Shown here: piece after piece, positions 1 through 64,000 of the stretch
Layout of the letters: each line of letters opens with the position of its first letter
Position numbering within the stretch: the first letter of the stretch is position 1
Assembly (NCBI GenBank): GCA_963668695.2
Contig: CAXXLQ010000004.1
Span: 2,752,001-2,816,000, forward strand
Length of the DNA stretch: 64,000 nt
Source: Vicinamibacteria bacterium
GTDB lineage: Bacteria > Acidobacteriota > Vicinamibacteria > Marinacidobacterales > Marinacidobacteraceae
Direction: 5' to 3'
Notes under the pieces: generated by a model
Databases searched by the model: none
What the model was told of the DNA's origin: nothing
Seen by the model: the letters and a program-made list of their open reading frames with translations, nothing else
Made by a program: the position numbers and the translations under genes

Positions 1-1
1 G

Positions 2-172
2 CATCAGGTGGAGAAACGCCCCGACTTTCCAGCGCTCGTCGAGCGCGTCCAGGCTCTCGGAAACGCAGTAGGCGGAGGGTGTGATCTGGTCGGTATCGAT
101 GGCGTCCCGTTTTCGCCCGGGTTTCCCCGGATCCCAGAATATGAGGGTTTCTCCGGTGACCGGCGCCGCTGA
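2..172 (+). CDS. 3' end of an unidentified CDS entering from the left edge
   Basis: Open frame from position 2 (HQVEKRPDFPALVERVQ...) to TGA 170-172; product not recognisable. Confidence 0.4.
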   Translation, partial: HQVEKRPDFPALVERVQALGNAVGGGCDLVGIDGVPFSPGFPRIPEYEGFSGDRRR

Positions 173-184
173 GCCGGATGCGCG

Positions 185-1534
185 ATGACCGCTCGGAGGG
201 GAAGGGAGCGGGACGCCGGGCTTCCTCCGTCCGGGCTGGATGCGCACGGTTTTGAGTATAGAGAGGGGCACCCACGGAGGGGTCCCCTTGGGTCCCACCA
301 CCGGCTGCTACACCGTCCCGATGATTCAAACGGGGCTGCGGTCACTAGAATTCGGACCGTCTTGGGGCGTTCCTCTTCGCTGTTGCTGGCCGGGTTGATG
401 GCCCTGGCTGCAACGACCCCGGTCCTGGGGCAGTTGCCGGGGGCCCAAACCGAAAGCGCGGAAGCGACACCCATCTTTCTCTTGACGATGGGTCCCGACC
501 AGTCCGTGGTCTTTCGCAAGTGGGGACACGCCGCGCTCTGCCTGGGCGATCAGTGCCTGAACTACGGAGTGACCGATTTCTCGCGGCCGGTGGGCCTGGT
601 CCAGGAGGTTCTGCGAGGCGAAGCGATCTTCTGGGTTGCGGTCTCGGACTATGAAGACATGGTGAGGGTCTATTCGCGGGACGACCGGAGCGTCTTCCGA
701 CAGGATCTCGAACTCTCTCCCGAGGGCCGGGCGGCGCTCATCGGACGCCTTTCCCGGGACCTGGTGCCCGGGCAGGGCGAATACGTCTACAACCACTTCG
801 AGGACAACTGCACCAGCCGCATTCGCGACTACCTGGACGAGGCGTCCTCCGGGAAGCTGCGGCAGCCGATCCCGCTGCCCTCACCCTTCGGGACCCCTGG
901 GAGGGAACCCACCTTCCGGAGCGACATTCGCCGCGGTCTCTACGAGGACCGGTTCCTGCTCTGGCTCTCGGATGTCGGAGTCGGTTCGGTGGCCGATCAG
1001 CCAATTTCCTCGTTCGACGCCATGTTCCTGCCAGGCGCGCTTCGATACGGGGTGGAGCAGGCCTTCGACGCGCCGCCCCGGAAACTCCACTCCGGCACCT
1101 ACGGTGATCTGTTGCCCCCGGATCCGGGAAGCCGTCCGTATTTGCCGGGGCTCTTCGCCATTGCGGCGCTCCTCGCGCTGCTCATCCTGCTGCCCGGACG
1201 CTCCGGACTCCGGAGGGCGGGGGTCGGAGCCGCGGCGGTTCTGATGGCCGCGGTGGGAGTGCTCGCGACGATCGTGCTGGCCGTGAGCCCGCTCCCCGAG
1301 TTCCGGACCAGTCTCCTCGCGCTGGCAGTGCCGCCCAGCGACCTGCTGCTCGCTACCAGACACGCGCGCTGGTACGGGCCGGCGCGGCTCGTCTGGGGCG
1401 CCGGTTTCCTGGTGGCGATCCTCGCCGGGGTTCTCCGCCAGCCCCTGGGATGGACCGTTCTCGCAACCCTGCTGCCGGTGGCCGCCATCGTCTGGCGCCA
1501 GCGGCGATCCGTGGAAGCCCCTTATGCCCGCTAG
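185..1534 (+). CDS. DUF4105 / Lnb-like membrane protein (true start probably downstream, ~340-400)
   Basis: WGHAAL, NYG, YxYNHFEDNCTSRIRD motifs typical of DUF4105/Lnb N-terminal domain; hydrophobic C-terminus. Confidence 0.7.
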   Translation: MTARRGRERDAGLPPSGLDAHGFEYREGHPRRGPLGSHHRLLHRPDDSNGAAVTRIRTVLGRSSSLLLAGLMALAATTPVLGQLPGAQTESAEATPIFLLTMGPDQSVVFRKWGHAALCLGDQCLNYGVTDFSRPVGLVQEVLRGEAIFWVAVSDYEDMVRVYSRDDRSVFRQDLELSPEGRAALIGRLSRDLVPGQGEYVYNHFEDNCTSRIRDYLDEASSGKLRQPIPLPSPFGTPGREPTFRSDIRRGLYEDRFLLWLSDVGVGSVADQPISSFDAMFLPGALRYGVEQAFDAPPRKLHSGTYGDLLPPDPGSRPYLPGLFAIAALLALLILLPGRSGLRRAGVGAAAVLMAAVGVLATIVLAVSPLPEFRTSLLALAVPPSDLLLATRHARWYGPARLVWGAGFLVAILAGVLRQPLGWTVLATLLPVAAIVWRQRRSVEAPYAR

Positions 1535-2873
1535 CCCGCCGTCCTCGATCGAGGCGGTGCTCCGTCGCCGCGGGATGCCCGCGGCTTTTTGTCGCGGTTT
1601 CCTGCGCTCCGTGGCGATTGCCTCCCGGGGGCCTTGTCACCTTCCGGAAGAGTCCATCGTTCCCGTTGCGGACGTTCCCGTATTGCCGGCGCTCGGCGAG
1701 GCAGCTCCCGCGGAAGAGCGGGCTCGCACCGTCTCCATCACCCTCAACGGCGGACTCGGGACCACCATGGGAATGCGGGCTCCGAAGGCGCTCCTCTATG
1801 CCACCAAGGGCATGACCTTCCTGGACATCACGCTGAGACAGGCCGAGGCGGTGGGGGTGCGCCCGGTCCTCATGAACAGTTTTGCGACCGATGCCGCGGT
1901 TCGCGAGAACCTGGGGGGCAAGGACGTTCGCAGCTTCTTGCAGCACGAGGCGCCCAAACTTCGCCAGAGCGACTTCGCTCCGGTCCGCGTTCCCGGGAAA
2001 CCGGATCTCGAGTGGTGTCCTCCGGGGCACGGGGATCTCTATACGGCCCTCGGGACCAGCGGAGTCCTGGGGGATCTGCTCGCGGATGGGTTCCGCTACG
2101 CCTTCCTCTCGAATGTGGACAACGTCGGGGGTTGCCCCGACCCGTCGCTCCTTGCCTATTTCATCCGGTCGGGCGCACCCTTCCTCATGGAAGTCGTCCG
2201 GCGCACGGCCGAGGATTGGAAGGGAGGCCACCTGGCCCGCCGGCGAACCGACGGACGGCTGGTCCTGCGGGAAACGGCGCAGTGCGCGCCCGAGGACCAG
2301 GCCGCCTTCCGCGACCACGAGTGTTATCGCTACTTCAACGCCAACAACCTGTGGTTGCGCCTGGAGGCGCTTCGCGACGCGCTGGATCGGGAAGAGGGAT
2401 TCCTCCCGCTCCCCACGATCGTGAACCCGAAGACCGCTGATCCGCGAGATCCGGGTTCCGATCCGGTATTCCACCTCGAACAGGCTGCCGGGGCGGCGCT
2501 GGAGGTCTTCGAGGGGGCACGGGCGGTCGAGGTTCCCAGGCGGCGGTTCGCGCCGGTAAAGACGATCGAGAACCTGCTGGTCCTGCGCTCGGACATCTAT
2601 GCGATCGACGAGAACGGCCTGGTGGAACCGGCGCGCGAGCCGCCACCGGTGGTGGCGCTCGACGGTGAGCGGTACCGCTTCATCAGCGATCTCGAAGCGC
2701 GCTTTCCCTACGGGCCGCCTTCGCTCGTTGCCTGCGACCGGTTTCAGGTCCGGGGTGACGTGCGGTTCGGGAAACAGGTCGCGTGCGAGGGAGAAGTCAC
2801 CGTGCTGGGCCGTTCGGACCGGCCTTCAACCATCCCGGACGGGGCCCGCCTCCGGGGCGTGGTGCGGGTCTAG
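1524..2873 (+). CDS. UTP--glucose-1-phosphate uridylyltransferase (eukaryote-type UDPGP family)
   Basis: LNGGLGTTMG...PK, WCPPGHGD, SNVDN, KGGHL, YFNANNLW, RFAPVK motifs. Confidence 0.9.
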   Translation: MPASPPSSIEAVLRRRGMPAAFCRGFLRSVAIASRGPCHLPEESIVPVADVPVLPALGEAAPAEERARTVSITLNGGLGTTMGMRAPKALLYATKGMTFLDITLRQAEAVGVRPVLMNSFATDAAVRENLGGKDVRSFLQHEAPKLRQSDFAPVRVPGKPDLEWCPPGHGDLYTALGTSGVLGDLLADGFRYAFLSNVDNVGGCPDPSLLAYFIRSGAPFLMEVVRRTAEDWKGGHLARRRTDGRLVLRETAQCAPEDQAAFRDHECYRYFNANNLWLRLEALRDALDREEGFLPLPTIVNPKTADPRDPGSDPVFHLEQAAGAALEVFEGARAVEVPRRRFAPVKTIENLLVLRSDIYAIDENGLVEPAREPPPVVALDGERYRFISDLEARFPYGPPSLVACDRFQVRGDVRFGKQVACEGEVTVLGRSDRPSTIPDGARLRGVVRV

Positions 2874-3052
2874 CAGCCTGTGGCAAAACCCACACGGCGT
2901 TCGACCGGCGATCCATCCCGGCTGAACCGCGTCGCTTCGCGCCGCTCATCGTTGCGTTTCGGTCGAAATACACCCGGTATTCCTCCCTCACGCGCCTTGT
3001 CAGCCGCGCGCCTCGCCGGTCTCGGCGCTCACGTGGGTTTCACCACAGGCTG
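2874..3052 (+). mobile_element. MITE family A copy 1 (179 bp), TSD CTAG/CTAG
   Basis: Terminal inverted repeats CAGCCTGTGG...CCACAGGCTG; CTAG at 2870-2873 and 3053-3056; left TSD contains the UGPase stop codon. Confidence 0.9.
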
Positions 3053-3207
3053 CTAGGAGTCGTGGTGCCGACCGCCGGCCAGTCCTCCCGGTGGCGCCCG
3101 GCACAGCGGCCCGTAGCGCCGCCGAGATGCGTACGGTTGCGCTCCTTCACGGGATGACCGCCTTCCTCCCAGACAGCCCCGGCTAGAATCCGCCCTTCCC
3201 CACTCCC

Positions 3208-3930
3208 ATGCGCGGCGAAGAACGACACAAGCTGGAAACCGACGCCCTGATCCTGCGGGTCGAGCGGGCCATGGACTGGGCGCAGGCGAACCGCCGCAGT
3301 CTGGTGACCATCGTGGCGGCCACCATCGGGCTGGGGCTGCTGGTGGGCGGTTTCCTGGTGAACCGCGGGAATCGGAAGGACGCAGCAAGGACGCGGCTCG
3401 GTTTCCTGACGGCCGAGATTCAGCGAGCGACGGGCGGGGAAGAGGGCCAGCGAGGTCCCTGCGAGGTCTCGCTCTCCGAACTGGAACGGCTTGCGGAGAG
3501 TGAAGGCAATTCCTTCGAAGGCCGGACGGCGCGTTACTACGCCGGGATCTGCCAGCGCGCGCTTGGCGAGTACGAAGAGGCCGCAGCCAGCTTCGAGCAG
3601 GCTCGGGGGCGCAACGATCTGCTGGGCGATCTGGCCACCCTCAGTCTTGCCAGCGTTCAACGGACGTCCGGCCAGGGCGAAGAGGCTGCTTTGGCATACC
3701 GGAGCCTGCTCGATGGGGGTGGCGAACTGCCCCTCGATCCGGTGCTGTTCGAGCTTGCAGTCCTCGAGGAGGAGCAGGGACGGCCGGAGGCCGCGGTTGA
3801 ACTCTACGAACGGATTGTCGACGAGTTTCCCGCCTCTGCCTTTCGGGACCTGGCGGAGGCCCGGAGGGAGCGGCTTCCCCGGAAGGAGCGGCTTCCCGGG
3901 GGGGAACGATCTCCTGACCCGTCCCGCTGA
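3208..3930 (+). CDS. YfgM-like single-TM tetratricopeptide repeat protein
   Basis: ERHKLETD N-terminus, one TM helix, TPR-like helices ending in FPAS; TAGAAT -10 box near 3185. Confidence 0.75.
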   Translation: MRGEERHKLETDALILRVERAMDWAQANRRSLVTIVAATIGLGLLVGGFLVNRGNRKDAARTRLGFLTAEIQRATGGEEGQRGPCEVSLSELERLAESEGNSFEGRTARYYAGICQRALGEYEEAAASFEQARGRNDLLGDLATLSLASVQRTSGQGEEAALAYRSLLDGGGELPLDPVLFELAVLEEEQGRPEAAVELYERIVDEFPASAFRDLAEARRERLPRKERLPGGERSPDPSR

Positions 3931-3992
3931 CGCCCCTCCCCGTTCCGCGACAAGAACCGGCCACCGAGCCGGAACGGTTCCTGCCGGCAGCG

Positions 3993-5731
3993 ATGTCTGA
4001 GGCGTTCCCGGGCCGCGTGCCCGCTCCCCCTCCTCCTCCGGGGGCCCAGCGCCGGGCGGGATCCGGATGCCTGCTCAGCGCCATGCTGGTGCTTGCCGTC
4101 TTCGCGGGCCTCGGTTTTTTGGGACTGGCCATCGTGTTCGTCATGGGTGGCGGCCCGCCGGTGCCCGAGGGGAGCGTGCTGGTCGTGGGCACCGAGGGTG
4201 ACTATCCGGAGACGCTCCCCTATGCGCCCTTTTTCTTCGCTGACGCGGGACCGAGCTTCAGCGAGCTGATCCGCGGGGTATCGCGGGCGGCGGGGGATCC
4301 CCGCATCCACGCTCTCCACCTTCGGGTCGGAGATACCCGGCTCGGATGGGCGCGGGCGCGTGAACTGCGTGATGCAGCGCTCCGCTTTCGCGAAGCAGGC
4401 AAACGAGTCACCGCCTCGCTGGAGTACGCGGGTCTCATGGACTACTACCTGGCGAGCGCCGCCGACCGGGTCCACATGCATCCGCGAGGGCAACTCGGGC
4501 TCTACGGCGTCTCGATGGAGGTGACGTTCTTCGCCGGACTCCTCGAGAAGCTGGGAATCGAGGCCCAGTTCGAAGCGATCGGTCCGTACAAGACGGCTCC
4601 CGAGGTCTTCACCGGCTCCACGATGAGCGCCGAGTATCGCGAGCAACTCGAATCCCTGGGAGAAGAGGTCCGATCCGCACTGGCCGAAGCGGTGGCCGCA
4701 TCCCGCGGAATGACTGCGCCGGAAGCGGACGGGCTGCTGTCTGACGGCCCCTACACCGCGACCCGGGCGCAGGACCAGGGACTCGTGGATGTCCTGAGCT
4801 TCCACGACGAGATCAGGGAGGATGTCGGGGGCGCGGCCCTGCTGGACGTTGCCGACTACCTGGCCTCGTCGGGGTTGGAATCGACGGACGGCGAGGCGCT
4901 GATCGCGGTAGTCCACGTGGATGGGGCGATCCTGCCGGGCAAAAGCCGCGAGGACCTGACGGCGGGCAGGGTTGCCGGGGCCGAGACGGTGGCGGAAGCG
5001 CTCGCCTGGGCCGAGGAGGAGGCGTCCGTCGACGCCGTGGTGCTGCGGGTTTCGAGTCCGGGCGGCGCCGATTCCGCCTCGGACACGATCTGGAGGGCGG
5101 CGGAGCGGGTGCGGGCCGTGAAGCCCCTGGTCGCCTCTTTCGGCGACACCGCTGCCTCAGGCGGCTACTGGGTCTCCACGGCGGCGCGCCGGGTGGTGGC
5201 GGAACCCCTCACCGTTACCGGATCGATCGGCGTCTTCGTGGGAAAGTTCAGCATCGAGGAACTGCTCGACAAGGTCGGGCTGGCGGTCGAGGTTGTCTCG
5301 CTCGGCGGCAAGCCGAATTGGCTCAGCTCCGCCCGCCCGCTCGATGAGCAGGAACTCGCGCGGCTCAGGGAGGGCGCGGCGGAAATCTACGGCGTCTTCC
5401 TCGAGCGGGTGGCGGCAGCGCGCGGGATGTCCACCGCAGAAGTGGACGCTATCGGCCAGGGGCGCGTCTTCACCGGCCGGCAGGCGCTCGCCGCGGGCCT
5501 CGTGGACGAGTTGGGCGGCCTGGAGGATGCGATCCGGATCGCGGCATGGAGGCCGGTTTCCCGGAAGGCGCCGCCACCCGCACCGTCTCGCTCCCGGAAC
5601 CGCCGACGCTTGCGGAGGCGATCGAAGCCGAGTTCCGATCCGGGGGACTGCGCGAACGTTTCCCGCTTCTCGATGCGGCGCTCCGCGGCACCCGCTTGGC
5701 GATTCTTCCCTTCGTCCCCGAATTTCGCTGA
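3993..5731 (+). CDS. sppA: signal peptide peptidase SppA (67K type), frameshifted near 5545
   Basis: Two S49 domains: DYYLASAAD, GPYKTAPE, LRVSSPGG, AASGGYW, TGSIGV, GQGRVFTGRQA. C-terminus continues in ORF 5546-5731. Confidence 0.85.
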
Positions 5732-5882
5732 TCGCCAGCGGGAACCGGGGACGAGCGTTGTCGCGACGAGCCCGCTATTCTCTTGTTGGCGCAGCCCATA
5801 CCGTTGCGCCGAGTGTGAGAGAGGCAGCCCGATTCACAACCAGCCCCGCAGAGGCAGAGAGCCTGTAGGGAGAGCGGCCCAA

Positions 5883-6463
5883 ATGTCGGTAAGGATCGTC
5901 AAGCCCGGGACCTTCAAGTGGCCTTGGGACACTCCGGTCGGCTTGCTAGTCATCACCGGAGCCTCCGGTGGAGGAGGAGGGGGAGGCGGCGCTTTCTGTA
6001 TGGAGGGTCTGCACCTGTACACAGCCGGCGGAGGTGCCGGGGGCACTGGAGGCGACGCAACGACGGTACGGTTCAGGGGCGAGACTCACACCGCCGCCGG
6101 AGGTAACGGGGGTGATGGCGGCGGGGGGGGGAGGGCTCGTGAATGGGAAGTCTGCTAACGGACGTGATGGCCGTGGCTGTCACTACGGCGGCGGCGGCGA
6201 CGGTGGCCGCGGTGCCGTAGCCCCCCCCCGGTCCCGGACGCACGGTCTCAAACGGCGGGAACGGCGGCAAAGGCTTTGTCGGGGAGAGCCTCATCGTGGA
6301 ACTGACCGACCTGACGGTTGGCGATCGGTTCGAGATGGATGTTGGGGTCGGTGGAGGCGGGGGAGCGGGTGGCAAGGGGTTCGGAGACGGCGACGACGCG
6401 GGACAGGGCGCGGGAGGATCGCTCCTATTCGTGCCGATCCTTGCAGAGAGCGGCGGCGAGTGA
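5883..6463 (+). CDS. glycine-rich protein with two frameshifts at G9 (6123-6131) and C9 (6221-6229)
   Basis: MSVRIVKPGTFKWPW...GASGGGGGGGG; three consecutive frames join into one Gly-rich ORF whose TGA overlaps the next ATG. Confidence 0.55.
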
Positions 6464-7065
6464 TGTCGGCGTTACAGGGAAGCCCCGGTATCGCGGGCCA
6501 TACCGGGGCGCATCATTGGTCGCAATATGGCGTCCGTGGAGGTGAGGAAATCTTGCTTCCCGAAGGCTTCGGCTTCGGCCAGTCTGGGTGGAATTCGGCG
6601 TGGATCGGAGAAGCGACGGAGCCTGACCCAGCCGTATTCGGTCTCGGCGGCAGGCTCGGACGCGCGGGCGCCACGTTCGTTCCGGATGTTTCCCGGACCT
6701 CCGAACCCAGGAGACTGTCCGGCCCGATTCAGTTCGTACCGAGACTGCTGGAGTTTTGGTGCTTGGAAGAGGGAGACGCGGTGCGACTCTTGGGCTTTGA
6801 TCGGGAAGATTCCGGTTATGTCGCCTCGGCACTGGCGGGGGTGGCGCAGTTCCGTGGACGCGATGTGCGGGAACGGATCGCCCATCTGTTCTGGATTCGG
6901 AAGACTCTGTCCGCGTTGTTTCGCGATCGAGACACTGAGAACGCATGGCTCCGGGAATCCCATTCCTGGCTCGACGACAGGGTGCCGATGGATTTGCTGC
7001 GTGGCGGATCCATGGAAGACCTGCTGCTGGTGCGGGACTATGTGGATACGGCTGCGGGCGTATAG
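6463..7065 (+). CDS. Xre/MbcA/ParS-type antitoxin (DUF2384 C-terminal domain)
   Basis: C-terminal LF...ENAWLRE.H..LD.RVPMDLL..GSMEDLLLVRDYVD signature; lies upstream of RES gene. Confidence 0.8.
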   Translation: MSALQGSPGIAGHTGAHHWSQYGVRGGEEILLPEGFGFGQSGWNSAWIGEATEPDPAVFGLGGRLGRAGATFVPDVSRTSEPRRLSGPIQFVPRLLEFWCLEEGDAVRLLGFDREDSGYVASALAGVAQFRGRDVRERIAHLFWIRKTLSALFRDRDTENAWLRESHSWLDDRVPMDLLRGGSMEDLLLVRDYVDTAAGV

Positions 7066-7067
7066 GT

Positions 7068-7694
7068 GTGCTTCGAAGTATCCCGAGTCGCAGCCGTAGC
7101 ACGCAGGTGTATCGCCTGGCGCGCGATGGCCCGATGGAGGAGGTCCTTGCCGAGCATCAGCTCGACCCATCGGCAGGTGACGACATAGCGGCGGACTTCA
7201 TCGAATTTGGCTACGTGGTGAATGAGCGGGAGTTGCTGGACACTCCCTTTCGACCGAAGCGAAACCGCAAGCCGACCCGGTTTTCCGATGGGTCGTTTCC
7301 CGTCTTCTACAGTTCGCTGGATTCGGAAACGGCCGAGGCGGAGGTGCGGCATTGGGCGCGGACGTTTCTCGGGGACCCCGAACAACCGAGGACGACTTAC
7401 CGCTGGCTGTTTCGCTGTAGCTTCGATGGCGTAGAAAAGGACGTTCGTCCGCAAATTGGGACTTGGCCCGATTTGGTCCACACTAGCGATTACGCTTTCT
7501 GCAACCGGCTCGGCGCCGAAGCCGTACGGCTCAGGTTGGATGGTCTTGTGACATGGTCGGCCCGGCGCGCGCGGGGAGTGAATGTGCCGGTTTTCTCGCG
7601 GAAGTCGCTTTCGAATCCTGACAAGGTGAGGCTAGTGACCGTGACCTACAACCCGGCTACCGATTCGGTCTCCGTTCAACCAGCTTCCCAATAG
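7068..7694 (+). CDS. RES domain toxin (MbcT/ParT-like NAD+ phosphorylase family)
   Basis: TRFSDGSFPVFYSS...TAEAE (R, E) and DGLVTWSAR...NV (S) motifs. Confidence 0.8.
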   Translation: MLRSIPSRSRSTQVYRLARDGPMEEVLAEHQLDPSAGDDIAADFIEFGYVVNERELLDTPFRPKRNRKPTRFSDGSFPVFYSSLDSETAEAEVRHWARTFLGDPEQPRTTYRWLFRCSFDGVEKDVRPQIGTWPDLVHTSDYAFCNRLGAEAVRLRLDGLVTWSARRARGVNVPVFSRKSLSNPDKVRLVTVTYNPATDSVSVQPASQ

Positions 7695-7829
7695 GTCGGC
7701 GGCCGTCGGCAACCCTTCACGCGGGCTCCGCGGCGGACGGGGCGTCAAACAGACGCACGGCCCGTAGGTCGCGGCACGGTCTTCCCGAGTGGCCGGGCGT
7801 CACTTTCCTTCGGGGGACCGCCGTGCGGC

Positions 7830-8513
7830 TCAGAGGCCGCGGAGGTAGCCGGCGCCGCCGAGCTTCGCCACCAACTCCTCGATCTCGCGGGTGCGGCCGA
7901 TCACGTATTCCGAAGGGCGCGCGGCCGACATGCGCTTGGGGCTCGGCAGCACGGCGATCAGCGTGGCGGCTTCGCGCGGCGTCAAGTCACCCGGTTTTCG
8001 GTCGAAGGCGTGCCGGCTCGCCGCCGACACGCCGAAGATGCCGGGGCCGAACTCGGCGACGTTCAGATACACCTCCAGGATTCGGCGCTTGGGCCACATG
8101 AGCTCGACCGCGAGCGTGAAGTACGCCTCCATGGCCTTCCGGACGAGGTTCTGGCCGGGCCACAGGTAGAGGTTCTTGGCGACCTGTTGGGAGATCGTGC
8201 TCCCACCCCGGACGCGTCCGCCCCGCCGGTTGCGTTCCATTGCGTCGGTTATCGCCTCGAGGTCGAAACCGAAGTGCCCGGGGAACTTCTGATCCTCGGC
8301 AGCCACCGCCGCGATGGGCAGGTGGGACGAAATGCCGTCCCACGACACCCACTGATAGCGAACCGGTCCCTCGCCCACGAGGTGCTCCCGGAGCATGAAG
8401 GCCGTGGTCGGCGGCGGAATCCAGCGCCACGGCAGCACCAGCACGATCGTCAAGGCGACCCACCCGAGGGCCGCCGCGAGCGCCAGACGGAGGAATCGCT
8501 TTTTGCCGATCAT
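7830..8513 (-). CDS. mtgA: monofunctional peptidoglycan transglycosylase
   Basis: AEDQKF, GGSTISQQVAKNL, RKAME, KRRILEVYLN GT51 motifs. Confidence 0.95.
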   Translation of the reverse strand: MIGKKRFLRLALAAALGWVALTIVLVLPWRWIPPPTTAFMLREHLVGEGPVRYQWVSWDGISSHLPIAAVAAEDQKFPGHFGFDLEAITDAMERNRRGGRVRGGSTISQQVAKNLYLWPGQNLVRKAMEAYFTLAVELMWPKRRILEVYLNVAEFGPGIFGVSAASRHAFDRKPGDLTPREAATLIAVLPSPKRMSAARPSEYVIGRTREIEELVAKLGGAGYLRGL

Positions 8514-8561
8514 GGCGCCCGTGGTGGCGGCCGGTGCGATCGTCGGGTGGGAACGGGCTCG

Positions 8562-10172
8562 CTAGGGGCCGGTTGGATCCCCGCGTGGAGAGACGTCGGC
8601 GTCCTCGGCGTGTTCCAGGCTCAGCGTCCGCGTCGGGAAGGCGAAGTCGACCCCGATGTCCTTCGCGAGGCGGAGGATGGACAGCAGGAAGCCGTGCCGC
8701 TCGGTCAACTCGGCATGCCAGTCGGGCACGTGGAAGAAGCAGTAGACGAGCACGTCCACCGACGAGTCGGCAAAACGATTCAGGTGGATCTCGAAGTAGT
8801 CGTGGCGCATCGCGGGGTTCTTCAGAATGAGTCCCTGCACACCATCGACGAACGTCTGGATGCGGTCGGGGTCGGTGTCATAGCGGAGTGCCAGCATCTG
8901 CTTCATGCGCCGGTACTTGCGTTGTCCCATGTTGTCCACGACCGAGTTCACGACCGTGCTGTTCGGGACGCTGACCAGCGAGTCGTAGAAGGTGCGGACC
9001 CGGGTCGAGCGCAGCCCGACCCGCTCCACGGTTCCTTCGTGGCCGTCCACCAGCACCCAGTCGCCAACCTGGAAAGGACGATCGCTGACGATGGCGAGCG
9101 AGCCGAGTACATTGGCCAGCGTGTCCTTGGCGGCGAGGGCGACCGCGAGACCGCCGAGTCCCAGTCCGGCGACGAGAGTGGTGACCGAGAATCCCTGGCT
9201 CTGGGCGATCAGCAGGATCGCCGCGATCAGCGAACCGACCCTGAGCGCGGTGCGCGCCAGAGGGACAAGGTGATCGTCCACGGTCGTCGCGGTCTTCGCC
9301 GTGAGGGCTTCGAGCTTCGTGCAGACGGCGTCGATCGCCCGGAACGCGAACCACACGGTGATTCCGGCCAGCGTGAGGTCGAGCAGGACATTGAGGACCT
9401 GGTTCACCAGCACCGGAAACCGGAGGTCGGCAAGGAACCGGTGGAAGATCCAGACCGAGGCGAGCCAGGACGCCGGCAGGGCGGCGGATTCGAGTTCCTT
9501 GCCCGCCCAACCGCCCTGCCGGGCGGCGAAGCCGACGAGGAAGCCCCGGAAGAAGATGCCGAGTAGCGCCTGCAGCACCCAGGCGAGTCCCGCCAGGATG
9601 GCGAGCCCAATGAACTGCCAGAGCGTGAATCCCAGGAACGGCTGTTCGACGATCGGAGGGAGAAGATCCAGCAGCCGCCGCGCGTACCAGGAAAAGGTTT
9701 CGTCGTAGAGGCTTTCGGCGGCGCGCACGGTGTTCGCGGAAATGCGCCAGGCCTGATCCTCGCCGCGGCGCACCTGGAAGGCCTGGAGCCGGATCGGGAA
9801 GGGGGTGAAGACCGCCTGGCGGGAATCGGGGTCGAGGTAGTCCGGATCGGCTGGGACCGTGCCCATCCGGACGAAGAGACCCCGCCCGTCGAGGATGGAC
9901 TTGAGCTGTGCGGCGACGAGCTGGCGTTCCTCGGGGGTGACCCCCTCCTCGAAGTCGAGGGTCCCCACGACCGTGTCCCAGGGGATCTCGGCCTTCAACT
10001 GTTCGCCGAGGAAGGTGGCGAGCGTGGTTCGCGGGCTTCGGAGGTCCTCGGGGACGCGGGAAGCCGCTGGCTCCTGGGCGTTCGCGGTTGGGGGGTTTGC
10101 GGCTGGGGCGCCGAGGAGAAGCGCGAGGACGGCGAAGATCCGCAGCGCGGTCTGCTGGGAGGAATGACTCAT
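8562..10172 (-). CDS. mscS: small-conductance mechanosensitive channel family protein with periplasmic N-terminal domain
   Basis: AGLGLGGLAVALAAKDTLAN, DRPFQVGDWV, GTVERVGLRSTRVRT, FAFPT. Confidence 0.9.
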   Translation of the reverse strand: MSHSSQQTALRIFAVLALLLGAPAANPPTANAQEPAASRVPEDLRSPRTTLATFLGEQLKAEIPWDTVVGTLDFEEGVTPEERQLVAAQLKSILDGRGLFVRMGTVPADPDYLDPDSRQAVFTPFPIRLQAFQVRRGEDQAWRISANTVRAAESLYDETFSWYARRLLDLLPPIVEQPFLGFTLWQFIGLAILAGLAWVLQALLGIFFRGFLVGFAARQGGWAGKELESAALPASWLASVWIFHRFLADLRFPVLVNQVLNVLLDLTLAGITVWFAFRAIDAVCTKLEALTAKTATTVDDHLVPLARTALRVGSLIAAILLIAQSQGFSVTTLVAGLGLGGLAVALAAKDTLANVLGSLAIVSDRPFQVGDWVLVDGHEGTVERVGLRSTRVRTFYDSLVSVPNSTVVNSVVDNMGQRKYRRMKQMLALRYDTDPDRIQTFVDGVQGLILKNPAMRHDYFEIHLNRFADSSVDVLVYCFFHVPDWHAELTERHGFLLSILRLAKDIGVDFAFPTRTLSLEHAEDADVSPRGDPTGP

Positions 10173-10195
10173 GGATGGAGAAAGCTGGAGCAGCG

Positions 10196-10269
10196 TACGC
10201 CTGGCAGGACTCGAACCTGCGACCTACGGATTAGGAATCCGTCGCTCTATCCTCCTGAGCTACAGGCGC
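10196..10269 (-). tRNA. tRNA-Arg(CCT)
   Basis: Reverse complement GCGCCTGTAGCTCAGGAGGATAGAGCGACGGATTCCTAATCCGTAGGTCGCAGGTTCGAGTCCTGCCAGGCGTA forms a cloverleaf with anticodon CCT; CCA not encoded. Confidence 0.95.
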
Positions 10270-10364
10270 ATCGAACCGCCGGACGACGCCGGGGAGAATC
10301 GTACCGCGTGGGACCTGCCGCAACCTCTCTCCGGCAACCTCTCTCCCGGACCGACGGCTCCTGG

Positions 10365-10633
10365 CAGCCGGTGGATAAAGTGGCGTGAGCGCCGAGAGCG
10401 GCAGTTCTCCCGGTGGCGGCGAGGCCCAGTTCTCCCGGTGGGGGTCCGGCTGACAAGGCGCGCGAGGGAGGAGCCCCCACCGGGAGAACTGGCCCGGGTG
10501 TATTTCGACCGAAGCGCAACGATGAACGACGCGAAGCGGAGTGTTTCAGCCGGGGCCCCCACCGGGAGAACTGGGGATCGCCGCTCGAGCCCCCACCGGG
10601 AGAACTGGGCCGCGTGACTTTGTCCACAGGCTG
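10365..10633 (-). mobile_element. MITE family A copy 2 (269 bp) with five nested 21-mers
   Basis: TIRs CAGCCGGTGG / CCACAGGCTG; flanks CTGG/CTAG; right flank supplies the apt stop codon. Confidence 0.9.
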
Positions 10634-11191
10634 CTAGGGGTAGTCCAGCACGGTATGGAGCGCAGCGCCGAGTTCCTCCAGCCGGCGCCGGCCGCCAAGC
10701 GCGGGCAGGGCGAGCAGGAACGAAAAGCCGGCCACCTCCGCACCGAGTCGCCGGCAGAGGCGGAACGCGGCGGCCGCGGTGCCGCCGGTTGCGAGCACGT
10801 CGTCCACGATGAGAACGCGCTGGCCCGCGACCAGAGCGTCCGAGTGCACCTCGAGGGAGGCCGTGCCGTATTCGAGTTCGTAGTCCTCGGAAAGGCTGGC
10901 CGCGGGCAGCTTTCCCGGCTTGCGGAGCAGAACCAGACCACTCCCGAGGCCAAGCGCCACTCCGGCCCCGAAGAGAAAACCGCGGCTCTCGATCCCCGCG
11001 ACCGCATCCAGCCCGGACTGTGCGAACGGGGAGGACATCGCCGCGACGGCTTCCCGGAATGCCCCGGAGTCCGCAAGCAGGGGCGTCACGTCCCGGAAGA
11101 CAACCCCCGGTTCCGGGAAATCGGGAACGTCGCGGATGCGGGCTTTCAGCCGCGCGGCGAGCGCGGCCTCAGCGGATGATTCGGAAGTCAT
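10634..11191 (-). CDS. apt: adenine phosphoribosyltransferase
   Basis: PDFPEPGVVFRDVT, GIESRGF, RKPGKLP, YELEYG, VLIVDDVLATGGT. Confidence 0.95.
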   Translation of the reverse strand: MTSESSAEAALAARLKARIRDVPDFPEPGVVFRDVTPLLADSGAFREAVAAMSSPFAQSGLDAVAGIESRGFLFGAGVALGLGSGLVLLRKPGKLPAASLSEDYELEYGTASLEVHSDALVAGQRVLIVDDVLATGGTAAAAFRLCRRLGAEVAGFSFLLALPALGGRRRLEELGAALHTVLDYP

Positions 11192-11456
11192 TTGGCCGCT
11201 TGGCCGGTTCCGGCGCCTCAGCGGCGTCCGCCAGGATGGAATTCACTCGTCCGGGCGTCTCGGTCCGAAGCGCGCGTTCGAAACCGTCCAGGACTTCCGG
11301 AGCGCCGTAGGCGTCGATTCCCACGCTCCCGTCCGACCGGTTCCAGACCGTGCCGGTGATCCCGAACGAACGGGCGAGACGGGCCGTGGCCCACCGGAAG
11401 CCGACCCCCTGCACGAACCCGGAAACCCCGTAGCGTCGAGCGATCTGGTCTCCCAC
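11169..11456 (-). CDS. acyP: acylphosphatase
   Basis: VSGFVQGVGFR and GTVWNRSDGSV signatures. Confidence 0.9.
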   Translation of the reverse strand: MGDQIARRYGVSGFVQGVGFRWATARLARSFGITGTVWNRSDGSVGIDAYGAPEVLDGFERALRTETPGRVNSILADAAEAPEPAKRPNDFRIIR

Positions 11457-11461
11457 CGCGC

Positions 11462-12640
11462 TCAGCGAAGCGTCTCGAACGCGCCTTCGAGGTCTCCCAG
11501 CAGGTCGGCGATGTCCTCGACTCCCACCGAGAGACGCACCAGCCCGTCGCCGATGCCGATGGCGCGGCGCATCGGTTCGGGAATGGAGGCGTGGGTCATG
11601 GTGGCGGGATGGTTCGCCAGGCTTTCGACACCCCCGAGGCTCTCGGCGATGTGGAAGATGTGCAGCGCCTCCATGACCTTCCGGGCGCGGGCCATGGTCC
11701 GGACGTCGAAGGAGAGCATGCCGCCGAACCCGCTCATTTGGCGGCAGGCCAGTTCGTGTCCCGGATGGCCGGGCAGTCCGGGGTAGTAGACCGCGGCGAC
11801 CTCCGAATGCCCGGCGAGCATCCGCGCGATCTCCCCAGCGTTGGTGTCGTGCCGCTCCATCCGCAGCGCGAGCGTCTTGGAACTCCGCAGGAGGAGCCAG
11901 GAATCGAACGGCGACAAAATCGCACCCGCGGCGTTTTGGAGGTATTTGAAGCGGGACAGGTGCTCGGGGTCGCGCGCCACCAGGATTCCGCCGACGCCAT
12001 CGCTATGTCCGTTCAGGTACTTGGTGGAGGAGTGGACCACGATGTCGGCCCCCAACTCGAGGGGCCGCTGGAAATAGGGGGACATGAAGGTGTTGTCCAC
12101 CACCACCACGGCGCCTACGGAGCGAGCGGCCGCCGAGAGAGCCTCGAGGTCCGCGATCCGCAGCAGTGGGTTCGTGGGCGTTTCGAGGAACAGCATCGCG
12201 GCCCCGGCGTCCAGTTCGCGGATCGTGCCGGCGGTGTCGCTCGTGTCCATCCAGGTGAAATCGAGTCCCCGGGGGCGCAGCACGTTCTCGCACACCCGGT
12301 AGGTGCCGCCGTAGCTGTCGTTGGTGGCGACGACCCGCCCGCCGCTCGGCACCAGCTCGAGGGCCATCACGATCGCCGCCATTCCGGAAGCGCACGCCAC
12401 CGCGCCTGCGCCTCCTTCGAGAGACGCCATGTTCGTTTCGAGCGCGTTGCGCGTCGGGTTGCCCGTTCTCGAGTACTCGTACTTGCCCGGCCGGCCCGGG
12501 GACTCCTGAATGAAGGTCGCCGACGTGACCAGGGGGACGACGACTGCCCCGGTTCCGGGGTCGGGATGCTGGCCCGCATGAATCGCGCGGGTGGCGAAGC
12601 CCGCGGAGGTGCGCTTGGGTGAGGAATCGCTGGGCGGCAA
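11462..12640 (-). CDS. cystathionine gamma-synthase/gamma-lyase (Cys/Met metabolism PLP enzyme)
   Basis: FATRAIHAGQ, YSRTGNPTR, ETPTNP, VDNTF, HSSTKYLNGHSD, ESLGGVESL; start inferred at TTG 12640. Confidence 0.9.
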   Translation of the reverse strand: MPPSDSSPKRTSAGFATRAIHAGQHPDPGTGAVVVPLVTSATFIQESPGRPGKYEYSRTGNPTRNALETNMASLEGGAGAVACASGMAAIVMALELVPSGGRVVATNDSYGGTYRVCENVLRPRGLDFTWMDTSDTAGTIRELDAGAAMLFLETPTNPLLRIADLEALSAAARSVGAVVVVDNTFMSPYFQRPLELGADIVVHSSTKYLNGHSDGVGGILVARDPEHLSRFKYLQNAAGAILSPFDSWLLLRSSKTLALRMERHDTNAGEIARMLAGHSEVAAVYYPGLPGHPGHELACRQMSGFGGMLSFDVRTMARARKVMEALHIFHIAESLGGVESLANHPATMTHASIPEPMRRAIGIGDGLVRLSVGVEDIADLLGDLEGAFETLR

Positions 12641-12694
12641 GGGCGCCGATTCTATCGGCCGTCCGGTGCCATAATCCGGGCCGGACAAGACACT

Positions 12695-13045
12695 TTGGCG
12701 GACGTGAACCCGAACACCGTTTACCGGGTGACATTCCTGAGTCAGGGAGAGGTGTACGAGCTCTATGCCCGTTCGGTCAGTCAGGGCGGGATCTTCGGGT
12801 TCGTCGAGGTCTCCGATCTGATCTTCCGGGACGAAACGAAAAAGCTCATCGATCCCTCGCGAGAGCGGATCGCGAACGAGTTCAAGGGGGTGCCCCGAAC
12901 GTTCGTGCCGCTCCACGCGGTACTCCGGATTGATCAGGTGGAACGGGAAGGGGAGGCCCGGATCACCCCGAGCACCGGGGAAACGAAGCGCGGCCAGGTC
13001 CGTCTGTTCCCCGCCCCGATACCCACGCCCGTGTCGGATTCCTGA
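12695..13045 (+). CDS. DUF1820 family protein
   Basis: YRVTFLSQGEVYELYA...FGFVEV...DPS.ER...EF.GV.R.F.P.HAV.RID pattern. Confidence 0.8.
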   Translation: MADVNPNTVYRVTFLSQGEVYELYARSVSQGGIFGFVEVSDLIFRDETKKLIDPSRERIANEFKGVPRTFVPLHAVLRIDQVEREGEARITPSTGETKRGQVRLFPAPIPTPVSDS

Positions 13046-13056
13046 ACAGCGCCCGG

Positions 13057-14784
13057 TTGGGAGCTGAGCCCGTGACTTCTCGCGCACCGGCTGGTTTTGT
13101 CGCGTTCGCGCTTGCCCTGGGCCTCATGTCATTCCCCCCCGGCGCCGGGCGCGCCGAGGCGGCCCAGCCGCCTACGGCCGCCCTGGACGAAGTGTTCAGA
13201 GAGTGGGACCGGGACGATTCTCCCGGCTGCGCGGCGGGCGCGCTCCGGCGCGGGGCGTTCGTGTTCCGCAGCGCCTATGGAATGGCGAACCTGGATCACA
13301 CGGTCCCGCTCACCCCGGATTCGATCTTCCGGATGGCCTCGGTGTCCAAACAGTTCACGGCGGCGGCGGTGCTGGTCGCCGAGGATCAGGGGCTGCTTTC
13401 GCTCGAAGATCCGCTGCGGAAACATTTTCCCGACCTCCCGGACTGGGCCGATCCGGTCCGGATCAGGCATCTGATCCATCACACCAGCGGCATTCGCGAC
13501 TACCTGGTGGTCATGGCGCTGCGCGGCCTGGGGGACGACGCCTACTACACCGATGCCGACGTGCTGCAGGCGCTCCGCCAACTCGAACGGCTGAACTTCG
13601 AACCCGGCAGCGAGTACCTCTATTCCAACTCCGGCTACTGGCTGCTGGCCCGGTTGATCCACCGGACCTCGGGGAAAACCCTCCGGGAATTCGCGGCGGA
13701 GCACCTTCTCGGCCCGGTCGGCATGACCGCCAGCCACTTCCACGACCGGCAACGGGAAATCGTGCCGGGGAGGGCCACCGGCTACCGGCTTCGTCCGGAG
13801 GCCGAGGGGGGCGGCTTCGAGGTGGATGCGACGACGCTCGAGATGGTGGGCGACGGCGGCCTCTACACCTCGGTGAATGAGCTCCGCCACTGGGAGCGGA
13901 TGTTTCTCGATCCCGCGGCGCTCGGGCCGGACTTGTTACATCGCCTGGTGGCTCCGGGGCGTTTCAACGACGGCTCGGTCCAGGACTACGCGGGCGGCCT
14001 CGGGCTCGGCGAGTACCGCGGGCTCGCGACGGTTTCCCACGGCGGCGGATTCGTTGGCTTTCGGACCTATGCGCTTCGTTTCCCCGAGCAGGAGTTCGCG
14101 GTCTTTGTGCTCTGCAACTCCGCGAGTGCCGATCCCGGCGAGCTCGCCCGCCGGGTCGCGGACCTCTTTCTCGCGGATCACCTGGTTTCCCCGGGGGCGG
14201 CTTCGGAATCGATCCCCTCCGAGGACGCGGGACTGTTACCCGGGAAATTCTGGGAGCGCGCCTCCCGATCGCTCGCCTCCATCGAGCGGAAAAATGATGG
14301 CGACGGGGGCGGTCTCTTTTTGATCAGGGGCGGCGCTCGAACGCCGCTGTCCGTCGTCGAGGGTGAGCTGTCGGGGTTCGCCGGGGAACCGCGGCTCCGC
14401 CTCGAATTGCAGCCGGACGGCTTCATTCTCCGGCAGCCGGGACAGCGCGACTTCCGCTACGCCCGGGTCGAACCGTACGGGCGGGAGCAGGGGGAACCCG
14501 CGTTCGACGAGATGGTGGGGCTAACGGGATCCTTCCGCTGTCGGGAACTGGGCGTGACCTACGAGGTGCGTCCCGACGCGCGGCCGGGGCTCACCCTGGT
14601 CGGCGCCGGCGAGGAGCGGGCTCTGGAGCCGGTGTTCGTGGACCCGGAGGGGTCCTCGCCGGTGTACGCCTGGGACGGCGGTACCGTGCGTTTCCTCCCC
14701 GATCCCGATCCGGGCGAAGACCGCGCCCGGGGGTTTGAACTGTCGGCGGGGCGGGCCCGCGGGTTCTTGTTCGTGCGGGAGTAA
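13057..14784 (+). CDS. secreted serine hydrolase (beta-lactamase/AmpC-like family)
   Basis: Signal peptide, SVSK (SxxK), HTSG, YSN, HGG motifs. Confidence 0.85.
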   Translation: MGAEPVTSRAPAGFVAFALALGLMSFPPGAGRAEAAQPPTAALDEVFREWDRDDSPGCAAGALRRGAFVFRSAYGMANLDHTVPLTPDSIFRMASVSKQFTAAAVLVAEDQGLLSLEDPLRKHFPDLPDWADPVRIRHLIHHTSGIRDYLVVMALRGLGDDAYYTDADVLQALRQLERLNFEPGSEYLYSNSGYWLLARLIHRTSGKTLREFAAEHLLGPVGMTASHFHDRQREIVPGRATGYRLRPEAEGGGFEVDATTLEMVGDGGLYTSVNELRHWERMFLDPAALGPDLLHRLVAPGRFNDGSVQDYAGGLGLGEYRGLATVSHGGGFVGFRTYALRFPEQEFAVFVLCNSASADPGELARRVADLFLADHLVSPGAASESIPSEDAGLLPGKFWERASRSLASIERKNDGDGGGLFLIRGGARTPLSVVEGELSGFAGEPRLRLELQPDGFILRQPGQRDFRYARVEPYGREQGEPAFDEMVGLTGSFRCRELGVTYEVRPDARPGLTLVGAGEERALEPVFVDPEGSSPVYAWDGGTVRFLPDPDPGEDRARGFELSAGRARGFLFVRE

Positions 14785-14790
14785 GGGATC

Positions 14791-15423
14791 GTGTTTCGGA
14801 TCCCCCCGCGGGCGCTCGCCGTGTTCGTGGCGCGGGGTGTGCTGGGTCTCGTGTTCTTCATGGCGGGCTGGTGGAAGGTGTTCGAGATGGGAGCCTTGGA
14901 ACACGCACGATCTCTCTTCGTGGGGCCGTACGCGGAGAGCTGGCTGCCGGCGTGGGCGCTTTGGGCGCTAGCAGCCTGTGGCGAAACCCAGGGCGGCGTT
15001 CGGCCGGCGATCCATCCCGGCTGACCGCGTCGCTTCGCGCCGCTCATCGTTGCGTTTCGGTCGAAATACACCCGGTATTCCTCCCTCACGCGCCTTGTCA
15101 GCCGGGCGCCTCCCCGGCCTCGGCGCTCACCCGGGTTCCACTACAGGCTGCTGAGGACAGCGGTGCCGTTCGTGGAGCTCATCGCCGGGGGGTTGATGCT
15201 GGCCGGGTGGATGCGGTGGCCGGCAGCGCTCGGACTCGGGGGAGTGCTGATCCTGGTGACCTTCGGGCATCTGCTGGCGGAGCCGCTCTTTGCCTTCAAC
15301 GCGCATGTGATTCCGCGCACACTCTTGCTGGTCTTGGTGCTCGCGCTCTTCGAGGAGGACCGCTGGAGCGTGGATGGATCGCTCGCGCGGCGCCGGGCGG
15401 CGAAACAAGCGCAGAATCGCTGA
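14791..15423 (+). pseudogene. DoxX-family membrane protein interrupted by an in-frame MITE
   Basis: ARGVLGLVFFMAGWWK N-terminus and PFVELIAGGL C-terminus are in the same frame, separated by a 183-bp insertion containing TGA 15022-15024. Confidence 0.8.
14972..15150 (+). mobile_element. MITE family A copy 3 (inside doxX)
   Basis: TIRs CAGCCTGTGG / CTACAGGCTG; flanks CTAG/CTGA. Confidence 0.9.
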
Positions 15424-15846
15424 CCGGTCGCCCCGCGGACTGACCGGGCGCGAAGCCGATCCGGCGGTATTTTTGGAACCACTTGGGCATGATGGACAGT
15501 TTCCCGGACTCGGTGAGCGATGCGGACATCGCTCAGCTTCTCGAACCCGTCGCGCTGTTGGACGAGAAAATCGAAGAGCAGATCGGCTGTCGGATCGTGG
15601 AGGTGGGCGAGGTGATTCCGGTGCCCGATGGAGCACCGCAGGGGTGGAACGAGGACGAGCAGCGATACCGGCGCACTTGCCCGGTCCTTGCGGACGAAGC
15701 CCAGATTCTTGGCTTCTACCTGGACGACGAGAACCACGGGTCCCCGAAGGCACCGGGGCAAGCCAATTCCTCATGTGGGACCTTCAGCTACTTGCGGCCC
15801 GTGCTCGAAATCTGGCCGTGTCCGGGGTGCGAAGTGGACGCTCTAA

Positions 15847-16067
15847 CAGCCTGTGGTGAAAGCACCCCGCACCGGCCCCGGAACGTCCCGCGCGCCGAAT
15901 CTGGGGGTTTGTGTGCGTGCGGGGCGCTTCCCCCACAGGTTGGTGGTGCGAATCGCTGCGCGATTCACTCCACCGTCTTTCGTGGGGAGGGGAAACCCCT
16001 CCCCACACCCCACCCCCGCGGCGCTGCGCGCCGCGAATGGATGCCTTCAGAGTTCCACCACAGGCTG
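15847..16067 (+). mobile_element. MITE family B (221 bp; same TIRs, unrelated interior), TSD CTAA/CTAA
   Basis: CAGCCTGTGGTGAA...TTCCACCACAGGCTG with perfect CTAA duplication at 15843-15846 and 16068-16071. Confidence 0.9.
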
Positions 16068-16162
16068 CTAACCCTTCACGAACTCCTCCACATCCTCGGC
16101 TTCGTTCACTATGGGGATCACGACAAACTCGATCAAGGGAGGGGTGTCCCAATGTTTCCCCC

Positions 16163-16222
16163 CCTGACCTGGAGCACCTGACCTGGAGCACCTGACCTGG
16201 AGCACCTGACCTGGAGCACCTG
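16163..16222 (+). repeat. 14-bp tandem repeat CCTGACCTGGAGCA x4 plus partial
   Basis: Exact units start at 16163, 16177, 16191 and 16205. Confidence 0.95.
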
Positions 16223-16323
16223 GCCGGGTGCCGGTACAGTGCTTTCGGAGGACATCGACCTCCTGCGCTGCGTCTTCCCGGAACAGTGACGCGTTCTCCG
16301 TTTCGTCAGGGGTGGGCCTTTAA

Positions 16324-16521
16324 CAGCCTGTGGCAAAACCCACGCGGCGTTCGGTCGGCGATGCATCCCGCCCGAACCACTCCGCTTCGCTCCGTTCTTC
16401 GTTGCGTTTCGGTCGAAATACACCAGGTATTCCTCCCTCACGCGCCTCGTCGGACGGGCGCCTCGCCCCCACCGGGAGAACTGGCCGACCTCGGCGCTCA
16501 CGTGAGTTTCACCACAGGCTG
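16324..16521 (+). mobile_element. MITE family A copy 4 (198 bp; one nested 21-mer)
   Basis: TIRs present; flanks TTAA/TTAG. Confidence 0.9.
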
Positions 16522-16550
16522 TTAGGTGGGTCACGGGAGACCCTGTTCAA

Positions 16551-16784
16551 CAGCCTGTGGCAAAACCCACGCGGCCCAGTTCTCCCGGTGGGGGCTCGCC
16601 CGGCGATGCATCCCGGCTGAACCTCTCCGCTTCGCTCCGTTCTGTGTTGCGTTTCGGTCGAAATACACTCGGGCCAGTTCTCCCGGTGGGGGCTCCTCCC
16701 TCACGCGCCTTGTCAGCCGGGCGCCTCGCCCCCACCGGGAGAACTGGCCGGGCTCGGCGCTCACGTGGGTTTCACCACAGGCTG
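16551..16784 (+). mobile_element. MITE family A copy 5 (234 bp; three nested 21-mers)
   Basis: TIRs present; flanks TCAA/TTAA. Confidence 0.9.
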
Positions 16785-16921
16785 TTAACGTCCGACGTGA
16801 TCCCCCGCCCACGACCGTAGCGCGGCGGCCGGGATGCTGGTAGCATGACCGTCGCAAGCAGCAGGTGACCGGAGGTTTCGTCGCGAAGCGACGGGGCCGC
16901 GTGTTGAAGGGGAAGAGACTC

Positions 16922-18085
16922 ATGTCGAAACAAACTACTCGTCGCGATGTTCTCCGGCGCGGTGTCGCGCTGGCCGGGCTCGGGGCCTTCGGCGTGCCGG
17001 AATGGGCGTTTCCCGCCCTCGCGCAGGGTGAGGAGCTCGTCGAGTTCACGGACCTGCCGAAAGAGATCGTGCTGGAGCGGACGCCGGACCGCCGCATCAT
17101 CGACGTCCGGAATATCGACGGGCCGATCACGCCGGCCGACCAGTGGTTCACCACCCAGCACCACGGCCATCCGGAGATCGATCCGGACACCTACCAGTTG
17201 AAGGTGTCGGGCATGGTGAACGACACGCTCAGTCTGTCGCTGGCCGACCTCCGGGCGATGCCCAGCCGGGAGCTGGTGTTCGGGTTCGAGTGCTCGGGCA
17301 ACCGGGGCCCGTTGAACGGGTCGTCGAGCAACGGGCGCTGGACCGGCGTCCCGCTGCGGACGGTCCTCGAGCGGGCGGGCCTGCAGGATCGCGCCCGCGA
17401 GATCGTCTTCTTCGGGGCCGATCACGGCGAGGAAGAGGTGGTGTTCCGTTTCGGGACCCACAACGTCGACCAGCAGTACGGCCGTAGCCTGCCGCGGGAC
17501 AAGGCGCTGTCGGACGAGCCGCTGCTGGCCTACGCCCTGAACGGCGAACCGCTGACCGTGCACCAGGGCCGTCCGCTCCGGCTGCTGGTCCCCGGCTGGT
17601 ACGGCGCGCCGAACGTCAAGTTCCTCTCCGGGATCCACGTGCAGGAGGACCCCTATCTCGGCAAGTACCAGGCGCGCTGGTACCGCACCCTGAAGGGGGA
17701 GATGATCAACGGCGAGATGAAGTGGGTCGAGACCGCGATCACGAAGATGCGGCTGAAGTCGTACATCGCCCGGGTGACGAAGGTGGGCGACCACCACCGC
17801 GTCTTCGGGGTGATCATGCACGACGGCACTCCCATCGAGTCGGTCGAGGTGCGGGTGGACGACGGTCCGTGGCAGGCCGCGACCCTCGACCCCACCATGA
17901 CCGAGAAGTACTCGTGGAAGTTCTTCACGTACGACTGGCGCGGGGCGACGCCGGGCGAGCACACCGTCACCTCGCGCGCCACCGACGTGAGCGGCTACCG
18001 GCAGCCGACGGCCGAGGAGCTCGAGGTCAAGCGGACCCGCCTCGAGCAGAACAACCAGCATCCGCGGACGCTGATCATCGCCTGA
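16922..18085 (+). CDS. Tat-exported sulfite-oxidase-family molybdoenzyme
   Basis: TRRDVL twin-arginine signal, FECSGN Mo-ligand Cys, WTGVPL, HQGRPLRLLVPGWYG, C-terminal Ig-like dimerisation domain. Confidence 0.9.
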   Translation: MSKQTTRRDVLRRGVALAGLGAFGVPEWAFPALAQGEELVEFTDLPKEIVLERTPDRRIIDVRNIDGPITPADQWFTTQHHGHPEIDPDTYQLKVSGMVNDTLSLSLADLRAMPSRELVFGFECSGNRGPLNGSSSNGRWTGVPLRTVLERAGLQDRAREIVFFGADHGEEEVVFRFGTHNVDQQYGRSLPRDKALSDEPLLAYALNGEPLTVHQGRPLRLLVPGWYGAPNVKFLSGIHVQEDPYLGKYQARWYRTLKGEMINGEMKWVETAITKMRLKSYIARVTKVGDHHRVFGVIMHDGTPIESVEVRVDDGPWQAATLDPTMTEKYSWKFFTYDWRGATPGEHTVTSRATDVSGYRQPTAEELEVKRTRLEQNNQHPRTLIIA

Positions 18086-18182
18086 CGGAGGGCGCCGGCG
18101 CTCCGTTGTCCTTCCGGCGGCCCTGCGGACACGTTCTGCGGGCCGTCGTCGCTTGCGCGCCATGGCGAGCGTGGGGCTGGGG

Positions 18183-18326
18183 GAGCCGCTCTTCGCCTTC
18201 GACGTGCACGTAGTGCCGCGGACGGTATTGCTGGTCGTGGTAATGGCGCTCTTCGAGGAGGACCGCTGGAGCGTGGATGGATGGCTCTCGCGCCGCCGGG
18301 CCGCGAGGGCAGGCCAGGATCGCTAA
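18183..18326 (+). pseudogene. diverged duplicate of the doxX 3' end
   Basis: EPLFAFDVHVVPRTVLLVVVMALFEEDRWSVDGWLSRRRA...* aligns with 15280-15423 (EPLFAFNAHVIPRTLLLVLVLALFEEDRWSVDGSLARRRA...*). Confidence 0.85.
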
Positions 18327-18411
18327 CCGTCGGCCCCCCGATATTCTTCGGACTCCGTGGGGCGGTTGGGCCCCACCTCGTTCCCCCAGCCCGGCTTCGA
18401 CCATCTTGACC

Positions 18412-21039
18412 ATGACCACCAAATCCGATCTCCGGACCCCGCTCCCGGGCGCTGTCCGCACCCTTCGCGCTCTTGGCCTCTCCGGCCTTGTCGCCCTCGG
18501 CAGCTTCTCTACCCAGGCCGCAGCTCAAATCCCTGCCCCTGAGGAGTTCTTCGGACACCGCATGGGTGCGGACCGCAAGCTCGCCCACTGGGACCGGCTC
18601 GTCGAGTACTACGAGCTCATCGGCGGGGCGAGCGACCGGGTCCAGGTCGTCAACATGGGTCCCTCGACGCTCGGGCGGCCCTTCCTCTCGATCTTCATCT
18701 CCTCCCCGGAGAATCTGGCCCGGCTCGACGACTACCAGCGGATGAACGCAGTCCTCCAGGACCCGCGCGGGCATTCGCAGGGGGAAATTGACCAGGCCAT
18801 CGCCGAGGGCAAGGTCGTCTTCGTCCAGTCCTACGCGCTCCACTCGACGGAGGTGGCGGCCGCCCAGTCGGCGGCGGAGATCGTCTGGTCCTTTGCCAAC
18901 CGCGACGACCCCGGGATCCACGAGATCCTCGACAACACGATCTCCATCCTGATCCCCTCCTTCAACCCCGACGGGGTGGACCTGGTGAACGAGTGGTACG
19001 ACCGCTGGGTGGGCACCGAATACGAAGGGGCGGGTCCGCCCGGGCTGTACCACCACTACATCGGGCACGACAACAACCGCGACGCCTTCATGCAGAACAC
19101 GGTGGAGTCGCGATACGGGGCCCAGATCATGTTCCGCGAGTGGATTCCGCAGGCGTATATCGACCACCACCAAATGGGGGCTTACACCGCCCGCATCTAT
19201 CTGCCGCCGTACGCCGAGCCCATCCGTCCCGCTGGCGACCCGCTCGTCTGGCGGGAGATGTCCTGGTACGGCGCGCAGATGGCATACCGCATGGAGGAAG
19301 AGGGCCTCGAGGGGGCGGTGAACGCCGCGATCTATTCCGGCTGGGGGCATTTCGGGTTCCACTGGCTCACTCCCTTCCACAACATCGCCGGGATGCTCAC
19401 CGAGTCCGCCAGCGCTCGTCTGGCGACGCCGCTGTTCGTGCATCCGGACCAGCTCCGGGGCTCCCGAGCGCTCCCGGAATACGAAGCGCAGACCACCTTC
19501 CCGAACCCCTGGCCCGGCGGCTGGTGGCGGGTGCGCGACATCGTGGACCGGCAGATCTCCGCCACCTTCTCCCCGCTCGAGATGGCCGCCCGGAACCGCG
19601 AGACCGTCCTGCGGAACGCCTGGAACAAGGCCAGCCGCCAGATCCGGCGCGGCGCCGAGGACGAGGTCAAGGCGTACCTCGTGCCGGCGCGCCAGCACGA
19701 CCCGCTGACCATGGGCAAGATGGTGGACAAGCTGCTCCTCCAGGGGATCACCATGGAGCGCTCGTCCACCGGCTTCATCCATGAGGGCCGGGTGTACGGG
19801 CCGGGGACCTGGGTGGTGTCGCTCGCGCAGCCGAAGCGCGGCGTCGTCCGCTGGCTCCTGGGTCGCACCCTCTACCCGGACAACACCTACACGCGCACCG
19901 CCGGCGGCGATCCGATCCGTCCCTACGACATGTCCGGCGACGTGCTGGCCGAGTTCATGGGAGTGCGCGTGGACGAGGCGCGCACGCCGGTGGAGGCGGA
20001 GCTCGAAGTGGTCGCCGAAAGGAAGCTGCCCCCGGGGACGGTCGCGTCCACCGCGCCGGGCGGCTACCTCATGGACGGCGCGCTGAACGACGCGTTCAAG
20101 GCGGTGAACCTGCTGTTCGATGCGGGTGCGTCCCTCCGCCGCGTCACCGAGGACACTGGCATGGCGAAGCGCGGGGACTTCATCGTCGCCCGGGAGACCG
20201 CCGGGGAGACGCTCGGCGAGGTGGCGGAAGCCACCGGAGTCAGCTTCACCGCCCTCGCTACCGACGCTTCCGGCGCCTCGCACCCGCTGTCGCAGCAGCG
20301 CATCGGGATGTACCAGCGCTACTACGGCGGCAACATGGACGAGGGTTGGACCCGCTGGCTCCTCGAGGACTTCGGTTTCGATTACACCAGTCTCTTCGAC
20401 GAGGAGATCCTCGCCGGCGAGCTGCACGAGCGCTGGGATGTGATCGTCCTTCCCGCCGACTCGAAGGCCATGATGCTCGGGCCGTCCGGGGATTCCCCGG
20501 GTGGGTTCGGCCCCGACCCCAACCAGACGCCGCCGGACTACCGGAGCGGTTTCGGAGCGGAGGGCGCCGAGGCCCTCGAGGCTTTCGTTGAAAACGGCGG
20601 CACCCTCGTGACCTTCGCCCAGGCGGGACAGCTGGTGCTCGACGAGTTCGATGTTCCGGTGCGCGACGCCGTGGCCGGCAGGTGGGGGAACGAGTTCTGG
20701 GCGCCGGGCTCGACGCTCAAGGTCAAGGTGGACACCTCGAGTCCGTTTGCGTACGGGATGCCGGAGGATGCGCTCGCCGCCTATCTCGCCGGCGGGCAGG
20801 TCTACGAGACGGTCCCCGGCGCGCGCAGCGCCGACGTGCGGCGTGTGCTGACCTACGTGGATCGGGACATCCTGCAAAGCGGCTGGCTGCTCGGCGAGGA
20901 CGCCATCGCCGGCAAGGCCGCCATGGTGTCGGTTGACCACGGGGAGGGTCAGGTCGTGATGATCGGCTTCCGCGCGCAGCACCGCGCCCAGACCCACGGC
21001 ACCTACAAGCTGTTCTTCAACGCGCTGGTGGGGGAGTAG
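18412..21039 (+). CDS. secreted M14 zinc carboxypeptidase-like protein with C-terminal glutamine-amidotransferase-like domain
   Basis: LHSTE (HxxE), NPDG, DNNRD, DHHQ motifs; signal peptide. Confidence 0.85.
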   Translation: MTTKSDLRTPLPGAVRTLRALGLSGLVALGSFSTQAAAQIPAPEEFFGHRMGADRKLAHWDRLVEYYELIGGASDRVQVVNMGPSTLGRPFLSIFISSPENLARLDDYQRMNAVLQDPRGHSQGEIDQAIAEGKVVFVQSYALHSTEVAAAQSAAEIVWSFANRDDPGIHEILDNTISILIPSFNPDGVDLVNEWYDRWVGTEYEGAGPPGLYHHYIGHDNNRDAFMQNTVESRYGAQIMFREWIPQAYIDHHQMGAYTARIYLPPYAEPIRPAGDPLVWREMSWYGAQMAYRMEEEGLEGAVNAAIYSGWGHFGFHWLTPFHNIAGMLTESASARLATPLFVHPDQLRGSRALPEYEAQTTFPNPWPGGWWRVRDIVDRQISATFSPLEMAARNRETVLRNAWNKASRQIRRGAEDEVKAYLVPARQHDPLTMGKMVDKLLLQGITMERSSTGFIHEGRVYGPGTWVVSLAQPKRGVVRWLLGRTLYPDNTYTRTAGGDPIRPYDMSGDVLAEFMGVRVDEARTPVEAELEVVAERKLPPGTVASTAPGGYLMDGALNDAFKAVNLLFDAGASLRRVTEDTGMAKRGDFIVARETAGETLGEVAEATGVSFTALATDASGASHPLSQQRIGMYQRYYGGNMDEGWTRWLLEDFGFDYTSLFDEEILAGELHERWDVIVLPADSKAMMLGPSGDSPGGFGPDPNQTPPDYRSGFGAEGAEALEAFVENGGTLVTFAQAGQLVLDEFDVPVRDAVAGRWGNEFWAPGSTLKVKVDTSSPFAYGMPEDALAAYLAGGQVYETVPGARSADVRRVLTYVDRDILQSGWLLGEDAIAGKAAMVSVDHGEGQVVMIGFRAQHRAQTHGTYKLFFNALVGE

Positions 21040-21065
21040 GGCGCCTCACCGGAAACGCGGCCCGC

Positions 21066-21160
21066 CGGCCGGCGAAAAAGCGGTCCGACGGCCGGCGAAA
21101 AAGCGGGCGGCCGATTCTTCGGAAGGTCCCTTGTCCTAGCGGAAGGTCCCTTGTCGTAGC
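21066..21160. repeat. two pairs of short direct repeats between convergent genes
   Basis: CGGCCGGCGAAAAAGCGG at 21066 and 21089; CGGAAGGTCCCTTGTC(C/G)TAGC at 21120 and 21140. Confidence 0.8.
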
Positions 21161-22161
21161 TAGGCCGGGACGGGCTCGGCGCCGACCGTGGTCCGATCCT
21201 GGTTCTTGAGGATCCACTCACCGGTCAGGGCGAGCCCCGCTTCGAGGGACGTCTTGGGCGTCCAGCCGAGGCCGCGAATCCGGCCCGTGTCCATGCTGTA
21301 ACGGCGGTCATGTCCGGGCCGGTCGGCCACGTGGGCGATACGGCCCTTCCGGCCGCTCATCCGCTCCGCGAGAGTCAGGATGTGACCCGCCATCTCCAGA
21401 TTCGTTCTGCGATCCTCGCTGCCGACGTTGTAGATGGCGCCCGGGGTTCCGGCGCGCAGGAGCAGATCCAGCGCGGCGCAGTGGTCGGCGACGAAGAGCC
21501 AGTCGCGGATCTGCCGTCCGTCCCCGTACACCGGAAGCGCCTCGCCGGCGAGCGCCTTGGCGAAGAAGGTCGGAGTCATCTTCTCGTGGTGTTGGCGCGG
21601 GCCGTAGGTGTTGGCGCCGCGACTGATGATCACCGGCAGTCCGTGAGTGGCACGGTAGGCAAGGGCCAACAGATCGGCGCCGGCCTTGCTGGCGGCATAC
21701 GGGTTCTTGGGCGCCAGGGGCGCTTCTTCGTCGACGTCTCCCTCCGGGATCTCCCCGTAGACCTCGTCCGTCGAGACCTGGAGGAGCAGCCTTCCCCGTG
21801 GGGATCGGCGGAAAGCTTCCAACAGGACCGCGGTCCCCAGGGTGTCGGTGCGGGCGAAGGCCTCGCCATCGAGGATGGCGCGGTCCACGTGGGTCTCGGC
21901 AGCGAAATTGATCACGTAGTCCGCCCGGGCGGCCAGCGGCTCGCTGACTGCCTGGTCGCAGATGTCGCCGTGGATGAACTCGTGGCGGGGATTCGCGAGC
22001 GCGGCGCCGAGGTTGTCCAGGGACCCCGCGTAGGTCAACTTGTCCAACGTGACGACCCGGCAGTCCGGGTAGCGGGCGAGCAGGAGGTCCACGAAGTGGC
22101 TTCCGATGAAGCCGGCTCCGCCGGGCACCAGAAACGTCGGGTCGGCAGGCACTTTGGACAT
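21160..22161 (-). CDS. rfbB: dTDP-glucose 4,6-dehydratase
   Basis: GGAGFIGS, LDKLTYAG, FAAETHVD, STDEVYG, YAASK, DRPGHDRRY. Confidence 0.92.
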   Translation of the reverse strand: MSKVPADPTFLVPGGAGFIGSHFVDLLLARYPDCRVVTLDKLTYAGSLDNLGAALANPRHEFIHGDICDQAVSEPLAARADYVINFAAETHVDRAILDGEAFARTDTLGTAVLLEAFRRSPRGRLLLQVSTDEVYGEIPEGDVDEEAPLAPKNPYAASKAGADLLALAYRATHGLPVIISRGANTYGPRQHHEKMTPTFFAKALAGEALPVYGDGRQIRDWLFVADHCAALDLLLRAGTPGAIYNVGSEDRRTNLEMAGHILTLAERMSGRKGRIAHVADRPGHDRRYSMDTGRIRGLGWTPKTSLEAGLALTGEWILKNQDRTTVGAEPVPA

Positions 22162-22195
22162 CAAGGGCAATTTATGGGTTCTCGACCATTTGCGG

Positions 22196-23206
22196 TCAGG
22201 CGACCTGGAGAACGATCTTGCCGAAGTGGGCGCCGCGTTCCATGCGCTCGAGCGCCGCGGGAAGTTCGGCGAGCGGATAGTGGCTATCGAGGACGGGCCG
22301 GATGTCCGTTCCTTCGAGGAAGCGCACCAGATCCCGGAGCGCCCGGCGGCAGTCGGTCATGACGCCTGCGATCCGGATCCGGCGCATGACCGCGGGTGCG
22401 AACTGCACTTGGGCCTCGAGTCCGGTGAGGGCGCCGAGCAGCGCCACCGTTCCTCCGGCGGCGGTGGCTCGGAGCGACTGGCCAAGCGTCCCGGCGCCGC
22501 CGTTTTCGACGACCAGGTCCGCACCCTCACCGTTCGTGGCCTCCCGCACGGCCCGGTCCCAATCCGCCACTTCCGTGCGGTGGATTCCTACGTCAGCACC
22601 CAGGGATCGGGCTCGTTCCAGCTTTTCGTGAGAAGACGAAGTGATGATCACCCGTGCTCCCAGGGCCTTGGCGATCTGGAGAGCGAACACGGAAACCCCG
22701 CCGGTCCCCAGGGTGAGGACCGTCTGGCCGGCCTGAATCGGGCCCTCGGTGACGAGGGCGCTCCACGCGGTAAGGGCTGCGATAGGAAGCGAAGCGGCCT
22801 CTTCGTGGCTCCACCCGGAAGGTGCGTGACAAAGCGCCGCCTCCGGGAGGACGACTTGTTCCTGGCCCATCCCCGGGCCCGGTCCGCCCAGCGTGGCCCG
22901 CGAGTACTCGCGCCGGAAGCGGCCGTCTTCCCAGCCCACCACCGGATGGGTGATGACCCGATCTCCGGGCGAGAAGGCAGCGACTCCCTCGGAGACTTCG
23001 AGGACAACGCCCGCTCCGTCGCTGACCGGAACCTGGGGCAGCGGCAGCCGCGGGTTGTAGAGCCCTTTCAGGATCAAGAGGTCCCGGTAGTTCAGCGAAG
23101 CGGCGTGAAGTCCGACCAGAACCTCGCCCGGACCCGGCTCGTCGGGGCGGCACTCCTCGATTCGGAGGTTTTCGGCGCCAAACCGATGGAATACCCAGCG
23201 CTTCAC
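22196..23206 (-). CDS. MDR-family (Zn-independent) NAD(P)-dependent oxidoreductase
   Basis: ASLNYRD, SDGAG, LTAWSAL, GTGGVS, HFGKIV; start inferred at GTG 23206. Confidence 0.85.
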   Translation of the reverse strand: MKRWVFHRFGAENLRIEECRPDEPGPGEVLVGLHAASLNYRDLLILKGLYNPRLPLPQVPVSDGAGVVLEVSEGVAAFSPGDRVITHPVVGWEDGRFRREYSRATLGGPGPGMGQEQVVLPEAALCHAPSGWSHEEAASLPIAALTAWSALVTEGPIQAGQTVLTLGTGGVSVFALQIAKALGARVIITSSSHEKLERARSLGADVGIHRTEVADWDRAVREATNGEGADLVVENGGAGTLGQSLRATAAGGTVALLGALTGLEAQVQFAPAVMRRIRIAGVMTDCRRALRDLVRFLEGTDIRPVLDSHYPLAELPAALERMERGAHFGKIVLQVA

Positions 23207-23314
23207 GGGGGGCAGTGTACCGAGCGGCCCCGGCGATCGGCGCTCTTCTCCTGGCGGTGACTCCGCTCGATCCGCGCCTCCCGATGGTTCGCCCCGGCCA
23301 ATCGACACTGTCAG

Positions 23315-23520
23315 CAGCCGGTGGTGAAACCCACGCGGCGTTCGAGCGGCGATGCATCCTTGCTGAACCGCTTCGCTCGTCGTTGCGCTTCGGTCGAAAT
23401 ACACCCGGGCCAGTTCTCCCGGTGGGGGCTCCTCCCTCGCGCGCCTTGTCAGCCGGGCGCCTCGCCCCCACCGGGAGAACTGGCCGCTCTCGGCGCTCAC
23501 GCGGATTTCGCCACGGGCTG
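23315..23520 (+). mobile_element. MITE family A copy 6 (206 bp; two nested 21-mers)
   Basis: TIRs CAGCCGGTGG / CCACGGGCTG; flanks TCAG/CTAG. Confidence 0.88.
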
Positions 23521-23535
23521 CTAGTGTTCGCCCGC

Positions 23536-23991
23536 ATGTCCGAGGGCACGCTTTTCGACCGGATCATCCGGGGCGAACTGCCGAGTTACCGCGTCTATGA
23601 GGACGACTTGGTGTACGCGTTCCTGGACATCGGCCCGCAGAGCGCCGGACATCTGGTGGTGGTACCGAAGGAAAGCAAGGAAACCCTCGGTGAACTGTCC
23701 GACGACTCCTCCGCCGCCATCGGAAGGGTGCTGCCCCGGATCTGCCGGGCGGTCGCGAAGGCCACCGGCACCCCGCACTGCAACATACTCCAGAACAACG
23801 GTCAGCCCGCCGGCCAGGCGGTTCCCCACGTACACTTCCATGTCATCCCCGCCCACGGCCGCCGGAGCGAACCGGGGCAAGGACTTCACACGGTCTGGCG
23901 TCCGGGGTCACTCGGCGCCCCCGAAGGAGAGCGAATCTCGGCAGGTATTCGCGACGCCCTCGCTGATGAAGTGGCGGCTCGCGGCTCCTGA
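23536..23991 (+). CDS. HIT family nucleotide hydrolase
   Basis: TLFDRIIRGELP, AFLDI, GH.VVVPK, HVHFHVI histidine triad. Confidence 0.92.
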   Translation: MSEGTLFDRIIRGELPSYRVYEDDLVYAFLDIGPQSAGHLVVVPKESKETLGELSDDSSAAIGRVLPRICRAVAKATGTPHCNILQNNGQPAGQAVPHVHFHVIPAHGRRSEPGQGLHTVWRPGSLGAPEGERISAGIRDALADEVAARGS

Positions 23992-24048
23992 TTCCGGAGG
24001 ACGCCGCCACTTGGCCATGACGCCGGGTGGCCGTCCGCAGAAAGCACG

Positions 24049-25809
24049 ATGACCAAACCCTGGCGGCGAACCGGCGCGCAACTCATCTGGGAGACCCTCC
24101 TGGAGGAGGGTGTGCACACGGTGTTCGGGTATCCGGGCGGAGCCATCCTGCCGGCGTACGACGCCATGCTGGACTACCCGATGCGCCACATCCTCGTGCG
24201 GCACGAACAGGGCGCAACCCACATGGCGGACGGCTACTCCCGGGCGAGCGGGGACGTGGGGGTGGCGGTCGCGACCTCCGGACCCGGCGCGACGAACATG
24301 GTGACCGGGATCGCCACGGCGATGCTGGATTCTTCGCCCATCCTGTGCATCACCGGCCAGGTCGGCAGCGCGCTGATCGGCACCGACGCTTTCCAGGAGA
24401 CCGATGTCACCGGCGTCACCCTTCCGATCACGAAGCACAACTACCTGGTGACCGACGTGGACGACGTCGCGCCGGCGATTCACGAGGCCCTCTACGTCGC
24501 CCGCTCCGGCCGTCCGGGCCCGGTGCTGGTAGACATCACCAAAGACGCCCAGCAGGCATTCACCGAGCAGCGCCCGCGCCTCGGGAAGGTGGACCTACCG
24601 GGTTACCGTCCCGAGCCGAAGCCGCCGGAATCCGAGTTGCGGAGGGCCGCGGAGCTCATCAACCGGGCGAGCCGCCCGGTCATCCTCGCCGGGCACGGCA
24701 TCCTGATATCGGGTGCGATGGGGCAGGTCCGGGAACTGGCCGAGCGCGCCCAAATACCGATCGCCATGACGCTCCTCGGCATCGGCGCGATCCCGGCGAA
24801 CCATTCCCTGAACATGGGAATGATGGGGATGCACGGCGAGTCGTGGGTGAACCAGGCCATCCAGGAGGCCGACCTGCTCATCGCGCTCGGGATGCGGTTC
24901 GACGATCGGGTCACCGGCAACCTCAAGACCTACGCCCCGAACGCCGCCAAGATCCACATCGACATCGATCCGGCCGAATTCAACAAAAACGTCCGGGTGG
25001 ACGTGGCCCTCGCCGGCGATCTGGCGGCCGTGCTCACCCATCTCTCACCCGAGGTCGAGGCCCGGGACCGCTCGGAATGGCTGGGGACGATCTCCGGCTT
25101 CAAGGGGGACACGTCGGTCCGCGACATCCAGGACCTGCCCGATATGGGGCGCCTGTATGCGGCGCACGTTATTCACGACATCTGGCGCATGACCGGCGGG
25201 AAGGCGATCGTGGCGACGGATGTCGGCCAGCACCAGATGTGGGAAGCCCAGTACTACCCGCACAACAAACCCCGGTCGCTGATCACGTCCGGCGGACTGG
25301 GGACGATGGGGTTCGCGCTACCGGCCGCGATCGGCGCCAAGGTGGCGCGCCCCGATGAGGAGGTGTGGGTCATCGCGGGAGACGGCGGCTTCCAGATGAC
25401 CATGTGCGAGCTGGCCACGATCGCGCAGGAACGGCTGAAGATCAACATCGCCATCATCAATAACGGGTACCTGGGCATGGTGCGGCAGTGGCAGGAGTTC
25501 TTCTACGACCGCCGCTATGCCGGAACCCCGATCCTGAGCCCGGATTTCGCCGCCCTCGCCCGGTCCTTCGGACTCGGCGGCGAGACCGTCCGGAATCGCC
25601 AGGAAGTCGAGAGCGCGGTCGAGGGCGCCCGCGCCGACGAGAGGACCGTGGTCCTCGACTTCAAGGTCGAAAAGGAGGACACGGTGTACCCCATGGTGCC
25701 GACGGGCGCCCGCCTCCAGGACATGATCCGGCGGCCGGGGCCCCACTCGGAAGGCGACCCGGAGCCGGAAGGCGACCCGGTGACTGCCGGCGGCCCCCGG
25801 GAGTGGTGA
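24049..25809 (+). CDS. ilvB: acetolactate synthase large subunit
   Basis: FGYPGGA, RHEQGA, TSGPGATN, GMHG, RFDDR, GDGGFQM...NNGYLGMVRQWQ. Confidence 0.95.
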   Translation: MTKPWRRTGAQLIWETLLEEGVHTVFGYPGGAILPAYDAMLDYPMRHILVRHEQGATHMADGYSRASGDVGVAVATSGPGATNMVTGIATAMLDSSPILCITGQVGSALIGTDAFQETDVTGVTLPITKHNYLVTDVDDVAPAIHEALYVARSGRPGPVLVDITKDAQQAFTEQRPRLGKVDLPGYRPEPKPPESELRRAAELINRASRPVILAGHGILISGAMGQVRELAERAQIPIAMTLLGIGAIPANHSLNMGMMGMHGESWVNQAIQEADLLIALGMRFDDRVTGNLKTYAPNAAKIHIDIDPAEFNKNVRVDVALAGDLAAVLTHLSPEVEARDRSEWLGTISGFKGDTSVRDIQDLPDMGRLYAAHVIHDIWRMTGGKAIVATDVGQHQMWEAQYYPHNKPRSLITSGGLGTMGFALPAAIGAKVARPDEEVWVIAGDGGFQMTMCELATIAQERLKINIAIINNGYLGMVRQWQEFFYDRRYAGTPILSPDFAALARSFGLGGETVRNRQEVESAVEGARADERTVVLDFKVEKEDTVYPMVPTGARLQDMIRRPGPHSEGDPEPEGDPVTAGGPREW

Positions 25810-25813
25810 GCAG

Positions 25814-26404
25814 GTGACTTCCGATCCGGTGGAGCGACCGAGGCCGCACATCCTCGCGGTCTGGGTGGAGGACCTTCCCGGGGTCCTGAACCGCGTCACC
25901 TCGCTCTTCCGGCGCCGCGGCTTCAACATCGAGTCGCTCACCGTCGGACCCGCGCGAGCCCCGGGGGTGTCCCGGATGACGATCGTGCTGCGGGCGGACC
26001 CGACGGCCGCGCGCCGGATGCTGGTCCAGCTTTCCCGTCTCGTCAACGTGCTGCGCATCGACGAGATTACGAACGAGCCCACGATCCGCCACGAGCTGGC
26101 CATGTTCAAGGTCTCGGCCGCCCCCGAGGAACGCTCCCAGGTGATCCATTTGGCGGGTGCTATCGGGGCCCGCCTGGTGGATATCGCGCCAGGGTCGGTG
26201 GTGATCGAGGCCACCGCTTCGCCGCAAAAGATTGATGGGCTCGCCGAAGTGCTGCGCCCCTACGGGATCCTGGAACAGGTTCGCACCGGAATGGTCGGGA
26301 TGGCGCGGGGCGCTGCGAGCGTCATGACCGACCCGGATGCCCGGAATCCACCGAAACGCCGGATCTCGCGGGACGAGGACGACGGCGGATCGCAGTCCGT
26401 TTAA
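25814..26404 (+). CDS. ilvN: acetolactate synthase small regulatory subunit
   Basis: ACT domain PGVLNRVTSLFRRRGFNIESL; follows ilvB. Confidence 0.93.
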   Translation: MTSDPVERPRPHILAVWVEDLPGVLNRVTSLFRRRGFNIESLTVGPARAPGVSRMTIVLRADPTAARRMLVQLSRLVNVLRIDEITNEPTIRHELAMFKVSAAPEERSQVIHLAGAIGARLVDIAPGSVVIEATASPQKIDGLAEVLRPYGILEQVRTGMVGMARGAASVMTDPDARNPPKRRISRDEDDGGSQSV

Positions 26405-26583
26405 CAGCCTGTGGCGAAACCCAGGCGGCGTTCGGCCGGCGATCCATCCCGGCTGAACCGCGTCGCTTTGCGCCGCTCATCGTTGCGTTTCGGTCGCAAT
26501 ACACCAGGTATTCCTCCCTCACGCGCCTTGTCAGCCGGGCGCCTCCCCGGCCTCGGCGCTCACCCGGGTTCCACCACAGGCCG
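26405..26583 (+). mobile_element. MITE family A copy 7 (179 bp) between ilvN and ilvC
   Basis: TIRs present; flanks TTAA/TTAG; left flank contains the ilvN stop codon. Confidence 0.9.
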
Positions 26584-26707
26584 TTAGGATTTTCTCAGCA
26601 GCGAAGGCAGACTCTCCCTTTCTTGTCACGCCCGCGGTTTGCGGGCGCCTTTGACGCAACGTTTTCCGGCGAAATGGACGCTTCGCCGCCCCCGGAGGAT
26701 CTCTTCC

Positions 26708-27721
26708 ATGGCCACCATTTACTACGACGACGCGGCGGATCTCGAACTGATCCGCAGCAAGAAGGTTGCCGTCTTCGGCTACGGCTCGCAGGGCCACGCG
26801 CATGCCCTCAACCTCCGCGACAGCGGCGTCGAGGTGCGGATTGCGCTCCACGCCGGGAGCCGCTCCCGCGCCCGGGCGGAAGCCGAAGGACTCACCGTGC
26901 TCTCGGGAAGCGAAGCGGCGGCCTGGGCCGACGTCATCGTCCTGCTGACTCCGGACACCACCCAGGCGGGGATCTACGAGGAGCAGGTGGCGCCGCATCT
27001 GGCGCCCGGCAAGACGCTCATGTTCGCCCACGGCTTCAACATCCGGTTCGGCACGATCCAGCCACCGGCGCAGATAGACGTTTCCCTTATCGCACCGAAG
27101 GCGCCGGGTCACCGGGTCCGCGAACTGTTCATCGAGGGCGGCGGGACTCCGGCCCTCGTTGCCGTCGAGCAGGACGCTTCGGGGAGCGCGTTGGCGCTCG
27201 CCCTCTCCTATGCCCGGGGGGTCGGCCTCACCCGCGCCGGAGTGATCGAGACCACGTTCGCGGAAGAGACCGAGACCGACCTCTTCGGAGAGCAGAGCGT
27301 CCTCTGCGGCGGAGTCAGCGAACTCGTCAAGGCGGGCTTCGACACGCTGGTGTCCGCCGGATACCAGCCGGAGATCGCCTACTTCGAATGCCTCCACGAA
27401 CTCAAGCTGATCGTGGACCTGATGTACCGCGGCGGCCTCAACTACATGCGCTACTCGGTCAGCGACACCGCCGAACACGGCGACTACCACGGCGGCCGCC
27501 AGATCGTCACCGAGGAGACCCGCGAAGCGATGCGAAAGATCCTCGAGGACGTGCGGAGCGGCGCCTATGCCAAGGGCTGGATCGATGAAGATCGGGAGGG
27601 CCGACCCAACTTCATGGCGCGCCGGCGGGAAGAACAGGAGCACCAGATCGAAACGGTCGGCGCCGAGCTGCGGCGGATGATGCCCTTCCTGGACGCCGTC
27701 ACCCTCAAGGAGTCCGTCTGA
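26708..27721 (+). CDS. ilvC: ketol-acid reductoisomerase
   Basis: [38 protein letters not shown]. Confidence 0.96.
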
Positions 27722-27783
27722 TTCCGGAGTCCCCACTCCCCGCTTCCCCGTAACATCTCCGGTTTCGTCCGGGGAGGCGCGTC

Positions 27784-30411
27784 ATGCTGCGAGTCACGGT
27801 TTGTGCACTGCTGGTCCTTGGTCCGGGACTTTCTGGAAGCTTGGCCGAGGCGCAGGTGCCGGCGCCGGCGGATGTCCTCGGTTTCGAGCCCGGGGACGAC
27901 TACCAGCTCGCGCTGTGGGGAGAACTGACCCCCTACTACGAGCAGCTCGCGGCAGCGAGTGATCGGGTCGAACTCCGGCAGATCGGCGAAACCGTCCTCG
28001 GGAAGCCGCTTCTCGTCCTCTTCATCTCCTCACCGGAGAACCTCGCGGAGCTGGACCGGCACCGGGCGAATGCCCGCGCGCTGGCCCACGCAGCGATTCC
28101 GGAAGAGGAGGCGGTGCGCCTGTCCCGCGAAGGCAAGGCGGTCGTCTGGATTGACGCCGGACTGCATGCCACCGAGGTGGCGCCGGCGCAGATGATGCCG
28201 CTCCTCGCCCACCGGGTCGCCACCGAGGAATCGGAGGAGACGCGGAAGATCCGCGACGAGGTGATTCTCATCCTCATGCCCTCCATGAACCCCGACGGAC
28301 TCGACATCGTCGCGTCCTGGTACCGCCGGAACCTCAAGACCCCCTTCGAGACCACCCGGCCGCCCGAGCTCTACCACCACTACGTCGGGCACGACAACAA
28401 CCGGGACTGGTTCATGAACAACATGCCCGAGACGGCGGCGGTGAGCCGGGTCCTCTACCACGAGTGGTTCCCCCAGATCGTCTACAACCATCATCAGACG
28501 GGGCCGGCCTGGGCCCGGATCTTCCTGCCGCCCTTCGCGGACCCGGTGAATCCCAAGATCCATCCCGGAGTCACGACTGCGGTGAACCTGATCGGTTCGG
28601 CGATGGCGAACCGCTTCGCGATGAAGAAGATGCCGGGCGCGGTCTCGGACATGATCTACTCGATGTGGTGGAACGGGGGTATGCGCACCACCCCCTATTT
28701 CCACAACATGATCGGTCTGCTGACCGAGACTTCGCACGCCTCGGCGAGTCCGAGGATGTACGACCCCGAGGAACGCCCGGAGTTCGTCGGCAATCCCCGC
28801 CGGGGGCAGGCGGCTCCCACGAACGGCACGGATGTCTTCTATCCCTATCCCTGGCCCGGCGGGGAATCGTCCTTTTCCGATCCGGTCCGCTACACGCTCA
28901 CCGCTTCGATAGCGGTGCTGGACGTGGCGGCCGACCTTCGCGAGAAGTGGCTCTTCGACATCTGGCGAATGGGCCGCGACGCGATCGAGGGGAGCGATGC
29001 GAGCTGGATCGTGCCAGCCGACCAGTGGGACCCGGGGGAGGCCGCGGCGCTCGTGAACGTGCTTTATGACGGGGGCATCGCCATCGAGCGGGCGGAAGAA
29101 GCGTTCGAGATCGACGGAGAAACCTACGGCGAGGGCACCTACATCATCCCTGGAGCCCAGGCGTTTCGCGCGTATGCCGACGACCTGCTCGAGCCGCAGG
29201 AGTACCCCGACCGGCGTCGCACCCCCGACGGGCCGCCCGATCCCCCGTACGATCTGGCGGGCTGGACGCTGCCCATGCAGATGGGGGTGCGGGTGGATCG
29301 CGTCACGGAGGTTCCGGAGGTCGCATCCGCGCCGGTGGACGCTCCGGTTCGCGCCCCCGCGGGAGAAATCTCCCCAGGCGCTTCCTTCGGCTATGCGATT
29401 TCGCACCAGCCGAACGCCGCGGTGATTGCCCAGAACCGGCTGCTCGCTGCGGGCGCCGAGGTCTCCTGGGCCGTGGAGGAATTCCGCGACCAGGGGACCG
29501 ACTACCCGGCGGGCACCCTCGTCGTGCGTAAATCGGATCCCGCCGACGCCGCAATGGAAGGAATTGCCTCGGAGCTCGGCCTCGACGTTCGAGGGCTCGC
29601 CGACGCGCCCGGAGTGGAACTCCTCCCGCTGGAACCGGTGCGGGTGGGGCTCTACAAGTCGTACGTCGCGAGCATGGACGAGGGTTGGACCCGCTGGCTG
29701 CTCGAGAACTACGAATACGACCTCACCAGCCTTTCCGACGACGACGTGCGGACCGGCGACCTCTCGCGCCTGGACGTGATCGTCCTGCCGCACCAGACCC
29801 CGGAAGCCATCCTGCAGGGACACGCCCCAGGCACCATGCCGGACGAGTTCACCGGGGGCATTGGCCTTGAGGGATCGCTGGCGCTCAGCCGCTTCGTCGA
29901 GGAGGGCGGGATGCTGCTGACGCTCGACGGCGCGAGCGATTTCGCGATCGCCCAGTTCGGCCTTCCCCTGAAGAACGTCACCGCCGGGTTGGGCGACCGC
30001 CAGTTCTTCATCCCGGGCTCTCTTATCCGGGCCACGGTCGATACCTCCCACCCACTGGCCTTCGGGATGCGCGACGAAGTGGCGACCCAGTTCGTCAGCA
30101 GCCGGGCCTTCGACACCGTGAGCCTGCCGCGGACCCGTGAGGGGGGAGAAGAAACCACCATGGAGCCGCCCCCCGCCAACGTGGAAGCGATCGCTCACTA
30201 CGCCGAGGAGGACATCCTCATGAGCGGTTGGGCGCTCGGCGAGGAGGACGCGATCGGCGGCAAGATCGCCATGGCCCGGGTGCCGATGGGCGCGGGCGAG
30301 GTCGTGCTCTTCGGCTTCCGGCCCCAATTCCGGGGTCAGCCGCGCGGGACCTACAAGTTGTTCCTGAATGCGCTGAACGGCGCCACCGTGGAGGATCTCG
30401 GGGCGCGGTAG
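27784..30411 (+). CDS. second M14 zinc carboxypeptidase-like paralog
   Basis: LHATE, NPDG, HDNNRD, NHHQ; same architecture as 18412-21039. Confidence 0.85.
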   Translation: MLRVTVCALLVLGPGLSGSLAEAQVPAPADVLGFEPGDDYQLALWGELTPYYEQLAAASDRVELRQIGETVLGKPLLVLFISSPENLAELDRHRANARALAHAAIPEEEAVRLSREGKAVVWIDAGLHATEVAPAQMMPLLAHRVATEESEETRKIRDEVILILMPSMNPDGLDIVASWYRRNLKTPFETTRPPELYHHYVGHDNNRDWFMNNMPETAAVSRVLYHEWFPQIVYNHHQTGPAWARIFLPPFADPVNPKIHPGVTTAVNLIGSAMANRFAMKKMPGAVSDMIYSMWWNGGMRTTPYFHNMIGLLTETSHASASPRMYDPEERPEFVGNPRRGQAAPTNGTDVFYPYPWPGGESSFSDPVRYTLTASIAVLDVAADLREKWLFDIWRMGRDAIEGSDASWIVPADQWDPGEAAALVNVLYDGGIAIERAEEAFEIDGETYGEGTYIIPGAQAFRAYADDLLEPQEYPDRRRTPDGPPDPPYDLAGWTLPMQMGVRVDRVTEVPEVASAPVDAPVRAPAGEISPGASFGYAISHQPNAAVIAQNRLLAAGAEVSWAVEEFRDQGTDYPAGTLVVRKSDPADAAMEGIASELGLDVRGLADAPGVELLPLEPVRVGLYKSYVASMDEGWTRWLLENYEYDLTSLSDDDVRTGDLSRLDVIVLPHQTPEAILQGHAPGTMPDEFTGGIGLEGSLALSRFVEEGGMLLTLDGASDFAIAQFGLPLKNVTAGLGDRQFFIPGSLIRATVDTSHPLAFGMRDEVATQFVSSRAFDTVSLPRTREGGEETTMEPPPANVEAIAHYAEEDILMSGWALGEEDAIGGKIAMARVPMGAGEVVLFGFRPQFRGQPRGTYKLFLNALNGATVEDLGAR

Positions 30412-30441
30412 GTCGAACTGGCGTTAGAATCCGCGCTTTCT

Positions 30442-30708
30442 ATGGCCAGAATCTGCAAGTTGACCGGAAAGCGTCCTCTGTCGGGGAACTCCATCAGCCA
30501 TGCCCACAACAAGACGAGGCGGCGTCAGCTTCCCAACCTGCAGTGGAAATCCGTGTGGGTTCCGGAACTGGAGCGGTCCGTCAGGCTGCGCCTCACGACC
30601 AGCGCCCTTCGCACGATTGACAAGAAGGGTCTGATCACCTACCTGAAGGACGAGGGCCTGCGCCTCCGGGATGTCCTCCCGGCCCGCGCCCACTTCCGCA
30701 ACCTGTAA
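30442..30708 (+). CDS. rpmB: 50S ribosomal protein L28
   Basis: MARICKLTGK..GNSISHAHNKTRRR..PNLQ. Confidence 0.96.
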   Translation: MARICKLTGKRPLSGNSISHAHNKTRRRQLPNLQWKSVWVPELERSVRLRLTTSALRTIDKKGLITYLKDEGLRLRDVLPARAHFRNL

Positions 30709-30755
30709 GGGTCGGTAGGGGCTCCCCCGACCGAGTAGAAGCACGGGGACGGCTT

Positions 30756-30863
30756 GGAACGCCGACCTCCGGTCGGCACCGCCCCGTGGAGCGGGGCGAA
30801 AGCGCGTATCGCCAATCCGCGGGAAGAACGGTCCGTAAGGGAACGCCAGACCTCCGGTCGGCA
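30756..30863. repeat. pair of REP-like palindromes GGAACGCC(A)GACCTCCGGTCGGCA
   Basis: Copies at 30756-30778 and 30840-30863, each a GCCGACC-TCC-GGTCGGC hairpin. Confidence 0.6.
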
Positions 30864-31145
30864 TCGCGGCCTGCAGGGCCGTGAAACCATCTACTGCCAA
30901 TCCCCGCACGGACCGCGCGAGGTGGCAGTAGAACCGCGACTGGGAGGACACCAGACGTTCCGTTGCGCGAAGTTGCGGGACACGGGACGGCCGGTTTGGG
31001 TTCGCGGATGACTCAACGAGGTGTCGGAGCGACAAGACACGGTAGCAAGGAATACGAAGTTCCTGAACGGAAGCGGTGGCTTATCTGGTGTAAGGAAGGG
31101 AGGGGAATAGTCCGCTCTCGGGAAACGCCAATAGGAGGCAAAGCA

Positions 31146-32119
31146 ATGATGACAAACAGAGAAAAGCTCAAGACGGTTACACGAAGGCAACACTACGTCT
31201 GGCGCCACTACTTGGAGGCTTGGGCCGAGAGCAACAGAACGATTCGGGTCCTGCGCGAGGGCCGCAGTTTCGCTGCTGACCCGAAGAATGTAATGGTGCA
31301 GCGTGACTACTACCGAGTGCCGCAGATGACCGAGTCCGACCTTACTATCGTGGCTGGGCTAACGAGGACAGGGAACTCCGTGCTAGACGGTATGAATCTG
31401 AGATTGGCACGGCAGTTTGCCGCTATTGGAAGGGTGTCGTCCGTGATTCAGTCCCTCAGCGGGATATCAGATGACGACAAGAGGATGGCGGAAGCGACCG
31501 CGATCGAAGCGGAGGAGAATCTTCATGGTGCTATCGAACAAGAAGCGGTTTCTATGCTTGCCGAGTTGCGGGAGCAGGACGTTGATTTCTTGGAGAGTTC
31601 TGATGATGCAGCGGGCTTCTACCACTATTTGGCTCAACAGTATTTCCGCACGAAACGACGTCGAGAGCCGATTGCGAGAGTGTTGGAGGAAATGTCGGGT
31701 GACAGAAGCCACCTCAAGAATCTGGTGTGTCACCTTATGGCTGTGACGGTGGGCGGCCGCCTGTTCCGTGACCGGAGCGGGCTAGAGGTGCTGTTCTTGG
31801 AGAACGCAACGAATTCGGAACTCGTGACGGGAGATCAGCCCATCGTGAACCTATTGGGACGGATGGCGAGGAGTCGCCCACCGACCTGGCTCTGTACTAT
31901 CCGCTGACACCTGCTCTCGGGATGGTACTGGCTCCAGCGGGCTACCAGACTGCTGTCGTGGACACTACTGCTGTTCGGGAACTCAACGATTTGATCGCGT
32001 ACGAGTCGGCGGAATTCCTGGTCGCACAGTCGGCGAATTCTCTGGACGTGTACGCGACGCAGGGACTGCCACAAACCAGACCGGTGTGCCGTATCCTAGT
32101 AACCTCACGAGAGAGCTAA
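31146..32119 (+). CDS. DUF4238 domain protein, frameshifted near 31858
   Basis: RQHYVWRHYLEAW N-terminal motif and TGDQPIVN...YYPLTP (second frame); visibly lower GC than neighbours. Confidence 0.7.
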
Positions 32120-32162
32120 GAGGGGCACATGGGCTCGTAACCGCCGAGCGCGCCGACCCGCG

Positions 32163-32576
32163 TCAGGCGGGCAGGAAACCCTGCTCCCCGAAATGCGCGT
32201 CAAACGTGAACGCGTGCCGGATCCGCCGGTCCCGCATCACCTCGAAGGAGAGCCAGTCCACCAGGGAGACATTGCGCCGGGCAGCGGCGAGCATCGCCGC
32301 CGTGGCGCGCCGGTGGAGCTTTTCGTCGATCCAGACGATTTCAGCGACCGGAAGCAGCCCGTCGTGGAGCTGGCGAACCGCCCGCATGCCCAATCGCCGC
32401 GCGATGAGCGCGCTCGATTCCACGAGGATGGCGTGGTGGGTGACGAGGAGCTTCTGCCCCGTCCGAACGCCGGCCAGCAGGCGATCCCAGGTGTGCTTGG
32501 CGTCGTCATGGAACCGGTCCTCGGCGTTAAGGAGAGCGATCAACGCCGACGTATCGAGGAAAACGGAAACCGTCAC
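32163..32576 (-). CDS. vapC: VapC PIN-domain toxin
   Basis: VFLDTSALIA, ILVES, SLVDWLS, FTFDAHF acidic tetrad. Confidence 0.9.
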   Translation of the reverse strand: MTVSVFLDTSALIALLNAEDRFHDDAKHTWDRLLAGVRTGQKLLVTHHAILVESSALIARRLGMRAVRQLHDGLLPVAEIVWIDEKLHRRATAAMLAAARRNVSLVDWLSFEVMRDRRIRHAFTFDAHFGEQGFLPA

Positions 32577-33037
32577 TCCGGCGGCTGCCGCCTCCCCATC
32601 TCCTCAACCAGGATCTCCGCGAACGCCTCGTCGTGTTTCTCGGCGAGGTCGGTACATCCGGAGCGGAAAGCCCCGACCGGCCGCTTGGCGCGCTCGATGA
32701 GGTCGGCGAGCGCGTTGTCTCCGACGTAGGCGTCGAGCGCCTGGCGCAGCAGACCGTCCGGCGACACGCCGAGTTCCGCCGCCAGACGGTGTAACCGCTG
32801 CTTCGCATTCTCGTCCACATCTCCGGCGGTGTCCGAGCCGTAGGGTTGGACCGCCTCCTCTACCCCCGCGGCGCCCGGGGCCGTCGTTGCCTCCGCCTGG
32901 CTCGAGGCGATGACCGGTAACAGGCGCGCGACGGGGCGGCCCCATTTGGTGATGGTTACCGGAGTGCGGGACGCGGCGACTTCGTCGAGGATCCTCAGGC
33001 AGGTGTCCTTGAACTTCCCGGCGGAGATGGAACGCAT
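32573..33037 (-). CDS. Phd/YefM antitoxin fused to a second RHH/VapB-like antitoxin domain
   Basis: MRSISAGKFKDTCLRILDEV...ITKWGRPVARL, then RLHRLAAELGVSPDGLLRQAL...GAFRSGCTDLAEKHD; overlaps the vapC start. Confidence 0.75.
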   Translation of the reverse strand: MRSISAGKFKDTCLRILDEVAASRTPVTITKWGRPVARLLPVIASSQAEATTAPGAAGVEEAVQPYGSDTAGDVDENAKQRLHRLAAELGVSPDGLLRQALDAYVGDNALADLIERAKRPVGAFRSGCTDLAEKHDEAFAEILVEEMGRRQPPE

Positions 33038-33043
33038 GAGCAA

Positions 33044-33061
33044 AGTATAGCCATGGCCATA
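33044..33061 (-). promoter_or_regulatory. -10 box (TATACT) with overlapping palindromic operator for the TA operon
   Basis: TATAGCCATGGCCATA (14/16 palindrome) at 33046-33061; -10 box lies 6 nt from the ATG. Confidence 0.55.
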
Positions 33062-33181
33062 TTCCCGTCCCGTGGACAACTGGGGCCAGCCCTGGACGTG
33101 TTCCTTAGAATCGGACGCGGGGCGCACTGCGCGAAGGACGGGCTTTTTGCGGGGGTTGCGCCTCCCCTTCAGGCCGGTGCC

Positions 33182-33688
33182 ATGACACAACGCGAATGGG
33201 TCGCAAGGATCCGGCCTCGGCTTGCGGAGGTGTTGCCGGACTTCACGGTGGAGGCCGACCGGAAGCTGCGCTACGCCCGGGAGATCCGAGACTTCGAACT
33301 GCCGGAGCCGGGGACCCCGCTTTCGCTGAAAGGCGACGAGAGCGTCGGGCCCTTCGCCATTGATCTGCTGGTGGGCGAAGAGGTGAGCGCTTCGGTCTGG
33401 CGCCCCCGAGTGGCGCTTGAAGTCAAGATCGGAATCACCCTGCAGGACGCGGTCAGCGACGCTCAGAAAGCGTTTCTTCACAAAACCGTCTCGCCGTATC
33501 TGCGCTACGGCGTCCTTCTCCTGGGCTCCGCCGGCGACTCCCGCGAGCTGCTCATTCCCAAAAACGGCCATCTTGACTTCGTGATGTCATTGCCCGGGAT
33601 GGAACTGACGCCGGCGGACATCGAGACGCTGGCAAGACTCATTTGTCAGGAGGCGGGGGCGTCCCGACGACTGGAAGAGCTCGGGTGA
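33182..33688 (+). CDS. hypothetical protein, possible PD-(D/E)xK nuclease fold
   Basis: IDLLV...ALEVK spacing resembles the PD-(D/E)xK catalytic motif. Confidence 0.5.
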   Translation: MTQREWVARIRPRLAEVLPDFTVEADRKLRYAREIRDFELPEPGTPLSLKGDESVGPFAIDLLVGEEVSASVWRPRVALEVKIGITLQDAVSDAQKAFLHKTVSPYLRYGVLLLGSAGDSRELLIPKNGHLDFVMSLPGMELTPADIETLARLICQEAGASRRLEELG

Positions 33689-33859
33689 TCGAAGGCTCAC
33701 CCGCGGCAGATCACACGCTTTGCCGGGCCGGGCGCCATTTGCGCGGCTGGTGACGGGAGTTTCGCGTCCTTCGGCCGCGATGCCGGTCTGAAGGCCCCCA
33801 CCGGGAGGACTGGCCGGCGCTCCGAGCCCGGCTTCCGTAGAATCGGCTCCCCGAGAGGA

Positions 33860-36460
33860 ATGTCCATGTACCTGCGTCTCAGCTTCGCCCTCCTCCTGCT
33901 GGCGGCCACTCCGCTTTTCGCTCAGCCCCAGCGCTGGCCGCCGCCACCAATCATCCAGGGGGTTGCGGAGGCGTATCCGCCGGCGCGCCACGGTGGGAAC
34001 TACATGCACAACTACTACTTCCCGCCGGCGCCGAGCAGCACTCCCTGGGCTCCCGCCTGGTCACCGGACGGGAAGTCGATCGCGGTGGCGATGTCCGGCT
34101 CCATCTGGCGCGTGGATCCTGAAACGGGGATTGCCGACGAACTGACGTCCGGCCCCGGATACCACTCGCTCCCCACCTGGTCTCCCGACGGGAGACACAT
34201 CGTCTTCACGGTGGACCGAAACGGCGAGACCATCGGCCTCGCGATCACGGACCTGGCCACCGGGGAAATCCGTTCTCTCACGAACGATGAGTTCCTTTAC
34301 ACCGATCCGGCGTTCTCGCCGGACGGGACGCGGCTCGCCTACGTGTCCACGAAGCCATCGGGCTACTTCAACGTCTATGTCCGTGAGTTCGCGAACGGCG
34401 AACTCGGTTCCGAAGAGATGGCGCTTACCAGGGACGAGAACTACGGCAAGGAGCGGCTCTACTTCGGCTCCTGGGACATGCACATCACACCGGCCTGGAT
34501 GCCCGACTCCCGGGAACTGCTGATGGTCTCCAATCACGAGGTGCCGCTCGGCTCGGGGAACGTCATCCGGACTCCGATGGCGGTAGACGGCTTCGAAGAG
34601 GGCGTGACGGTGCTCGCGGAACAGTCGCTCTACCGGAGTCGTCCGGATGTCTCCATCGACGGGAAGCGGTTCATCTATTCCTCGACCGCCGGTGCGGCGG
34701 ATCAGTTCTCGAACCTCTACGTCCAGCCGACCGACGGCGGGTCGCCCTACAAGCTGACCTTCTTCGAGCACGACGCCTTCCATCCCCGCTGGTCGCCGAA
34801 CGGCGAGTGGATCGCCTATGTGGACAACTCCGGGGGACTCCCGCAGCTCGCGCTGCTCGAGACCTACGGCGGCAAGCGGCGCGTCGTCGAGATCACCCGG
34901 CGCAACTGGAGCCGACCGATGGGGGTGCTCTCGGTGCGTACGGTGGATGACGCGACCGGCGAGGAGGTCGCTGCCCGGATTCACCTGCGGGCCTCCGACA
35001 CCCGGTTCTACGCCCCGCCGGACGCCTACGCCCGGATCGGGGGCGCCGATGAGCACTCCTTCCACCAGCCAGGCAGTTTCCGGATGGAAGTCCCGGTGGG
35101 ACCCCTCGAGATCGAGGCGGTGCGCGGCTTCGAGCACGAACCCCTGAGCGCCAGTGTGGAGATCGCGGCCGGCGACGTCACCGAGCTGACGCTGCGGCTC
35201 GTTCGGATCACCGACATGGCGGCCAAGGGATGGTGGAGCGGCTCCACTCACGTCCACATGAACTACGCCGGCAACCTGCACAACACGCTGGAGAACCTGA
35301 TGTTCATGTCGGACGCCGAGGACCAGGACGTAGTGCTGGAACAGGTCGCCAACAAGGACAACCGCATTCTGGACTACCAGCACTTCATCCCCGGCGGCGA
35401 GGAGCATCCGCTTTCCACCGAAGATCGGGTGCTGGTGGTGGGACAGGAATACCGGCCACCCTTCTACGGCCACGTCTTTCTCTTCGGGATGAAGGAGCAC
35501 CTCCTCTCGCCCTACACCACCGGCTACGAGGGAACCGGAATCGAGAGCCTCTATCCGTCGAACACCGACATGTTCCGGAAGGCGAGAGCCCAGGGCGCGA
35601 CCGTCGGCTATGTGCACGCGTTCTTCGGGGAGAACGATCCGCTCGTCGGCCCGGGCGGAAGTCCCGGGAACCTGGGTGGCGCCAAGGGATACATGGTGGA
35701 TGCCGCGCTCGGCACCACGGATGCGGTCGAGTGGTCCTCCGCGTCACGGGCCGGGTTCTTTCCCTGGTACGCCACGCTGAACAACGGCCTCCGGGTCACT
35801 GCGGTGGGCGGCGAGGACTCGATCAGCAACATGCAGCGGTCCAAGCTGGTCGGCTCGGTCCGCACCTACGTGCACACCGGAGAACGGGGACTGGATCTCG
35901 ACGCTTTCCTCGAAGGGATCCGGGAGGGCAGGGCCTTCGTGAGTTGCGGGCCCGTGCTCGACTTCCGCGTAGAGGGCCGGATCCCGGGGGACGACGTGCA
36001 GCTTCCCGAATCGGGAGGCGAAGTGGAGTGGAGCGCGTGGGTGCGCTCCTCGACGCCGCTCCAGCGGGCCTGGGTGGTCTCGGGGGGCGTGGACGTGGCC
36101 GAGGTGCCGCTGTCGGAGGATCGGCGCTCCGCCCGGGCCACCGGCCAGGTCACCATGGACCGGAGCGGCTGGCTGATCCTCCGGGCGGAAGGTTCCCCGG
36201 AGGAGGCGCGCCCGCTCGACTGCAGCTACGCGCAGGCGTTCACCAATCCGGTCTGGGTCAGGGCAGGGGAGCAGCCGGTCCGGAGCGCCGCCGCCGCCGA
36301 ATACTCCATCCGCTGGATCGACCGGCTCCGCCAGTTGGCTGAAGAATGGGAGTACTGGCGCTCGGACGCCGAGAAGGCGCATGTCTATGCCCAGTTCGAC
36401 GAGGCCCGCGCGATCTACCAGGGGTTCCTGGCCGAGGCCCGCGCGCTGGGCCGGGAATGA
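33860..36460 (+). CDS. secreted TolB-like (PD40) beta-propeller fused to a CehA/McbA-family PHP-like metallohydrolase
   Basis: Repeated P.WSPDG motifs; GSTHVHM, GQEYR...GH, GGEDS in the C-terminal domain. Confidence 0.8.
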   Translation: MSMYLRLSFALLLLAATPLFAQPQRWPPPPIIQGVAEAYPPARHGGNYMHNYYFPPAPSSTPWAPAWSPDGKSIAVAMSGSIWRVDPETGIADELTSGPGYHSLPTWSPDGRHIVFTVDRNGETIGLAITDLATGEIRSLTNDEFLYTDPAFSPDGTRLAYVSTKPSGYFNVYVREFANGELGSEEMALTRDENYGKERLYFGSWDMHITPAWMPDSRELLMVSNHEVPLGSGNVIRTPMAVDGFEEGVTVLAEQSLYRSRPDVSIDGKRFIYSSTAGAADQFSNLYVQPTDGGSPYKLTFFEHDAFHPRWSPNGEWIAYVDNSGGLPQLALLETYGGKRRVVEITRRNWSRPMGVLSVRTVDDATGEEVAARIHLRASDTRFYAPPDAYARIGGADEHSFHQPGSFRMEVPVGPLEIEAVRGFEHEPLSASVEIAAGDVTELTLRLVRITDMAAKGWWSGSTHVHMNYAGNLHNTLENLMFMSDAEDQDVVLEQVANKDNRILDYQHFIPGGEEHPLSTEDRVLVVGQEYRPPFYGHVFLFGMKEHLLSPYTTGYEGTGIESLYPSNTDMFRKARAQGATVGYVHAFFGENDPLVGPGGSPGNLGGAKGYMVDAALGTTDAVEWSSASRAGFFPWYATLNNGLRVTAVGGEDSISNMQRSKLVGSVRTYVHTGERGLDLDAFLEGIREGRAFVSCGPVLDFRVEGRIPGDDVQLPESGGEVEWSAWVRSSTPLQRAWVVSGGVDVAEVPLSEDRRSARATGQVTMDRSGWLILRAEGSPEEARPLDCSYAQAFTNPVWVRAGEQPVRSAAAAEYSIRWIDRLRQLAEEWEYWRSDAEKAHVYAQFDEARAIYQGFLAEARALGRE

Positions 36461-36530
36461 CGGAGCGGACTGCCGGGAATCGTCCCGGCGACGCTTCGGG
36501 GTTTTCGTTATCGCCTGATACGCTCGCGAT

Positions 36531-36872
36531 ATGAGTCTGGTGGGGCGCGCCTTCGGCACGAAAGCGCCGTTTGTCGCGGCCAGCCAGATCGACGAAGTTC
36601 TGAGCGGCGGGCGCGTCCTGCTGCTCGACGTACGGACGGCTCTGGAACTCGCGGAGTCGGGGACCATTCCCGGCGCGGTCCATATTCACCTCGGAGAACT
36701 CGCGGAGCGGGTGGAAGAACTGCCCCGCGACCGTCCGGTGCTCACTACTTGAATGGTGGGACCACGCGCCGCGCGGGCCGCGGCCATTTTGGAAAACGCA
36801 GGATTCGAGGTCGTTGGTTTCAGCGGCCTCAAGCAATACACGGGCGTCCGGGAATACCGGCCGCTCGATTGA
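36531..36872 (+). CDS. rhodanese-domain putative selenoprotein (Sec at TGA 36750-36752)
   Basis: LLDVRT..E...G.IPGAVHI...LP.DRPVLTT[TGA]MVGPRAARAAAIL..AGF: the TGA occupies the active-site Cys slot and the fold continues in frame to TGA 36870. Confidence 0.85.
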
Positions 36873-36880
36873 TTCCTGAA

Positions 36881-37049
36881 CAGCCTGTGAACAAAGTCAC
36901 GCGGCATTCGACCGGCGATGCATCCCGGCTGAACCGCGTTGCTCGTCGTTGCACTTCGGTCGAAATACAGCCAGTACTCCTCCCTCGTGCGCCTTGTCAG
37001 CCGGGCGCCTCACCGGTCTCGGTGCTCACGTCACTTTGTCCACAGGCTG
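36881..37049 (+). mobile_element. MITE family A copy 8 (169 bp) between the two rhodanese genes
   Basis: TIRs present; flanks TGAA/TTAA; right flank abuts the AGGAGG RBS of the next gene. Confidence 0.88.
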
Positions 37050-37065
37050 TTAAAGGAGGTCCATT

Positions 37066-37506
37066 GTGAAACGGACTCTTTCCCTTGCCGGTGTCGCCTT
37101 GGCGGCAGCGGTTCTCGGATGGGGCTGCGGAGGCGGTGAGCCTCCGGCCGAGGAAAGTGCGGCGCCCGAGCCCGCGGCGCCGGAACCGGCCCCGGCCCCG
37201 CGGGTCGAAGCTGAGGAAATCGACGCGGCTCTTGCGGCCGGCGCCGTCCTCCTCGACGTTCGCACCGATGAGGAGCTCGCCGAGCACGGCACGATCGACG
37301 GCTTCATCCACATTCCGATTGACGAACTGGAGGCGAGGATCGGTGAACTCCCGACCGGAGTTCCCGTCCTCACTGCTTGACAGGGTGGCGGAAGAGCCGC
37401 GCGTGCCGCGGAGCTGCTACAAGCAAACGGATACGAAGTCGTCGGTTTCTGTGGCCTGAGAGGCTACGAGGGAGAGCGGGTCTTTCCCGGAGCCTCGGGT
37501 AACTGA
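37066..37506 (+). CDS. lipoprotein rhodanese, putative selenoprotein (Sec at TGA 37378-37380)
   Basis: Signal peptide with lipobox-like LGWGC, Pro/Ala linker, LLDVRT, PVLTA[TGA]QGGGRAARAAELL..NGY in frame to TGA 37504. Confidence 0.85.
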
Positions 37507-37521
37507 TCCAGGCGAAACGGG

Positions 37522-38823
37522 TCAGATCTGAACGGTCCGGAATCCCGCCATCACGTCGCGGCGGTCCGGGCTGAAGAAGTTGCGGTAGCGGCCGGTCAGC
37601 AGCCGGCCGCGAGTTGCCCAGGCGCCGCCGCGCAGTACCTTCGTCTCGTGGAATCCGGCCTCGGAATAGTCCCGGTAGGCGTCGGGACGAAAACCGGGAT
37701 AGGGCCGCAAGGTGTCCTCCGTCCACTCCCAGACGTTGCCGAGCATCTGCCGGCAGCCGAAGGCGCTGTCCCCGGCGGGCAGTGCTCCGACGTCGGAACA
37801 TCCGAGCGACCAGCCGTTGAGGTTCGCGCGCCGCGGGTCTGGAGGCGCCTCGCCCCAGGGGTACGTCCTTTTGGTTGCCGCCAGGCTGTTTCCGTCGGGT
37901 TCGCCGAGGGCGGCGGTCTCCCACTCCACCTCGGTGGGGAGCCGCCGTCCGGCCCAGGCGCAATAGGCACTGGCCTCGAACCAATTGACGTGGATGACAG
38001 GTTCGTTCAGGGGCAGCGGCTCGATGAGGTCGAACCGCCGCACCTGGAATCCTTGCCGACCGTCGGGAATCCAGTAAACGGGATGGGTTGCCGCGGCCTC
38101 TACCCTCCAATCCCAGCCCGGTTCGCTCCAGAACTCCCGCCGCTGGTAGCCGCCGGCATCCACGAATTCGGCGAACTCCGCTTGGCTGACCGGCGCCTTC
38201 GCGATCGAAAACGGCTGAACCCGGACCGGGTGCGCCCATTTTTCGTTGTCGAAGAAGAACGGCGCCTCCCTCTCCGCGCCGAGCCGGAACGTGCCGCCGG
38301 GGACGCTGGCGTCTCCCGGGTGGCTGCCGCCGCCCGCCGCTTCCGGCGTCCGACCCGGGCCGATTCGCGGCGCGGGGTAGCCGAGGGTCTGCCGGGAATA
38401 GATGTACGCCTCGGTGTGCATGTCCTCATGGAAGGTGGCGAACTGGTACATGAAACTGTTCCTGGTGCTCGCCAACCCTGGATCCAGTCTTTCCAGGCAG
38501 CGGTCCTTGACCGTTTCGGCGTAGCGGATCGTTTCGGCCATGCCCGGGAGGGGCAGATCCCAGCGAACCTCCTGGTGGACGGCCGCCGAGTCGTAGAGGT
38601 CGTCTCCCTCGGGCAAGATCGGCGCGTATCCGTAGAGGTCCCGCAGGATGAATCTCTCGTGGAACCAGGCAACGTGCCCGATCTCCCACCGCAGCGGGTT
38701 GACGATGGTCAACCGTGTTCCCATCAGTTGGTCCTCGTCGAGGCCGGCGGTCAGCGCCAGGCTTCGCCGGTGGGCGTCGTCCATGATGGCTGCGAGGTGA
38801 TCGGCCGGGACGCGCTTTGTCAT
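37522..38823 (-). CDS. senA: selenoneine synthase (EgtB-like DinB + FGE-sulfatase domains)
   Basis: VNPLRWEIGHVAWF and FHEDMHTEA metal-binding motifs (canonical EgtB has HEQQH), FDNE, RRLPTE.EWE, GNVWEW; adjacent senB. Confidence 0.85.
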   Translation of the reverse strand: MTKRVPADHLAAIMDDAHRRSLALTAGLDEDQLMGTRLTIVNPLRWEIGHVAWFHERFILRDLYGYAPILPEGDDLYDSAAVHQEVRWDLPLPGMAETIRYAETVKDRCLERLDPGLASTRNSFMYQFATFHEDMHTEAYIYSRQTLGYPAPRIGPGRTPEAAGGGSHPGDASVPGGTFRLGAEREAPFFFDNEKWAHPVRVQPFSIAKAPVSQAEFAEFVDAGGYQRREFWSEPGWDWRVEAAATHPVYWIPDGRQGFQVRRFDLIEPLPLNEPVIHVNWFEASAYCAWAGRRLPTEVEWETAALGEPDGNSLAATKRTYPWGEAPPDPRRANLNGWSLGCSDVGALPAGDSAFGCRQMLGNVWEWTEDTLRPYPGFRPDAYRDYSEAGFHETKVLRGGAWATRGRLLTGRYRNFFSPDRRDVMAGFRTVQI

Positions 38824-38848
38824 GGTTTCCGTCCGGGCGCGGAGTGAG

Positions 38849-39027
38849 CAGCCGGTGGTGAAACCCAGGCGGCGTTCGAGCGGCGATGCATCCCGGCTGA
38901 ACCGCGCCGCTATGCGGCGCTCGGCGTTGCGTTTGGGTCGAAATACACTTGGTATTCCTCCCTCACGCGCCTTGTCAGCCGGGCGCCTCGCCGCTCTCGG
39001 CGCTCACCCGGGTTCCAGCACAGGCTG
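38849..39027 (+). mobile_element. MITE family A copy 9 (179 bp) in the senA/senB divergent intergenic region
   Basis: TIRs CAGCCGGTGG / GCACAGGCTG; flanks TGAG/CTAA. Confidence 0.88.
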
Positions 39028-39041
39028 CTAAAGGGTCGCCC

Positions 39042-39995
39042 GTGCGGATCATTCTAGTAACCCCGGCGGGGGCGGGTTCGCGCAGCGGGAACCGCGTCAC
39101 GGCGGTCCGCTGGGCACGGATCCTTCGGTCGCTCGGCCACGGCGTCACAGTCGAGACCGCGTGGGACGGCGCTCCCGCGGACCTGCTGATCGCCCTCCAT
39201 GCCTGGCGGAGCGCCGCATCGGTCACCCGCTACCGATCGCGTTTTCCGGCCCGTCCGCTGATCGTGGCGCTCACCGGAACGGACGTGTACCGCTTTTTGC
39301 ACTCCGATGAAGCGACGACCCGGCGGTCGCTCCAAGACGCCGATGTCCTGATCGCGCTCCACGATCTGGTCCAGGACGCACTGCCGACGGAGTTCCTTTC
39401 GAAGGTGCGGGTCGTTCACCAATCGGTAGCGAACCCGGGTCTGCCGCGCCGTCCTTCCCGGCGTTTTTTCGATGTTTGCGTGGTCGGGCACCTGCGCTTC
39501 GAAAAGGACCCGATGAGAGCGGCCTACGCGGCGCGGGCCATGCCCGAGGCCTCCCGGTTGCGCGTTCTCCACGCCGGCGGAGCCCGCGACCCGAGCTGGG
39601 CGGAACCGGCGCGCCGGGAGATGGCCTGCAACCGGCGTTACCGGTGGCTTGGTGAGGTGCCCGGCTGGCGCGTGGGCCGGCTCTACGCCAGGACGCACGC
39701 CATGGTGATCTCATCGGTGATGGAAGGAGGGCCCAACGTGGTCTCGGAAGCGGTCGTGGCAGGGCTCCCGGTGATCGCTTCCCGGATTCCGGGGAACGTC
39801 GGCCTCCTCGGCCCGGACTACCCGGGCTACTACGCGCCGCAGGACACCGACGCGCTTCGCGAGGCGCTCTGGCGCGCCGAGAGCGCCCCTGGATTCCTCG
39901 ACGAGCTGGCCCGGCACGGCGCGCAGCGAGCGCCGCTCTTCGCGCCCGAGCGCGAACGGGAGACCTGGCGCCAACTGCTCAGCGCCGTGGGGTGA
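39042..39995 (+). CDS. senB: selenosugar synthase (GT-B glycosyltransferase)
   Basis: VTPA...GNRVTAVRWA, ALHAWRSA, LTGTDVY, GHLRFEKDP, SSVMEGGPNVVSEA, GNVGLLG.DYPGY: SenB-type pattern. Confidence 0.88.
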   Translation: MRIILVTPAGAGSRSGNRVTAVRWARILRSLGHGVTVETAWDGAPADLLIALHAWRSAASVTRYRSRFPARPLIVALTGTDVYRFLHSDEATTRRSLQDADVLIALHDLVQDALPTEFLSKVRVVHQSVANPGLPRRPSRRFFDVCVVGHLRFEKDPMRAAYAARAMPEASRLRVLHAGGARDPSWAEPARREMACNRRYRWLGEVPGWRVGRLYARTHAMVISSVMEGGPNVVSEAVVAGLPVIASRIPGNVGLLGPDYPGYYAPQDTDALREALWRAESAPGFLDELARHGAQRAPLFAPERERETWRQLLSAVG

Positions 39996-40055
39996 TACCC
40001 CGGCTCGGAGATCGGCAGGAGTGTCGGCAGCTCGAGGCCGGCGTGCATCACGCCG

Positions 40056-42605
40056 TCAGCGTTGCGGTTCGCGCAAGCGATCCTGACGGAGCCGCTCCAG
40101 ATTCTGCTGCGCCGTTTCGTTCCCGGGATCCAGCGCCAGCGCCCGCTCGAAGCTTTGGAGCGCCTCCTCGCGCCGGTTCAGGTAGTAGAGGGCGGCGCCG
40201 ACGTTGGAGTGGATCTGGGCACTGTCGGGGTCGGTCTCGAGATGTGTGCGGTAGAGATCAAGGGCGTCCCGGTAGCGGCCCTGCCCGAAACGCAGCAGCG
40301 CCAGGCGGTCCAGGGCGTCCGGGTGGCCGGGATCCAGTTCCAGCGCCCGCAGGTACCGCCGGGCCGCCTCCTCGTCCGGGCGCCCCATTGCGATGAGCGC
40401 GCGCCCGATCAGGACCTCGCGGGCGGGCCGCACGCTTACCTCGGGCTCCAGCGCGATCGAACGTTCCAGAGCTTCGATGGCGGCCTCGTATCGTCCCAGT
40501 TCGAAGAGGGTGGCCGCTCTTCCGGCGTGCGCCGAACCGAACGCGGGATCCAGCTCCAGCACCCGCCGGTATTCGTCGAGGGCCTTCTCGTAGAGCCCCT
40601 GATCGCGAAGCGCCTCGGCCACGTTCTGGAGGACGGCGACGCTTTCGGGGCCGGTCTCGCGGGCGCGACGGATGTGGACGTCGGCCTCTTCCGTCCGGCC
40701 CTGACGCCGCAGCACGCCGGCAAGCCGCAGCAGGGGGTCTCGGCTCGCGGGCTGCAGGCGCACCAACACGCGGTATTCCTCCGCGGCTTCCTCGAGACGG
40801 CCCAGTTCGCTCAGCGACTGCGCCCGCATGCTGCGCAGGTTCGCGGCGACGTCCGAGTCGGGCCGCATGACGAGGGCCCGGCCCAGCGCCTCCGCCGCTT
40901 CTTCGTGCCGGCCGAGTTGGAACAGCGCGTCGCCGAGTCCGGCGGCGGCGAGGCCGTAGTCGCCGTCCATCTCGAGCGCCTGCCGGTAGAAGCCGACTGC
41001 GGTCTCGTGTTGTCCCTGCCGCCGGAAGAGTTCCCCGAGGTTGTGGGTCGCATTCCGGTGATCGGGATCCAATTCCAGCACCCGGCGAAGGTGCTTCTCG
41101 CCTTCCTCGAAGCGCTCCAGATTGAGAAGTGCCGCCCCCAGGTTGGCATGGGCGTTTGCCGGATTCGCTGAGGTCTTCATGGCGCGCTCCGCCGCGTCGA
41201 GCGCCTCTTCGTGCCGACCCTCCTCGATGAGTGCATCGGTGAGATTGAGATAGGCGTCGCGGGCGTCCGGATTGAGGGAGACGATGTGACCGAAGAAGGC
41301 CGTCGGGGCCCGGTAGATTCCCGACTGGCGAAAAGTACTTTCCGAAAAGACGGCGAGCACCAGGACGAAGGAGGCTGCCACTGCGACCCTGCCGCCGCGC
41401 GGCAGGGCGTTCGCCCCCCGGGCGGCGCCGGCGATGACGAGAGCGATGATGCCGAGACCGGCAAGATACTGAAAGCGGTCCGCCACGAACGCGTACTGCA
41501 TGTAGCCGTAGTTCACGAACCCGAGCACCGGAGACAGGGTCACCCCGAAGAAGAGGAGCGCCGTGAGCGGCCCCCTCCCCACGTGGCGGCGTCCGAACCA
41601 AGCCGCCGCGCCGAGTGCTATCGCGGCGAGAAGATAGGCCCAGGCCACGGGGTCCGACGACCGGATGTCCCAGAGCGGATAGATCACCGGGAGCTCACCC
41701 GGCCAGATCAGCTTCCCGGCATAGAACCAGAGGGCGCGGGCCGCGATGAGCACCCGCTCCAGCAGGGAGTAGTCGAGTTCCACGACTTCACGGGTCCGGT
41801 AGTACGCGACATCCGCCACCGTAATCGCGAGCCCCACCGCAAAGAACGGAGCGGTCCGCAGGACATCACGACGCTCGACCCGGCCGGCCTTCCAGAAGCG
41901 TTCGAGGAGGAAAGAGGCAGGCAGGGTGACCGCGATCGACTTGCTGAGCAGTGCGGCCACGAACGCCAACAGGGAACCCAGGTAGCTGAGCGGTCGGGGG
42001 TTTCGGACGAACCGGAGCCACAGCAGAAATGCGCCCAGGAAGAAGGCCCCCGAGAGGAGATCCTTCCGTTCGATGACCCACGCCACCGACTCCACATGCA
42101 GCGGATGGACGGCGAAGGCGGCCGCCGCGAAGAATGCTCCCGGCACCTCGAGTCGCAGTAGCAGTCGCCAGATCAGCAACGTGCAGAGCAAGTGAAGCAG
42201 GAGATTGAGCAGGTGGTAGGGGAACGGCTCGAGCCCCCACAGTTGGCGTTCCAGCCAAAAGCTCGTGTACACGATGGGCCAGTAGTGGCCCTCGTGGCGG
42301 ATGGCGCCGGGCGAGGACCAGATCTTCGCGAGGCCCGAAACCCCCTCCCGCATCACCGGTTCCTCGACGAAAATGGTGTCGTCCCACACGAAGCCGGCGG
42401 AGAGCGTCGGGAAATAGCTGAGCAGGATCAGCAGCCCGAGGGCGAATCCCAGGAGCACAGTCCTCCGGAACCCGCCCCGCTTCGTGAGCGCGCTTGCGGG
42501 CTCCAACCGGTCCGGCGCGGCGTCCCGGCCACCCGGAACGGCCGTCCGTTCCAGCGCGCGCCGTTGACGCCCGGTCGGCCTGGTCGTGCGACGAGACGGC
42601 GTCAC
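40056..42605 (-). CDS. TMTC-like GT-C membrane glycosyltransferase with C-terminal TPR array
   Basis: GFVWDD after the first TM, AVHPLHVESVAW..ERKDLL, ALLSK, VADRFQY motifs, many TMs, then multiple TPRs. Confidence 0.8.
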   Translation of the reverse strand: MTPSRRTTRPTGRQRRALERTAVPGGRDAAPDRLEPASALTKRGGFRRTVLLGFALGLLILLSYFPTLSAGFVWDDTIFVEEPVMREGVSGLAKIWSSPGAIRHEGHYWPIVYTSFWLERQLWGLEPFPYHLLNLLLHLLCTLLIWRLLLRLEVPGAFFAAAAFAVHPLHVESVAWVIERKDLLSGAFFLGAFLLWLRFVRNPRPLSYLGSLLAFVAALLSKSIAVTLPASFLLERFWKAGRVERRDVLRTAPFFAVGLAITVADVAYYRTREVVELDYSLLERVLIAARALWFYAGKLIWPGELPVIYPLWDIRSSDPVAWAYLLAAIALGAAAWFGRRHVGRGPLTALLFFGVTLSPVLGFVNYGYMQYAFVADRFQYLAGLGIIALVIAGAARGANALPRGGRVAVAASFVLVLAVFSESTFRQSGIYRAPTAFFGHIVSLNPDARDAYLNLTDALIEEGRHEEALDAAERAMKTSANPANAHANLGAALLNLERFEEGEKHLRRVLELDPDHRNATHNLGELFRRQGQHETAVGFYRQALEMDGDYGLAAAGLGDALFQLGRHEEAAEALGRALVMRPDSDVAANLRSMRAQSLSELGRLEEAAEEYRVLVRLQPASRDPLLRLAGVLRRQGRTEEADVHIRRARETGPESVAVLQNVAEALRDQGLYEKALDEYRRVLELDPAFGSAHAGRAATLFELGRYEAAIEALERSIALEPEVSVRPAREVLIGRALIAMGRPDEEAARRYLRALELDPGHPDALDRLALLRFGQGRYRDALDLYRTHLETDPDSAQIHSNVGAALYYLNRREEALQSFERALALDPGNETAQQNLERLRQDRLREPQR

Positions 42606-43717
42606 CGGGTCCGGGCCCCCTTTGCCCCGTACACGTACCGATTGGCGGCGCCGAAATTCAGCAGACTGCCGATGAGCACCCCCGTAATCAGAGCCAGCAA
42701 GCGCTCTTCGGCGAAGAAGCCAACGAACCCGGTCAAGAACCAGTAGCTACCGAAATTCACGAGCAGTCCGGCGATGCTGGAGGCAGCAAAACGGATCCAC
42801 TGCCCACCGGGAGGCGCGGCGGGCCGGTCCCGGAAAGTAGCGATCCGGTTCCACCACCAGTTCCAGCTCACCGCCGGCCAGAAGGAGAGGAAGCGGGCCA
42901 CGAGGTGGGAAAGCCCCAGCCGTTGCAGACCGTAATAGAACGAGGTGTCCACCGCCAGCCCGCTGGCGCCGACCAGGCCGAACGAGAGGACGCGGAGTAG
43001 TGCGGGAAAACGGAACGCGTAGAGCCGCCCCAGGTGCACCAGAAATCGGAGTTGCTCCCGCCGGTTCAGCTTGCTGGCTCCGAGACTCCGATCGCGGAAA
43101 AGGAAGGGCACTTCCCGGACCCGCAGCGCGCCCCGGACCATGAGTTCGAGTCCAATCTTGTATCCGATCGGGCGAAGGTGTTCGCGAGATGGCAGGGCCC
43201 GGCGGTCCACCGCGAAAAAACCCGAGAGCGGATCGGAGCAGCAAACGAGAGGGCGCGCCAGTAGCGTGGCGACGCGGGAGTTCAGCCGGCGATATCTGCT
43301 CCAATGGCCCTCGATTCCGCCACCCGGGGCGTAGCGGCTGCCGACCACCAGGTCGCAGGCGCCGTCGAGCTTGGCCAACAGGTCGGGAATCCGCTCCGGC
43401 GGATGCGACAGATCGGCGTCCATGACGCAGATCCGGTCGAAGCGCGCGAGGCCGATTCCGTCGAGTACGGCAAGCGAGAGATCGCGCGGTTGGCCACGGC
43501 GGATTTCGAGGCGGATCGGGAGCCGGCGCGACAAGTCGGCTACCAATTCCTCACTCCCGTCCTGCGAATCGTCATCGGAAAGGAGCAGTTCCCATTCGAA
43601 GCCGCTGCCGGAGAGCGCCGCGCGGACAGCCTCGGCGAGTCGGCGAAGATTTGCCGATTCGCGAAGGGTTGGTACGACGACCGAGACCCCGTTTCGTGCA
43701 ACTGGCCTTTCGATCAT
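42602..43717 (-). CDS. polyprenol-monophosphomannose synthase-like GT2 fused to a GtrA domain
   Basis: VVVPTLRE, DDDSQDGS, MDADLSHPP, GSRY..GG, SDPLSGFF, GYKIGLE; C-terminal FGLVGASG...WNRIATF GtrA. Confidence 0.85.
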   Translation of the reverse strand: MIERPVARNGVSVVVPTLRESANLRRLAEAVRAALSGSGFEWELLLSDDDSQDGSEELVADLSRRLPIRLEIRRGQPRDLSLAVLDGIGLARFDRICVMDADLSHPPERIPDLLAKLDGACDLVVGSRYAPGGGIEGHWSRYRRLNSRVATLLARPLVCCSDPLSGFFAVDRRALPSREHLRPIGYKIGLELMVRGALRVREVPFLFRDRSLGASKLNRREQLRFLVHLGRLYAFRFPALLRVLSFGLVGASGLAVDTSFYYGLQRLGLSHLVARFLSFWPAVSWNWWWNRIATFRDRPAAPPGGQWIRFAASSIAGLLVNFGSYWFLTGFVGFFAEERLLALITGVLIGSLLNFGAANRYVYGAKGARTR

Positions 43718-44256
43718 CCCGTCCCTTAGGGCCCAAGCAGGCCCTTCCACCGTAGCGCAAGCGTGGGCTCCCGGGCGCCGGGGTTGCAAATGCGGGCTGC
43801 TTGGGCGCCATCGCGTCCGTACCTTTGGGTCGCGGACACGACGAGGCATTTTCGCTTCTTTGGTCGCGCCAATTGCCGAGGGGATCTGCGGAGCGGATTG
43901 TGGTGAATTCGATGCGCGAAATGAAGGGTCGCGCTTCGCGCCCCAAGCTGCGGTTTGCTGTCTCAGTTTGCCGGCCGGGAAGACTTCCGTCGAGCGACCC
44001 GTGTCCTGATACCCGGCGTTGAACAACTGTCCATCGGCCGCGAAAGAGGGCAGCTTCGAGAGGGTGTTCATCGAGACTCCGCGAGTCTGGTGACCGCCCC
44101 CCCGGAAACCCCCTCGGGGGCAGGCCGAGAATCTGCGCCCGGCTCGCCGTCGCCAGGGTTTTCGGTGCGGCTTCCGCCACCGCCGCGAGGTTCTCCAGCT
44201 GTTTTCCCGAAGGAATCGAGTGGGGTTGCGGTAACACCCAATAGGGAGACGTTCGA

Positions 44257-44283
44257 TTGACAATAGGAAATGGCGAATACAAT
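44257..44283 (+). promoter_or_regulatory. possible sigma70 promoter for the giant protein
   Basis: TTGACA (44257) and TACAAT (44278) with a short 15-nt spacer in an AT-richer patch. Confidence 0.4.
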
Positions 44284-44305
44284 CAATGGCGCGAGTCGGA
44301 AGTGA

Positions 44306-47300
44306 TTGAGAACAATCAGGACATTTCCCAAATGTCATGGGGTTGTGAAGACGTACCCAAAAGAATCCGGCGGATCAGAGCGTCGGGGAAGCGGATCCGG
44401 GGAAACTGAGCGGACCCCGCGGGCGCGCGGGGGTGCCGGAGGGACGCGTCGCGGGACGATCCTCCTGTTAGCGGGTCTGGCCGTGCTCCGGTCGGTCGCG
44501 GCCCCGGCGCAGACCGAAGTGGACCTTCTGACGACCACGCTGACACCGGCCGCAATCGGGACCTCGGGTGTGGGATACGCCCCACCAGGAACCGGGTCCC
44601 TCGGCGCCGACTCCTTCTACTACCGGGGATTCACGTACCAGATCAGAGGTCTCAGGGCTCGTTCGGTGGCCGGATTGGGCGCCAACCGGAGCCATTTCTG
44701 TCTGGCCTTCCAGTCGCCGTTCGTGAACGGCCTCCGGCACCGAGGCAGTCTTGCCAATGTCACGCTTTGGGTCGGAGACGATGCTTACGCATTGCGAGAT
44801 GCGCTCCAGGAAGGCGGCGCAAATCTTTGCTGGTACCCACGCGTGGCCTTCGGCCAGGTATTGGAGGCGGGGGTCGCGACGACGCTGCGGATCACGACGA
44901 CGGAGATGCGCCCGGTGCTCTCCATCGAAACCCAGCCGCGGAACGGCGACACCTATTTCAAAGGGGAAACGCTCCGATTCCGGCTCTCGACCGGGGATCG
45001 GATGAGGGTCAGGGGACAGCCGACGCTTGCGTTGAACATCGGAGGCGAGATCGTCGCCGCTACCGCCATGAGGGCGTGGGTGCGGCCTTATGTGGATTTC
45101 ACATACACCGTGGCCGATGGCGATGTGGACACCAACGGTGTGAGCGTGGCGGCGAACTTGTCGGAGACCGGCGGGACGCTTCAGCTCAATGGGGGCAGCC
45201 TCCTGACCGCGAACGATTCAATTGCCTTTCTCGAGTTCTCGGGTCTGCCCGACCAGGCGGGGCACAAGGTGAATGGTGACCTCGCGGACACGACGCCGCC
45301 GGCGCTTGCGAGCGCCACCGTTCAGTACCGCGAAGTATGGCTCGACTACGACGAGCCGCTCGACCGGAGCAGGAGGCCCGGCACCGGCCAATTCACGGTG
45401 ACGGTGGATGGGGCAGCGGCCAACATCGAGTCGGTCGGCTTTGGCTCTGACCGGCGGCTCGTGCTCACTCTCCAGACGGCGGTCGACACCGGCGACACGG
45501 TGCTTTTGTCCTCGACGGCGACGATCCGGGATCTGAGCAGGAACACCGAGGCGTCCCCGCCGGCCGACTACGCCCTCGTCAATAGGACTCTCGCCATGGC
45601 GCCCACCCTTGTCCTGTCCGTCAACAAGGAAGAAGTCGTTGAGGGGGAAGAATTTGAGCTGACAGCCACGCTATCCCAAAGCGTCGGGTACGCAGTCTCG
45701 GTGCCGCTGTCAGTGTCGCCACTTTTTGCGCTGAGGGACTTGCCATCCAGAATCGGGATTCCGGCCGGGGAGACGGAGGTGACGATACCGGTGACTACGA
45801 ATCACTTGGCTACTCGCGCCTACGACATCGAAGTCACCATAGGGGCGGGCGAAACCGATTTCTATTCCGGTCGTCCGGAAGTCACCTTCACCGCTCTGGA
45901 CCGGGATGCATCCTACCGATACAAGGTCCTACCCTTCTCCAATCTGGGAGAGGTCGTCGAGGGTGCCTCGAACACGAGCATCGGCGTCAACTTCAAGGTC
46001 TCCGCCGTCGGCCCCGCCGCCGCCGCCCCTGGATCCGTTGCCTTTCAGGTCCACACCCAGGGCCAGACGGCCAGGTACCCGGGCGACTATGCCGCGGTCG
46101 GACGATTAGTTGAGATCCTGCCTGAAGGTTTCACTTTCGTCGAGGCGGCCCAGCGGTGGGAGGCTTTGATCTCGGTTGAGGTCCAGATTCTCGCGGACGA
46201 CGAACCAGAAGGCGACGAAACCTTCGATCTCACGTTGAGCTCGGCGCCCGGGCGGAGGCAGAATGTGGACTTTTGCGGCTCGGGCCAAGCGCAGATTTGC
46301 CGGATCTCGATCCTGATCACCGATGACGACGTCGGAGTCCGCGTCGGTCTTGAAGCACGGGACGGATCCCAGCGGATTTCGACAGCGGAGAGCAGCGGCG
46401 AGGTCGAGGTGGACTTCGTGGGTTTTATTACCCCGGGTCTTGAGAGGGGTCCAGCGATGGAGTTCCGGATTGCGGCGGAGGACGGTTCTGCCAACCTGCC
46501 GGCCGACTACGGATTCTCGGGGGCGACCGGCGCCTCCACCACCGTACGGATTGGCGCTGCGGACTGGGTAACGGGGGAGGAGAACGGCGAGGTTCTCCTC
46601 ACCGTCAGAAAGCCGATCCGGTTCGACCTCACCGACGACCAGCTCGATGAGAATCAGGAGGAGTTCGGGGTGCGCCTGGGGGAACCCGTCGATCCCATCA
46701 AATACCTTGAGTCGATCGCCGGCAAGCAGTTCGTCACGGTAGCCATCGAGGACGACGACGAGCGCGGGGTGATCGTCTCGCCGACGCTTCTCGAACTCCT
46801 TCCCGGAGAGACGGGGAGCTACCAGGTCAACCTGGGCTCCCAGCCGACGGGGACCGTCACCGTCACCCTGGCCGGTCCCGATCATGGAGATCTGGAGGCC
46901 TCTCCGCCAACCCTCACCTTCACTGCCGATAGCTGGCGTACGGCCCAAGCGGTGAGCGTCGAGGCGACCGACGGCTTCCTCATCCCCGACGAGGCCACGA
47001 TCGACCACGAGGTGACTGGCGCCGACTACGCGGGCTTCGCGGCCGATTCGGTGTCCGTCCGGGCCACGAACGCGGACGATACCGACCCCCTGCCGCAGCT
47101 CGGAATCGCCGACGCTTCCGCTGGCGAAGATGACGGCACGATGTCGTTCGAAGTGACCCTGAGTGCCGCGAGCAGCGACGAGGTGACGGTCCGGTATGCG
47201 ACGGAGGAAGGAACCGCCGAAGCGGACGCGGATTTCACCGCGGCGTCCGGAACCGTGACGTTTGCCGCTGGCGTCCGAACCGCCACCATCGAGGTGACGC

Positions 47301-50300
47301 TGCTGGATGACAGTTCCGACGAAATGACGGAGCAATTCCAGGTGACGCTCAGCAATGCTGTCAACGCCGAGATCGACGACGACACCGCTGATGCCGAGAT
47401 CGAGGACGACGACGAGCCGCCCACCGCCTCCGTCAGGGGCGGAGCCGCTTACGAGACCAGCGGAGAACTTGGGTTCACCGTCAGTCTTTCGGCGCCGAGC
47501 AGTTTCGATGTCACCATGCGTTACGAGACGGTTGAGCTACCCGTGGACGATGGTGGGGCCACCGAGGGCACGGACTACGAGGCGACGGCCGGCGCCCTCA
47601 CCATCGCCCCCGGTGTGAGCGCCGTCAGAGTAAACGTCCCGATCCTGAGTGACAGCCTGCACGAACCGGACGAAACCGTGGGTCTGGCGTTGACCAGACC
47701 GACCAACGCCGTATTCGGCACGAACCAGGCAAACGCCATCGGAACGATCCAGGATGACGACGACCCGCCGAGGCTCACCGTGACCGGCGGGACGGCCACC
47801 GAGGCCGACGGAAGCATTCCCTTTACGTTCGAGCTTTCCGAAGTCAGCGGTCTCGCGGTGGTCGTGCCGTACGAAACGCAGGACGACACGGCCACCGCTG
47901 GGGCCGACTACCAGAGTTCTTCGGGTTCTCTGACGGTAGCCGCGGGCCAGACGCAGGAGACGCTCCGAGTGCCCCTCTACCGGGATGTGCTCACCGAACC
48001 GGACGAAACCTTCGGCTTGCTCGTGGACGAAGACACCTTGGTGGGGGCCACCTATCGGGAGGCTGTCTCCGATCCGGTTGCGACTATCCGGGACTCCCCC
48101 GGGCCCGGGCTCACCGTCGGTGACGCCATCGCGACCGAAGTATCCGGAACCATCCGCTTTCCGGTTGGCGTCCTCGGCACAAACGCGTCCGCAGTGACCG
48201 TTTCCTGGACGACCCGGGACGGGACCGCGGTCGCCGGATCGGACTACACGGCGGCGAGCGGAACCCTGACCATCCCCGCCGAAACGCGCGAAGCGGACAT
48301 TACGGTGACGCTGCTCACGGACCAGACAGCGGAGCGCGACGAGACGTTTTCGGTCGTTCTGAGCAATGCGTCCGGCGCTGCCCTCATTGATGCAACGGCC
48401 GTCGGCACCATAACCGAAGGCGCGCTTCCGGTGATGAACGTTGCAGCCGCTCAAGCGTCCGAGGGTGCCCCCTCGCTCACTTTCACGGTTTCCCTGAGCG
48501 AGGCAGGCACGAACGAAATTCGGGCCAACTATCGGACTTCGGAGGTCACGGCGACGGAGGACGAGGACTATACGGAGACCTCCGGGGTCCTGACCTTTGC
48601 ACCGAGCGACCTCAGCAAAGAGGTCATTGTGCCCATCCTCGCGGACTCCTTCGACGAAGCGGACGAGACTCTGCTGCTGACCCTGAGCGGGATCCGGAAC
48701 GCGACGCTGGGCGCGAGCCCGGCAACCGGGACGATCCAGGACGACGATGACGCGCCCACTGTCAGCATCTCGGACGCCGAAGCCACCGAGGGCGGAATTC
48801 TCACCTTCGAGGTGGGCCTGTCGGCGCCCAGCCGGAGGCAAGTCACGGTGGCGTACGAAACCATCGATGGCACCGCCAGCGAGCCGGACGACTACACCGC
48901 GGCGGAAGGAACGCTGACCTTCGCTCCCGGCGACACTGCGCGGCAGATTCGCGTGTCGCTCCAACAGGACTCAACGTACGAGCCGTCGGAAACCCTCTCG
49001 GTCGGTCTCAAGAGTCCGGTCAACGCGCCGGTACCCGGGGAAGAAGACGGGAGCGCCAAGGGGACCATCCTGGACGACGACGTACGCGCGGTGGTGGTCA
49101 ATCCCTCCGAACTCACCGTACCGGAGGGAGGCGAGCGCAGCTACACGGTCGTTTTGTCCACCCAACCCGCGGGGTCCGTGACGGTGGCGATCGCAGTGGA
49201 AGGCAACACCGATGTTTCCACCCACTCCTCCACCCTGACGTTCACGACACAGAACTGGAACACCGCGCAGGAGGTGATGGTTTCCGCAGCCGAAGATGGG
49301 GACCGCGAGTCGGAGACGGCGACGATCAGGCACATGGTCAGCGGCGCCGACTACGCAGCCGTCCAGGCGGATTCGGTAGCCGTCGAAGTCACGGACGGGG
49401 ACACCGCCTCTACCGTGATCGCGCTCAGCGTGGAACCGAAAACGGTCACCGAGAGCGGTGGCGCCCAGGCAGTGGTGGTGAAGGCTGCGCTGAACGGTGC
49501 GACCCTTCTCGCCTCGACGGTGGTGACGGTGACCGTTCAGGGGGATACCGCGACCGTTACCGACGACTTCGCCCCGGTGAGCGCCTTCAACCTGACGATT
49601 CCGGCGGAAGCGGCGGAAGCGACCCGGACCTTCACGCTCACCCCGGTGGACGATGACATTGACGAGGGAGAGAGCGAGACGGTATCGCTTACCGGCGCTA
49701 CTGCCACCCCAGGACTGACCGTGAGGGCGACGAAAGTGACGATCACCGACGACGACGAGCGCGGGGTGACGGTGCGGCCCAGGAGCCTCACGGTGGCCGA
49801 GAACTCGACCGGCCAGTACACCGTCGTGCTGGAGAGCGAGCCGACGGGCAACGTGACGGTCACCCTCGCGAAGTCCGGGAGCGACGCCGTCACCGTTCCC
49901 GCCACGCCGCTGACCTTCACGAGCTTGAATTGGGCGACGGCCCAGACGGTGACAGTGACGGCGGCGAGCGATGTCGACGCCGACAACGAGGAGGCAACGG
50001 TTGCGCACGCCGTGACCGGGGCGGACTACGCCGGGGAGCCGGCGGATTCGGTGCAGGTCACGGTTGCGGACGAGGGACGGCTCGCGACGACGATCGCGCT
50101 GTCGGCGGCTCCGAGCGTGTTGGACGAGGACGGCGGAGCGACGCCGGTGGTGATTACGGCGGCGCTTGACGGCGCGACGCGGACCGCGCCGATCGTGGTG
50201 ACGGTCGAGGTGGGCGCGGCCGCTGACAGAGCCACGGAGGGGACGGACTACGGGCCGGTGAGCGACTTCACGATGACGATCGCCAGCGGCGCGGTGTCCG

Positions 50301-53300
50301 GGGCAGGGACTTTCACCCTGACGCCAATGAACGATCTGGTAGCGGAAGGCGACGAAGTGATATCGGTCATCGGGACAACCACCGCGGTGGACCTGACGGT
50401 GACGGGGACGGCGGTAACGCTGGCGGATGACGACGAGTCATCGGGGCGGATCACCCTCTCGGCAAATCCGGATTCGGTATCCGAAGGCGGCTCCGCTACC
50501 GCGATCACCGTGATCGCGGCGCTCGACGGCGCGACACGGACGGAAGCTACGGCGGTGACCGTGTCGGTGGGCGTCGGGACGGACAGCGCGACCGAAGGTA
50601 TCGACTACCAGGTGGTTTCGGATTTCACCGTGACGATTCCCGCGACGATGAGCAGCGGTACGGCGACGTTCACGCTCACGCCCAATCAAGACCTGGTGGG
50701 AGAGGGCGACGAACGGATTTCGGTGGTTGGCGCTGCCGTCAGCTTCGCGGTAACCGGAGCGAGAGTGACGCTAACCGATGACGAGACGCTTGCTACCGGG
50801 GTCACGCTGTCAGCCTCGCACACGTCGGTGGGTGAGGATGACCAGCCGACGGTGGTGTCGGTGACGGCGACCCTGAACGACGCGACCCGGTCGACGGCGA
50901 CTGCGGTGACCGTTTCGGTAGGCGACCGGGGAGATGGCGCGACGGAGGGTTCGGACTACGCCCTGGTAGCCGACTTCACGGTAACGATCCCCCCGGCTAC
51001 GGCGAGCGGGACGGGGACGTTCACACTGGAACCCACTCAGGACACGCTGGGTGAGGGTGACGAGTCGATCTCGGTGGGGGGCAGGGCGACGGACCTGACC
51101 GTAACCGGGACGGCGATGATCCTGACGGACGCCGAGACGGTGTCGACGAGGGTAACGCTCTCGGTGGAGCCGGCGAGCGTGGGAGAGGAGGATTCGGCGA
51201 CGGACGTGGTGGTGACGGCAGAGCTGGACGAGGATTCACGGGGTTCGGCGACGGCAGTGACCGTCGCGGTGGGGAACGCGGGAGACGGTGCCACTGAGGG
51301 GACGGACTACCAGGTGGTGGGAGACCTGACGGTCATGATCCCAGCGGGGATGACCAGCGGGACGAGAACCTTCACGCTGACGCCCAGGGACGACGACCTG
51401 AATGAGGGGGACGAGGATATTTCCCTCGTCGGGACGACTACCGCGGCGGGCCTGAGCGTTACCGGCGCTCGGGTGACGATCACCGACGACGAATCGGCCC
51501 CGATGACAATCGCCCTGAGCGTGCAACCGCAGTCGGTCCCCGAGAACGGGGGCGCGCAGACCGTCACCGTGGTCGCGACATTATTGGACGGGGGCGCATT
51601 CGTGGCCGCGACCGTGGTGACGGTCGAGGTTGGCGACACCGGCGACGGCGCCACCGAAGGAACGGACTACGGCGCGGTGGGCAGCTTCTCATTGACCATC
51701 GCCGGGGGCGCGCGCCGCGGGACGGGAACATTCCGGCTAACACCTGTCGACGATCTGATCTACGAAGGGACGGAGAGCGTCTCGGTGAAGGGAACGACCA
51801 CGGTTCCCGGCATCACGGTCAATGGGACGGAACTGATGCTGGCCGACAGCGAGATCGAGAGCATGAAAGTCCTGCTCTCGGCCGATCCCGTGCGGGTGGG
51901 TGAGGAGGATTCGGCGACCGCGGTGATGGTGACAGCCGCGCTCGACGGGGGAGTGCTTTCGTCGCCGACCGCCGTCACGGTCCAGGTCGGGGCGGGGGGA
52001 GGTAGCGCGACGGAGGGGACGGACTACGCCACGGTTTCGGACTTCACGGTGACGATCGGGGCGGGTGCGACGAGCGGGACGGGGACGTTCACGCTGACGC
52101 CGACGCAGGACTCCCTGGGCGAGGGTGACGAAACGATATCGGTAGGCGGGAGTACCACGGTGGCGGAGCTGACCGTCAGGGGCACGGAACTTACCCTGGT
52201 CGACGACGAGACCTCCTCGACGGTGATCACCCTGTCGGCGAATCCCGCCGCTGTCGGAGAAGGGGATTCGGCCACCGCCGTCGCGGTGACGGCGGTGCTG
52301 AATGCCACCCCGCGCCAGCTGGCCACGGCGGTGACGGTCGCGGTGGGGGATACGGGGGACAGTGCGACGGAGGGGACGGACTACGCCACGGTGTCGGACT
52401 TCACGGTGACGATCGGGGCGGGCGCGACGAGCGGGACGGGGACGTTCACCTTGACGCCGACGCAGGACGCCCTGGGCGAGGGTGACGAGGCGATCTCCGT
52501 GGAGGGCTCGGCGACGGGACTGACGGTGACGGGGACATCGTTGACGCTGGAAGACGACGAGACGGTTTCCACGGAGGTGACGCTGTCGGTGAACCCGGCG
52601 AGCGTGGGAGAGGCGGACGGGGCGACGGCGGTGGTGGTGACGGCGGCGCTGGACGGGGGCGCTCTGGGCTCGGCGACGGAGGTGACGGTCGCGGTGGGGG
52701 CCGGAACGGACAGTGCGACGGAGGGGACGGACTACCAGGCGGTGTCGGACTTCACGGTGACGATCGGGGCGAACGCGCCGAGCGGGACCGGGACGTTCAC
52801 GCTGACGCCGACGCAGGACGCTTTGGGCGAGGGTGACGAGAGCATCACGGTGGGAGGGACGGCGACGGACCTGACGGTGACCGGTACGGCGTTGACGCTG
52901 ACGGACGACGAGACGGTTTCGACGGGGTTGACGCTGTCGGTGAACCCGGCGAGCGTGGGAGAAGCGGACGGTGCGACGGCGGTGGTGGTGACGGCGGCGC
53001 TGGACGGCGGCGCTCTGGGCTCGGCGACGGCGGTGACGGTCGCGGTCGCGGTGGGGGCCGGAACGGACAGTGCGACGGAGGGGACGGACTACCAGGCGGT
53101 GTCGGACTTCACGGTGACGATCGGGGCGGGTGCGACGAGCGGGACGGGGACGTTCACGCTGACGCCGACGCAGGACTCCCTGGGCGAGGGTGACGAGAGC
53201 ATCACGGTGGGAGGAACGGCGACGGACCTGACGGTGATGGGAACGTCGTTGACGCTGACGGACGACGAGACGGCTTCCACGGCGGTGACGCTGTCGGTGA

Positions 53301-56300
53301 ACCCGGCGAGCGTGGGAGAGGCGGACGGTGCGACGGCGGTGGTGGTGACGGCGGCGCTGAATGCCACCCCGCGCCAGCTGGCCACGGCGGTGACGGTCGC
53401 GGTGGGTGCCGCGGGGGACAGTGCGACGGAGGGGACGGACTACGCCACGGTGTCGGACTTCACGGTGACGATCGGGGCGGGCGCGACGAGCGGGACGGGG
53501 ACGTTCACGCTGACGCCGACGCAGGACTCCCTGGGCGAGGGTGACGAGAGCATCACGGTGGGAGGAACGGCGACGGGGTTGACGGTGACGGGGTTGACGG
53601 TGACGGGGACATCGTTGACGCTGACGGACGACGAGACGGCTTCCACGGCGGTGACGCTGTCGGTGAACCCGGCGAGCGTGGGAGAGGCGGACGGGGCGAC
53701 GGCGGTGGTGGTGACGGCGGCGCTGAATGCCACCCCGCGCCAGCTGGCCACGGCGGTGACGGTCGCGGTGGGGGCCGAAACGGACAGTGCGACGGAGGGG
53801 ACGGACTACCAGGCGGTGTCGGACTTCACGGTGACGATCGGGGCGGGTGCGACGAGCGGGACGGGGACGTTCACGCTGACGCCGACGCAGGACTCCCTGG
53901 GCGAGGGTGACGAGAGCATCACGGTGGGAGGAACGGCGACGGACCTGACGGTGATGGGAACGTCGTTGACGCTGACGGACGACGAGACGGCTTCCACGGC
54001 GGTGACGCTGTCGGTGAACCCGGCGAGCGTGGGAGAGGCGGACGGTGCGACGGCGGTGGTGGTGACGGCGGCGCTGAATGCCACCCCGCGCCAGCTGGCC
54101 ACGGCGGTGACGGTCGCGGTGGGGGCCGGAGGGGACGGCGCGACGGAGGGGACGGACTACCAGGCGGTGTCGGACTTCACGGTGACGATCGGGGCGGGCG
54201 CGACGAGCGGGACGGGGACGTTCACGCTGACGCCGACGCAGGACTCCCTGGGCGAGGGTGACGAGAGCATCACGGTGGGAGGAACGGCGACGGACCTGAC
54301 GGTGAGGGGAACGTCGTTGACGCTGACGGACGACGAGACGGCTTCCACGGCGGTGACGCTGTCGGTGAACCCGGCGAGCGTGGGAGAGGCGGACGGGCGA
54401 CGGCGGTGGTGGTGACGGCGGCGCTGAATGCCACCCCGCGCCAGCTGGCCACGGCGGTGACGGTCGCGGTGGGGGACGGAGGGGACAGTGCGACGGAGGG
54501 GACGGACTACGCCACGGTGTCGGACTTCACGGTGACGATCGGGGCGGGTGCGACGAGCGGGACGGGGACGTTCACGCTGACGCCGACGCAGGACTCCCTG
54601 GGCGAGGGTGACGAGAGCATCACGGTGGGAGGAACGGCGACGGGGTTGACCTGACGGTGACGGGGACGTCGTTGACGCTGACGGACGACGAGACGGCTTC
54701 CACGGCGGTGACGCTGTCGGTGAACCCGGCGAGCGTGGGAGAGGCGGACGGGGCGACGGCGGTGGTGGTGACGGCGGCGCTGAATGCCACCCCGCGCCAG
54801 CTGGCCACGGCGGTGACGGTCGCGGTGGGGGCCGAAACGGACAGTGCGACGGAGGGGACGGACTACCAGGCGGTGTCGGACTTCACGGTGACGATCGGGG
54901 CGGGTGCGACGAGCGGGACGGGGACGTTCACGCTGACGCCGACGCAGGACTCCCTGGGCGAGGGTGACGAGAGCATCACGGTGGGAGGAACGGCGACGGA
55001 CCTGACGGTGATGGGAACGTCGTTGACGCTGACGGACGACGAGACGGCTTCCACGGCGGTGACGCTGTCGGTGAACCCGGCGAGCGTGGGAGAGGCGGAC
55101 GGTGCGACGGCGGTGGTGGTGACGGCGGCGCTGAATGCCACCCCGCGCCAGCTGGCCACGGCGGTGACGGTCGCGGTGGGGGCCGGAGGGGACGGCGCGA
55201 CGGAGGGGACGGACTACCAGGCGGTGTCGGACTTCACGGTGACGATCGGGGCGGGCGCGACGAGCGGGACGGGGACGTTCACGCTGACGCCGACGCAGGA
55301 CTCCCTGGGCGAGGGTGACGAGAGCATCACGGTGGGAGGAACGGCGACGGACCTGACGGTGATGGGAACGTCGTTGACGCTGACGGACGACGAGACGGCT
55401 TCCACGGCGGTGACGCTGTCGGTGAACCCGGCGAGCGTGGGAGAGGCGGACGGTGCGACGGCGGTGGTGGTGACGGCGGCGCTGAATGCCACCCCGCGCC
55501 AGCTGGCCACGGCGGTGACGGTCGCGGTGGGGGCCGAAACGGACAGTGCGACGGAGGGGACGGACTACGCCACGGTGTCGGACTTCACGGTGACGATTGG
55601 GGCGGGTGCGACGAGCGGGACGGGGACGTTCACGCTGACGCCGACGCAGGACTCCCTGGGCGAGGGTGACGAGAGCATCACGGTGGGAGGAACGGCGACG
55701 GGGTTGACGGTGACGGGGTTGACGGTGACGGGGACATCGTTGACGCTGACGGACGACGAGACGGCTTCCACGGCGGTGACGCTGTCGGTGAACCCGGCGA
55801 GCGTGGGAGAGGCGGACGGGGCGACGGCGGTGGTGGTGACGGCGGCGCTGAATGCCACCCCGCGCCAGCTGGCCACGGCGGTGACGGTCGCGGTGGGGGA
55901 CGCGGGGGACGGCGCGATGGAGGGGACGGACTACGCCACGGTGTCGGACTTCACGGTGACGATCGGGGCGGGTGCGACGAGCGGGACGGGGACGTTCACG
56001 CTGACGCCGACGCAGGACTCCCTGGGCGAGGGTGACGAAACGATATCGGTAGGCGGGAGTACCACGGTGGCGGAGCTGACCGTCAGGGGCACGGAACTTA
56101 CCCTGGTCGACGACGAGACCTCCTCGACGGTGATCACCCTGTCGGCGAATCCCGCCGCTGTCGGAGAAGGGGATTCGGCCACCGCCGTCGCGGTGACGGC
56201 GGTGCTGAATGCCACCCCGCGCCAGCTGGCCACGGCGGTGACGGTCGCGGTGGGGGCCGAAACGGACAGTGCGACGGAGGGGACGGACTACGCCACGGTG

Positions 56301-59300
56301 TCGGACTTCACGGTGACGATCGGTGCGGGTGCGACGAGCGGGACGGGGACGTTCACGCTGACGCCGACGCAGGACTCCCTGGGCGAGGGTGACGAGAGCA
56401 TCACGGTGGGAGGAACGGCGACGGGGTTGACGGTGACGGGGTTGACGGTGACGGGGACATCGTTGACGCTGACGGACGACGAGACGGCTTCCACGGCGGT
56501 GACGCTGTCGGTGAACCCGGCGAGCGTGGGAGAGGCGGACGGGGCGACGGCGGTGGTGGTGACGGCGGCGCTGAATGCCACCCCGCGCCAGCTGGCCACG
56601 GCGGTGACGGTCGCGGTGGGGGCCGAAACGGACAGTGCGACGGAGGGGACGGACTACCAGGCGGTGTCGGACTTCACGGTGACGATCGGGGCGGGCGCGA
56701 CGAGCGGGACGGGGACGTTCACGCTGACGCCGACGCAGGACTTACTGGTCGAGGGTGACGAGACGATCTCGGTGAAGGGGACGGCGACGGGGCTGACGGT
56801 GACGGGTGCGTCGTTGACGCTGGAAGACGAGGAGACGGCCTCCACGGAGGTGACGCTGTCGGTGAACCCGGCGAGCGTGGGAGAGGCGGACGGTGCGACG
56901 GCGGTGGTGGTGACGGCGGCGCTGGACGGTGCGGCGCTGGGCTCGGCGACGGCGGTGACGGTCGCGGTGGGGGCCGGAACGGACAGTGCGACGGAGGGAA
57001 CGGACTACCAGGCGGTGTCGGACTTCACGGTGACGATCGGTGCGGATGCGACGAGCGGGACGGGGACGTTCACGTTGACGCCGACGCAGGACTTAGTGAG
57101 CGAGGGTGACGAGGCGATTTCGGTCGAGGGGACGACGACGATCCCGGGCCTGGTGGTGACCGGTACGGCGTTGACGCTGACGGACAACGAGACGATTTCG
57201 ACGGGGTTGACGCTGTCGGTGAACCCGACGAGCGTGGGAGAGGCGGACGGGGCGACGGCGGTGGTGGTGACGGCGGCGCTGCACGGGGGCGCCCGGGGGG
57301 AGGCGACGGCGGTGACAGTCGCGGTGGGAGACACGGGGGACAGTGCGACGGAGGGGACGGACTACGCCACGGTGTCGAACTTCACGGTGACGATCGGGGC
57401 GAACGCGACGAGCGGGACCGGGACGTTCACCTTGACGCCGACGCAGGACTTACTGGTCGAGGGTGACGAGACGATCTCGGTGAAGGGGACGGCGACGGGG
57501 CTGACGGTGACGGGTGCGTCGTTGACGCTGACGGACGACGAGACGGTTTCGACGGGGTTGACGCTGTCGGTGAACCCGGCGAGCGTGGGAGAGGCGGACG
57601 GGGCGACGGCGGTGGTGGTGACGGCGGCGCTGCACGGCGCGGCGCGGGGATCGGCGACGGCGGTGACAGTCGCGGTGGGAGACACGGGGGACAGTGCGAC
57701 GGAGGGGACGGACTACGCGACGGTTTCGGACTTCACGGTGACGATCGGGGCGAACGCGACGAGCGGGACCGGGACGTTCACCTTGACGCCGACGCAGGAC
57801 TTACTGGTCGAGGGCGACGAGACGATCTCGGTGAAGGGGACGGCGACGGGGCTGACGGTGACGGGTGCGTCGTTGACGCTGACGGACGACGAGACGGTTT
57901 CGACGGGGTTGACGCTGTCGGTGAACCCGGCGAGCGTGGGAGAGGCGGACGGGGCGACGGCGGTGGTGGTGACGGCGGCGCTGCACGGGGGCGCCCGGGG
58001 GGAGGCGACGGCGGTGACAGTCGCGGTGGGAGACACGGGGGACAGTGCGACGGAGGGGACGGACTACGCCACGGTGTCGAACTTCACGGTGACGATCGGG
58101 GCGAACGCGACGAGCGGGACCGGGACGTTCACCTTGACGCCGACGCAGGACTTACTGGTCGAGGGTGACGAGACGATCTCGGTGAAGGGGACGGCGACGG
58201 GGCTGACGGTGACGGGTGCGTCGTTGACGCTGACGGACGACGAGACGGTTTCGACGGGGTTGACGCTGTCGGTGAACCCGGCGAGCGTGGGAGAGGCGGA
58301 CGGGGCGACGGCGGTGGTGGTGACGGCGGCGCTGCACGGCGCGGCGCGGGGATCGGCGACGGCGGTGACAGTCGCGGTGGGAGACACGGGGGACAGTGCG
58401 ACGGAGGGGACGGACTACGCGACGGTGTCGGACTTCACGGTGACGATCGGGGCGAACGCGACGAGCGGGACCGGGACGTTCACCTTGACGCCGACGCAGG
58501 ACTTACTGGTCGAGGGCGACGAGACGATCTCGGTGAAGGGGACGGCGACGGGGCTGACGGTGACGGGTGCGTCGTTGACGCTGACGGACGACGAGACGGT
58601 TTCGACGGGGTTGACGCTGTCGGTGAACCCGGCGAGCGTGGGAGAGGCGGACGGGGCGACGGCGGTGGTGGTGACGGCGGCGCTGCACGGCGCGGCGCGG
58701 GGATCGGCGACGGCGGTGACAGTCGCGGTGGGAGACACGGGGGACAGTGCGACGGAGGGGACGGACTACGCCACGGTGTCGGACTTCACGGTGACGATCG
58801 GGGCGAACGCGACGAGCGGGACCGGGACGTTCACCTTGACGCCGACGCAGGACTTACTGGTCGAGGGCGACGAGACGATCTCGGTGAAGGGGACGGCGAC
58901 GGGGCTGACGGTGACGGGTGCGTCGTTGACGCTGACGGACGACGAGACGGCCTCGACGGGGGTGACGCTGTCGGTGAACCCGGCGAGCGTGGGAGAGGCG
59001 GACGGGGCGACGGCGGTGGTGGTGACGGCGGCGCTGGACGGGGGCGCCCGGGGCTCGGCGACGGCGGTGACGGTCGCGGTGGGGGACGGGGGGGACAGTG
59101 CGACGGAGGGGACGGACTACGCCACGGTGTCGGACTTCACGGTGACGATCGGGGCGAACGCGACGAGCGGGACCGGGACGTTCACCTTGACGCCGACGCA
59201 GGACTTACTGGTCGAGGGCGACGAGACGATCTCGGTGAAGGGGACGGCGACGGGGCTGACGGTGACGGGTGCGTCGTTGACGCTGGAAGACGACGAGACG

Positions 59301-62300
59301 GCCTCCACGGGGGTGACGCTGTCGGTGAACCCGGCGAGCGTGGGAGAGGCGGACGGGGCGACGGCGGTGGTGGTGACGGCGGCGCTGGACGGGGGCGCCC
59401 GGGAGGAGGCGACGGCGGTGACGGTCGCGGTGGGCGACGGGGGGACAGTGCGACGGAGGGGACGGACTACGCCACGGTGTCGGACTTCACGGTGACGATC
59501 GGGGCGAACGCGACGAGCGGGACGGGGACGTTCACCTTGACGCCGACGCAGGACTTACTGGTCGAGGGTGACGAGACGATCTCGGTGAAGGGGACGGCGA
59601 CGGGGCTGACGGTGACGGGTGCGTCGTTGACGCTGACGGACGACGAGACGGTTTCGACGGGGTGACGCTGTCGGTGAACCCGGCGAGCGTGGGAGAGGCG
59701 GACGGGGCGACGGCGGTGGTGGTGACGGCGGCGCTGCACGGGGGCGCCCGGGGCTCGGCGACGGCGGTGACGGTCGCGGTGGGGGACGGGGGGGACAGTG
59801 CGACGGAGGGGACGGACTACGCCACGGTGTCGGACTTCACGGTGACGATCGGGGCGAACGCGACGAGCGGGACCGGGACGTTCACCTTGACGCCGACGCA
59901 GGACTTACTGGTCGAGGGTGACGAGACGATCTCGGTGAAGGGGACGGCGACGGGGCTGACGGTGACGGGTGCGTCGTTGACGCTGACGGACGACGAGACG
60001 GTTTCGACGGGGTGACGCTGTCGGTGAACCCGGCGAGCGTGGGAGAGGCGGACGGGGCGACGGCGGTGGTGGTGACGGCGGCGCTGCACGGGGGCGCCCG
60101 GGGCTCGGCGACGGCGGTGACGGTCGCGGTGGGGGACGGGGGGGACAGTGCGACGGAGGGGACGGACTACGCCACGGTGTCGGACTTCACGGTGACGATC
60201 GGGGCGAACGCGACGAGCGGGACCGGGACGTTCACCTTGACGCCGACGCAGGACTTACTGGTCGAGGGTGACGAGACGATCTCGGTGAAGGGGACGGCGA
60301 CGGGGCTGACGGTGACGGGTGCGTCGTTGACGCTGACGGACGACGAGACGGTTTCGACGGGGTTGACGCTGTCGGTGAACCCGGCGAGCGTGGGAGAGGC
60401 GGACGGGGCGACGGCGGTGGTGGTGACGGCGGCGCTGCACGGCGCGGCGCGGGGCTCGGCGACGGCGGTGACGGTCGCGGTGGGGGACGGGGGGGACAGT
60501 GCGACGGAGGGGACGGACTACGCCACGGTGTCGGACTTCACGGTGACGATCGGGGCGAACGCGACGAGCGGGACCGGGACGTTCACCTTGACGCCGACGC
60601 AGGACTTACTGGTCGAGGGAGACGAGACGATCTCGGTGAAGGGGACGGCGACGGGGCTGACGGTGACGGGGCGTCGTTGACGCTGACGGACGACGAGACG
60701 GCTTCGACGGCGGTGACGCTGTCGGTGAACCCGGCGAGCGTGGGAGAGGCGGACGGGGCGACGGCGGTGGTGGTGACGGCGGCGCTGGACGGGCGGCGCC
60801 CGGGGCTCGGCGACGGCGGTGACGGTCGCGGTGGGGGACGGGGGGGACAGTGCGACGGAGGGGACGGACTACGCGACGGTGTCGGACTTCACGGTGACGA
60901 TCGGTGCGAACGCGACGAGCGGGACGGGGACGTTCACCTTGACGCCGACGCAGGACGTGCTGGTCGAGGGAGACGAGACGATCTCGGTGGGAGGGACGGC
61001 GACGGGGCTGACGGTGACGGGGGCGTCGTTGACGCTGACGGACGACGAGACGGCTTCGACGGCGGTGACGCTGTCGGTGAACCCGGCGAGCGTGGGAGAG
61101 GCGGACGGGGCGACGGCGGTGGTGGTGACGGCGGCGCTGGACGGCGGCGCCCGGGGCTCGGCGACGGCGGTGACGGTCGCGGTGGGGGACGGGGGGGACA
61201 GTGCGACGGAGGGGACGGACTACGCCACGGTGTCGGACTTCACGGTGACGATCGGTGCGAACGCGACGAGCGGGACCGGGACGTTCACCTTGACGCCGAC
61301 GCAGGACTTACTGGTCGAGGGTGACGAGACGATCTCGGTGAAGGGGACGGCGACGGGGCTGACGGTGACGGGTGCGTCGTTGACGCTGACGGACGACGAG
61401 ACGGCTTCGACGGGGTGACGCTGTCGGTGAACCCGGCGAGCGTGGGAGAGGCGGACGGGGCGACGGCGGTGGTGGTGACGGCGGCGCTGACGGCGCGGCG
61501 CGGGGCTCGGCGACGGCGGTGACAGTCGCGGTGGGAGACACGGGGGACAGTGCGACGGAGGGGACGGACTACGCGACGGTGTCGGACTTCACGGTGACGA
61601 TCGGGGCGAACGCGACGAGCGGGACCGGGACGTTCACCTTGACGCCGACGCAGGACTTACTGGTCGAGGGCGACGAGACGATCTCGGTGAAGGGGACGGC
61701 GACGGGGCTGACGGTGACGGGTGCGTCGTTGACGCTGACGGACGACGAGACGGCCTCGACGGGGTGACGCTGTCGGTGAACCCGGCGAGCGTGGGAGAGG
61801 CGGACGGGGCGACGGCGGTGGTGGTGACGGCGGCGCTGCACGGGCGGCGCCCGGGGCTCGGCGACGGCGGTGACGGTCGCGGTGGGGACACGGGGGACAG
61901 TGCGACGGAGGGGACGGACTACGCCACGGTGTCGGACTTCACGGTGACGATCGGGGCGAACGCGACGAGCGGGACCGGGACGTTCACCTTGACGCCGACG
62001 CAGGACTTACTGGTCGAGGGTGACGAGACGATCTCGGTGAAGGGGACGGCGACGGGGCTGACGGTGACGGGTGCGTCGTTGACGCTGACGGACGACGAGA
62101 CGGTTTCGACGGGGTGACGCTGTCGGTGAACCCGGCGAGCGTGGGAGAGGCGGACGGGGCGACGGCGGTGGTGGTGACGGCGGCGCTGCACGGGCGGCGC
62201 CCGGGGCTCGGCGACGGCGGTGACAGTCGCGGTGGGAGACACGGGGGACAGTGCGACGGAGGGGACGGACTACGCCACGGTGTCGGACTTCACGGTGACG

Positions 62301-64000
62301 ATCGGGGCGAACGCGACGAGCGGGACCGGGACGTTCACCTTGACGCCGACGCAGGACTTACTGGTCGAGGGTGACGAGACGATCTCGGTGAAGGGGACGG
62401 CGACGGGGCTGACGGTGACGGGTGCGTCGTTGACGCTGACGGACGACGAGACGGTTTCGACGGGGTTGACGCTGTCGGTGAACCCGGCGAGCGTGGGAGA
62501 GGCGGACGGGGCGACGGCGGTGGTGGTGACGGCGGCGCTGCACGGCGCGGCGCGGGGATCGGCGACGGCGGTGACAGTCGCGGTGGGAGACACGGGGGAC
62601 AGTGCGACGGAGGGGACGGACTACGCGACGGTGTCGGACTTCACGGTGACGATCGGGGCGAACGCGACGAGCGGGACCGGGACGTTCACCTTGACGCCGA
62701 CGCAGGACTTACTGGTCGAGGGAGACGAGACGATCTCGGTGAAGGGGACGGCGACGGGGCTGACGGTGACGGGTGCGTCGTTGACGCTGACGGACGACGA
62801 GACGGTTTCGACGGGGGTGACGCTGTCGGTGAACCCGGCGAGCGTGGGAGAGGCGGACGGGGCGACGGCGGTGGTGGTGACGGCGGCGCTGCACGGGGCG
62901 CCCGGGGGGCTCGGCGACGGCGGTGACGGTCGCGGTGGGGGACGGGGGACAGTGCGACGGAGGGGACGGACTACGCCACGGTGTCGGAACTTCACGGTGA
63001 CGATCGGGGCGAACGCGACGAGCGGGACCGGGACGTTCACCTTGACGCCGACGCAGGACTTACTGGTCGAGGGTGACGAGACGATCTCGGTGAAGGGGAC
63101 GGCGACGGGGCTGACGGTGACGGGTGCGTCGTTGACGCTGACGGACGACGAGACGGTTTCGACGGGGTGACGCTGTCGGTGAACCCGGCGAGCGTGGGAG
63201 AGGCGGACGGGGCGACGGCGGTGGTGGTGACGGCGGCGCTGCACGGCGCGGCGCGGGGATCGGCGACGGCGGTGACAGTCGCGGTGGGAGACACGGGGGA
63301 CAGTGCGACGGAGGGGACGGACTACGCGACGGTGTCGGACTTCACGGTGACGATCGGGGCGAACGCGACGAGCGGGACCGGGACGTTCACCTTGACGCCG
63401 ACGCAGGACTTACTGGTCGAGGGAGACGAGACGATCTCGGTGAAGGGGACGGCGACGGGGCTGACGGTGACGGGTGCGTCGTTGACGCTGACGGACGACG
63501 AGACGGTTTCGACGGGGGTGACGCTGTCGGTGAACCCGGCGAGCGTGGGAGAGGCGGACGGGGCGACGGCGGTGGTGGTGACGGCGGCGCTGACGGCGCG
63601 GCGCGGGGCTCGGCGACGGCGGTGACAGTCGCGGTGGGAGACGGGGGGGACAGTGCGACGGAGGGGACGGACTACGCCACGGTGTCGGACTTCACGGTGA
63701 CGATCGGGGCGAACGCGACGAGCGGGACCGGGACGTTCACCTTGACGCCGACGCAGGACTTACTGGTCGAGGGAGACGAGACGATCTCGGTGGAGGGGAC
63801 GGCGACGGGGCTGACGGTGACGGGGCGTCGTTGACGCTGACGGACGACGAGACGGCTTCGACGGCGGTGACGCTGTCGGTGAACCCGGCGAGCGTGGGAG
63901 AGGCGGACGGGGCGACGGCGGTGGTGGTGACGGCGGCGCTGACGGGCGGCGCCCGGGGCTCGGCGACGGCGGTGACGGTCGCGGTGGGGGACCGGGGGAC
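44306..64000 (+). CDS. giant repetitive surface protein/adhesin (>6500 aa if joined; SwmB-like, Calx-beta and ~117-aa Ig-like repeats), 3'-partial, many apparent frameshifts after 54395
   Basis: Signal peptide-like segment; DTTPPAL..A.V..L.YDE.LD SwmB-like domain; Calx-beta motifs (T.DGTA..G.DY...G.LTF, E.DETF, I.DDD); all ORF fragments 54406-63834 encode the same repeat. Confidence 0.85.
50080..64000 (+). repeat. ~351-bp coding tandem repeat, roughly 40 units
   Basis: Unit TLSVNPASVGEADGATAVVVTAAL...ATEGTDY..VSDFTVTI..GTGTFTLTPTQD..EGDE.I.V.G.ATGLTVTG.SLTLTDDE recurs every ~351 nt. Confidence 0.95.

Follow-up and report, generated by a model that had tools for sequence, protein, structure and literature searches.

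The closest analog of the repeat described here appears to be the small dispersed repeats (SDRs) of cyanobacteria, of which SDR1–8 of Nostoc punctiforme and relatives were reportedly described by Elhai et al. in 2008. Several SDR families are said to share a hairpin structure, and self-nesting has reportedly been seen for some of them. Pneumococcal BOX elements, ERIC sequences (with internal insertions at discrete sites), and E. coli BIMEs are modular, MITE-like repeats.

The sections of PMC5861425 drawn on here place no SDR-like repeat outside the Nostocaceae. As portrayed in the relevant part of Bertels and Rainey (2011; PMC3116915), REPs and REPINs, which are associated with RAYT, are short, extragenic, highly repeated, and often arranged as inverted doublets folding into hairpins. 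In the corresponding part of PMC10969869, Rickettsia palindromic elements are selfish, palindromic sequences of ∼150 bp found in-frame in unrelated housekeeping genes.

The window (the whole stretch of 64,000 nucleotides analyzed here) comes from the genome of a sponge-associated acidobacterium (G000) and carries repeated copies of an 18-bp core, CCCCACCGGGAGAACTGG, which we denote U. Like the SDRs, U is roughly 20 nt long, high in copy number, dispersed in noncoding DNA, and housed inside MITEs and other repeats, with filled/empty comparisons that indicate mobility and no encoded enzyme. It differs from them in its phylum (Acidobacteriota), in lacking any sequence similarity, in having no hairpin of its own and no self-nesting (tandem doublets only were seen), and in occurring in-frame in three housekeeping genes and in a RAYT-flanking REP hairpin. 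Short, extragenic, and highly repeated, often in hairpin-forming inverted doublets, U also resembles REPs and REPINs, and in relatives of G000 the clade's REP hairpin borders a Y1 (IS200-like) gene. However, U is no palindrome, it sits as an insert within the REP instead of constituting it, and a RAYT is missing from the genomes richest in U. The U-bearing MITE shares with BOX, ERIC, and BIMEs a fixed-frame host repeat with optional internal modules and hence quantized length classes, but here a single 18-bp module fills six or more positions, in both orientations, and also appears in genes and in another family of repeats. Rickettsia palindromic elements are likewise selfish repeats lying in-frame in unrelated housekeeping genes, although they are far longer palindromes, whereas U is 18 bp long and read in three frames.

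On balance, we favor the reading that U is a very small, nonautonomous, insertion-competent DNA block, an SDR-like micro-element. With ∼1,600 copies, mostly in small transposons, and additional in-frame insertions in genes, its behavior would thus place it among the smallest known mobile DNA elements.

The 18-bp word and its host repeats

The original prediction listed 13 copies of a 21-mer in the window, and all were found in place and on the expected strand, with at most three mismatches to the 21-mer. The repeats that carry them, together with the empty members of the same family, are as follows.

10364..10634, − strand: family-1 MITE, inverted relative to the canonical orientation, holding five U (21-mer starts 10400, 10425, 10473, 10555, and 10589)
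16323..16522, + strand: TA-flanked family-1 MITE with one U, at site E (16465–16485, +)
16550..16785, + strand: family-1 MITE with U at A (16575, −), C (16673, −), and E (16728, +)
23314..23521, + strand: family-1 MITE with U at C (23409, −) and E (23464, +)
36880..37050, + strand: empty family-1 MITE, the reference copy; absent in G001
38848..39028, + strand: empty family-1 MITE of the GCAGCCGG TIR subtype; absent in G001
2873..3053, + strand: empty family-1 MITE, unlisted in the original prediction
14971..15151, + strand: empty family-1 MITE, also unlisted there; absent in G001
33760..33823, + strand: REP-type unit, a variable hairpin followed by GCCGGTCTGAAG[GC+U]CCGGC, with the GGAC variant of U at 33794–33814
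3064..3112, − strand: degenerate REP-type context with a diverged U (3078–3098, three mismatches to the 21-mer)

The identification of the host elements as MITEs was borne out: terminal inverted repeats (TIRs; ACAGCCKGTGG...CCACMGGCTGT) were conserved at both ends of 336 two-ended copies, and the TA at both flanks is a target-site duplication. The copies at 3078 and 33794, taken earlier to be free, both turned out to lie in the REP-type hairpin of the clade. MITE lengths were quantized as 175+18n, in line with the predicted gain of 18–19 bp per insert; relative to insert-free copies, the gain was 18 bp at sites A, B, C, and D and 19 bp at E and in the REP hairpin. The empty reference copy is a long imperfect hairpin (−41.8 kcal/mol, z −4.3), and in the single strand of the MITE at 16550..16785 base pairing between the copies at A and E is perfect (−80 kcal/mol, z −9.9). 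Three DDE_3 (IS630-like) loci were found in G000, the intact one having a TIR, GTGTGGTGTCC, unlike that of the MITE; no autonomous partner with MITE TIRs was found among these loci.

Entire MITEs also vary in presence. About 20 of 44 comparable repeat islands of G000 were whole-MITE insertions absent in the sister species G001, where the empty orthologous sites show TA or a diverged TA. The MITE at 10364..10634 was missing from the orthologous site in both G001 and G008, and contig loose ends fall at its borders (10364 and 10635/6). One contig of run X5 spans the place of the MITE at 23314..23521 with 69 letters, versus 303 in the window.

Across G000 there were 1,631 copies of U with at most two mismatches, 1,288 of them exact. 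The unit measures 18–22 nt, the core usually being accompanied by one to three lineage-typical flanking bases, and conservation falls off sharply beyond positions 1–22. About 83% of copies occupied a few positions, fixed also in orientation, of the ∼180-bp TA-flanked MITE (MITE-type left flanks on 1,349 of 1,631 units), and ∼17% lay outside it, including the ∼9% hosted by the REP hairpin. Two familiar classes of short repeat were rejected. The first was a simple tandem repeat arising by slippage, since 1,336 of 1,480 runs were single units (with 140 doubles, two triples, one run of four, and one of five) and copies were dispersed over 663 clusters; the doublets were all head-to-tail. The second was a DNA uptake sequence, given the sharp 18-bp indel boundaries and the 99% of copies lying outside genes (16 of 1,634 fell inside rough gene predictions spanning 75% of the genome).

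An assembly or chance artifact has a practically negligible probability. The assembly is of metagenome type, with haplotig contigs and 9.3% contamination, but the artifact is refuted by four lines of evidence: the chance expectation of 21-mer matches in the window (up to three mismatches) was 0 in 100 shuffles, the reversed 18-mer pattern gave 0 matches in 41 genomes, the same word recurred in many independent assemblies, and contig ends from other runs carried U as loose ends (e.g., GCCAGTTCTCCCG).

Site occupancy within the MITEs

Sites 1, 2, and 3 of the original prediction correspond to A(−), a rare D-mirroring site(−), and C(−), and sites 4 and 5 to D(+) and E(+). A nested order of filling had been described for them in the window. 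Occupancy was scored in 294 two-ended MITEs of 160–340 bp, out of 336 found: 116 were empty, and the remainder comprised C-only (22), single-D-only (16), double-D-only (10), E-only (15), B-only (5), A-only (3), C+E (15), and many other combinations. With every combination of sites represented, the nested order fails and is a small-sample artifact. Site 2 was rare genome-wide, and a sixth common site, B(+), was present in the left half of the MITE (30 units). Orientation was indeed fixed for each site, as had been proposed, although the accompanying rule that the two halves of the MITE hold opposite orientations is broken by B(+) and by reverse-oriented inserts near E.

Filled MITEs did not form one clade, as simple internal duplication would have it: with inserts masked, the MITE tree needed at least 38 state changes, and the ∼17% of copies outside the MITE likewise speak against that origin. 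Occupancy at sites C and B was nonetheless largely inherited. Nearest masked neighbors shared occupancy far above chance (0.90 vs. 0.29 for C, 0.78 vs. 0.11 for B, and 0.60 vs. 0.09 for A), and the number of changes on the masked tree was 9 for C and 10 for B, versus 50.9 and 20.3 in shuffles. Junctions were constant within each site class and had linked SNPs, which would allow descent or gene conversion to account for the spread of most filled states; a single D was always ccggAc, and a double D was ccggGc plus the GGAC variant. Several junctions showed adjacent substitutions (21 nt replacing 3), a pattern not expected from simple cut-and-paste. Repeated insertion as the main source of occupancy was not supported: the inherited states at C and B, the constant junctions, and the whole-MITE insertions indicate that copy number derives from MITE hitchhiking, plus recombination between copies.

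The same observations would be expected if U were a passive submodule, having arisen by one rare indel or duplication per site in the MITE and REP and, with no mobility of its own, spread by MITE or REP transposition, subfamily descent, unequal recombination, and ectopic gene conversion. Most copies in G000 came with whole MITEs, and U–U recombination products were common, both of which agree with such an origin. We nevertheless consider it unlikely as an account of U, on the evidence of genes, single filled/empty differences, and other lineages.

Filled and empty sites in genes and repeats

Three unique housekeeping genes, in different lineages, carried in-frame copies. A gene of the AcrB family had an exact +18-bp insertion in G000 and G001 and a gap in 10 of 12 genomes of the genus; mfd was filled in one of six genomes (G012), and G010 kept a 12-bp remnant at that position; and coaBC was filled in one of six (G010). 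Their flanks showed no homology to any U-bearing repeat, a flank in common being seen only among the AcrB copies, which weighs against a passive submodule.

Within repeats, site A carried a clean +18 bp in G001 relative to G000, with a junction unlike the common allele, which also speaks against passive spread. One orthologous MITE had U at D in G000 and at E in G001, and the REP at 33794 was filled in G000 and empty in its G001 ortholog (gccggtctgaagaccggc), a difference of 19 bp. Either gain or precise loss would fit these differences between the two species, the outgroups being without the host repeat. Haplotigs that were 97.6% identical differed by a clean 18 bp at site D, and presence/absence of U also differed between haplotigs of 99.5% identity.

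Lineages beyond the sister species added further positions. Other positions were in use in G018 (four other sites, all +), G019, G020, and G010/G012, and in other genera the homologous MITE held U at different positions and orientations. Two REP subtypes, TCTGAAG and TGTGAAC, were filled at the same position, and no change in U accompanied the divergence of REP and MITE sequences between genera; all of this runs counter to the passive submodule. Demonstrably independent insertion events were few, in roughly 10–20 contexts. From these comparisons of sequence, U itself appears to be insertion-competent. The proposal of a very small mobile or templated element therefore gained from the three in-frame gene entries, the clean +18/+19 differences, and the positions in other genera, and lost the nested order on which it had partly leaned.

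Conservation, enzymes, and possible routes of insertion

The exact 18-mer was present in all 15 other genomes of the genus and in five of nine from other genera of the family, and in none of 16 genomes of two sister families. Between orthologs, U had diverged at 6 of 414 positions (1.4%), compared with 284 of 2,896 (9.8%) for host repeat and flank (Fisher 5e-11; 23 shared units, 400 kb of one sister genome, both units recognizable with at most three mismatches). The contrast was weaker for solitary and REP-borne units alone (4/72 vs. 18/141). This conservation, the family-wide occurrence, and the many inverted U pairs (294 within 200 bp), which form perfect 21-bp stems, could point to a host-level functional site: a sequence bound by a conserved protein (nucleoid, regulatory, or related to methylation or restriction) or an RNA motif, held by purifying selection, with insertion as its route of origin. 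We regard this as improbable. Positions were not conserved between species, loci of five low-copy species being nonsyntenic (one pair with both flanks matching, 30 loci); exact copy number ranged from 5 to 1,288 within one genus; old solitary copies decay; and the haplotig differences and three coding frames also weigh against it. Density was equal in convergent, divergent, and tandem intergenic regions, and orientation relative to flanking genes was balanced (473:460). Equal density, balanced orientation, and nonsynteny together constitute a selfish-type distribution.

The commonest non-MITE home of U was the REP hairpin GCCGGTCT-GA-AGACCGGC, which flanked three of the four RAYT loci fetched from relatives; U was present at one of the four, where a U-filled REP adjoins the RAYT (G014). 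Of 28 genomes in the family, 15 had Y1_Tnp, among them 13 of the 15 in the genus, and many inverted U pairs stood at fixed spacings of 48 and 55 bp. One could hence suppose that U is simply the REP of a RAYT and its inverted pairs REPINs moved by a Y1 transposase. This ordinary REP/REPIN reading seems very improbable to us, as the 21-mer alone is neither palindromic nor structured (−1.4 kcal/mol, z 0.54), the REP hairpin is destroyed when U is inserted (z 0.0), empty MITEs contain the same ordinary MITE sequence that separates the inverted pairs, and REP sequence changes between genera while U does not. RAYT presence did not track U number, either: none was found in G000 (1,288 exact copies), G004 (631), or G018 (220), nor in U-rich G019. 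The earlier statement that no mobilizing enzyme is visible still holds, and no enzyme could be linked to U: G000 gave no PF01797 match or tblastn hit for Y1_Tnp/RAYT and no RVT_1 match for a reverse transcriptase, though relatives carry REP-flanked RAYTs. At the G000 locus syntenic to the RAYT locus, the RidA side alone is kept.

In the comparisons above, U is added as a sharply bounded block, for a net +18/+19 bp and without target duplication, and enters G+C-rich sites in either orientation. Its usual targets are hairpin-forming repeats, namely the REP hairpin of the clade and several fixed positions in the arms of the TA-MITE; genes are rare targets, in which in-frame copies alone have been seen. 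MITE transposition then passively multiplies resident copies, accounting for the ∼83% of ∼1,600; U–U recombination yields deletions (mini-MITEs), doublets, and 71-bp arrays; and exchange between MITE copies shuffles site occupancy. The 18-mer does not vary across genera, and its rate of change is ∼7-fold below that of its hosts; a conserved trans factor therefore probably recognizes it and copies or rewrites it. For the insertion step our guess is transfer of a strand, or copying coupled to repair, by which a fragment with fixed ends enters single-stranded DNA, hairpins, or breaks.

A dedicated system of a new kind is a doubtful candidate for this step. Its boldest form is equally doubtful: a trans-acting writer in this family of sponge-associated Acidobacteria, neither a known transposase nor an RT nor a RAYT, that would insert a fixed 18-nt word from a template or excised oligonucleotide without target duplication, favor hairpin-forming repeats while also entering essential genes in-frame, and keep the copies identical. 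If true, this would establish templated DNA insertion of a class not described before, and no mobile unit of defined sequence would be smaller. Two other routes, equal to each other and each somewhat likelier, are tentative possibilities. One is HUH/Y1 (RAYT)-linked processing of a REP–U unit; the other is capture or template-switch copying during break repair, Ku being present in G000.

The 18-bp word U and its two hosts

The predicted 21-mer GCCCCCACCGGGAGAACTGGC has 13 matches in the window at up to three mismatches, with coordinates and strands exactly as originally given, and none in 100 shuffles of the window. Across the 4.10-Mb assembly of this genome (denoted G000; 67% G+C, four contigs, with the window at positions 2752001–2816000 of contig C4), there are 1,634 matches, 599 of them exact. 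The information content is near maximal at positions 3–20 and collapses outside positions 1–22. Exact 18-bp spacing is frequent between same-strand neighbors (151 pairs), and we therefore take the 18-mer CCCCACCGGGAGAACTGG (denoted U) to be the repeating core. U has 1,631 copies at up to two mismatches (1,288 exact), which make up ∼0.7% of the genome. Sixteen of the 1,634 copies fall inside gene calls, nearly all 16 at ORF edges; these calls are crude (codon log-odds) and cover 75% of the genome. They include two very long ORFs in the window, at 44483–54415 and 54657–59495 (3,310 and 1,612 aa). We saw no strand or replichore bias of U in 200-kb bins of G000 and no terminator-like placement, with equal density in convergent, divergent, and tandem intergenic regions; orientation relative to genes was 473:460. 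An Rfam search of the window returned tRNA only, and a plasmid collection had no match to a MITE. The 16-mer of U was not found in the literature on either strand, and the titles listed on Marinacidobacterium, Vicinamibacteria, sponge, and MITE included nothing on repeats of this clade.

Judged by the class of the left flank, 1,349 of the 1,631 units (83%) lie in a context derived from a single MITE family (family 1). This main host has the TIR ACAGCCKGTGG, TA flanks, and a ∼175-bp body, and is present in 336 two-ended copies in G000. Its lengths are quantized as 175 + 18n, and its single strand is predicted to fold into a long imperfect hairpin. Statistics were limited to the 294 copies of 160–340 bp (42 of the 336 were shorter or longer), which were aligned after U had been removed; 116 were empty and 178 contained U, at five fixed sites (denoted A–E).

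Sites of U in the masked consensus of the family-1 MITE, with strand, number of units, and changes on the insert-masked tree (mean in shuffles in brackets)
A28, − strand: 37 units; 14 changes (16.6)
B62, + strand: 30 units; 10 changes (20.3)
C108, − strand: 98 units; 9 changes (50.9)
D139, + strand: about 124 units, often a tandem doublet; 38 changes (45.8)
E145, + strand: 75 units; 34 changes (38.8)

Rare sites exist too, including reverse inserts near E; the second site predicted for the MITE at 10365 mirrors D and is uncommon genome-wide. Junctions are constant within each site, with a net gain of 18 bp at A–D and 19 bp at E, and the target is not duplicated. One to three bases beside U differ from the empty MITE copies at A, B, and C. 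Two empty family-1 MITEs in the window had gone unlisted (2873–3053 and 14971–15151), the second of which is absent in the sister species (G001).

The second host accounts for ∼142 units (9%). It consists of the core GCCGGTCT-GA-AGACCGGC after a variable hairpin, in which U takes the place of a single base in the 3′ arm (GCCGGTCTGAAG[GC+U]CCGGC; net +19 bp), and two of its subtypes (TCTGAAG and TGTGAAC) are filled at the identical place. At three of the four RAYT loci examined in relatives, a single-copy Y1_Tnp (RAYT-like) gene has this hairpin on its flanks, which identifies the hairpin as the REP of the clade. The copies at 3078 and 33794, thought to be free intergenic variants, both belong to this REP family and are not free. 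G000 has U in the REP at 33794 and G001 does not; the difference may be a gain or a loss, as four outgroups are without that REP.

Evidence for insertion, and conservation, of U

Genes and orthologous sites suggest that U itself has been inserted. The AcrB/RND gene (1,039 aa) has an exact in-frame U in G000 and G001 (PHRENW at aa 405) and an 18-bp gap at the same spot in ten other genomes of the genus; no donor with microhomology was found for this insertion, the flank occurring only in AcrB copies among copies of U. The mfd gene of G012 has U in frame (+18) and is without U in G007, G005, G013, and G000, while coaBC of G010 has U in frame on the opposite strand and is without it in five other genomes. 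Each of the three coding copies uses a different reading frame. A 12-bp U-like remnant (ACCGGGAAAACTGG) lies in mfd of G010 at the exact position of U in G012, and the closer relative G007 is without the remnant (locus L131); the spot is either an insertion hot spot or a place of precise U loss.

Orthologous repeats differ as well. At site A, G001 has a clean +18 in a MITE without U in G000 (junction, marked by a slash, GGGG/GTTCG vs. GGGG/GCTCG in the common allele); of the two genomes, only G000 is filled at a further orthologous unit, and one MITE has U at D in G000 and at E in G001. Other genera and lineages have U elsewhere: G020 has its lone exact U in a diverged MITE, at site C, G019 has U at the mirror of D, and G010 and G012 have it at a reversed site near E. 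G018 has four copies in the homologous MITE, all in one orientation and at four positions different again, and also has 44-bp REP+U arrays whose REP is of different sequence. Gene insertions, sites filled or empty between sister species and between haplotigs, and a word invariant across genera provide unusually clean comparative evidence.

The exact 18-mer was detected in 15 of 15 other genomes of the genus, in five of nine from other genera of the family, and in none of 16 from two sister families; G017, G021, G022, and G024 are among the genomes without U. Exact copies range from 5 to 1,288 per genome, with zero for a reversed-pattern control. Among the matches listed in a scan of 185,579 species genomes, there were, single strays aside, only MAGs titled Candidatus Marinacidobacterium, Vicinamibacteria, or Acidobacteria, and the runs containing the window were sponge metagenomes or sponge sequencing runs.

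For the 23 U units shared between orthologous regions of G000 and G001, six of 414 positions differ (1.4%), vs. 284 of 2,896 (9.8%) in their hosts and flanks (Fisher, 5e-11). MITE-borne units account for the contrast (4/72 vs. 18/141 for solitary and REP-borne ones). Within G000, U is 6–15 times less variable than the MITE average, and the MITE has equally conserved 18-bp windows too. The data agree better with a sequence kept under constraint by whatever copies it than with host-beneficial sites; alternatively, there may be a specific binding protein for U. Positions of U are non-syntenic among five low-copy species, and we rejected a conserved "master" locus, as only one pair among their 30 U loci matched at both flanks. 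As to an rRNA source, the only 16S site found had no U within 6 kb. Recurrent neighbor proteins were limited to RidA/L-PSP and M16 peptidase paralogs and were not taken as meaningful.

MITE bursts and inherited occupancy

We compared 400 kb of G001 (∼94%–96% identical) with the syntenic G000 region. Both anchors were found in G001 for 44 of the 57 G000 repeat islands, and ∼20 of these 44 were absent from G001, where TA marks the empty site. The MITE has therefore undergone a recent burst that carried its inserts along; most U copies are passengers of the MITE and not independent insertions. A micro-element can thus reach 0.7% of a genome by hitch-hiking on a MITE, and from then on it gives rise to deletions, doublets, and long perfect hairpins between genes.

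Contigs C1 and C3 are, in their entirety, haplotigs of C4:304184-421223 and C4:3505137-3538141 (99.5% and 97.6%–99.7% identity), which probably explains the 9.3% "contamination" of G000 and supplies free strain-level polymorphism data. The U count differs in four of the 23 repeat clusters comparable between haplotigs: one clean 18-bp difference (U present or absent) at site D, accompanied by a linked G/A SNP, a single vs. double D, a loss of three 71-bp units, and one whole-MITE-sized deletion. The 71-bp units (53-bp MITE 5′ end + U) form tandem arrays at G000:C1:82285-82530, C4:304418-304600, and similar places. Several deletions fuse sequence to the left of a C-site U with sequence to the right of an A-site U, a result of recombination between U copies that yields mini-MITEs. 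Short-read contigs break at the repeats, which makes U-level polymorphism unreadable in them. Two further features of C4 were noted. Its ∼22–55 kb stretch is duplicated at ∼3.79–3.83 Mb (tens of kilobases, with identical MITE pairs and double BLAST hits), reflecting either an overlap from assembling a circular chromosome or a genuine duplication, and long tandem arrays with a period of ∼63 bp lie at ∼976–979, ∼2554–2556, and ∼2887–2888 kb, are found in G001 too (staggered BLAST hits), and are unrelated to U.

The original prediction, that sites fill in a nested order, fails genome-wide: MITEs with C only (22), a single D only (16), a double D only (10), E only (15), B only (5), A only (3), C+E (15), and ∼30 other combinations are all present. 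The observation itself is genuine and of interest; the argument from a nested order is mistaken. The rule of one orientation in the left half of the MITE and the other in the right half holds for A, C, D, and E and breaks down at B, and filled and empty MITEs do both occur in different TIR subtypes. We inferred the proposed insert-masked phylogeny with FastTree from 198 MITEs, leaving out haplotig contigs C1 and C3 (as in the conservation counts) and, as in the distance analysis, MITEs with a masked length outside 181–187 bp. On this weakly resolved tree (support ≥0.9 at 27 of 192 nodes), "any insert" needs at least 38 changes, so filled copies do not form one clade. Much of the occupancy is inherited, mainly at C and B, and A, D, and E are close to random on the tree. 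A nearest-neighbor test ranked the sites as the tree did, but with A more clustered, and occupancy differed in 31 of 116 MITE pairs at ≤3% divergence.

Known small repeats, structure, and candidate enzymes

To our knowledge, mobile repeats this small, far too short for transposase-binding ends, are known almost exclusively from Nostoc-type cyanobacteria, and since 2008 no mechanism is known to have been established for such SDR-type repeats (small dispersed repeats). SDRs resemble U in being ∼20-nt words within MITEs whose mobility is indicated by filled and empty sites, and in having no known mechanism. According to PMC5861425, none had been found outside Nostocaceae. By this comparison, U appears to be a further instance of known but unexplained SDR-like repeats, independent and in another phylum. 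Its in-frame coding insertions recall the Rickettsia palindromic elements described in PMC10969869, U being a tenth of their size. We ruled out that U is itself a REP, as its sequence forms no palindrome and RAYT is absent from G000, and rejected both an uptake sequence and a slippage repeat.

U alone has no fold, and the REP hairpin is abolished when U is inserted (z 0.0). Inverted U pairs form perfect 21-bp stems (−31 kcal/mol for the C/E pair), and a filled MITE folds at −80 vs. −42 kcal/mol for an empty one. There are 294 inverted pairs ≤200 bp apart, mostly at 48 or 55 bp. Template switching at the quasi-palindrome, which would place sites at hairpin mirrors, was rejected as the general origin of sites, since only D and the rare site at 10365 are mirrored; A and E are offset by ∼11 nt from mirror positions.

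G000 has no Y1_Tnp, no RVT_1, and no TnpB-type match over the cut-off; Ku is present. An RT-templated origin was rejected given the missing RVT_1. In L175 (G014), L176 (G001), and L174 (G013), a single-copy RAYT-like Y1 gene lies between RidA/L-PSP and an M16 peptidase, with flanking REP hairpins. At the syntenic locus, G000 (L207) and G004 keep the RidA side alone, which suggests loss of RAYT in both. Of 28 family genomes, 15 have Y1_Tnp, but G000, G004, G018, and G019, which have 1,288, 631, 220, and 36 exact copies of U, respectively, do not; a high copy number therefore does not require RAYT and comes from MITE hitch-hiking. RAYT is still a candidate for the rare primary insertions, since the basal home of U is the RAYT-flanking REP. 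HUH enzymes (IS200/IS605) are known to insert without duplication into single-stranded hairpin DNA (PMC3116915). An equally open alternative is repair-coupled capture or template switching, which fits the adjacent base changes and the +18/+19 variation. A genome set with 5 to 1,288 copies of U, with and without RAYT, makes the search for the responsible factor tractable.

Finally, G000 has three IS630-like loci, with TIRs unlike that of the MITE. An intact IS630-like element (TIR GTGTGGTGTCC, TA target) occupies ∼904–2102 of locus L185 (G000:C4:666125-669565), between a MITE and a 79-bp mini-MITE (TIR+U+TIR), and has a 98.6% identical copy at a non-syntenic place in G001.

What the first reader, a model, noticed from the sequence alone, without database searches (positions are those of the whole stretch)
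36531..39995. Selenium locus: two hidden Sec-rhodaneses (one a lipoprotein) next to senA/senB selenoneine genes
Seen in sequence: the ORF track truncates both rhodanese genes at a TGA (36750, 37378) that falls exactly where the catalytic Cys sits (VLTT-U-MVGPR; VLTA-U-QGGGR). The rest of the domain follows in frame in both. They converge on senA, with senB divergent from senA. Established: SenB makes a selenosugar from selenophosphate and SenA couples it to hercynine to give selenoneine; the usual cluster includes SenC (a SelD homolog), which is absent from this window. Inference: a cytoplasmic and an exported/membrane-anchored Sec-rhodanese may form a selenium capture or relay module feeding selenoneine synthesis, linking Sec recoding to small-molecule Se metabolism. 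I do not recall this gene association being described.
Basis: partly seen in the sequence, partly recalled or inferred. Interest (0 to 1): 0.9.

Follow-up and report, generated by a model that had tools for sequence, protein, structure and literature searches.

The report
Two selenocysteine rhodaneses beside selenoneine genes
Two small neighbouring sulfur-transfer (rhodanese) genes really do encode selenocysteine at their catalytic position and sit next to real selenoneine genes, but this kind of selenoprotein is already known and the neighbourhood is confined to one genus, so it is probably not a shared pathway.

Summary
Observation confirmed. Two tandem paralogous rhodanese genes (36531-36872; 37066-37506, lipoprotein-like) carry TGA exactly at the catalytic Cys codon. 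The TGA is present in all 55 copies read in 32 loci, and coding constraint continues after it. An invariant hairpin 16 nt downstream fits the published bacterial SECIS model. A Cys ortholog exists. The genome has tRNA-Sec, SelA, SelB and SelD. Contigs of four public runs keep both TGA codons.

senA (NF041186, 474.6 bits) and senB (TIGR04348, 400.3 bits) are true family members. SelD lies about 2 Mb away, and EgtD/EgtB also lie elsewhere.

The proposed selenium relay into selenoneine synthesis is not supported:
- The rhodanese pair occurs without SenB in 9 of 9 genomes of six sister genera.
- In 14 other genomes holding both kinds of gene they are not adjacent: far apart on one contig in six, on separate contigs in eight, some of them short.
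- Adjacency is seen only in this genus (15 of 16 genomes), and the genes are convergent, not co-transcribed.

Sec-rhodaneses with a UxxG motif are already catalogued, and public annotation truncates these copies. This scan reached the same reading before on another genome. A 180-nt structured element before rhd2 and senB looked like a riboswitch but is a dispersed repeat (663 places). Low-to-moderate interest: a new member of a known kind.

The parts
36482..36502 (+). terminator-like hairpin between the upstream PD40/beta-propeller gene (33860-36460) and rhd1
   Evidence: Consensus scan. Two such sites were found in the region against 2.0 expected, so this is only a hint that rhd1 starts its own transcription unit.
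36531..36872 (+). rhd1: cytoplasmic single-domain rhodanese selenoprotein, 113 residues, with no signal peptide
   Evidence: Translation. Pfam PF00581 at 47.1 bits. 23 of 23 copies in relatives keep TGA and the U-MVGPR motif. Public proteins are truncated at 70-77 aa in 65 of 68 hits.
36750..36752 (+). Sec codon (UGA) of rhd1, at the catalytic Cys position
   Evidence: It is unchanged in contigs of runs X3 and X6.
36768..36784 (+). candidate SECIS hairpin of rhd1: 6-bp G/C stem and a 5-nt loop CGGGC (CGUGC in most relatives)
   Evidence: The alifold consensus gives the same hairpin in 20 distinct sequences. MFE is -11.1 kcal/mol. 21 nt separate the UGA from the loop. Codons +7, +9 and +10 are invariant.
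36877..37056 (+). copy of a dispersed 180-nt hairpin-forming repeat inserted between rhd1 and rhd2; it is not part of the selenium genes
   Evidence: 663 places in the genome. It is absent from this gap in G004, G008, G009 and G014, where the gap is about 22-25 nt.
37066..37506 (+). rhd2: exported, lipoprotein-type rhodanese selenoprotein, 146 residues. It has a signal peptide ending ...LGWG-C21, then a Pro/Ala/Glu-rich linker.
   Evidence: Translation. Pfam 42.7 bits. 32 of 32 copies keep TGA and the U-[QN]GGGR motif. The N-termini of 8 orthologs and the Cys form P0069 all show a charged start, a hydrophobic stretch and [AG]-C. 117 of 117 public homologs are truncated at the TGA.
37378..37380 (+). 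Sec codon (UGA) of rhd2
   Evidence: It aligns with Cys105 of the Cys ortholog P0069. It is unchanged in contigs of X3, X6, X9 and X10.
37397..37411 (+). candidate SECIS hairpin of rhd2: 5-bp stem and loop CGUGC
   Evidence: MFE -7.8 kcal/mol. Codons +6 to +10 (GCC GCG CGT GCC GCG) show no synonymous change in 22 of 22 distinct sequences.
37522..38823 (-). senA, selenoneine synthase (DinB_2 plus FGE-sulfatase domains), convergent with rhd2
   Evidence: NCBIfam NF041186 SenA at 474.6 bits (cut-off 420), against EgtB TIGR03440 at 312.4 bits (cut-off 360). Pfam domains.
38845..39034 (+). second copy of the dispersed repeat, in the senA-senB intergenic region
   Evidence: The senA-senB gap is 20-116 nt in G004, G008, G009 and G014, and 218 nt here.
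39042..39995 (+). senB, selenosugar synthase (GT-B glycosyltransferase), 317 residues, GTG start
   Evidence: NCBIfam TIGR04348 at 400.3 bits (cut-off 300). The N-terminus VRIILVTPAG aligns with the start of 26 other SenB sequences.

Best explanation
The locus holds two independent things that happen to be neighbours in one genus.

(1) A two-gene unit of paralogous single-domain rhodaneses, 55% identical. In both, the catalytic cysteine is replaced by selenocysteine.
- Decoding: UGA is read as Sec with the help of a short G/C hairpin that begins 16 nt after the codon, using the genome's tRNA-Sec, SelA, SelB and SelD.
- rhd1 stays in the cytoplasm. rhd2 is exported and most likely lipid-anchored.
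- By analogy with their nearest solved relatives (rhodanese domains of persulfide dioxygenase fusions and CoA-persulfide/disulfide reductases) and with the E. coli GlpE (cytoplasmic) and PspE (periplasmic) pair, they most likely carry sulfane sulfur, or possibly selenium, on the active-site selenolate and hand it to a thiophilic acceptor. This step is inferred, not shown.
- An invariant Cys 24 residues after the Sec in rhd2 could close a selenenyl-sulfide. This is also inferred.

(2) A two-gene senA/senB selenoneine set. It draws selenophosphate from the single housekeeping SelD 2 Mb away and hercynine from an egtB-egtD pair elsewhere in the genome.

The shared address reflects one ancestral arrangement in genus g1 and the shared dependence of both sets on the selenium-utilisation trait. 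It is not a dedicated relay.
For: Sec decoding:
- TGA lies at the catalytic codon in 55 of 55 copies in 32 loci.
- 57 of 57 matches at E <= 1.8e-18 in 41 relatives contain TGA.
- After the TGA, third-codon positions vary while first and second positions do not, so translation continues.
- Codons +6 to +10 have no synonymous change in 22 of 22 rhd2 sequences and almost none in 20 rhd1 sequences, at a hairpin with a 5-6 bp stem and a 5-nt loop with G then U/G. The hairpin lies 21 nt from UGA, with MFE -11.1 and -7.8 kcal/mol.
- These values meet the four constraints of the bacterial SECIS model as quoted in PMC13188914 (passages read).
- The Cys ortholog P0069 is 48% identical over 127 residues, with C105 aligned to U105.
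- The machinery is present: tRNA-Sec at 69.7 bits with anticodon TCA, SelA 410 bits, SelD 252.7 bits, SelB 306 bits.
- The TGA codons are unchanged in contigs of 4 runs from 3 studies.

Fold and active site: Pfam and the PDB alignments.

sen genes: SenA and SenB are above their equivalog cut-offs. EgtD scores 340.9 bits, next to an EgtB-like gene, at C4:407235-409520.

Independence of the two sets:
- The rhodanese pair is present and SenB was not found in 9 of 9 genomes of genera g2-g7.
- Five same-order and nine phylum-sample genomes have both, unlinked.
- Neighbours of 36 rhodanese loci are heterogeneous, with no selenium or sulfur partner recurring.
- SenB in this order falls into three separate clades.
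- SelD is never next to SenB in the 41 relatives.
Against: - No direct evidence of selenium in the proteins, and no biochemical data for this family.
- The SECIS stem shows no covariation because it never varies. Its folding energy is no better than that of shuffled G+C-rich sequence (z 0.34 and -0.16). The case therefore rests on nucleotide invariance.
- Adjacency to senAB is kept in 15 of 16 genomes of the genus, which a functional link would also predict.
- At genome level, TGA-rhodanese and SenB co-occur more often than independence predicts: 10 genomes observed against about 4 expected among 304 SelD-positive genomes of 401. These cases cluster in five families, and kin are not independent.
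- For 7 of the 9 phylum-sample genomes that hold both, the genes lie on different contigs, some of them short, so adjacency cannot be strictly excluded there.
- In the phylum sample I counted the TGA inside the matches but did not check its position.
- Lipoprotein status rests on pattern only. The -2 Trp in LGWGC is atypical by my recollection of the PROSITE lipobox rule.
Confidence: 0.8

Rival explanations
1. Dedicated selenium relay. The exported Sec-rhodanese captures selenium outside the membrane, the cytoplasmic one passes it on, and the pair feeds SenB/SenA specifically, standing in for the missing SenC context.
For: - Adjacency is conserved in G000 and 14 of 15 other genomes of the genus.
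- Rhodanese can carry selenium as a perselenide and has been discussed as a selenium-delivery protein (PMC8538045, passages read, citing Ogasawara et al. 2001 and 2005).
- There is genome-level co-occurrence above independence.
Against: - The pair exists without SenB in 9 of 9 genomes of six sister genera.
- It is unlinked to SenB in the 14 other genomes that have both.
- rhd2 and senA are convergent.
- SenB needs selenophosphate, which only SelD makes, and SelD is present 2 Mb away.
- No transporter links the two compartments in the locus.
Confidence: 0.07
2. General selenium trafficking. The Sec-rhodanese pair handles selenium (selenite/GSH-derived Se(0) held as a Se-Se adduct) and delivers it to SelD for all selenium uses. 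It would be linked to selenoneine only indirectly.
For: - The same literature basis as above.
- Every genome with the TGA form necessarily uses selenium.
- The family is widespread in a phylum where SelD is common: 36 and 304 of 401 genomes respectively.
Against: - No linkage to selD, selA or selB in G000, and none in the 36 contexts examined.
- Sec-for-Cys replacement is common in ordinary redox and sulfur enzymes, so it does not point to a selenium substrate (reviews PMC9312934 and PMC13188914, passages read).
- The nearest solved relatives are persulfide-handling domains.
Confidence: 0.12
3. The TGAs are real stops, so these are truncated or decaying genes, or sequencing artefacts; or TGA is read as something other than Sec.
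For: Public annotation ends the proteins at the TGA. The hairpin energy is not distinguishable from shuffles.
Against: - 55 of 55 copies keep TGA, and protein-level constraint continues after it, across 50-95% identity.
- TGA also ends both genes, so it is not generally reassigned.
- The full Sec machinery is present.
- Independent assemblies agree.
Confidence: 0.02

Closest known systems
Rhodanese-like domain selenoproteins with a UxxG motif ('form 2' and 'form 4', rhodanese-related sulfurtransferase) listed in PMC13188914 (2026 review; table passages read); first reported from the Sargasso Sea metagenome (PMC1088965; table passage read) and also listed in PMC9312934
   Same: Both have a PF00581 domain, Sec at the catalytic Cys position, and a U-x-x-G motif (UMVG and UQGG here). 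Both were predicted by Sec/Cys pairing plus a bacterial SECIS, and in both the function is untested.
   Different: I could not fetch the review's representative accessions, so sequence-level identity with those forms is not shown. The NCBI accessions of the close homologs I looked up are different ones. The reviews, in the passages I read, do not mention a tandem cytoplasmic plus lipoprotein pair.
E. coli GlpE (cytoplasmic) and PspE (periplasmic) single-domain rhodaneses (PMC2593051, abstract seen in the search listing)
   Same: A pair of about 100-residue single-domain sulfurtransferases, one on each side of the inner membrane. Both have a six-residue active-site loop (recalled).
   Different: The E. 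coli proteins use Cys, are not paralogous neighbours, and PspE is soluble rather than lipid-anchored. NCBIfam GlpE scores only 23.5 bits here against a cut-off of 102.
Rhodanese domains of persulfide dioxygenase-rhodanese fusion BpPRF (5ve3) and of CoA-disulfide/persulfide reductases (3icr, 8a56, 6pfz)
   Same: These are the best sequence matches among solved structures (E 7.8e-11 to 7e-6). The U aligns to their loop Cys.
   Different: Those are C-terminal domains of multidomain enzymes and use Cys. The proteins here stand alone.
senA-senB-senC selenoneine cluster of Variovorax paradoxus and Amycolatopsis palatopharyngis (Kayrouz et al., bioRxiv 10.1101/2022.04.13.486033; passages read)
   Same: SenA and SenB are above their equivalog cut-offs. 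A selenophosphate source (SelD) and a hercynine source (EgtD) are present in the genome.
   Different: There is no linked senC: SelD is 2.06 Mb away and is the only copy. This is not unusual. The preprint itself counts 827 three-gene clusters among 2,353 TIGR04348 loci, and no SenB in the 41 relatives has SelD beside it.

Membership tests
Bacterial selenoprotein gene (Sec-UGA decoding) | In-frame UGA conserved among orthologs, with protein-coding constraint continuing downstream | tested here: met
   55 of 55 copies keep TGA. Third-position variation continues after the TGA.
Bacterial selenoprotein gene (Sec-UGA decoding) | bSECIS hairpin: 3-9 nt apical loop, 4-16 bp stem, G in the first two loop positions, 16-37 nt from UGA, MFE <= -7.5 kcal/mol (model as quoted in PMC13188914) | tested here: met
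   Loop of 5 nt (C-G-U/G-G-C), stem of 5-6 bp, spacing of 21 nt, MFE -11.1 and -7.8 kcal/mol, and invariant nucleotides. Caveat: the energy is not better than shuffles, and there is no covariation.
Bacterial selenoprotein gene (Sec-UGA decoding) | A Cys-containing homolog aligning Cys with the UGA | tested here: met
   P0069 C105 aligns with U105 at 48% identity. The loop Cys of PDB rhodaneses aligns with U74.
Bacterial selenoprotein gene (Sec-UGA decoding) | tRNA-Sec, SelA, SelB and SelD in the genome | tested here: met
   all are above their cut-offs.
Bacterial selenoprotein gene (Sec-UGA decoding) | Selenium physically present in the protein | not testable with these tools
   This needs 75Se labelling or mass spectrometry.
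Rhodanese-like domain selenoprotein, UxxG forms (PMC13188914) | PF00581 domain with a U-x-x-G motif at the active-site loop | tested here: met
   and (UMVG, UQGG/UNGG).
Rhodanese-like domain selenoprotein, UxxG forms (PMC13188914) | Sequence relatedness to the listed representative proteins | not tested
   The accessions cannot be fetched here, and the cluster look-up returned other accessions.
NF041203 rhodanese_LYCAU (seleno)protein ('form 3', CxU) | Score at or above the equivalog cut-off of 115 bits | tested here: not met
   23.3 bits for rhd1 and no hit for rhd2.
SenA (NF041186) | Score at or above the equivalog cut-off of 420 bits, and above the EgtB model | tested here: met
   474.6 bits. 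EgtB TIGR03440 scores 312.4 bits, below its own cut-off of 360.
SenB (TIGR04348) | Score at or above the equivalog cut-off of 300 bits | tested here: met
   400.3 bits.
Canonical three-gene sen cluster | A selD/senC gene adjacent to senA/senB | tested here: not met
   The only SelD is at C4:729848-730786, against the window at C4:2752001-2816000.
Bacterial lipoprotein (rhd2) | Signal peptide ending in a lipobox with an invariant Cys | tested here: inconclusive
   A charged n-region, a hydrophobic stretch and [AG]-C are seen in G000, 8 orthologs and P0069. No SignalP or LipoP is available, and G000's LGWG-C is atypical.
Functional gene module rhodanese + senAB | Linkage recurring outside one closely related group, or co-transcription | tested here: not met
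   Adjacent only in genus g1. Unlinked or absent in every other genome examined. The orientation is convergent.

The most novel reading that the evidence does not exclude
The conserved cytoplasmic plus lipid-anchored Sec-rhodanese pair is a selenium-handling shuttle. The outer protein traps reduced selenium as a Se-Se (or Se-S-Se) adduct at the membrane surface. The inner one presents it to SelD. In this genus the pair was recruited next to senAB to form a small selenium island that channels selenium into selenoneine.
Probability: 0.08. Interest if true: 0.65.

Novelty: new member of a known kind. Interest (0 to 1): 0.3.

Why it matters
These genes are systematically mis-annotated. 65 of 68 and 117 of 117 public homologs are filed as 70-113-residue fragments or 'hypothetical protein'. 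Read correctly, they add a widespread selenoprotein to Acidobacteriota: 36 of 401 sampled genomes.

An exported, probably lipid-anchored selenoprotein paired with a cytoplasmic paralog is a tidy system for asking what Sec buys a rhodanese.

For selenoneine biology, the locus shows that in this order senAB runs on the housekeeping SelD, without a dedicated senC. It does not reveal a new pathway step.

Tried and rejected
1. Riboswitch idea.
- The 180-nt elements at 36877-37056 and 38845-39034 lie upstream of rhd2 and senB. They are 82-83% alike, have a long stem with an apparent compensatory change, fold with z -5.35 and -5.39, and have no Rfam match at E <= 1. They looked like a selenium-specific cis-regulator.
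- Rejected: blastn finds 663 places in the genome on both strands. The insertions are missing from the same gaps in four congeners.

2. Sec-containing SenB.
- SenB of G046 and G172 has TGA at codon 4.
- The equivalent position in the 24 other SenB examined is I, A, R, V, L, H or G, never Cys. This is therefore not a Sec/Cys site. It is left unexplained.

3. Guilt by association for the rhodaneses.
- ORFs around 36 rhodanese loci were clustered.
- Recurrent neighbours are sodium:solute symporters (8 loci, not adjacent), an M28 peptidase, ankyrin-repeat proteins, a glyoxalase-fold protein, MacB/FtsX, a transposase, an aminotransferase and an amidohydrolase. No functional lead came of this.

4. 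SECIS significance from folding energy. It is not distinguishable from shuffles.

5. SenB tree to date the arrival of senAB. Genus g1 is sister to one same-order genome, G032 (100/98 support), while other same-order SenB fall in two other clades. The distribution is patchy, but gain versus loss within the family is not resolved. L108 (G089, unpublished) was left out of the tree.

6. Transcription. RNA-library contigs of X9 and X10 cover rhd2, but contigs from an RNA library do not prove transcription. rhd1 had no cover there, which proves nothing.

7. Not run: structure or complex prediction, because no binding claim is made.

8. Not in print, as far as searched. Searches for selenoneine/SenA/SenB/rhodanese and selenoneine/selenoprotein/gene cluster/sulfurtransferase found no paper linking rhodanese selenoproteins to sen genes. 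Supplementary figures of the Kayrouz paper, which show cluster contexts, could not be seen.

Full report
WHAT IS THERE

On the plus strand, downstream of a PD40/beta-propeller gene (33860-36460), lie two short genes that the mechanical ORF list cuts at TGA.
- Read through, 36531-36872 gives a 113-residue protein with ...RPVLTT-U-MVGPRAARAA....
- 37066-37506 (GTG start behind AAGGAGG) gives a 146-residue protein with ...VPVLTA-U-QGGGRAARAA....
- Both match Pfam Rhodanese (47.1 and 42.7 bits). They are 55% identical to each other.
- In alignments to solved rhodanese domains (BpPRF 5ve3, NoxA-3 6pfz, CoA-disulfide reductase 3icr), residue 74 falls on the Cys of the C-x-x-G-x-R loop.
- The second protein begins with a charged, then hydrophobic stretch ending ...LGWG-C21, followed by a Pro/Ala/Glu-rich linker. 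The first has no such leader.

Next come the selenoneine genes.
- senA is convergent, on the minus strand (37522-38823). It scores 474.6 bits on NF041186, above the 420 cut-off, and only 312.4 bits on the EgtB model, below that model's 360 cut-off.
- senB diverges from senA and scores 400.3 bits on TIGR04348 (cut-off 300).
- Its real start is GTG 39042, not the 38949 of the ORF list.

ARE THE TGAs SELENOCYSTEINE?

Every test I could run says yes.

1. Conservation.
- In 41 related genomes, all 57 matches at E <= 1.8e-18 contain a TGA.
- In the 32 loci that I read codon by codon, 55 of 55 copies (23 rhd1, 32 rhd2) have TGA at the catalytic codon. The loops U-MVGPR and U-[QN]GGGR are invariant.

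2. Translation goes on. After the TGA, first and second codon positions stay fixed while third positions vary, as before the TGA.

3. SECIS.
- Both paralogs carry the same hairpin starting 16 nt after the UGA: a stem of GCCGCG with CGCGGC (5 bp in rhd2) and a loop C-G-U/G-G-C.
- In 22 of 22 distinct rhd2 sequences, codons +6 to +10 (GCC GCG CGT GCC GCG) show no synonymous change. In 20 rhd1 sequences, codons +7, +9 and +10 are invariant. Nearly all other four-fold codons vary.
- Loop size, stem length, G in the second loop position, the 21-nt spacing and the MFE (-11.1 and -7.8 kcal/mol) meet the bacterial SECIS model as quoted in PMC13188914.
- Caveat: shuffled sequence of this G+C content folds as well (z 0.34 and -0.16), and an invariant stem cannot show covariation. 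The weight lies on the nucleotide invariance.

4. Sec/Cys pair. P0069, a 148-residue lipoprotein-like homolog, is 48% identical over 127 residues and has Cys where rhd2 has U. It also shares the N-terminal Cys and a second Cys 24 residues after the active site.

5. Machinery. The genome has tRNA-Sec (69.7 bits, anticodon TCA), SelA (410 bits), SelB (306 bits) and SelD (252.7 bits).

6. Not an assembly error. Contigs of four public runs from three studies show no other letter at either codon. Runs X3 and X6 cover both codons. The RNA-library runs X9 and X10 cover rhd2 only.

TGA also terminates both genes, so the code is not generally changed.

IS THIS KIND KNOWN?

Yes.
- 'Rhodanese-related sulfurtransferase' selenoproteins were reported from the Sargasso Sea (PMC1088965, table passage).
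- A 2026 review lists five forms of rhodanese-like selenoproteins, two of them with the UxxG motif that both proteins here carry (PMC13188914, table passages). See also PMC9312934.
- The CxU form (NF041203) is not met: 23.3 bits against a cut-off of 115.
- I could not fetch the review's representative accessions. The family assignment therefore rests on domain and motif.

Public records truncate these genes.
- 65 of the 68 homologs of rhd1 are 70-77 residues long. The other three are P0065 (116 aa, off-frame tail), P0069 (148 aa, Cys form) and P0070 (124 aa, Cys rhodanese).
- 117 of the 117 homologs of rhd2 stop at the TGA.
- They are named 'rhodanese-like domain-containing protein' or 'hypothetical protein' of Acidobacteriota MAGs.

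IS THERE A RHODANESE-SELENONEINE MODULE?

The comparative evidence is against it.
- In genus g1, the order PD40 gene, rhd1, rhd2, senA (reverse), senB is kept in G000 and in 14 of 15 other genomes. The fifteenth, G007, lacks both gene sets; it is 89% complete and has withheld bases.
- In the six other genera of the same family (9 genomes), the tandem TGA pair is present in 9 of 9 and SenB was found in 0 of 9. There the pair follows rpmB (recognised from its sequence, not scanned) or lies beside an aminotransferase and an amidohydrolase.
- In the two other families of the order, lipoprotein-type TGA-rhodaneses (about 54% identity) and SenB both occur, but apart. In G027 they are at least 987 kb apart, in G040 303 kb, in G036 more than 4 Mb. 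In G032 and G039 they are on different contigs.
- In an even sample of 401 genomes of the phylum, 36 have a match with an in-frame TGA (position not checked there), 34 have SenB, and 10 have both. Apart from G000, none is adjacent: G042 and G152 have them on the same contig more than 1 Mb apart, and G089, G095, G134, G265, G275, G367 and G425 have them on different contigs.
- Ten is more than the roughly four expected if the two were independent among the 304 SelD-positive genomes. However, the ten sit in five families, and both traits need selenium utilisation, so I give this little weight.
- rhd2 and senA converge, with 15 nt between their stops. Co-transcription is therefore excluded.
- SenB needs selenophosphate, which rhodanese cannot make. 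The single SelD lies at C4:729848-730786, near SelA.
- In none of the 41 relatives is SelD beside SenB. The whole order therefore runs a two-gene sen set on the housekeeping SelD. A classical senB-selD pair does exist elsewhere in the phylum (G358).
- Hercynine supply is covered by EgtD (340.9 bits, cut-off 290.9), next to an EgtB-like gene at C4:407235-409520.
- SelU was not found; the genome is 91.7% complete.
- The SenB tree puts genus g1 next to G032 and places the other same-order SenB in two further clades. SenB is therefore patchy in this order, but the tree does not decide between gain in g1 and loss in its sister genera.

HOW IT MOST LIKELY WORKS

Shown:
- Two Sec-decoding rhodanese genes, one of them with an export/lipoprotein-type leader.
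- A conserved hairpin consistent with a SECIS.
- Real senA and senB, with SelD and EgtD elsewhere in the genome.

Inferred:
- The selenolate in a six-residue rhodanese loop accepts sulfane sulfur, or possibly selenium, and passes it on, as Cys rhodaneses do.
- The outer copy works at the membrane surface, and its invariant Cys 24 residues downstream (22 of 22; Ser in 16 of 20 rhd1) may form a selenenyl-sulfide.
- The closest functional picture is the GlpE/PspE pair of E. coli (PMC2593051, abstract).
- Rhodanese has been discussed as a selenium carrier for SelD, with physiological relevance unclear (PMC8538045). I keep a general selenium-delivery role at about 0.12 and a selenoneine-specific relay at about 0.07.
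- Neighbourhoods of 36 loci gave no partner.

A FALSE LEAD WORTH RECORDING

Two 180-190-nt elements (36877-37056 before rhd2; 38845-39034 before senB) share 82-83% identity. They fold into a long rod (z -5.35 and -5.39), end at the Shine-Dalgarno sequences and have no Rfam match. They are copies of a dispersed repeat with 663 places in this 4.1-Mb genome, on both strands. They are absent from the same gaps in four congeners.

EARLIER SCAN NOTES

Notes e1-1155536 and e1-1155537, on another genome, describe the same tandem Sec-rhodanese pair and the same senB-senA neighbours. They reached the same verdicts. I found them after my own tests, and they agree.

UNPUBLISHED GENOMES

The counts include G033. 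Those include G089, which is one of the ten genomes with both genes. One search also includes G064 and G192. No claim depends on any one of them.

VERDICT

This is a new member of a known kind, of modest interest, mainly as an annotation correction and as a clean example of an exported Sec-rhodanese.

Noticed in passing
window 36877-37056 and 38845-39034; further copies at 2874-3055, 10435-10533 (-), 14972-15130, 16322-16524, 16596-16730, 23315-23466, 26403-26586: A dispersed repeat of about 180 nt that folds into a long imperfect hairpin (z about -5.3). It has 663 places at E <= 1e-10 in the 4.1-Mb genome, 270 of them at least 150 nt long, on both strands, and no Rfam match. The two copies in this locus are recent insertions into intergenic gaps and end right at the ribosome-binding sites of rhd2 and senB. 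It reaches very high depth in both DNA and RNA-library contigs.
   Followed up: partly
L062 (G046:C2) about 7250-7263 and L063 (G172:C570) 1975-1992: SenB of two genomes of one genus reads M-R-I-TGA-I-V-T-P-A. That puts an in-frame TGA at codon 4, inside the conserved N-terminal strand. The 24 other SenB examined have I, A, R, V, L, H or G there, never Cys. It could be a start-site quirk, read-through or Sec; this is unresolved.
   Followed up: partly
G000:C4:729848-730786 and relatives: SelD of this family lies in an open frame of about 770-1450 residues (1359 here), which suggests a fusion protein. In the neighbouring family f2 and in much of the phylum, SelD carries one in-frame TGA, so SelD itself would be a selenoprotein there.
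   Followed up: no
G000:C1:12087-16378 and G000:C4:407235-411544: The egtB-egtD region appears twice with near-identical scores on contigs C1 and C4. Other matches are also duplicated. The likely cause is assembly redundancy, in line with the 9.3% contamination estimate.
   Followed up: no
L049, L050 (G027) and L054 (G036): The lipoprotein Sec-rhodanese occurs in two copies per genome, with nearly identical N-termini across genomes of two different families. In L121 (G079) a DDE transposase fragment lies beside it. This hints that the gene moves horizontally.
   Followed up: no
G026:C2:1601561-1602494 and G028:C16:126065-126992: SenB matches in these two same-order genomes are split into two pieces with a TGA at the junction. 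They are possibly disrupted genes.
   Followed up: no
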